IMG/VR virus record: IMGVR_UViG_3300046786_000613
DNA from: an uncultured virus (IMG/VR IMGVR_UViG_3300046786_000613)
Taxonomy: Duplodnaviria > Heunggongvirae > Uroviricota > Caudoviricetes
DNA length: 20,000 bases
Strand: one strand, 5' to 3'
Shown here: one piece after another, positions 1 to 20,000 of the stretch
Position numbering within the stretch: the stretch's first letter is position 1
Layout: each line of letters begins with the position of its first letter
Made by a program: the position numbers and the translations under genes
The notes under the pieces: generated by a model
Seen by the model: the letters and a program-made list of their open reading frames with translations, nothing else
The model's database searches: none
What the model was told of the DNA's origin: nothing

Positions 1-1
1 C

Positions 2-355
2 CTTCAAGTTTGCGTTAAGTATTTGATACCTACGCACATACTTGTTAATTAAAGTTGCATCCTTCTGTAAGATGTCTGCTATTTCTCTTTGGCTTAACTT
101 GCACATACGCATCAATAGCACCGAGCAAACTCCCAAAGCATTAATTCGACTTGGATTTCTTATTGTACCTTTTTTCAGCATTGATTCGCTGATGTCAAAA
201 TACTTACAGGTGTTAAGAATAATTAGGTCAATGAGTCTTTTGTTCTCGTCTGAATAATTATTGCTTACCTCCAATACCTGTATAGTTCTTTTGATGCCCA
301 TTTTATCAATGGTCTTCAGCAAAACTTCAATCAGTATTGTAGAATTGTTTTTCAT
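2..355 (-). CDS. HTH DNA-binding protein resembling the DnaA C-terminal (domain IV) family; runs off the left edge of the window
   Basis: Not in the ORF track because it has no stop in the window. Manual translation from ATG at 355: MKNNSTILIEVLLKTIDKMG...LIILNTCKYFDISESMLKKGTIRNPSRINALGVCSVLLMRMCKLSQREIADILQKDATLINKYVRRY... The SQREIADILQKDATLI segment matches a DnaA_C/TrpR-like HTH. A TAnnTTTG promoter motif lies at 375-382. Confidence 0.7.
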   Translation of the reverse strand, partial: MKNNSTILIEVLLKTIDKMGIKRTIQVLEVSNNYSDENKRLIDLIILNTCKYFDISESMLKKGTIRNPSRINALGVCSVLLMRMCKLSQREIADILQKDATLINKYVRRYQILNANLK

Positions 356-374
356 TTTATCTTTTGTAATTCAA

Positions 375-382
375 CAAAAGTA
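375..382 (-). promoter_or_regulatory. Bacteroidota-type -7 promoter element (TACTTTTG)
   Basis: The + strand caaaagta reads TActTTTG on the minus strand, about 20 nt upstream of the ATG at 355, in intergenic DNA. Confidence 0.55.
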
Positions 383-421
383 ATAAAAAAATGATTGAAT
401 AAAGAGTTGAAAAAAAATACC

Positions 422-799
422 CTATCCCAAATAGTAGTCAATAATCATTTTGGCATCTTCAAATCCTCTTACGAACTCTGCCATATAACCTCGTAGTTTG
501 AGTCGGTGTAGTATTTGTTCTTGCTCCTTTATGTGGTTGTTGCTCACAATACCGCCATCTTGCTTGTAAACGGCAAAATTCTCTCTTTTTACCTCCAAGA
601 ATAATCCGTAGTAATTTTTTCTTGGCTCGAAAATCATAATATCGGGTAATCCTGCCGAACTTCGCATACGTTTTAAAGTCTTTGCCTGTTTCCAAAATAC
701 TCTGATGCCACTACTCTCTGATGTGAAAATAGTATTGGGGTATTTCATTTTTATATAATCACAAATAGCAACGTGAACTGCCTCTTCCTTATCATTCAT
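422..799 (-). CDS. VRR-NUC-like PD-(D/E)XK nuclease / putative Holliday junction resolvase
   Basis: Pattern E..VH..I ... AGLPDIMIF ... GLFLEVKR ... EQ...L..L...GY...FVRG is typical of stand-alone phage VRR-NUC proteins. ATG at 799 preferred over TTG at 805. Confidence 0.8.
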   Translation of the reverse strand: MNDKEEAVHVAICDYIKMKYPNTIFTSESSGIRVFWKQAKTLKRMRSSAGLPDIMIFEPRKNYYGLFLEVKRENFAVYKQDGGIVSNNHIKEQEQILHRLKLRGYMAEFVRGFEDAKMIIDYYLG

Positions 800-818
800 A
801 CTCAAAAAGTTTAGTTAT

Positions 819-847
819 AAAAAAACCCGATAGCGAACCATCGGGTT
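819..847 (-). terminator. Rho-independent terminator
   Basis: Minus strand AACCCGAT-GG-TTCG-CT-ATCGGGTT followed by a T run, downstream of the 890..1387 gene. Confidence 0.75.
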
Positions 848-889
848 AAAATAAATTACGGAACTTCCAATCACAAAATCGGTAGCGTA

Positions 890-1387
890 TTAATTCCAAT
901 CCCAAAAACCTATCTTTGCTTCCGAAGGAGCAGGAGAAGGGTCGTTGTTATTGGTATTATCTTTAGAAGAGTCGTTTGCGTTGTTTGGGTTGTCATTGTT
1001 GTTTGAATTTACTCCTGTAGAACCTGTTGGTTCTTCACCTGTAACTCCATTCTGACCTTCAGAATTATCATCTTTCAAGTCATCAATAACATCTTCACGA
1101 GCATCGTCTGCTTTATCTTTTAAATGTTCTGCTTGTGCTTCTGTAATCACTTCCTTGCTTTCAAGGAACTCAAAAATACCATCACAAATGTACCTATCGT
1201 AAGTTTCAATTTTGCTTTCAACGGCAGGGGTCAAATTGATTTTGCCGTTTTTGCTCTTGTTCACTAAAAAGGTAATCGTTTTATCCAAATCTTTCTTGAG
1301 TTGTTGCGTATGATTGCTTAACTCTGAAATGTTTAGACCATATCTACGAATCAATACTTCGTGTGGTAATTCTCTTACTTCTGACAT
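890..1387 (-). CDS. hypothetical protein with N/D/S/P-rich low-complexity tail and aromatic C-terminus (KIGFWDWN)
   Basis: 165-aa ORF with its own TAnnTTTG element (1414-1421) and a downstream terminator. Confidence 0.8.
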   Translation of the reverse strand: MSEVRELPHEVLIRRYGLNISELSNHTQQLKKDLDKTITFLVNKSKNGKINLTPAVESKIETYDRYICDGIFEFLESKEVITEAQAEHLKDKADDAREDVIDDLKDDNSEGQNGVTGEEPTGSTGVNSNNNDNPNNANDSSKDNTNNNDPSPAPSEAKIGFWDWN

Positions 1388-1413
1388 AAGTTATTTTTTT
1401 TGGTTTGTTTTTA

Positions 1414-1421
1414 CAAATATA
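1414..1421 (-). promoter_or_regulatory. Bacteroidota-type -7 promoter element (TATATTTG)
   Basis: caaatata on the + strand in the 1388-1425 intergenic gap; a TTTG lies further upstream at 1438-1441. Confidence 0.55.
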
Positions 1422-1425
1422 CAAT

Positions 1426-2736
1426 TTATCCTCGAATCAAATCATCAATACCCGAAACTCCACCGCCTTCTTCAAAGAATCCAAATCGTTTTTTTGGTGC
1501 TTCTGCTTGGTTTTGTCGCATTTTACCCAAAGATATGACATCTCGGTCACGTTGTGCTAAAAGAGTTCTTCCATCGTCTGAATTAACAATATAATCACCT
1601 GTTATTTCGTGTATTTCTTTGATTACTCCTGTGTTTTCTTCTCCGTTGTCATCAAAAACAATTTCTTGACCTACTCTTCCACCATCTTCAAATTTACCTT
1701 TACGATTATTCAAAGGCTTTTCATAAGATTCACGCTTGTTATGTCTTGCTCGGTCTAAATGCCAAGAACGACCCGTATTCACGTTACCACCTCTTGCGTA
1801 TTTTTTCTTTTTCGAGGCTTTGCGTTTGGCAATTTTGGCTTTGATTGAATCTTTTACTGAATTACCAATTCTGACTTCTGTTCCAAATCCAATTTTTTGA
1901 GGTCTTGCACGACCAATTTTGTAGCCAATATATGCACCTACCATACCACTTAAAATTGTACCGCCAATCCCGTAATTATTGGAAAAAACATACATTTCAC
2001 CATCGTGATGAATCACATCAAGGTCATAAGATAAAGAACGCTTCCAAGCACCTTCATAATCTTTGGAAACCCAAGAAGGAATTTCATCTCCATAACCCAT
2101 ATCTTCAAGGTATGTAGTTAAATCTGCTCTACGCTCGGCTTCTTCGTCTGCTAATTCTTCGGCTTGACGTTCTGCTTCGTCTTCATCCATATCGGGATTC
2201 TCGTAAAGAATATCCTCTCGGATTCGGTCAACATCTTCACCATAAATAACTCTTTCAGTCACATCATCAACGTAAATATGGTTTGACCAAAAATCGCTAC
2301 CTAATTCGCCAAGTTGGCTTTCATATTCGTGTACAATGTCTGTTTCATCGTTACCATCTACAACAAACATCAAACTATCTGCAAGTGCTTGGTAATCATC
2401 ACTACCTGTATCACCTGCACGTTCAACTAATACGGCTACAGGAATACCTCTGTCTTCTGCAACTTCAGCAATTTCGTAAAGTTGTTGAAAATCTTGCTCA
2501 CCCATATACTCTGAAGCCAAAGTAGAAGGAATGCCTTCGTAATCGTGAACTGCCCATTCTTCACGGACTTCACCATCTATTGACTTATATTTTTCGGTCA
2601 ATTCATCAAGCATATCTTGAATAGCACCCATCAAATCAGATGCTTCTAAATAGTCTGCTAAATCAAACCATTTGCCCTCTAAACGACCATTATTGTAGTC
2701 TGACAAACTTGCTACATAAATTCTCATATCTTCCAT
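1426..2736 (-). CDS. ardA: ArdA-family antirestriction (DNA-mimic) protein fused to extra C-terminal modules
   Basis: N-terminus MRIYVASLSDYNNGRLEGKWFDL, EEWAVHDYEG, high acidity and a DYE...GEMYVFSNN end match ArdA hallmarks (aa 1-254). The remaining ~180 aa are separated by YGIGG/YARGG/FEDGG/FEEGG motifs. Confidence 0.85.
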   Translation of the reverse strand: MEDMRIYVASLSDYNNGRLEGKWFDLADYLEASDLMGAIQDMLDELTEKYKSIDGEVREEWAVHDYEGIPSTLASEYMGEQDFQQLYEIAEVAEDRGIPVAVLVERAGDTGSDDYQALADSLMFVVDGNDETDIVHEYESQLGELGSDFWSNHIYVDDVTERVIYGEDVDRIREDILYENPDMDEDEAERQAEELADEEAERRADLTTYLEDMGYGDEIPSWVSKDYEGAWKRSLSYDLDVIHHDGEMYVFSNNYGIGGTILSGMVGAYIGYKIGRARPQKIGFGTEVRIGNSVKDSIKAKIAKRKASKKKKYARGGNVNTGRSWHLDRARHNKRESYEKPLNNRKGKFEDGGRVGQEIVFDDNGEENTGVIKEIHEITGDYIVNSDDGRTLLAQRDRDVISLGKMRQNQAEAPKKRFGFFEEGGGVSGIDDLIRG

Positions 2737-2748
2737 AACTGCCTGTTA

Positions 2749-4803
2749 TTATTGTCCTCTACGATTACGTAACATTGAACCTACTCCACCGCCTTTAGCG
2801 TGTGATTTTTTAGTGGTCTTGAATCTACTTAATGGCATCCATTGAGAAATTTTGCCATCTCCATATTCATCTATTCTGATAACTTTTACTCTTCCACCAA
2901 AAGAAGGGTCATAATTCACAACTTTTAATTTAACTCCTGTATTTGCAGTTAAAATATCTCCTTCTTTTATCGCACCACCTTTGCCAAAGGCTTTTGAGCG
3001 TATTCCTTTGTCAAGGTTAACTACATAGTTTTTATTGTAACCATCTCTAACTTGAACTTCGTCAAAACCAAATTGTCCGTAATCTCTAACTATTTCATCG
3101 CCAACTCTCAATCCGTGTTCGGTCATTCCGCCTTTAGCAAAAGAATCAGTAAATTCATATTGGTAGCCATTATAATGCAAAGCATATCCACTAAAACCAC
3201 CTTTTCTACGAACATATCTTTCTTTGGTTTTGCCACCATCTTCAGTTACAATGATTTCTCTACCATTACCAATGACTTTCAATAAAATTGCACCGCTTGG
3301 TTTTAAAGTAGAATTACTTTGACCACCCATCAATTCTTTTCCGATTTGACCACCTGTTTTATATTCTTCTTCTTCTTTTTTAATTAATCCCTCATTAACA
3401 AGTTCATCAGTTAAATCAGAGTAACTAAAGTCAAGACCTTGAGTTGTCATTGAATAATAACCACCTTTGTTTTCCATCAACCAATCCATAACTTCATCTT
3501 TGTCAAAAACGTAGTCATCTCTTTTCAAATCATCTAAAAAGTATTCATAACTTTCGTATTCGGCTTCATTTTGCATTTCGTAATACAAGTCTTCGATATT
3601 TTCAAATCCTAATGGGTAATCATCAGTTGTGTCAATCCATTCTTGAGCAGGTTCTCCAAATACATAAGCATTTTGACCATTATATCCTGCGTTTTCAACT
3701 ACGATATTTTCGGGATAGTTTTCTTCAAAATAACGAATAGCAACTTTGTCTAAAAAGTCACCTCCGTAATCCGTGTAAGCAAAAGAAATAACTACATTGT
3801 CACCAAGTGAATTTCCTTCAATGCCTAATTTTTCTCTTAACTCGTCTTTCAAGTCTTCGGATGCAAAAGCATCGTCAACATACTCTAATCTCGCATCTTC
3901 ACCGAACATACGACCACCTTTTCCATAAGAACTAACTCCACCGCCTTTTCCAAATTGACTTGGATTAACAGAACTTGAAGATAAATTTGATTGTTGGATG
4001 TTCATTACTTGAGTAGCACCATCTGTCATACCACCAAAGGCATATTTTGACAATAACTTGTCAATATCTGAACGCAATTTAATCAAGAACTCTTTTTGTG
4101 AATCCTTGTCAAATTTACCAAGTGACGTAGCAATGCTTGTAAGTAATTCTGAAGTATCAATAACTACACGCTTAACAATAGTTTTTGTCTTTTCAGCAAC
4201 TTTTTTCTCAACTTTCGCTTCGACTGCCTCTTTTTTCGCTTTTGGCGTTTTAAGAGTCTTGTCTTTTGCTACTTCTGCTTTTGCCTCTTTTTCGGCTTTA
4301 TCTTCAACCGCTTCGATTTGTTTTTCAATCTTTTCAGCAACATCTTTAGTAGCACTTTCAATTACCGCATCCGCAGTTTTTTCTGATGTTCCTTCGATGA
4401 GGTCGCCTTTTTTATCAAGTTTCTGAACACGCTTTTTATTTTCTGCACTTGCTTGTTCTGCTTTACGTCTTCCTTCTTGTGCTTTTGTTCTTAATGCACG
4501 ATATTGCTCAATAATGCTCTCGCATTCTTCTTCGGTTTTTCCCGTTTTGCGTTTTATTTCGGCTTTTGCCGTTTCAATATCGTCTGCCGACTTTTTTGTT
4601 TTAGATGCCGTTGATTTTTTAGCCGTAGCAGAAGGTTTACGACCTCTTTTTGATTTTGGCTTCTCTCCTTCTAATTCTTTAATTTCAGCAGAGAACTTAT
4701 CAACTACTGCTTGGAACTTGGCACGAACTTCAGCACTTAAAGATTGGTCTTGTGCGTTTTTTCTATATTTTGCCAATTGTTCATCGGTTGGTCTTTTTTC
4801 CAT
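2749..4803 (-). CDS. modular protein: basic K/A/E-rich N-terminal region with AT-hook-like KRGRKP, acidic central module, SH3/KOW-like C-terminal modules
   Basis: 684-aa ORF with seven [FYH]xxGG motifs between compositionally distinct blocks; -7 element at 4831-4838. Confidence 0.8.
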   Translation of the reverse strand: MEKRPTDEQLAKYRKNAQDQSLSAEVRAKFQAVVDKFSAEIKELEGEKPKSKRGRKPSATAKKSTASKTKKSADDIETAKAEIKRKTGKTEEECESIIEQYRALRTKAQEGRRKAEQASAENKKRVQKLDKKGDLIEGTSEKTADAVIESATKDVAEKIEKQIEAVEDKAEKEAKAEVAKDKTLKTPKAKKEAVEAKVEKKVAEKTKTIVKRVVIDTSELLTSIATSLGKFDKDSQKEFLIKLRSDIDKLLSKYAFGGMTDGATQVMNIQQSNLSSSSVNPSQFGKGGGVSSYGKGGRMFGEDARLEYVDDAFASEDLKDELREKLGIEGNSLGDNVVISFAYTDYGGDFLDKVAIRYFEENYPENIVVENAGYNGQNAYVFGEPAQEWIDTTDDYPLGFENIEDLYYEMQNEAEYESYEYFLDDLKRDDYVFDKDEVMDWLMENKGGYYSMTTQGLDFSYSDLTDELVNEGLIKKEEEEYKTGGQIGKELMGGQSNSTLKPSGAILLKVIGNGREIIVTEDGGKTKERYVRRKGGFSGYALHYNGYQYEFTDSFAKGGMTEHGLRVGDEIVRDYGQFGFDEVQVRDGYNKNYVVNLDKGIRSKAFGKGGAIKEGDILTANTGVKLKVVNYDPSFGGRVKVIRIDEYGDGKISQWMPLSRFKTTKKSHAKGGGVGSMLRNRRGQ

Positions 4804-4830
4804 TTTTTATTTTTTGATATAAATGTGTAA

Positions 4831-4838
4831 CAAATTTA
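4831..4838 (-). promoter_or_regulatory. Bacteroidota-type -7 promoter element (TAAATTTG)
   Basis: caaattta on the + strand in the 4804-4847 intergenic gap. Confidence 0.55.
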
Positions 4839-4847
4839 GGTTTTTTC

Positions 4848-7800
4848 CTATTCAAATTCCATTAATTCTCGCAAGTCTTCAATAATTCTCATAGTTTTCT
4901 TTTTCTCACGAGGACTTTCAAACTCACTTAACTCAAGTAATTCATCTATAATTCTTTGCGTTGGAGAAATAACTTGAATTTCATCGGATTTTTCTACTGC
5001 AACTTCTACAGGTGAAATTTCCGCTTGTTTTTGCTCTTTTACCTTTTTCTGCACTTTTTCAAGTTGTTCTTCGTCTGAATTTTTGAAAACAGATAGCATT
5101 GCATTTCCTAAATAATCACTATTTGGAGTTGAAAAAGATGATACCCTTGCCGAAATAGATGAGCCTAAACGAATTTCTTCGCTATTCAACGCTTCAATAC
5201 GTCTAATTACCTCTTGAACCAATTCATCCATAACTTGTGGGTCATCGAATTGTTTTGCCTCAAGAGCAAGTGTATTGATTTTGGTTTTTTGAGTATTAAT
5301 TAAGTTCTCAACATCTTGGTAACTATTGATACCTAATGGTTGCAGTTTTTTCTCTTCAGTTGCTTTGAACTCTGCTAATGTCATCGGTAAATCTATGTTA
5401 TAGAATTTACGATAGTAAGTTGCAAACAAACCGCCTCTTTCAGTATTTTTCCAATTGTCTACCAAAGCAGTCCAAGAATCGGGTAAGCCGTTAAATTCAA
5501 TTGTTTTATACCTTAAGGCATCAAAATTATTAATAGTTGTTTTCAACATTTGTGGCAAAGAATAAATCTCATCCGTACTTTGTGGTGGAACTATTTCAGA
5601 AGGATTTGCGGTAACGTAGTATTTAACATACCTGTTGTAATCATTTTCGATTCCTAACGATTCCAATTTTGGATAAAGAATAGTTCCAATGTATTCCGAA
5701 ATATCTTTGATGTTTTCGTTTCGTTCCTTGTTGCTATAAACAAAAGGTTCGGGGTATTTTGTAGGTTCTACTTTTTTCTTCTCACCTGTTGTTTTCTCAA
5801 CAACAACGATGTTTCTATTTACAATGTTCAATTCCTCTAATTCATCCACATCAATAGAAATAGGAATCATATTTTCTTTGAAATTACCATTGGCAACAGA
5901 CATTATTGAATTAGGATTCTCTCGATAAAAATCTTTTAAAAGAATAGCCAATTGTTTTTTTGTTTCCTCATCGAAATCATCGAAATCGGTTCCTACATCA
6001 TAAAAACTTGGCTTTTCTAATTCTGATAATTTCAATCTTCTTACCGCTTCTTCTATGCTTCTATTATCCTCGTTATTATTTCGATATTGATAACTAATGT
6101 GATAATAAAAAGAAGAAAGTACATTATTTCCGCTACTATTTGTAACAACTTCTGCAATTCCTTTTTTGCGACCTTTTTTGGTGTCAAACTCTACTTCATC
6201 ACCTTCAACGATAGGAATAGTTTTAGCAGGAATAAGTTCACGCCAATTTTTTGAATATCCAAGTGGATAGCCAATCTTTTGTTCTTTCATCACCTTAACC
6301 ATCAATTGAATTAATTCTTCGGGCGTATAATTGAACAATTTATCAAATTGCATTCTCCATAAAGGATTGCTTACATTCGGAAAAACAAGATTATATGGTG
6401 AATTTCTGTCAAAATATGAAAAGAATCTTTCGCTTACTAAACTATAGATGTTCCTATTACCTTCTAACATACTTTCTTTAGGAAAACCTCTACTTGTTAA
6501 GTATTGACTTTCTGAAGTATTGTAAAGTTCATTTAAAAAATTTGCATAGTTCTCTTGTTTCAATAAAGGTTTGTCAATCAAATCGGGTCTGATTTGAGAA
6601 ATTACATAGTGCATTCTGAATCTAAAATCTTCTTTGATATTATCATTAAGAGGCATATATTTTATCTCAAGGGACTTTTTGAAAATACTTTCAATAGCAA
6701 GATAACTACTCAAAATTTCACCTTCTTTCGTTTTTTCCTCTTCTATTTTATCAATACGATATTCTGCCTCAAGTTTTGCAATTGCTTGTGGGTCTGTGAG
6801 TAGTTCGTATTTTAATTCAGCAGGATTGAAAGCGGTTGTATCTAACTCATTTGTATTGCCGTTTTTAGTCCAAATTTGATTGATTCGTTCTGTTTTATCC
6901 TCAAGTTTTTGGAACATAAAGATGTCAATACAATCAGCCATTAATGGAGTCACAATACGGACATTTGCAAACGCATTTCCTTGTCGCCAAATACGACCTT
7001 CAACTTGAACCATATCAGTTGGGTTAAAGTCAAGGAAACAATTGTATAATGCTGAAGCATAATCCTGTAAGTTAATTCCTTCTTTGATTGATTCTGAACC
7101 AATCAATACTTTCACACGCTTACTATCTTCAAGTTGGGTGTATTTTCCTGTTTCGGGATTCAAAACACGACCCAAAAAGGCATCTGCTACTCTTTGTTTA
7201 TTGTCATAACGCTTCTTACCAATGTAATTTCCATCACCACGAATAATACCAATCTCATCAAGTTCAAAACCAACAACTTCCACTAAATAGTCACGCAACA
7301 ATTCAAATGCCTTTGTTCCAAAGTTCATATAAATTACTTGACCACTCATTTTAGGACTTTCCTCGCTATTAGCGTGATATTGTTTAATTGCTTTGATACA
7401 TTCCATCACATAAAGCAATTTTGGAGATTGTTCTACATACATTCTACCTGTAGGTTCTTGTTTAAAGCCACTACACTTGAATAAGTATGGGTTCAATGCA
7501 ATTTGACGACCCCACATAAGGCATTGTAATGCTTTTGCGGTGGCTTTTGCTTTTTCACCTTCTTTCGTTCCATCCGCTAAATTATCTGCATCTTCAATGT
7601 CAATTTCTGCTGAACCTTCTTCGCCTTCTTGAGTCGATTTAGGTTTCTTTTCAACATATTTTCCGTATGAAGTTGTATTTCTACTTGCCTCATTGCATAA
7701 TTCCTCGTATGTTAATTCGCCTTGAGCGTACATCCTTACTTTACCCCATAATTCAAGTTGTATGTCAGACATACGCAAAGTCGTTGATATGAAGTTTTCT

Positions 7801-10622
7801 TTTGCAAATTCAACGATTTTACCATCAATCATTTGGCGTTTTAAAGGTAACACCCATTTATTTGGTCTAATTACCGCTTTATCTTCTTCCTCACGGCTTG
7901 ATTTATCAAATACACGATAAACATACTTCTGCAAAGAAATAAGGTTTGTCCATCCAATGAATTTGTTTCTCTTAACAATTGTCAAGTCAGTTCTGAAGTC
8001 GTCTGAATATTCAATCTTGGCATAAGTATCAAAGAAATCTTTCAAAATACCCATTTCTGCATCGTAAAGCATTTCGTAGTTCAAAAACGAAAGCATAGTG
8101 TAGATTTGTAATGGACTATTTGTGAATGGTGTTGCTGAAAGTAAAATGGTATTACCCATTTTGTTATAAAACTGAACATAACGAGTTAAAAACCAAAGTT
8201 TTTCGGCTCTTGATGAAGCCTCTTTTCCACCCGAAGTTTCACGGATTTTATTGTATGGATTAAATTCACGTTGAATGCGGATTTTACCTGTTTTTTTATC
8301 TGCTTTTCCTGCTTGAATTTTTTTAGGCTCTGAAACTACTTTGGTAAATAAATTGTTGAAGTTATGTGCTTCATCAACTACAATCATATCAAAGTTTGTT
8401 GAATCTGAATTAATTATAATTGGCTCAACAAATTTTTTCTTTTTTTCACCAACTGCACCGCCTTCACCAAAACCTCCTAAATCGTCATCATCAGAAAAGT
8501 CTTCATTATTTGGTTCAATGTTCGCAGGTGGCTCATTATTGTATTCATCTGATAAATCTTCATCAAACTCAATGCTTTCTTCGTTAAATAACCCTTTACT
8601 ATGCGCTTTTACAAATCCTTCAACTATAGGCTCACTACGAACATCACCGCCCATTTCCATAATTGAAACGGCTTCTTCTACCCAAGTGTAGTCAAGGTTT
8701 TCTTTTGAAAATTGAAATGATTCTGTTGCCTCGTATGTACATAGGTTAATTCCATCTACCGCATTGTTTCCAAGTGTGTTGTAAATACCTGCACCATTAT
8801 AAAACATATTCAAACGGCTATTATTTTTTGTAGGGTCAAATTCAGAACCTAACCCACGCAAAATTTCTTGACCAAACTGAAAGTAAACTTGATTTGGAAC
8901 AATAACTAAAGGTCTTTTTGCAGTACCCAAGTCTAATGCTTGTTTCATCGCAAAAATTGAACAGAAAGTTTTTCCTAATCCTACTCCATAAGCCAATCCA
9001 ACACTACCTCTCGTAAGGTAATAGCGTACCGCACGAAGATTAGATTCTTTGAGAACAAAAAGATGTCGGTTATCTAAATACTTTTTGTATGTAAAACCAA
9101 TAGGAACTTCGTCTAAAACAGGTTCAACGTAAGAATTATAAATTGAGTTCCAAATGTATTCTACTTTCAATTGGTCTTCGGGTGTTAAACCTTCAGCCAA
9201 AAATTGTGAAAACAAACGCTCACCAACTTTTCTTGCATCATCTTGAACCCTTGCCCATTTTTCCTCACCATTCTTTTCTTTGGTAAAAGGATTTGAAATA
9301 GGCTTTAAGTAATAATCTTTAAGTTCTGAAATGCCAAGAGTTGTATTTGACCATTGAATACCATATTCAGCAGATTGAATACCTCTACCTGCGTCTTTAC
9401 ACCACAAAATAAAACCTTCGTAAAGGCTAATTACTTTTTTATTGATGAAATTTAATCTTGCACTACCACCTTCTTCTCCAATTAAGTCCTCTACTCGCTC
9501 TCCTTTTTTGAAAGAAGTATAAACTTGGAAATTTTGTTCAATGGTTGCTTTATCTTTTGGTGAAACAATTGAATTGATTTTGATGTCCGATGATAAAGAA
9601 GAAATTGGAAGCAAACTTAAACGCATAGACTTGTCTTCTGAACGAACACTCAATCTATTTTTATTTGTTTGTTGCCAAATTGGCTCAAGTGTTGAAACGT
9701 GAAGGTCATAAATTGATTGACCAAATCGCTTGATTATTTCATCCTTTCTGTTTGTAAGACTTGCCCATTTTTTCCAAATGTTTCCACTCTTATAAATTAC
9801 TTTTGGTTGAAGACGTTCTCCAATTGGTGAGGTTGGGTCAAAAAATAACGCACCTCTTTTCATTAATTCTAAAATGTCAACCGCTTGAGCAGGGTATGAA
9901 GACCCGTATTTTTCAGACCAATCTCCACCAAGTTTTTTTCTGTTTTTATTTTGAAGATAGATGAAGAAGGCTCTTTTATCAAATGAAGAAATTTTGCTAT
10001 TGTAAAGTTCATCAACTTCATCAAATGTCCACATTGCGGATTCAATATCTTCATTCTTTTCTGCGGTTTTAAGTTCTGCCAATGCCAATTTTGATGCCTC
10101 AAGTTTTTCTTGAGCATTTTTTAGTTGGGAATCAGTTAAACTTTCAATATCAACAATAGGTGATGCTACGCTAACTTGAGGGTCATCACCATAAATTTGT
10201 GAATAATCGGGTGCTAACAATTCATCGAAATTCTCAAAATTCGCAAACTCATTTGAGCCTTCATAGTCTTGCAAATCAATTTCTTGTTCATTCAAATATT
10301 TACTACCTGCATCTACTAATTCAAGTCTGAATTTGCTTTCATTTCCTTGTTTCAATGTAATTTTACCATTGTCAACTAAAAAAGCATTGGAAAAATCCCA
10401 AGAGGAATCTGCTCTACTTGATGCAAAAATATTCCATTCATCGTTTTTCTCAACGCCTTGAATTGTTATCGGTGAATCATAGAAATAATAATTGTAACCT
10501 CTATCATCTACCAACCAATCACCTCTTGTTTCATCGTTTGCATTCAAAAAAACAATTGGATAGCCAAGTCCTTCAAAAAACTCTGTTATATACTTTACGT
10601 TGGATTTATCAAATCTTGCCAT
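4848..10622 (-). CDS. DarB-like SNF2/SF2 helicase (1924 aa) with no recognisable methyltransferase domain
   Basis: Motif I GVGLGKT (8967-8987), Ia LVIVPN, Ib TYE, II DEAHNFNNL (DEAH 8364-8375), III LSATPFTNS (LSATP 8127-8141), V EGINLQ, VI QVEGRIWRQGN (6975-7007). DEAHNFxNL and EGRxxRQGN are characteristic of the P1 DarB / conjugative-element helicase clade. Confidence 0.85.
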   Translation of the reverse strand: MARFDKSNVKYITEFFEGLGYPIVFLNANDETRGDWLVDDRGYNYYFYDSPITIQGVEKNDEWNIFASSRADSSWDFSNAFLVDNGKITLKQGNESKFRLELVDAGSKYLNEQEIDLQDYEGSNEFANFENFDELLAPDYSQIYGDDPQVSVASPIVDIESLTDSQLKNAQEKLEASKLALAELKTAEKNEDIESAMWTFDEVDELYNSKISSFDKRAFFIYLQNKNRKKLGGDWSEKYGSSYPAQAVDILELMKRGALFFDPTSPIGERLQPKVIYKSGNIWKKWASLTNRKDEIIKRFGQSIYDLHVSTLEPIWQQTNKNRLSVRSEDKSMRLSLLPISSLSSDIKINSIVSPKDKATIEQNFQVYTSFKKGERVEDLIGEEGGSARLNFINKKVISLYEGFILWCKDAGRGIQSAEYGIQWSNTTLGISELKDYYLKPISNPFTKEKNGEEKWARVQDDARKVGERLFSQFLAEGLTPEDQLKVEYIWNSIYNSYVEPVLDEVPIGFTYKKYLDNRHLFVLKESNLRAVRYYLTRGSVGLAYGVGLGKTFCSIFAMKQALDLGTAKRPLVIVPNQVYFQFGQEILRGLGSEFDPTKNNSRLNMFYNGAGIYNTLGNNAVDGINLCTYEATESFQFSKENLDYTWVEEAVSIMEMGGDVRSEPIVEGFVKAHSKGLFNEESIEFDEDLSDEYNNEPPANIEPNNEDFSDDDDLGGFGEGGAVGEKKKKFVEPIIINSDSTNFDMIVVDEAHNFNNLFTKVVSEPKKIQAGKADKKTGKIRIQREFNPYNKIRETSGGKEASSRAEKLWFLTRYVQFYNKMGNTILLSATPFTNSPLQIYTMLSFLNYEMLYDAEMGILKDFFDTYAKIEYSDDFRTDLTIVKRNKFIGWTNLISLQKYVYRVFDKSSREEEDKAVIRPNKWVLPLKRQMIDGKIVEFAKENFISTTLRMSDIQLELWGKVRMYAQGELTYEELCNEASRNTTSYGKYVEKKPKSTQEGEEGSAEIDIEDADNLADGTKEGEKAKATAKALQCLMWGRQIALNPYLFKCSGFKQEPTGRMYVEQSPKLLYVMECIKAIKQYHANSEESPKMSGQVIYMNFGTKAFELLRDYLVEVVGFELDEIGIIRGDGNYIGKKRYDNKQRVADAFLGRVLNPETGKYTQLEDSKRVKVLIGSESIKEGINLQDYASALYNCFLDFNPTDMVQVEGRIWRQGNAFANVRIVTPLMADCIDIFMFQKLEDKTERINQIWTKNGNTNELDTTAFNPAELKYELLTDPQAIAKLEAEYRIDKIEEEKTKEGEILSSYLAIESIFKKSLEIKYMPLNDNIKEDFRFRMHYVISQIRPDLIDKPLLKQENYANFLNELYNTSESQYLTSRGFPKESMLEGNRNIYSLVSERFFSYFDRNSPYNLVFPNVSNPLWRMQFDKLFNYTPEELIQLMVKVMKEQKIGYPLGYSKNWRELIPAKTIPIVEGDEVEFDTKKGRKKGIAEVVTNSSGNNVLSSFYYHISYQYRNNNEDNRSIEEAVRRLKLSELEKPSFYDVGTDFDDFDEETKKQLAILLKDFYRENPNSIMSVANGNFKENMIPISIDVDELEELNIVNRNIVVVEKTTGEKKKVEPTKYPEPFVYSNKERNENIKDISEYIGTILYPKLESLGIENDYNRYVKYYVTANPSEIVPPQSTDEIYSLPQMLKTTINNFDALRYKTIEFNGLPDSWTALVDNWKNTERGGLFATYYRKFYNIDLPMTLAEFKATEEKKLQPLGINSYQDVENLINTQKTKINTLALEAKQFDDPQVMDELVQEVIRRIEALNSEEIRLGSSISARVSSFSTPNSDYLGNAMLSVFKNSDEEQLEKVQKKVKEQKQAEISPVEVAVEKSDEIQVISPTQRIIDELLELSEFESPREKKKTMRIIEDLRELMEFE

Positions 10623-10624
10623 AA

Positions 10625-10891
10625 TTAATCAGTCAAATAGTTGGGGTTTAACAAATTTTCTTTCATCACCAATGCTTCGGAAATATCCATATTGGTATTG
10701 AAAAATGCTTGAATACAAAAATTCTCAATGTCTTTATATCCTTCTTCAGTTTGTTTGTAAGCACACAAATATGGTGTTGCTTTCATATTGCAATACTCTA
10801 AATTTTCTTTAATGAGCATTTTAATTTCAATCAAGAGCAAATCTTTGCTCATTTTTTTCTCTTCTTTCATAGATTGGTTTTTATCTACCAC
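10625..10891 (-). CDS. hypothetical protein
   Basis: Fills the gap between co-oriented genes; its stop is followed by TT-ATG of the helicase. The true start may be ATG at 10870. Confidence 0.7.
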   Translation of the reverse strand: MVDKNQSMKEEKKMSKDLLLIEIKMLIKENLEYCNMKATPYLCAYKQTEEGYKDIENFCIQAFFNTNMDISEALVMKENLLNPNYLTD

Positions 10892-11163
10892 AATAATTTA
10901 TCTGCATAGTAACCATCGCTACCTTTTACATTTCTATCTTTCGTGTGCCTTATTTTGTAAAGTCTTCTACGCTCATCAGCATATTTTTTTCCTTTGGTCT
11001 TAATGTATGTTGGGTAATCTGCATAACCTAAAGCACCAACTGAAGCAACTTTTTCTCCATTTTTAAACACATCTATTTTCTTTCCTTTAACGGAACTTTT
11101 CTTTACGACTACGCCTAATTTTTTGGCTTGTTCCCTTGTGTATTTTGTAATTGAATAAGCCAT
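10885..11163 (-). CDS. small basic protein, DUF5754-like
   Basis: KKIDVF...VGALGYADY...RRRLYKIRH...GYYADKLLW pattern, recalled as the DUF5754 family of giant viruses, virophages and phages. Confidence 0.7.
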   Translation of the reverse strand: MAYSITKYTREQAKKLGVVVKKSSVKGKKIDVFKNGEKVASVGALGYADYPTYIKTKGKKYADERRRLYKIRHTKDRNVKGSDGYYADKLLW

Positions 11164-11166
11164 TGA

Positions 11167-13035
11167 TTAATATTTAGTCAAAGTGTAAATCAACGTATAA
11201 TTTGCTTCAGATGTAATACCTTCTTTAACCACTAAAAACTTTTTTGAATTGGTAAAAATCATCATTTGATTTTGTGCCATAGAACCTTGATTCACAGATA
11301 TTGAATTTTGGAATTTTTGTAGTTTTTCCATAGTGCTAAACTCACAAACTCCTAAAGCAATTCCTTTCTTTTCAGTTTTATAAAGTAATTGACACAAATT
11401 ATCTGTTAAAGGGTTTGATTGTGGGTAAACGTGAATGATTGCATCCATTCTCTTCATTTCAAATTCATTGTAAAGAAAACGTCTTTTGCCACGATTAACT
11501 ATTTCGGAAATTTCTTTTTCTATTTGAGCAAATTGATTTTTTTCATCAAAACTTACCATAATTGCACTTAAATAATTCGGTGCGTAAGACAAAATGTTTC
11601 CGACTCCAATATTGCTCAAATATAACTTTTCGATTCTGTTTGAAGTATTGTAATATTCAAATAGTAAACCATAAATTTTTTGAATAATTGATGGCGACAA
11701 TTCGTTTGCAATATTGTTCCCTTTAAAAGTAGAAAGTTTATTGCTCAAAGATGAATCAACAGAAAATGTATCATCTATTTTGAGTAAAAGTTTTACAATT
11801 TTTTTATCGTGTTCACCTAAATTCAAAGATTGATATGGCTTAATTGCACCGCCATTTCCGTATTTTTCCTCATCAAAACCTACTATGTTTATGATTTCAT
11901 TAGGAACAAGCATATAAGAACCTGTATTAGCAAATTCCAAAGCAGTTGCCGTTCCATCGTTCAACAAAAAAGTGAACTTGTACACTTTACCTTTTGGAAA
12001 AACCGATTCAGTAAGATACTTACCATCTTTTCTTCTGATAATTCCATTGTAGTCTTCTGTAAATACAATATGTACTATTGCTCTTTGCTCACCTGTGTAG
12101 CCACCTACATTGTATTTTTTATTGCTTTTTCTATGGCTTTTTTGCTTTTGAAAATCTTCAATAGCATCAGATACCTTTTTGCTACTTTCCATTTTATCAA
12201 GTTCGATGTAGTAATTCTCATCTTCATCTAAATGGTCTTCAGCAATAGCCTTTGCAACTTCTTCATCGGAAACTCCTTCTTTCTTGAATTTTTCAATAGT
12301 GTCTTTGTGTTCCAATTCGTGTTCCGTTCCTTTTTTTACTTGGTCTTTTTTCCACATTTGATACCAATCAAAGTCACGAACATCACCGCCACCTTCAAAT
12401 TCTTCTTCTTCATCTAAACGATAAAAGTCAAGTTCAGAGGCATCGTATGTTTTTTCTGTGTCATCTGCGAACTTCAAATGAAATTTACGACCATAGTCTT
12501 TAATTATCAATCCCATTTTGTTTTCACTCTTCACACGAGCGGAATCACCAATTTCTGCTTTTGACCATTCGATATTTCCACCACCTTCGTAACTATCAGA
12601 TAAAAACTCCTTGCGAAAATATCTACGCAATTCATCCATACCTTTTAAACGATTTGAGTATTGAGCATCTTGAGTAGAATACACTCCTTTTTCAAATTCA
12701 ACTACGTTACCATCATCCATCCATTCTTTGAAAGAAGATTCTTGTTCTTCATCAAGAATTTTACCTCCTGTGGCATATTCGTATTTTTTTCCTGTGACAT
12801 TATCACAATCAATTTGAACACCATTTCCGTTTGCTGAATTTATCTCTGATGCGATTTCGCAAGTTGTCATTTTTTTTCCTTGAAACTCGAACTTTTTATC
12901 GGATGCCATATTGCGTTTGTTAATCACGCCTTCGCCTCCTTCTAATTCTACTTTTTGACCTGTAGATTTTACGACCATCGGAATACCGCCTTCTTTATGA
13001 CTTTTTCCTTTAGTTATACCCCCTGTTGCAGACAT
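11167..13035 (-). CDS. modular protein: GxSHxxGGI/ExEGGE domain, SH3-like module, DUF5661-like module, C-terminal degenerate N6-adenine methyltransferase-like fold
   Basis: 622-aa ORF with five [FY]xxGG motifs at module edges. KGTEHELEH...IAEDHLDEDENYYIELDKME matches DUF5661. LYLSNIGVGNILSYAP and MDAIIHVYPQ sit where MTase motifs I and IV would be. Confidence 0.75.
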   Translation of the reverse strand: MSATGGITKGKSHKEGGIPMVVKSTGQKVELEGGEGVINKRNMASDKKFEFQGKKMTTCEIASEINSANGNGVQIDCDNVTGKKYEYATGGKILDEEQESSFKEWMDDGNVVEFEKGVYSTQDAQYSNRLKGMDELRRYFRKEFLSDSYEGGGNIEWSKAEIGDSARVKSENKMGLIIKDYGRKFHLKFADDTEKTYDASELDFYRLDEEEEFEGGGDVRDFDWYQMWKKDQVKKGTEHELEHKDTIEKFKKEGVSDEEVAKAIAEDHLDEDENYYIELDKMESSKKVSDAIEDFQKQKSHRKSNKKYNVGGYTGEQRAIVHIVFTEDYNGIIRRKDGKYLTESVFPKGKVYKFTFLLNDGTATALEFANTGSYMLVPNEIINIVGFDEEKYGNGGAIKPYQSLNLGEHDKKIVKLLLKIDDTFSVDSSLSNKLSTFKGNNIANELSPSIIQKIYGLLFEYYNTSNRIEKLYLSNIGVGNILSYAPNYLSAIMVSFDEKNQFAQIEKEISEIVNRGKRRFLYNEFEMKRMDAIIHVYPQSNPLTDNLCQLLYKTEKKGIALGVCEFSTMEKLQKFQNSISVNQGSMAQNQMMIFTNSKKFLVVKEGITSEANYTLIYTLTKY

Positions 13036-13068
13036 ATATTTTTTATTTCGTTATAACTATGTAATTTA

Positions 13069-13076
13069 CAAATGTA
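13069..13076 (-). promoter_or_regulatory. Bacteroidota-type -7 promoter element (TACATTTG)
   Basis: caaatgta on the + strand about 33 nt upstream of the 13035 ATG and downstream of the 13117-13149 terminator. Confidence 0.55.
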
Positions 13077-13116
13077 TGTAAATATATTGTACAATAAAAC
13101 AAGTGTGTATTAAATG

Positions 13117-13149
13117 AAAAAAGCCACTTGTATTTTAATACAAATGGCT
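13117..13149 (-). terminator. Rho-independent terminator
   Basis: Inverted repeat AGCCAcTTGTATT / AATACAAaTGGCT with a T run after it on the minus strand, downstream of the HTH gene. Confidence 0.7.
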
Positions 13150-13201
13150 CTTAAAAAACACAATGAAATTGGCTACAGAAATTCGTGCTATCAACTCTCT
13201 A

Positions 13202-13447
13202 TTATTTCAGTTGTGTTTGTATAAATTCATCCTTTTCGATTAACTCGTTTGGTGTGACGTTTAATGCTACGCATAATTTCAGTAAAGTGTAAATTTCGTA
13301 ATTTTTTTTCTTACCATTTACAATCATTGAAATTACGTCTTTTCCCAAATAAGAATTACACGAAGATTTTATTTTGTCATAGAGTTCACTTTGACTGATA
13401 TTTCTCTTCTCAAGAATCAATTTTAATTTAGTTGGTTTATCAGACAT
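13202..13447 (-). CDS. Cro/C1 (XRE)-type HTH transcriptional regulator
   Basis: KLKLILEKRNISQSELY...ISMIVNGKKKNYEIYTLLKLCVALNVTPNELI is a classic XRE/HTH_26 pattern. Confidence 0.85.
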   Translation of the reverse strand: MSDKPTKLKLILEKRNISQSELYDKIKSSCNSYLGKDVISMIVNGKKKNYEIYTLLKLCVALNVTPNELIEKDEFIQTQLK

Positions 13448-13452
13448 CGTGT

Positions 13453-13983
13453 TTATGGTTTTAATAGTTCTTCTAACTCATCTTCAGCAATTAAATCAGT
13501 AATCATTACATACGGGTTTGTTTGGTGTTCATACGCAAAGTCATTATATACAAATGCGTATTTTGGTAAACCAATTTCTTTCTGAATAAATGCAATACCA
13601 TTTTCAGTAATACCATACCATCCTCTTTTGTAAATAACTTCAGTTGGTGAAGTTGGCATTTGACAAATTAAATCCCAATACTTTAACTTGTGAAAATTAC
13701 GGGTGATATTTCTGAAAGATTTTAAATACTGAAGAATTACTCTTTTTGGGAAATAATCAGTTTGTTTTACATTTTCAGAATAACGATAGTGTTTATACAT
13801 AAAAACAAGACAAATTGCCATATCCCTTGTAATTTCTTTTCGGGTATATTTTGCATCGTATGGTTTTGGTTGTCTTATGTATTTACCATCTCCCCTGTTA
13901 ATTAATTCTTGTTGAATGTCTTTTAAATCATTAACGTCATTAATTAATGCTCCACCTGCTCCTTGCTCTTGATTGTTACTCAT
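13453..13983 (-). CDS. conserved phage hypothetical protein, possible winged helix
   Basis: NFHKLKYWDLI...GWYGITENGIAF resembles a wHTH end (L...GLI...Y.IT..G..F). Confidence 0.7.
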   Translation of the reverse strand: MSNNQEQGAGGALINDVNDLKDIQQELINRGDGKYIRQPKPYDAKYTRKEITRDMAICLVFMYKHYRYSENVKQTDYFPKRVILQYLKSFRNITRNFHKLKYWDLICQMPTSPTEVIYKRGWYGITENGIAFIQKEIGLPKYAFVYNDFAYEHQTNPYVMITDLIAEDELEELLKP

Positions 13984-14021
13984 AACTATTATTTTTTTTT
14001 GGTTTGAAATTATTTAATGCA

Positions 14022-14051
14022 CAAATATAGTGTTATTTTAAAATATAACAA
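14022..14051 (-). promoter_or_regulatory. Bacteroidota-type promoter (-7 TATATTTG at 14022-14029; -33 TTG at 14049-14051)
   Basis: 19-nt spacing between elements, upstream of the 13983 ATG. Confidence 0.6.
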
Positions 14052-14096
14052 GGAATATATTCTATAATAACATTCGAGTCTGATTCGAGTTTATAT

Positions 14097-14128
14097 AAAA
14101 AAGAAAAGGGCAGTCAAATGACTACCCC
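14097..14128 (-). terminator. Rho-independent terminator
   Basis: Minus strand GGGTAGTCA-TT-TGACTGCCC followed by TTTTCTTTTTT, right after the 14150 stop. Confidence 0.7.
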
Positions 14129-14149
14129 CTCCTTTCTACGGAAACATCT

Positions 14150-14572
14150 TTAAACTTCTAAATCGCCAATCATAGATGAGGCTATTTTGTCTTTGAATTG
14201 TTTGGATGACAAAAATATACCATTTGTTTTGATTCCTGTGTTATTCCAAACCATTTCTTTTGTAAAGTTGTAGCATTCTACTTCTTTGGTTTTTGGATTT
14301 TGTCGTACCAAGAAAGACCCACCATTTGCTATTTCGCATAAATGGATTCGGTTGTATACACGCTCCCAATTTTCAGTTGTTAATTCGGGAATACCAATAG
14401 TGACTCCTAATAGATAAATGAGCATATTGCACTCTGTAGTCATTTCATAGAATTTACCATTCTCTTCAAAGCGAGGTAAGGCAAAGAAACTTCTATCTGA
14501 TTTTTCATACTCCTCACGGCTTATTTCACGATAAGCGTTTACATTTTGTTTTACATCCCAAGTTAATGCCAT
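14150..14572 (-). CDS. hypothetical protein
   Basis: 140-aa ORF in a tightly packed minus-strand operon (TAATTATG junction). Confidence 0.75.
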   Translation of the reverse strand: MALTWDVKQNVNAYREISREEYEKSDRSFFALPRFEENGKFYEMTTECNMLIYLLGVTIGIPELTTENWERVYNRIHLCEIANGGSFLVRQNPKTKEVECYNFTKEMVWNNTGIKTNGIFLSSKQFKDKIASSMIGDLEV

Positions 14573-14574
14573 AA

Positions 14575-14931
14575 TTATTTGTTTTTAATTGTTAGTTCTT
14601 CGCCTGTTAATGCAAAGTATAGGTTTTGAAGTTGGTGTACATATTTAGGTGATTCCTCTAAAATTGTCCAACTATTCCAATAAGTTCTTCCATTTTTACC
14701 ACTTAAAATTGTATCTCCAAAATAAATTGATAACTTATTTTTATTGTATGAAATTTCACCTCCCGAAACTTCAAACCCAAACTTCAACAACCATTCTTCG
14801 GTTAATGGGATAGGATTAAATTCATTTTCTATTCCGTATGATAACAGAGTTAAATGATTTGTATTTACATAAACTATATTCCCTTGTTTATTATAAATCA
14901 AATTACCAATTCTCAATTCACTTGCTTTCAT
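14575..14931 (-). CDS. conserved Bacteroidota-phage hypothetical protein (ELRIGN...PIPLTEEWLLKFGF...YVHQLQNLYFALTGEEL family)
   Basis: Recognisable, widespread family signature in Bacteroidota phages and prophages; function unknown. Confidence 0.85.
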   Translation of the reverse strand: MKASELRIGNLIYNKQGNIVYVNTNHLTLLSYGIENEFNPIPLTEEWLLKFGFEVSGGEISYNKNKLSIYFGDTILSGKNGRTYWNSWTILEESPKYVHQLQNLYFALTGEELTIKNK

Positions 14932-14933
14932 AA

Positions 14934-15356
14934 TTATTGTTCTTTTTGTTGAAAATCATCTAAAGATGCTTCTTTATTCCATTTTGCTATTCTTCCATTC
15001 TCATCAATTTTCAAAATCACATAATCACCAAAAGATTGATTATATAAATCTAAAATTTTCGGAACATAACCTTCTTTTGAAACGATGTCTTTATCATTTT
15101 CATCAAGTAAATAATAATTGCCATCATCACAAACTTTGTAATGTACGTCTGCTATTACTCCTTTTTTCCAATTTAAAATAATTCCTTCTTCAACATCAAT
15201 TACAATTCTCCATCTATCGCCAAATCGACAAGGAATTAAATCACCTAAAGTATCTTCTTTGTAATTTACAAGAGCATCTTCCCAATATCGAACTCCAATA
15301 TCAGCAATTAGAATTTTTACTTCTACTTCTTTAATTATTTTAATTTTTACTTTCAT
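14934..15356 (-). CDS. conserved phage hypothetical protein
   Basis: VRYWEDA.VN...W...ID...G.I.NW..G...VHYKVCDDG.Y.L.D signature; operonic spacing. Confidence 0.8.
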   Translation of the reverse strand: MKVKIKIIKEVEVKILIADIGVRYWEDALVNYKEDTLGDLIPCRFGDRWRIVIDVEEGIILNWKKGVIADVHYKVCDDGNYYLLDENDKDIVSKEGYVPKILDLYNQSFGDYVILKIDENGRIAKWNKEASLDDFQQKEQ

Positions 15357-15357
15357 T

Positions 15358-15687
15358 TTACTTGTTTTTAAATTGTGTTGTTTGCATTAATGTTTCGTAT
15401 TTATATCTGCGGTGTTCTCTTTGGGTAGCATTGTGTTCTTCACCACCTTTGTAGTATTGTTTCCACCCACCGCTTTTTTCTCTGTCTGCGAGGTTTTTTT
15501 CCTTTCTTTCGGGAAATAGTTCAAACTGAATCAATCGCTTGTTTACGTTAAATTGCTTGGCTAAAGAATGTATTGAACGACCCTCCTCGTATAGAACGTG
15601 AATCCTTTCACGCATACAAGGCAGTAGTTTCACCCTCCTATCAAAGAAAGGTGAATCTAACTTCGCTTTTTCGGTTTTAAATGGCAC
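15358..15687 (-). CDS. HTH-containing phage protein
   Basis: IHVLYEEGRSIHSLAKQFNVNKRLIQF HTH pattern; GTG start overlapping the upstream gene. Confidence 0.7.
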   Translation of the reverse strand: MPFKTEKAKLDSPFFDRRVKLLPCMRERIHVLYEEGRSIHSLAKQFNVNKRLIQFELFPERKEKNLADREKSGGWKQYYKGGEEHNATQREHRRYKYETLMQTTQFKNK

Positions 15688-15901
15688 GTTCCTCTAAATT
15701 TTCAATGATTGACTCATACAGAGAGAAAAAAGGAATAATGTATATCACTATTGCTACTTTCATCATAAGTAAAAATATGAAGTCACAATTCTCTTCAATC
15801 TGTGTTAATGCAGTTGCGTTCCATCCAAAATAGGTGTTATAAATAACCCAAAACATTAAGTTAAGTTGAATAATTGCTTTGGCAAGTTTTATCTTTTTCA
15901 T
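15677..15901 (-). CDS. small membrane protein with two predicted TM helices
   Basis: Hydrophobic stretches AIIQLNLMFWVIYNTYFGW and FIFLLMMKVAIVIYIIPFF; ATGA overlap with the upstream gene. Confidence 0.65.
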   Translation of the reverse strand: MKKIKLAKAIIQLNLMFWVIYNTYFGWNATALTQIEENCDFIFLLMMKVAIVIYIIPFFSLYESIIENLEERAI

Positions 15902-16467
15902 TTCTCTTCGTTTTTAAAGTAAGGGTTCTGTTTGTTGTTTGTAGTCAAAACTTGATACATTACGGAATCCACAACTTTATTGTAAAAATCCATCTCTTGC
16001 GCATCAAATTTGTATTTGCCATATCCTGCACCTTTAAGCATAAAGTCTTTAAGATTATCTACGCATTTCTTGTCGGTTATAAATTCAGACAAGAAGTCAA
16101 GCATTTCTTGATAGTATTCAGTTACGAATTTTTCTCCTTCATCTTTTCCACTACCATCGCACCAATGACAATCTTCAATTTCTTGTTCTTCATCCTCATT
16201 ATAACTCTCTTCATATCCCCATCCACCACATTGATGACACTCCTCCATTCTCACATCTACTGCATTGCAGTTTCCGTTGTTACAGAAATCGTAAAACAAA
16301 CGACTTATGCTACGAATCATTTCTCCGTGAATAGTCGGTGCATATCCCGAAGCAGGAACTAATTTATCATATAGCATATCGTATGTATTTTGATACGCTC
16401 CATCGTTACCCCAATATGACTTGCCAAGAGGAGTTACTAATTTTTGTGTTTTCGTTTTCGTTTCCAT
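15898..16467 (-). CDS. phage hypothetical protein with an inserted DnaJ-type CxxCxGxG zinc ribbon
   Basis: YW...G.YQ...LVPASG...GEMIR...RLFYD..NNG core plus CHQCGGWG and CHWCDGSG repeats. Confidence 0.8.
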   Translation of the reverse strand: METKTKTQKLVTPLGKSYWGNDGAYQNTYDMLYDKLVPASGYAPTIHGEMIRSISRLFYDFCNNGNCNAVDVRMEECHQCGGWGYEESYNEDEEQEIEDCHWCDGSGKDEGEKFVTEYYQEMLDFLSEFITDKKCVDNLKDFMLKGAGYGKYKFDAQEMDFYNKVVDSVMYQVLTTNNKQNPYFKNEEK

Positions 16468-16478
16468 AGATATTGATA

Positions 16479-16664
16479 TTATTTTATTGTAACTACTTTC
16501 ACATTAACGAGATTTGCTTTTGATTTGCAATCAACATTAATCGCTTGTAAATACGCAAGGTATAGGTCAAGATTAAAGTTGCCTCCCTTGTCTTGTTTAA
16601 CTGATTTTCCCTTCCAAAATGACATACAATCCATAAGGTTAGGTCTTGGTTTTTGGTTTTCCAT
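16479..16664 (-). CDS. small hypothetical protein, first gene of the leftward accessory operon
   Basis: 61-aa ORF directly downstream of a promoter-like element and co-oriented with the operon. Confidence 0.6.
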   Translation of the reverse strand: MENQKPRPNLMDCMSFWKGKSVKQDKGGNFNLDLYLAYLQAINVDCKSKANLVNVKVVTIK

Positions 16665-16680
16665 AGGTCTTAATTTTCTG

Positions 16681-16767
16681 TAAAGGTAAAAACATTTTCA
16701 ATTCAAACAAATTTTTTTTGTTTTTTTTGAAAAAAATTTTGTGATATGTGAAAATGTATTAAATTTG
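16681..16767. promoter_or_regulatory. divergent Bacteroidota-type promoter pair
   Basis: Leftward: TACCTTTA (16681-16688) with TTTG at 16708-16711, 19-nt spacer. Rightward: TTTG (16738-16741) and TAAATTTG (16760-16767), 18-nt spacer. T and A tracts lie between them. Confidence 0.6.
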
Positions 16768-16790
16768 TATCAAATAAAAACTTTTACATT

Positions 16791-17255
16791 ATGGAAACAA
16801 TGACTATTGAAACAAAGATTGAGATTACCAAAGAGGCTATCGAAAGTATGTTAGTAACGGCTTATGAAGGTGGTATTGACTATTGGTGCTATATCTCTTT
16901 ACAAGACAAAAGAAACGCATCTCTTTGGTTAAAAAAAGAAATCGAAGAGAAAAGATTGGAACGTGATAGTTCAATTCACTATGAATGGGTGGATGCAATG
17001 TTTCAAGGCTATCCGAATGCTATTCGTATATACGATGTTGAGGAGGCTTTTGAGGCTGAAACATACGAAGATTTTGATAATATAGAACCTATTGGTTACT
17101 TGTCTATGGAAAACATCAAAAAAGGTCTTCAGAAAGCATCAAAGGAATATCCAAATGTTTTTCAGCAATATTTTCCGCAATATATGAATGGTGATTCATC
17201 AGATGCAGATGTTATTTTTCAGTTGATTTGCTTGGATGATGTTGTTTATGGATAA
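16791..17255 (+). CDS. conserved phage hypothetical protein (A.EGGI.YWC ... DAD.I.Q....D.VYG family)
   Basis: Recognisable family signature; promoter upstream; A-rich start context. Confidence 0.8.
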   Translation: METMTIETKIEITKEAIESMLVTAYEGGIDYWCYISLQDKRNASLWLKKEIEEKRLERDSSIHYEWVDAMFQGYPNAIRIYDVEEAFEAETYEDFDNIEPIGYLSMENIKKGLQKASKEYPNVFQQYFPQYMNGDSSDADVIFQLICLDDVVYG

Positions 17256-17457
17256 TCAAAGAGAAGAAATTTGCTATGGAACTTTACTTGTTGCAGATGA
17301 ACAAGTCGTAAGAGGTAAAGGTGCAAACTTGAAAATAAAGCGAAAAGTTGAAAAAGCCGTGTTCTTGAAGAACGATACCGAATGGAAAGGCTTGAAAATT
17401 TTAGAGGTGGTGAGTTTTAAAGTCGTAGGACATACAAACTATCCTAAAAACAGATAA
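17248..17457 (+). CDS. small hypothetical protein
   Basis: MDNQREE... starts at ATG 17248, overlapping the previous stop, and ends just before the bidirectional terminator. Confidence 0.65.
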   Translation: MDNQREEICYGTLLVADEQVVRGKGANLKIKRKVEKAVFLKNDTEWKGLKILEVVSFKVVGHTNYPKNR

Positions 17458-17470
17458 AGTCGCTGAAAAC

Positions 17471-17504
17471 AAAAAAAAGAGGGGTTATTTACCCCTCTTC
17501 TTGT
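17471..17504. terminator. bidirectional Rho-independent terminator between convergent genes
   Basis: AAGAGGGGT-TATTT-ACCCCTCTT stem (17477-17499), with an A run on the left and a T-rich tract on the right. Confidence 0.8.
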
Positions 17505-19352
17505 TTATTGAAATGCTTGAAGTTTTTCTTTAGCACAATCTTTCCAACTTTTATAATCACGAAAATTTCGGATGTCGCAATTATTTCTAATATACAATTC
17601 CAATTCATTTTTTGGTGCAAAACCAAATTCATAACCACTTTTTATGTTGTCAAAGTGATTATTTATTATTCTGTTTGTTTCTTTTTTCAATCGTTTGATG
17701 TCTTCATATCTTTCAGTTGCTTTTGATGGATTTTTCATTTGATACTTTTTGTATTCATTATTGAAATAACCTGTAATCAAATTATCCAATTCAAGAGCCT
17801 CAACTAAATTCAATTGATATTTACTACTTGATTTTAATTTCTCTTTCAAATCATCAATAACAGAATGTTGATACGCATATTCTTTTACATCAAAAACCCA
17901 AGACGTTTGCCAAGTAAAACGGGTATTTGTACGCATTTCATCTTCTTTGGCTAATTCTTTTGCTTCTTTAGCACGTTTTTCACGTTGCTCCAATAATAAA
18001 TCACCATATTTTCCTTCAAGTGCCTGTTGAACATCTAATGCTTGTTGCTCATAAAGTTGAGTAAGTGGGATGTGACCACCTGCACACGCTCTTAAAACTC
18101 GAATCAATGAATCTACAAATTCTGTAAAGTGATTGGTAATTGGTAAGGCAACTACTTTTTCTTTTTGACCTTCTATTTTTAACTGCTTTGCATAAATTGC
18201 TTTTTCTGCATCAGTCATTTCTTCGGTATTGATATGGCTATCAACTAAACTATCAATTTTTTTTGCTTTTTTAGTTTCGTATTTGTCTATGTTAGCAAGA
18301 AGTTGAGTCTGAAAGTCAAGGCAATGAGAAAACTCGTGAATAAGAGTATTAAAATGAAATGAAGTTTCTGTGTATTCGGGAATCAGTAAACCTGTTTTCT
18401 TTTCTTGATATAAAGTACCCCATCCATCTTGATTATTATCAAAATTTCCAACCATACCAATTTCTTGATAATACCATCTACCATCGTATTCAAAATTAAC
18501 AGGTCTTTGAATTTTTGCTTCAGCACCTTCCCTGTCGGCAGTTGCAATCCACATAGCATAACTACGACCATCTTTTGCTCTCGGTGTATGTACTAACCAA
18601 ATTGGAACAGGCATAGTGTATTCAAAATACTCTTGCGCTTGTTTCAACCAATTCTCACACGCTTTGAATGAGATATTGATACGACCCAAGTAATTGTAAA
18701 ATAACCACATTGAGTAATCTTTTTCAAAAATTGCTTTTGATACCAATTGATATTCTCCTGTCAATAGAAAAGAAACCCCTGCTTCCTCGTTTATTTTGCG
18801 CATATACTCATATCCACTAAAGTCATAAGTGTTTATTTGTTTTCCCTTTGGAAACTCGCTTAAATCGCTTCTTTCGAGGTCAACTCCAAATTTGCGCAAA
18901 ACCTTTTCAAAACTTTCTTTGAGTTTAGGGTTTGGATTAGTTCCGTTTATGTAATTACGCATTGCTTCAATTTCGTATTGCGTAATTTTACCGCCTTCAC
19001 CGAACTTTCTGCGCATACCGCCTTTGGCATACCAATTTTCTCCTGTTTGCGTATTCAACGCCATACCTCCTTTTTTCATTTGAAGTTCTTTAGAATCAAT
19101 CCTTGCAGTTTTACCTCCCATAACGGCACTATACACCCGTGCCATTGCCCATTGCTCTTTGGACTTAACATTTGGTCTTACGCTCGTTGGATTTGTTTTG
19201 TAAGCACCAATTCCCTTGTTGTAGATTTGTTGCAAACCTTTCATTGACACACCCGTGTCTTTTGATATTTCTTCCAAAGTATGTGTTTGGTTTTTCTTAT
19301 ACCCATACTTTGTGTTATACTTGTCTTTGTATGTTACATAACCTTTTTTCAT
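17505..19352 (-). CDS. DUF5824-like N-terminal domain fused via three GG motifs to a zincin-like (HExxH) metallopeptidase domain
   Basis: LQQIYNKGIGAYKTNPTSVRP...QWAMARVYSAVMGGK resembles DUF5824; then MKKGG/YAKGG/FGEGG; TLIHEFSHCLD (HEFSH at 18324-18338) with a later NHFTEF as a possible third Zn ligand. Confidence 0.75.
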   Translation of the reverse strand: MKKGYVTYKDKYNTKYGYKKNQTHTLEEISKDTGVSMKGLQQIYNKGIGAYKTNPTSVRPNVKSKEQWAMARVYSAVMGGKTARIDSKELQMKKGGMALNTQTGENWYAKGGMRRKFGEGGKITQYEIEAMRNYINGTNPNPKLKESFEKVLRKFGVDLERSDLSEFPKGKQINTYDFSGYEYMRKINEEAGVSFLLTGEYQLVSKAIFEKDYSMWLFYNYLGRINISFKACENWLKQAQEYFEYTMPVPIWLVHTPRAKDGRSYAMWIATADREGAEAKIQRPVNFEYDGRWYYQEIGMVGNFDNNQDGWGTLYQEKKTGLLIPEYTETSFHFNTLIHEFSHCLDFQTQLLANIDKYETKKAKKIDSLVDSHINTEEMTDAEKAIYAKQLKIEGQKEKVVALPITNHFTEFVDSLIRVLRACAGGHIPLTQLYEQQALDVQQALEGKYGDLLLEQREKRAKEAKELAKEDEMRTNTRFTWQTSWVFDVKEYAYQHSVIDDLKEKLKSSSKYQLNLVEALELDNLITGYFNNEYKKYQMKNPSKATERYEDIKRLKKETNRIINNHFDNIKSGYEFGFAPKNELELYIRNNCDIRNFRDYKSWKDCAKEKLQAFQ

Positions 19353-19361
19353 AGTAACCTT

Positions 19362-19850
19362 TTATTCACCAAATCCATTGCTTTTAAACTTGGATAGGTA
19401 TTCATTATTTTCCAAAGGTAAATATGCTATCGCAGTTTGTTTACCTGTTTCTGATTTTTTTAATTCTTTCATTTCTGAATATCGAATATTCATTGGACAA
19501 ACTATAGTTCCATCTTCTTTGGTTATTTGCAATACCAATAAATGACCATCTGATGTTTGAACTATATGAAAGAACTTTACCCTTAGTATTCTACTCACTT
19601 CACTTGCTACTTGTATCTTGTTGAAGTTTAACATTACAGATTTGTAATCCTCATACCAACTTAATGATTGTTTTCTTACTTTTACATCAAATATGCCTTT
19701 AATGACATTGTCCCTTGTGAATATACCATCTATACGAGAAAACACATCTCCCCCTATGTATGTGTATTCACACTTCCATATTTTACACAAAGCCTGTAGT
19801 GCTTGTATCTCCTTTTGTTGTGACACATCAACTTGTTTCTCTTCCTTCAT
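19362..19850 (-). CDS. PD-(D/E)XK-superfamily nuclease-like protein
   Basis: E...FSRIDGIF...IFDVKVR...K pattern. Likely start is ATG 19850 rather than TTG 19862. Confidence 0.65.
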   Translation of the reverse strand: MKEEKQVDVSQQKEIQALQALCKIWKCEYTYIGGDVFSRIDGIFTRDNVIKGIFDVKVRKQSLSWYEDYKSVMLNFNKIQVASEVSRILRVKFFHIVQTSDGHLLVLQITKEDGTIVCPMNIRYSEMKELKKSETGKQTAIAYLPLENNEYLSKFKSNGFGE

Positions 19851-19999
19851 AACGGATAGCAAATTTTTAAAATTTTCTTTTTTTTTGTTATGGTGTGTTC
19901 TCTTTTTTTTCTCTCTCTCTCTTCTTTGGTGTTTGTCTTCTTCTTCTTCTTCTTTTCTTTCTTTTTCTTTTTTCTTTCTTTCCTTTTCAGTTCAGAAAG
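19847..19999 (-). CDS. possible Lys-rich C-terminus of an upstream gene entering from the right edge
   Basis: One minus frame is open from the edge (LSELKRKERKKKKKEKKKKKKTNTKEERERKKREHTITKKKKILKICYPL*). Its TGA overlaps the next ATG (ATGA). Confidence 0.35.
   Translation of the reverse strand, partial: LSELKRKERKKKKKEKKKKKKTNTKEERERKKREHTITKKKKILKICYPL
19873..19990 (+). repeat. polypyrimidine/polypurine low-complexity tract with (CT)n, (TTC)n and T runs
   Basis: Directly visible: ctctctctctct, ttcttcttcttc, cttttctttctttttc. Confidence 0.9.
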
Positions 20000-20000
20000 A

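Follow-up and report, generated by a model that had tools for sequence, protein, structure and literature searches.

The question raised by this locus, a window of 20,000 nucleotides of DNA from an uncultured virus of the Caudoviricetes (IMG/VR IMGVR_UViG_3300046786_000613), is why a short di-glycine peptide recurs in several of its large proteins, and what, if anything, reads it. The first-pass annotation had listed 20 copies of [FYMH]xxGG in five large proteins, placed them at domain edges, and proposed a protease site or a head-packaging tag. A conserved joint really does lie at flexible, swappable module boundaries of large anti-defence proteins; it may serve as a cut site, as a docking handle or as a mere hinge. 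The features are summarized in Table 1.

Table 1. Large proteins, modules, joints and further motif copies in the window.
Feature	Position	Strand	Basis or remark
P0001, ArdA fusion protein, 436 aa	1426..2736	-	translation
P0001 ArdA module, residues ~3-179	2200-2730		Pfam ArdA E 8e-15
P0001 joint YGIGGTI	1954-1974
P0001 joint YARGGNV	1780-1800
P0001 joint FEDGGRV	1672-1692
P0001 joint FEEGGGV	1456-1476
P0001 conserved 11-residue C-terminal tail GVSGIDDLIRG	1429-1461
P0002, 684 aa	2749..4803	-	translation
P0002 joint YAFGGMT	4024-4044
P0002 joint FGKGGGV	3934-3954
P0002 joint YGKGGRM	3907-3927
P0002 joint YKTGGQI	3343-3363
P0002 joint FAKGGMT	3121-3141
P0002 joint FGKGGAI	2968-2988
P0002 joint HAKGGGV	2782-2802
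P0002 C-terminal tail GVGSMLRNRRGQ	2752-2787
P0003, SNF2/DarB-like helicase, 1924 aa	4848..10622	-	translation
P0003 copy MEMGGDV	8640-8660
P0003 copy FGEGGAV	8451-8471		in acidic insertion between helicase motifs
P0004, 622 aa	11167..13035	-	translation
P0004 tape-measure-type N-terminal module, residues 3-73	12817-13029
P0004 intramodule copy HKEGGIP	12979-12999		inside N-terminal module
P0004 joint YATGGKI	12757-12777
P0004 joint YEGGGNI	12571-12591
P0004 joint FEGGGDV	12379-12399
P0004 joint YNVGGYT	12094-12114
P0004 joint YGNGGAI	11842-11862
P0004 DUF5661 with HELEH, residues 230-284	12184-12348		Pfam
P0004 methyltransferase-like C-terminal domain	~11170-11838
P0005, 615 aa	17505..19352	-	translation
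P0005 DUF5824 module, residues 4-91	19080-19343		Pfam DUF5824 E 9e-13
P0005 joint MKKGGMA	19059-19079
P0005 joint YAKGGMR	19011-19031
P0005 joint FGEGGKI	18984-19004
P0005 candidate zincin-like metallopeptidase module, residues ~125-460	17973-18980
P0005 HEFSH (HExxH)	18324-18338
Short-form copy YYKGG	in ORF 15358-15687		one of 17 other ORFs
Short-form copy HQCGG	in ORF 15898-16467		one of 17 other ORFs

All 20 copies are present in the genes to which they had been assigned, and 15 of them carry V, I or M two residues past the GG, as had been counted; the remaining five have M or Y one residue past it. The strict pattern yields 22 copies, the additional two being MEMGG (helicase residue 655) and HKEGG (622-aa protein, residue 13); the latter belongs to a conserved module and is no joint. 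In pooled shuffles of the five proteins (5000 each), none of the 5000 reached the observed number of [FYMH]xxGG (22; shuffle mean 2.84, maximum 10), [FY]xxGG (18; mean 2.11, maximum 9) or the extended form [FY]xxGGx[VIM] (14; mean 0.31, maximum 4), and the motif is non-random; these frequencies are not clean P values because the pattern was chosen with the data already in view, and the excess is large despite this. Shuffles of single proteins (4000 each) gave a strong enrichment of the short form in the 684-aa protein (7 copies vs 0.66 expected; no shuffle reaching this number), the 622-aa protein (6 vs 0.57; none), the ArdA fusion (4 vs 0.55; 10 shuffles) and the 615-aa protein (3 vs 0.37; 24 shuffles). 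The helicase contains two short-form copies vs 0.71 expected (625 of 4000 shuffles, not significant) and two extended copies vs 0.11 expected (17 of 4000); the claim for five proteins is thus better worded for four. The 17 other ORFs of the window (2071 aa) contain two short-form copies and no extended copy.

The copies are located at module boundaries, in linkers rather than folded cores, as judged by AlphaFold2 models and homology breakpoints. In the models of the 684-aa and 622-aa proteins, 12 of 13 copies fall into low-confidence linker segments (pLDDT<50) between folded domains, i.e. all seven joints within residues 230-684 of P0002 (such segments make up 27% of this model) and five of the six copies in P0004 (16% of the model); the joints are predicted to be flexible linkers. 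The ends of BLASTP high-scoring segment pairs (HSPs) accumulate in motif windows, with 51 of 98 internal starts and 83 of 136 internal ends for P0002 (~9% expected for each), 37 of 91 and 39 of 78 for P0004, and 24 of 53 and 18 of 37 for P0001. The domain edges named in the first-pass annotation were confirmed: YGIGG (residue 255) matches a break in homology at residue 252, MKKGG follows DUF5824 (Pfam match at residues 4-85), FEGGG and YNVGG stand on either side of DUF5661 (Pfam match at residues 230-284), and YGNGG precedes the methyltransferase-like fold (Foldseek, class I methyltransferases, E 1e-6). DUF5824 modules are followed by [MFYL]xxGG within four residues in 129 of 139 cases, and two C-terminal copies of this module end in ...ELQMK, immediately ahead of the GG position; the upstream cassette thus ends with the first residue of the joint, and the next one begins with GG-x-[VIM]. 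P0002, for which no family match was obtained in Pfam or PHROG, comprises a Lys/Glu/Ala-rich stretch of 230 N-terminal residues, a globular domain and small beta modules, the latter with weak resemblance to Tudor/chromo/SH3-like barrels (E ~0.1, a lead only), and has 236 mosaic homologues. Its C-terminal tail is of an RNRRG type that forms the C-terminus of 54 of 393 collected proteins, and the tail type of P0001 (GG[GA][VI][SD]G[IL][DS]DLI[RKY]G) is common to P0001, P0211, P0215 and P0217.

The motif exceeds expectation about 10-fold across hundreds of metagenomic homologues: 679 copies of [FY]xxGG were found in 88,164 aa (124 homologous proteins), i.e. 7.7 vs 0.63 per 1000 aa expected from composition, and 4.5 vs 0.54 per 1000 aa in 150 representatives matched by P0005; at position -3 from the first Gly, the residues M, F, Y and W are enriched 4- to 11-fold. 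The motif is conserved at junctions, with homology blocks starting and ending at it and with invariant GG pairs in P0004 (268 homologues), for which G311, G312, G395 and G396 are invariant in an alignment (A1) of 19 sequences of 32-62% identity; the architecture around these two joints is fixed in relatives covering 66% of the query. Two relatives (L042 and L045) contain one further cassette of 313 nt, precisely at the joint of P0004 residue 149, where 14 nt of motif DNA are covered by both alignments; the window sequence SDSY/EGGGNIE corresponds to SDSY/AKGGGVF...KEKY/EGGGNIE of L042 minus the intervening cassette. The DNA of the joints retains 14-21 nt of identity between otherwise unrelated flanks. 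These comparisons show that cassettes are gained, lost and exchanged in frame among related phages via crossovers inside the joint, which explains the fast re-assortment of anti-defence arsenals. In this lineage, the rare codon pair GGC-GGT is used in 11 of 24 joints vs 2 of 28 other GG dipeptides (Fisher P 0.001); in distant lineages this bias is absent (11/109 vs 106/718) and the peptide is still kept. Since the codons differ between lineages, selection acts on the peptide, and it is the peptide, rather than its codons, that is conserved.

Polyvalent proteins are thought to represent a pre-made anti-defence kit that is delivered with phage or plasmid DNA; to our knowledge, the place of their processing has merely been guessed, and we know of no mechanism for it. 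Such long proteins, encoded by phages and conjugative elements, bring together ArdA, DarB-type helicase, methyltransferase, ADP-ribosyltransferase, kinase, RelA/SpoT and zincin-like domains, and processing by embedded metallopeptidases has been predicted (Iyer, Burroughs, Anand, de Souza and Aravind 2017, PMC5512222). The earlier assignment of the window proteins to this anti-defence class agrees with the ArdA fusion (PHROG anti-restriction match, E 2e-17) and the DarB-like SNF2 helicase (PHROG DarB-like antirestriction, E 5e-25, and helicase, E 6e-27; weak Pfam matches to ResIII/Helicase_C/SNF2); the combination of unrelated effector or anti-restriction domains within a single polypeptide, as typical of polyvalent proteins, is represented by these two proteins together with P0004 (DUF5661 and methyltransferase-like modules) and P0005 (DUF5824 and HExxH modules). 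Among 41 scanned relatives, which have modules in common with the window proteins, ART-PolyVal is present in 20, Kinase-PolyVal and LPD3 in one each and DarA_C in two, and Zeta_toxin, RelA_SpoT and ArdA domains were also found; the five window proteins themselves have no Pfam match to ART-PolyVal, Kinase-PolyVal, LPD, DarA_C or MPTase-PolyVal, and are considered polyvalent sensu Iyer et al. 2017 through the PolyVal domains of their relatives. Both sets consist of long multi-domain effectors, and Pfam families from that paper match the relatives here; the difference is that the junctions here carry one conserved heptapeptide where cassettes exchange. The accessible parts of PMC5512222 do not contain the words 'linker', 'glycine' or 'GG motif', and these parts therefore describe no junction signal. 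One conserved joint provides a concrete place to look for polyvalent-protein processing, and a working rule by which hundreds of giant phage proteins that lack annotation can be divided into functional cassettes.

As the best explanation, we tentatively favour a standard joint of phage polyvalent cassettes that is read by something, most likely by a processing protease. The heptapeptide [F/Y/M/W]-x-x-G-G-x-[V/I/M], often with Lys before it, forms the usual joint of cassettes that fold on their own, across a large family of multi-effector anti-defence proteins; a peptide so tightly conserved would be read by something, and the most likely reader would be a protease that separates the cassettes or trims the terminal tails, either while the virion (probably its tail) is assembled or once the proteins have been ejected. 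Cleavage at the joint would then constitute the processing that Iyer et al. proposed. A candidate protease for the joints within the window is the HExxH module of P0005 (640 representatives at E<=1e-3), in which H339, E340, H343, C344, D346 and H408 do not vary among the 15 sequences aligned and include both the HExxH motif and a downstream third ligand (H408), as in zincins. Peptidase_M90 gave weak matches in 6 of 15 family members (best E 0.0028, under the gathering score), no PDB chain was found with the P0005 sequence or its A4 profile, and the ESM-Atlas leads to zincin families (at 0.86-0.87) are leads only. When the window was compared with five viral contigs in which the N-terminal module of P0004 is present (four of the five incomplete; each of the six with at least one joint-rich ORF), no family was common to all six contigs at BLASTP E<=1e-5, and therefore no universal co-occurring protease was seen. 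Separation at the two invariant joints of P0004, in a fixed architecture, is not obviously useful.

The conserved N-terminal module of P0004 also appears, by sequence similarity, in true tape-measure proteins, near their C-terminus and beside the same joints. It matched a PF10145-positive protein of 1159 aa (41.8 bits) and a PF20155-positive protein of 4804 aa (22 and 19.7 bits), the latter with 23 extended joints; PF10145 and PF20155 match only the proteins of G004 and G005, which share the module, and no tape-measure family in Pfam or PHROG matched any window protein. The gene neighbourhood of the large proteins is replicative and regulatory, with no structural gene within the window, and the sole link of these proteins to virions in this analysis concerns the tail rather than the head. 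The tape-measure protein gpH of phage lambda is cut (to gpH* and gpHC) in a glycine-rich C-terminal region, with site and catalyst described as still unknown in the accessible parts of the 2025 Ur-lambda paper (PMC12617516). Its last 160 residues contain four motifs (FATGG, YATGG, MRDGG, FSGGG) vs 0.74 expected (86 of 20000 shuffles); the cut is placed merely at residues ~690-730, upstream of FATGG at 733, and residues 818-849, which bind gpI, a protein of the hub (PMC12617516), overlap MRDGG at 842. T5 pb2 is cut after R1127 (PMC10038345), in the sequence ...FVPR↓AEGGMM, three residues ahead of the GG and with Arg at -3 in place of the aromatic residue of the joint. Both have glycine-rich C-terminal regions with x-x-G-G by or near the known cut, and in both the C-terminal piece remains in the tail tip; they differ in that the window proteins lack a tape-measure domain, and no link between the P0004 module and gpH or pb2 was detected in profile and BLASTP comparisons. 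The four-motif region of gpH, the invariant HExxH of P0005 and the tape-measure module link are new here; the links to tape measures and gpH connect the joint with a long-standing processing problem of a model phage. That the joint is the recognition signal of one processing or loading system common to tape-measure proteins and polyvalent effectors is distinctly improbable; if true, effectors with a tape-measure C-terminal module, such as the 622-aa protein, would ride in the tail lumen, and cleavage at the joints would release single enzymes that enter the cell before the DNA, and the same signal would explain where gpH is cut.

A hinge and recombination joint only, i.e. a flexible connector that nothing cuts or binds, is possible though somewhat unlikely; its bulky residue and V/I/M would cap the neighbouring cassettes, and its recurrence would permit in-frame exchange; such a connector would be comparable to the Gly-rich motifs of T-even gp38 adhesins described below. 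The crossovers inside the motif, the short DNA identities between unrelated flanks, the predicted flexibility and the lack of a universal protease among the six contigs fit this reading, and the GGC-GGT bias suggests shared descent or conversion; however, the peptide is kept in distant lineages where this bias is absent, conservation of particular residues at -3 and +2 is not a property of generic hinges, the joints are invariant where the architecture no longer varies, and the conserved tails of 11-12 residues past the last joint would be left unexplained. We regard it as unlikely that joint, tails and tape-measure-type module form a docking or loading handle for a virion component (tail hub, tube lumen or head interior), with the proteins carried and ejected uncut. 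The P0004 module is highly conserved yet predicted to be unstructured alone (pLDDT<50, residues 1-42), typical of segments that fold on a partner, and its location in tape-measure proteins, the gpI-bound stretch of gpH and the widespread RNRRG-type tail would suit such a handle; but the window lacks structural genes, tails are missing from three of the five proteins (P0003, P0004, P0005), a single docking event needs no multiple internal copies, and the comparisons gave no homology to lambda or T5.

Adenain of adenovirus and pS273R of ASFV cut polyproteins at GG-X, the consensus of the CE clan (adenain) being (M/I/L)-x-G-G-X with the cut after GG. The first-pass proposal of such a site for a cysteine protease is very improbable: the Gly-Gly core at junctions of a multi-part protein and the accessible linkers are alike, but the register is off by one, because in all listed copies the hydrophobic residue occupies position -3 relative to the first Gly, three positions ahead of GG and not two; furthermore, no CE-clan, C39 or prohead protease was matched among the 22 ORFs of the window, a 20-kb part of a contig of roughly 70 kb (Pfam, PHROGs), and the host here is bacterial. 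For a compositional or chance pattern without meaning, one could cite the post-hoc definition and the helicase copies, which lie within chance; the probability is negligible in view of the shuffles, the excess in homologues and the coincidence of copies with homology breakpoints and linkers, by which this explanation is refuted for four of the five proteins.

In phage P1, anti-restriction proteins are carried in the particle (Dar system), and in T4 a short terminal capsid-targeting peptide is removed by the prohead protease; the window proteins would be alike as putatively particle-borne anti-restriction proteins. The gp38 adhesins of T-even phages contain short, conserved Gly-rich motifs that separate hypervariable segments, with recombination within or near the motifs (Trojet et al. 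2011, PMC3157838). The gp38 motifs jointly build one structural core within a single domain (PMC3157838), whereas the motif described here separates whole, unrelated, independently folding domains in many proteins.

The large genes of the window all lie on the minus strand, in DNA of about 33% G+C, with small genes for HTH regulators and for VRR-NUC and PDDEXK nucleases around them. No close cultured phage was found among 50,697 phage records: megablast of the window and tblastn of P0002 and P0004 returned no match, and P0003 gave distant helicase matches only (coverage ≤31%).

Coordinates of genes, modules and example joints in the window and in related loci
Feature	Sequence	Position (nt)	Strand
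P0001, 436-aa ArdA fusion	window	1426-2736	-
P0002, 684-aa protein without family	window	2749-4803	-
P0003, 1924-aa SNF2/DarB-like helicase	window	4848-10622	-
P0004, 622-aa protein with DUF5661	window	11167-13035	-
P0005, 615-aa protein with DUF5824	window	17505-19352	-
GG codons of example joints	window	1462-1467, 2788-2793, 3940-3945, 8457-8462, 12985-12990, 18990-18995, 19017-19022	
P0002 residues 1-230, Lys/Glu/Ala-rich stretch	window	4114-4803	
P0002 residues 555-684, two small beta modules	window	2752-3141	
P0003 residues ~690-725, acidic insertion	window	8451-8560	
P0004, DUF5661	window	12184-12348	
P0005 residues 125-460, HExxH module	window	17973-18980	
4804-aa tape-measure protein	L079	137-14551	-
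4804-aa tape-measure protein, contig numbering	G005	12136-26550	
1076-aa protein, Spirosoma panaciterrae DSM 21099 scaffold	L064	7205-10435	+
1244-aa protein of viral contig G001	L035	9506-13240	+

The strict pattern [FYMH]xxGG occurs 22 times across the five large proteins. The 20 copies listed in the first-pass annotation are all among these (the extra ones are HKEGG and MEMGG), and V, I or M stands two residues after GG in 15 of the 20, as counted there. The count is far above that in shuffled sequences (each protein shuffled 5000 times; mean 2.84 copies, maximum 10), and the extended form [FY]xxGGx[VIM] was observed 14 times with 0.31 expected. P0001, P0002 and P0004 are strongly enriched and P0005 moderately; the helicase is not (2 copies versus 0.71 expected; 625 of 4000 shuffles reach 2). 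FGEGG of the helicase sits in a low-complexity, acidic stretch (…DEDLSDEYNNEPPANIEPNNEDFSDDDDLGGFGEGGAVGEKKKK…) inserted between motifs I and II of the enzyme, and it is only a possible joint, a joint being the heptapeptide [F/Y/M/W]xxGGx[V/I/M] between cassettes. Among the other 17 ORFs (2071 aa) the short form turns up twice and the extended form not at all.

Searches of metagenomic proteins at E≤0.001 returned 268 relatives of P0004 and 236 of P0002; for P0005, 640 cluster representatives were collected. All relatives are mosaic, with 60-95% identity over 13-66% of the query within proteins of very different length. In 124 proteins [FY]xxGG reached a density of 7.7 per 1000 aa (0.63 expected from composition), and in 150 further representatives 4.5 (0.54 expected); at position -3 before GGx[VIM], M was enriched 11-fold, F 5.9-fold, Y 4.1-fold and W 4.0-fold. 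All 19 full-length relatives compared, at 32-62% identity, keep the glycine pairs G311/G312 and G395/G396 of P0004. When the window proteins were aligned with 238 relatives by BLASTP, 51 of the 98 alignment starts and 83 of the 136 alignment ends internal to P0002 fell in motif windows (about 9% expected), as did 37/91 starts and 39/78 ends in P0004 and 24/53 starts and 18/37 ends in P0001; these alignments are mutually non-independent, but the pattern is plain nonetheless.

Cassettes are exchanged in frame at the joint, and the exchange can be followed in the DNA. In two related contigs, L042 and L045, one more cassette, 313 nt long, is inserted precisely at the P0004 joint of residue 149 (window, SDSY|EGGGNIE; L042/L045, SDSY|AKGGGVF ... 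KEKY|EGGGNIE) between flanks of 92-94% nucleotide identity, whose alignments overlap across 14 nt of motif DNA; a further contig shares a 21-nt perfect match at this joint and nothing else. In the window, 11 of 24 joints use the rare codon pair GGC-GGT, as do 2 of the 28 GG dipeptides elsewhere (Fisher P 0.001); for the first glycine alone, the rare codon GGC appears in 12 of the 24 joints, in 2 of those 28 dipeptides and in 11% of isolated glycines. The string [AG]AAGGCGGT was seen seven times at joints, invariably in the same frame. Distant viral loci lack the GGC-GGT bias (11/109 joints versus 106/718 others); the joints are thus alike in nucleotide sequence within this lineage only, and a universal nucleotide signal at the joints is ruled out. 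Shared descent or conversion could possibly account for this local similarity, avoidance of GGAGG being another candidate cause for GGC. Across lineages the peptide is retained rather than the nucleotides. An internal Shine-Dalgarno sequence with a start at the joints was likewise ruled out: GGAGG is rare there, and most +2 codons read GTT or ATT rather than GTG or ATG.

The proposed location of the copies at domain edges and in linkers is borne out concordantly by Pfam, fold and AlphaFold2 evidence. MKKGG directly follows the end of DUF5824 (Pfam) in P0005; in P0004, DUF5661 (Pfam) is bracketed by FEGGG and YNVGG, and YGNGG lies upstream of a class I methyltransferase-like fold (fold match). 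The AlphaFold2 model of P0004 has predicted segments of pLDDT <50 at residues 1-42, 79-91, 147-158, 206-217, 288-291 and 304-315, which hold five of its six motif copies; the sixth (residue 392) lies between two confident domains, in a stretch whose pLDDT averages 69. All seven copies in the P0002 model (residues 230-684) are in predicted low-confidence segments, evidence that is partly circular, because GG itself tends to depress pLDDT; copies buried in confident cores number zero in both models. Of 139 DUF5824 modules, 129 have an [MFYL]xxGG no more than four residues beyond their end. Because two protein-terminal DUF5824 modules finish ...ELQMK, just ahead of the glycines, and proteins opening with the P0004 N-terminal module begin M-S/T-A-K-G-G, the bulky residue is part of the upstream cassette, and GG-x-[VIM] opens the one downstream.

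Among 82 DUF5824-bearing proteins of 700-1800 aa, 41 were scanned with Pfam, and these contain ART-PolyVal (20), Zeta_toxin (3), DarA_C with N6_Mtase (2), and Kinase-PolyVal, LPD3, ArdA and RelA_SpoT (one each); judged by domain content, they are polyvalent proteins sensu Iyer et al. 2017 (PMC5512222). The accessible portion of that paper proposes processing of polyvalent proteins by zincin-like peptidases, and the words 'linker', 'glycine' and 'GG motif' do not occur in it. Nothing was found in the literature on DUF5661, DUF5824 or a Gly-Gly motif in phage polyvalent proteins. What the window contributes on the joint is its link to tape measures, crossovers visible in the DNA and a candidate enzyme. 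Of 243 proteins, 37 have their last [FY]xxGG 10-19 residues before the C-terminus, and a conserved tail follows it, GG-x-[VI]-S-S-M-[LM]-R-N-R-R-G-x in the P0002 type and GG-G-[VI]-S-G-[IL]-D-D-L-I-[RK]-G in the P0001 type (ArdA fusion); RNRRG-type ends were seen in 54 of 393 collected proteins. The viral contig G001, complete at 79 kb, encodes another effector combination built on the same scaffold: a protein of 1244 aa in which the P0004 N-terminal module occurs with ART-PolyVal and RelA/SpoT.

Residues 3-73 of P0004 are far better conserved than the remainder, and residues 1-42 are predicted with low confidence despite this conservation. This tape-measure-type module recurs in a 1159-aa protein (residues 1008-1068; 41.8 bits) that is a tape measure by both PF10145 and PHROG, in several copies in a 4804-aa PF20155-positive tape-measure protein whose 23 extended joints read F-G-x-G-G-S-I-P-S-F, and close to the end of a protein of 1076 aa from a Spirosoma panaciterrae scaffold (31.4 bits); in all three, hydrophobic-x-x-G-G joints stand on both sides of the module every time. 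By its domain arrangement the 4804-aa protein is classed as a polyvalent tape measure; PF20155 covers residues 188-375, and about 3700 further residues of cargo are split by the 23 joints and repeated module copies. The Spirosoma protein terminates in a joint and the module (QQFARGGVIEGPSHAQGGV...VELEGGEGVINK) and, as an anti-repressor-like gene adjoins, probably represents the tape measure of a prophage in this Bacteroidota genome. The module profile (A2) had no PDB match, and homology of the module to lambda gpH or T5 pb2 was not detected (no BLASTP match; profile scores not above shuffled controls). The last 160 residues of lambda gpH contain FATGG (733), YATGG (778), MRDGG (842) and FSGGG (848), four copies versus 0.74 expected (86 of 20000 shuffles reach this count). 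According to the available part of one report (PMC12617516), gpH is cut within its glycine-rich C-terminal region, site and catalyst being unknown, and its residues 818-849 are bound to the hub protein gpI. For T5 pb2, the accessible text of another (PMC10038345) places the cut after R1127; the context ...FVPR|AEGGMM resembles the joint only loosely, with a GG three residues past the cut and no aromatic residue. The sole virion link found is to the tail, rather than to the head.

The HExxH module of P0005 is unannotated and is reached by no Pfam model at threshold. It carries HEFSH at residues 339-343, and H339, E340, H343, C344, D346 and H408 are invariant across 15 aligned relatives. Of these 15, six match Peptidase_M90 weakly, with a best E of 0.0028 that stays below threshold, and four match DUF3920. 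ESM-Atlas gave LPD23, SprT-like and ATLF families as leads only (0.86-0.87), and no PDB match to P0005 was obtained by sequence or profile search. The module is probably a zincin-like metallopeptidase and is the candidate protease of the window. A complex prediction of P0005 residues 125-615 with P0002 residues 545-684 scored 0.00, which counts neither for nor against. DUF5661 of P0004 is a 65-residue helical domain with HELEH at residues 239-243; HE[ML]EH is conserved in >60 collected relatives, and the domain may be a metal-binding or mini-zincin module. In the distant relative G001, 91 of 122 called ORFs (those ≥90 aa) were scanned; an M23-type metallo-endopeptidase/endolysin and few structural calls were obtained, and no head-maturation protease among the 91. 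All-against-all BLASTP (E≤1e-5) gave no family common to the window and the five contigs with the P0004 N-terminal module, four of the five being incomplete.

As to the cause of the peptide's conservation, we infer, tentatively, that the joint is a processing site at which the cassettes would be cut. This reading is in keeping with the accessibility of the joints, their invariance at fixed positions, the C-terminal tails, the HExxH module, the two precedents among tape-measure proteins and what Iyer et al. predict. The joint could instead serve as a hinge and recombination site without any reader, which we consider somewhat unlikely; a plain hinge leaves the conserved C-terminal tails unexplained. 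That it is a docking handle is more doubtful still. The adenain-type cleavage site proposed in the first-pass annotation is unlikely, because the register of the hydrophobic residue differs and no matching protease was found among the window proteins.

Foldseek returned no match to the P0002 model at E≤0.001. The two small beta modules of P0002 between joints weakly resemble Tudor/chromo/SH3-like barrels, including the RNA-polymerase-binding domains of UvrD and RapA (E ~0.1-0.2, probability ≤0.99), and are a lead only. The long Lys/Glu/Ala-rich stretch of low complexity ahead of its first joint could have a DNA- or nucleoid-binding role.
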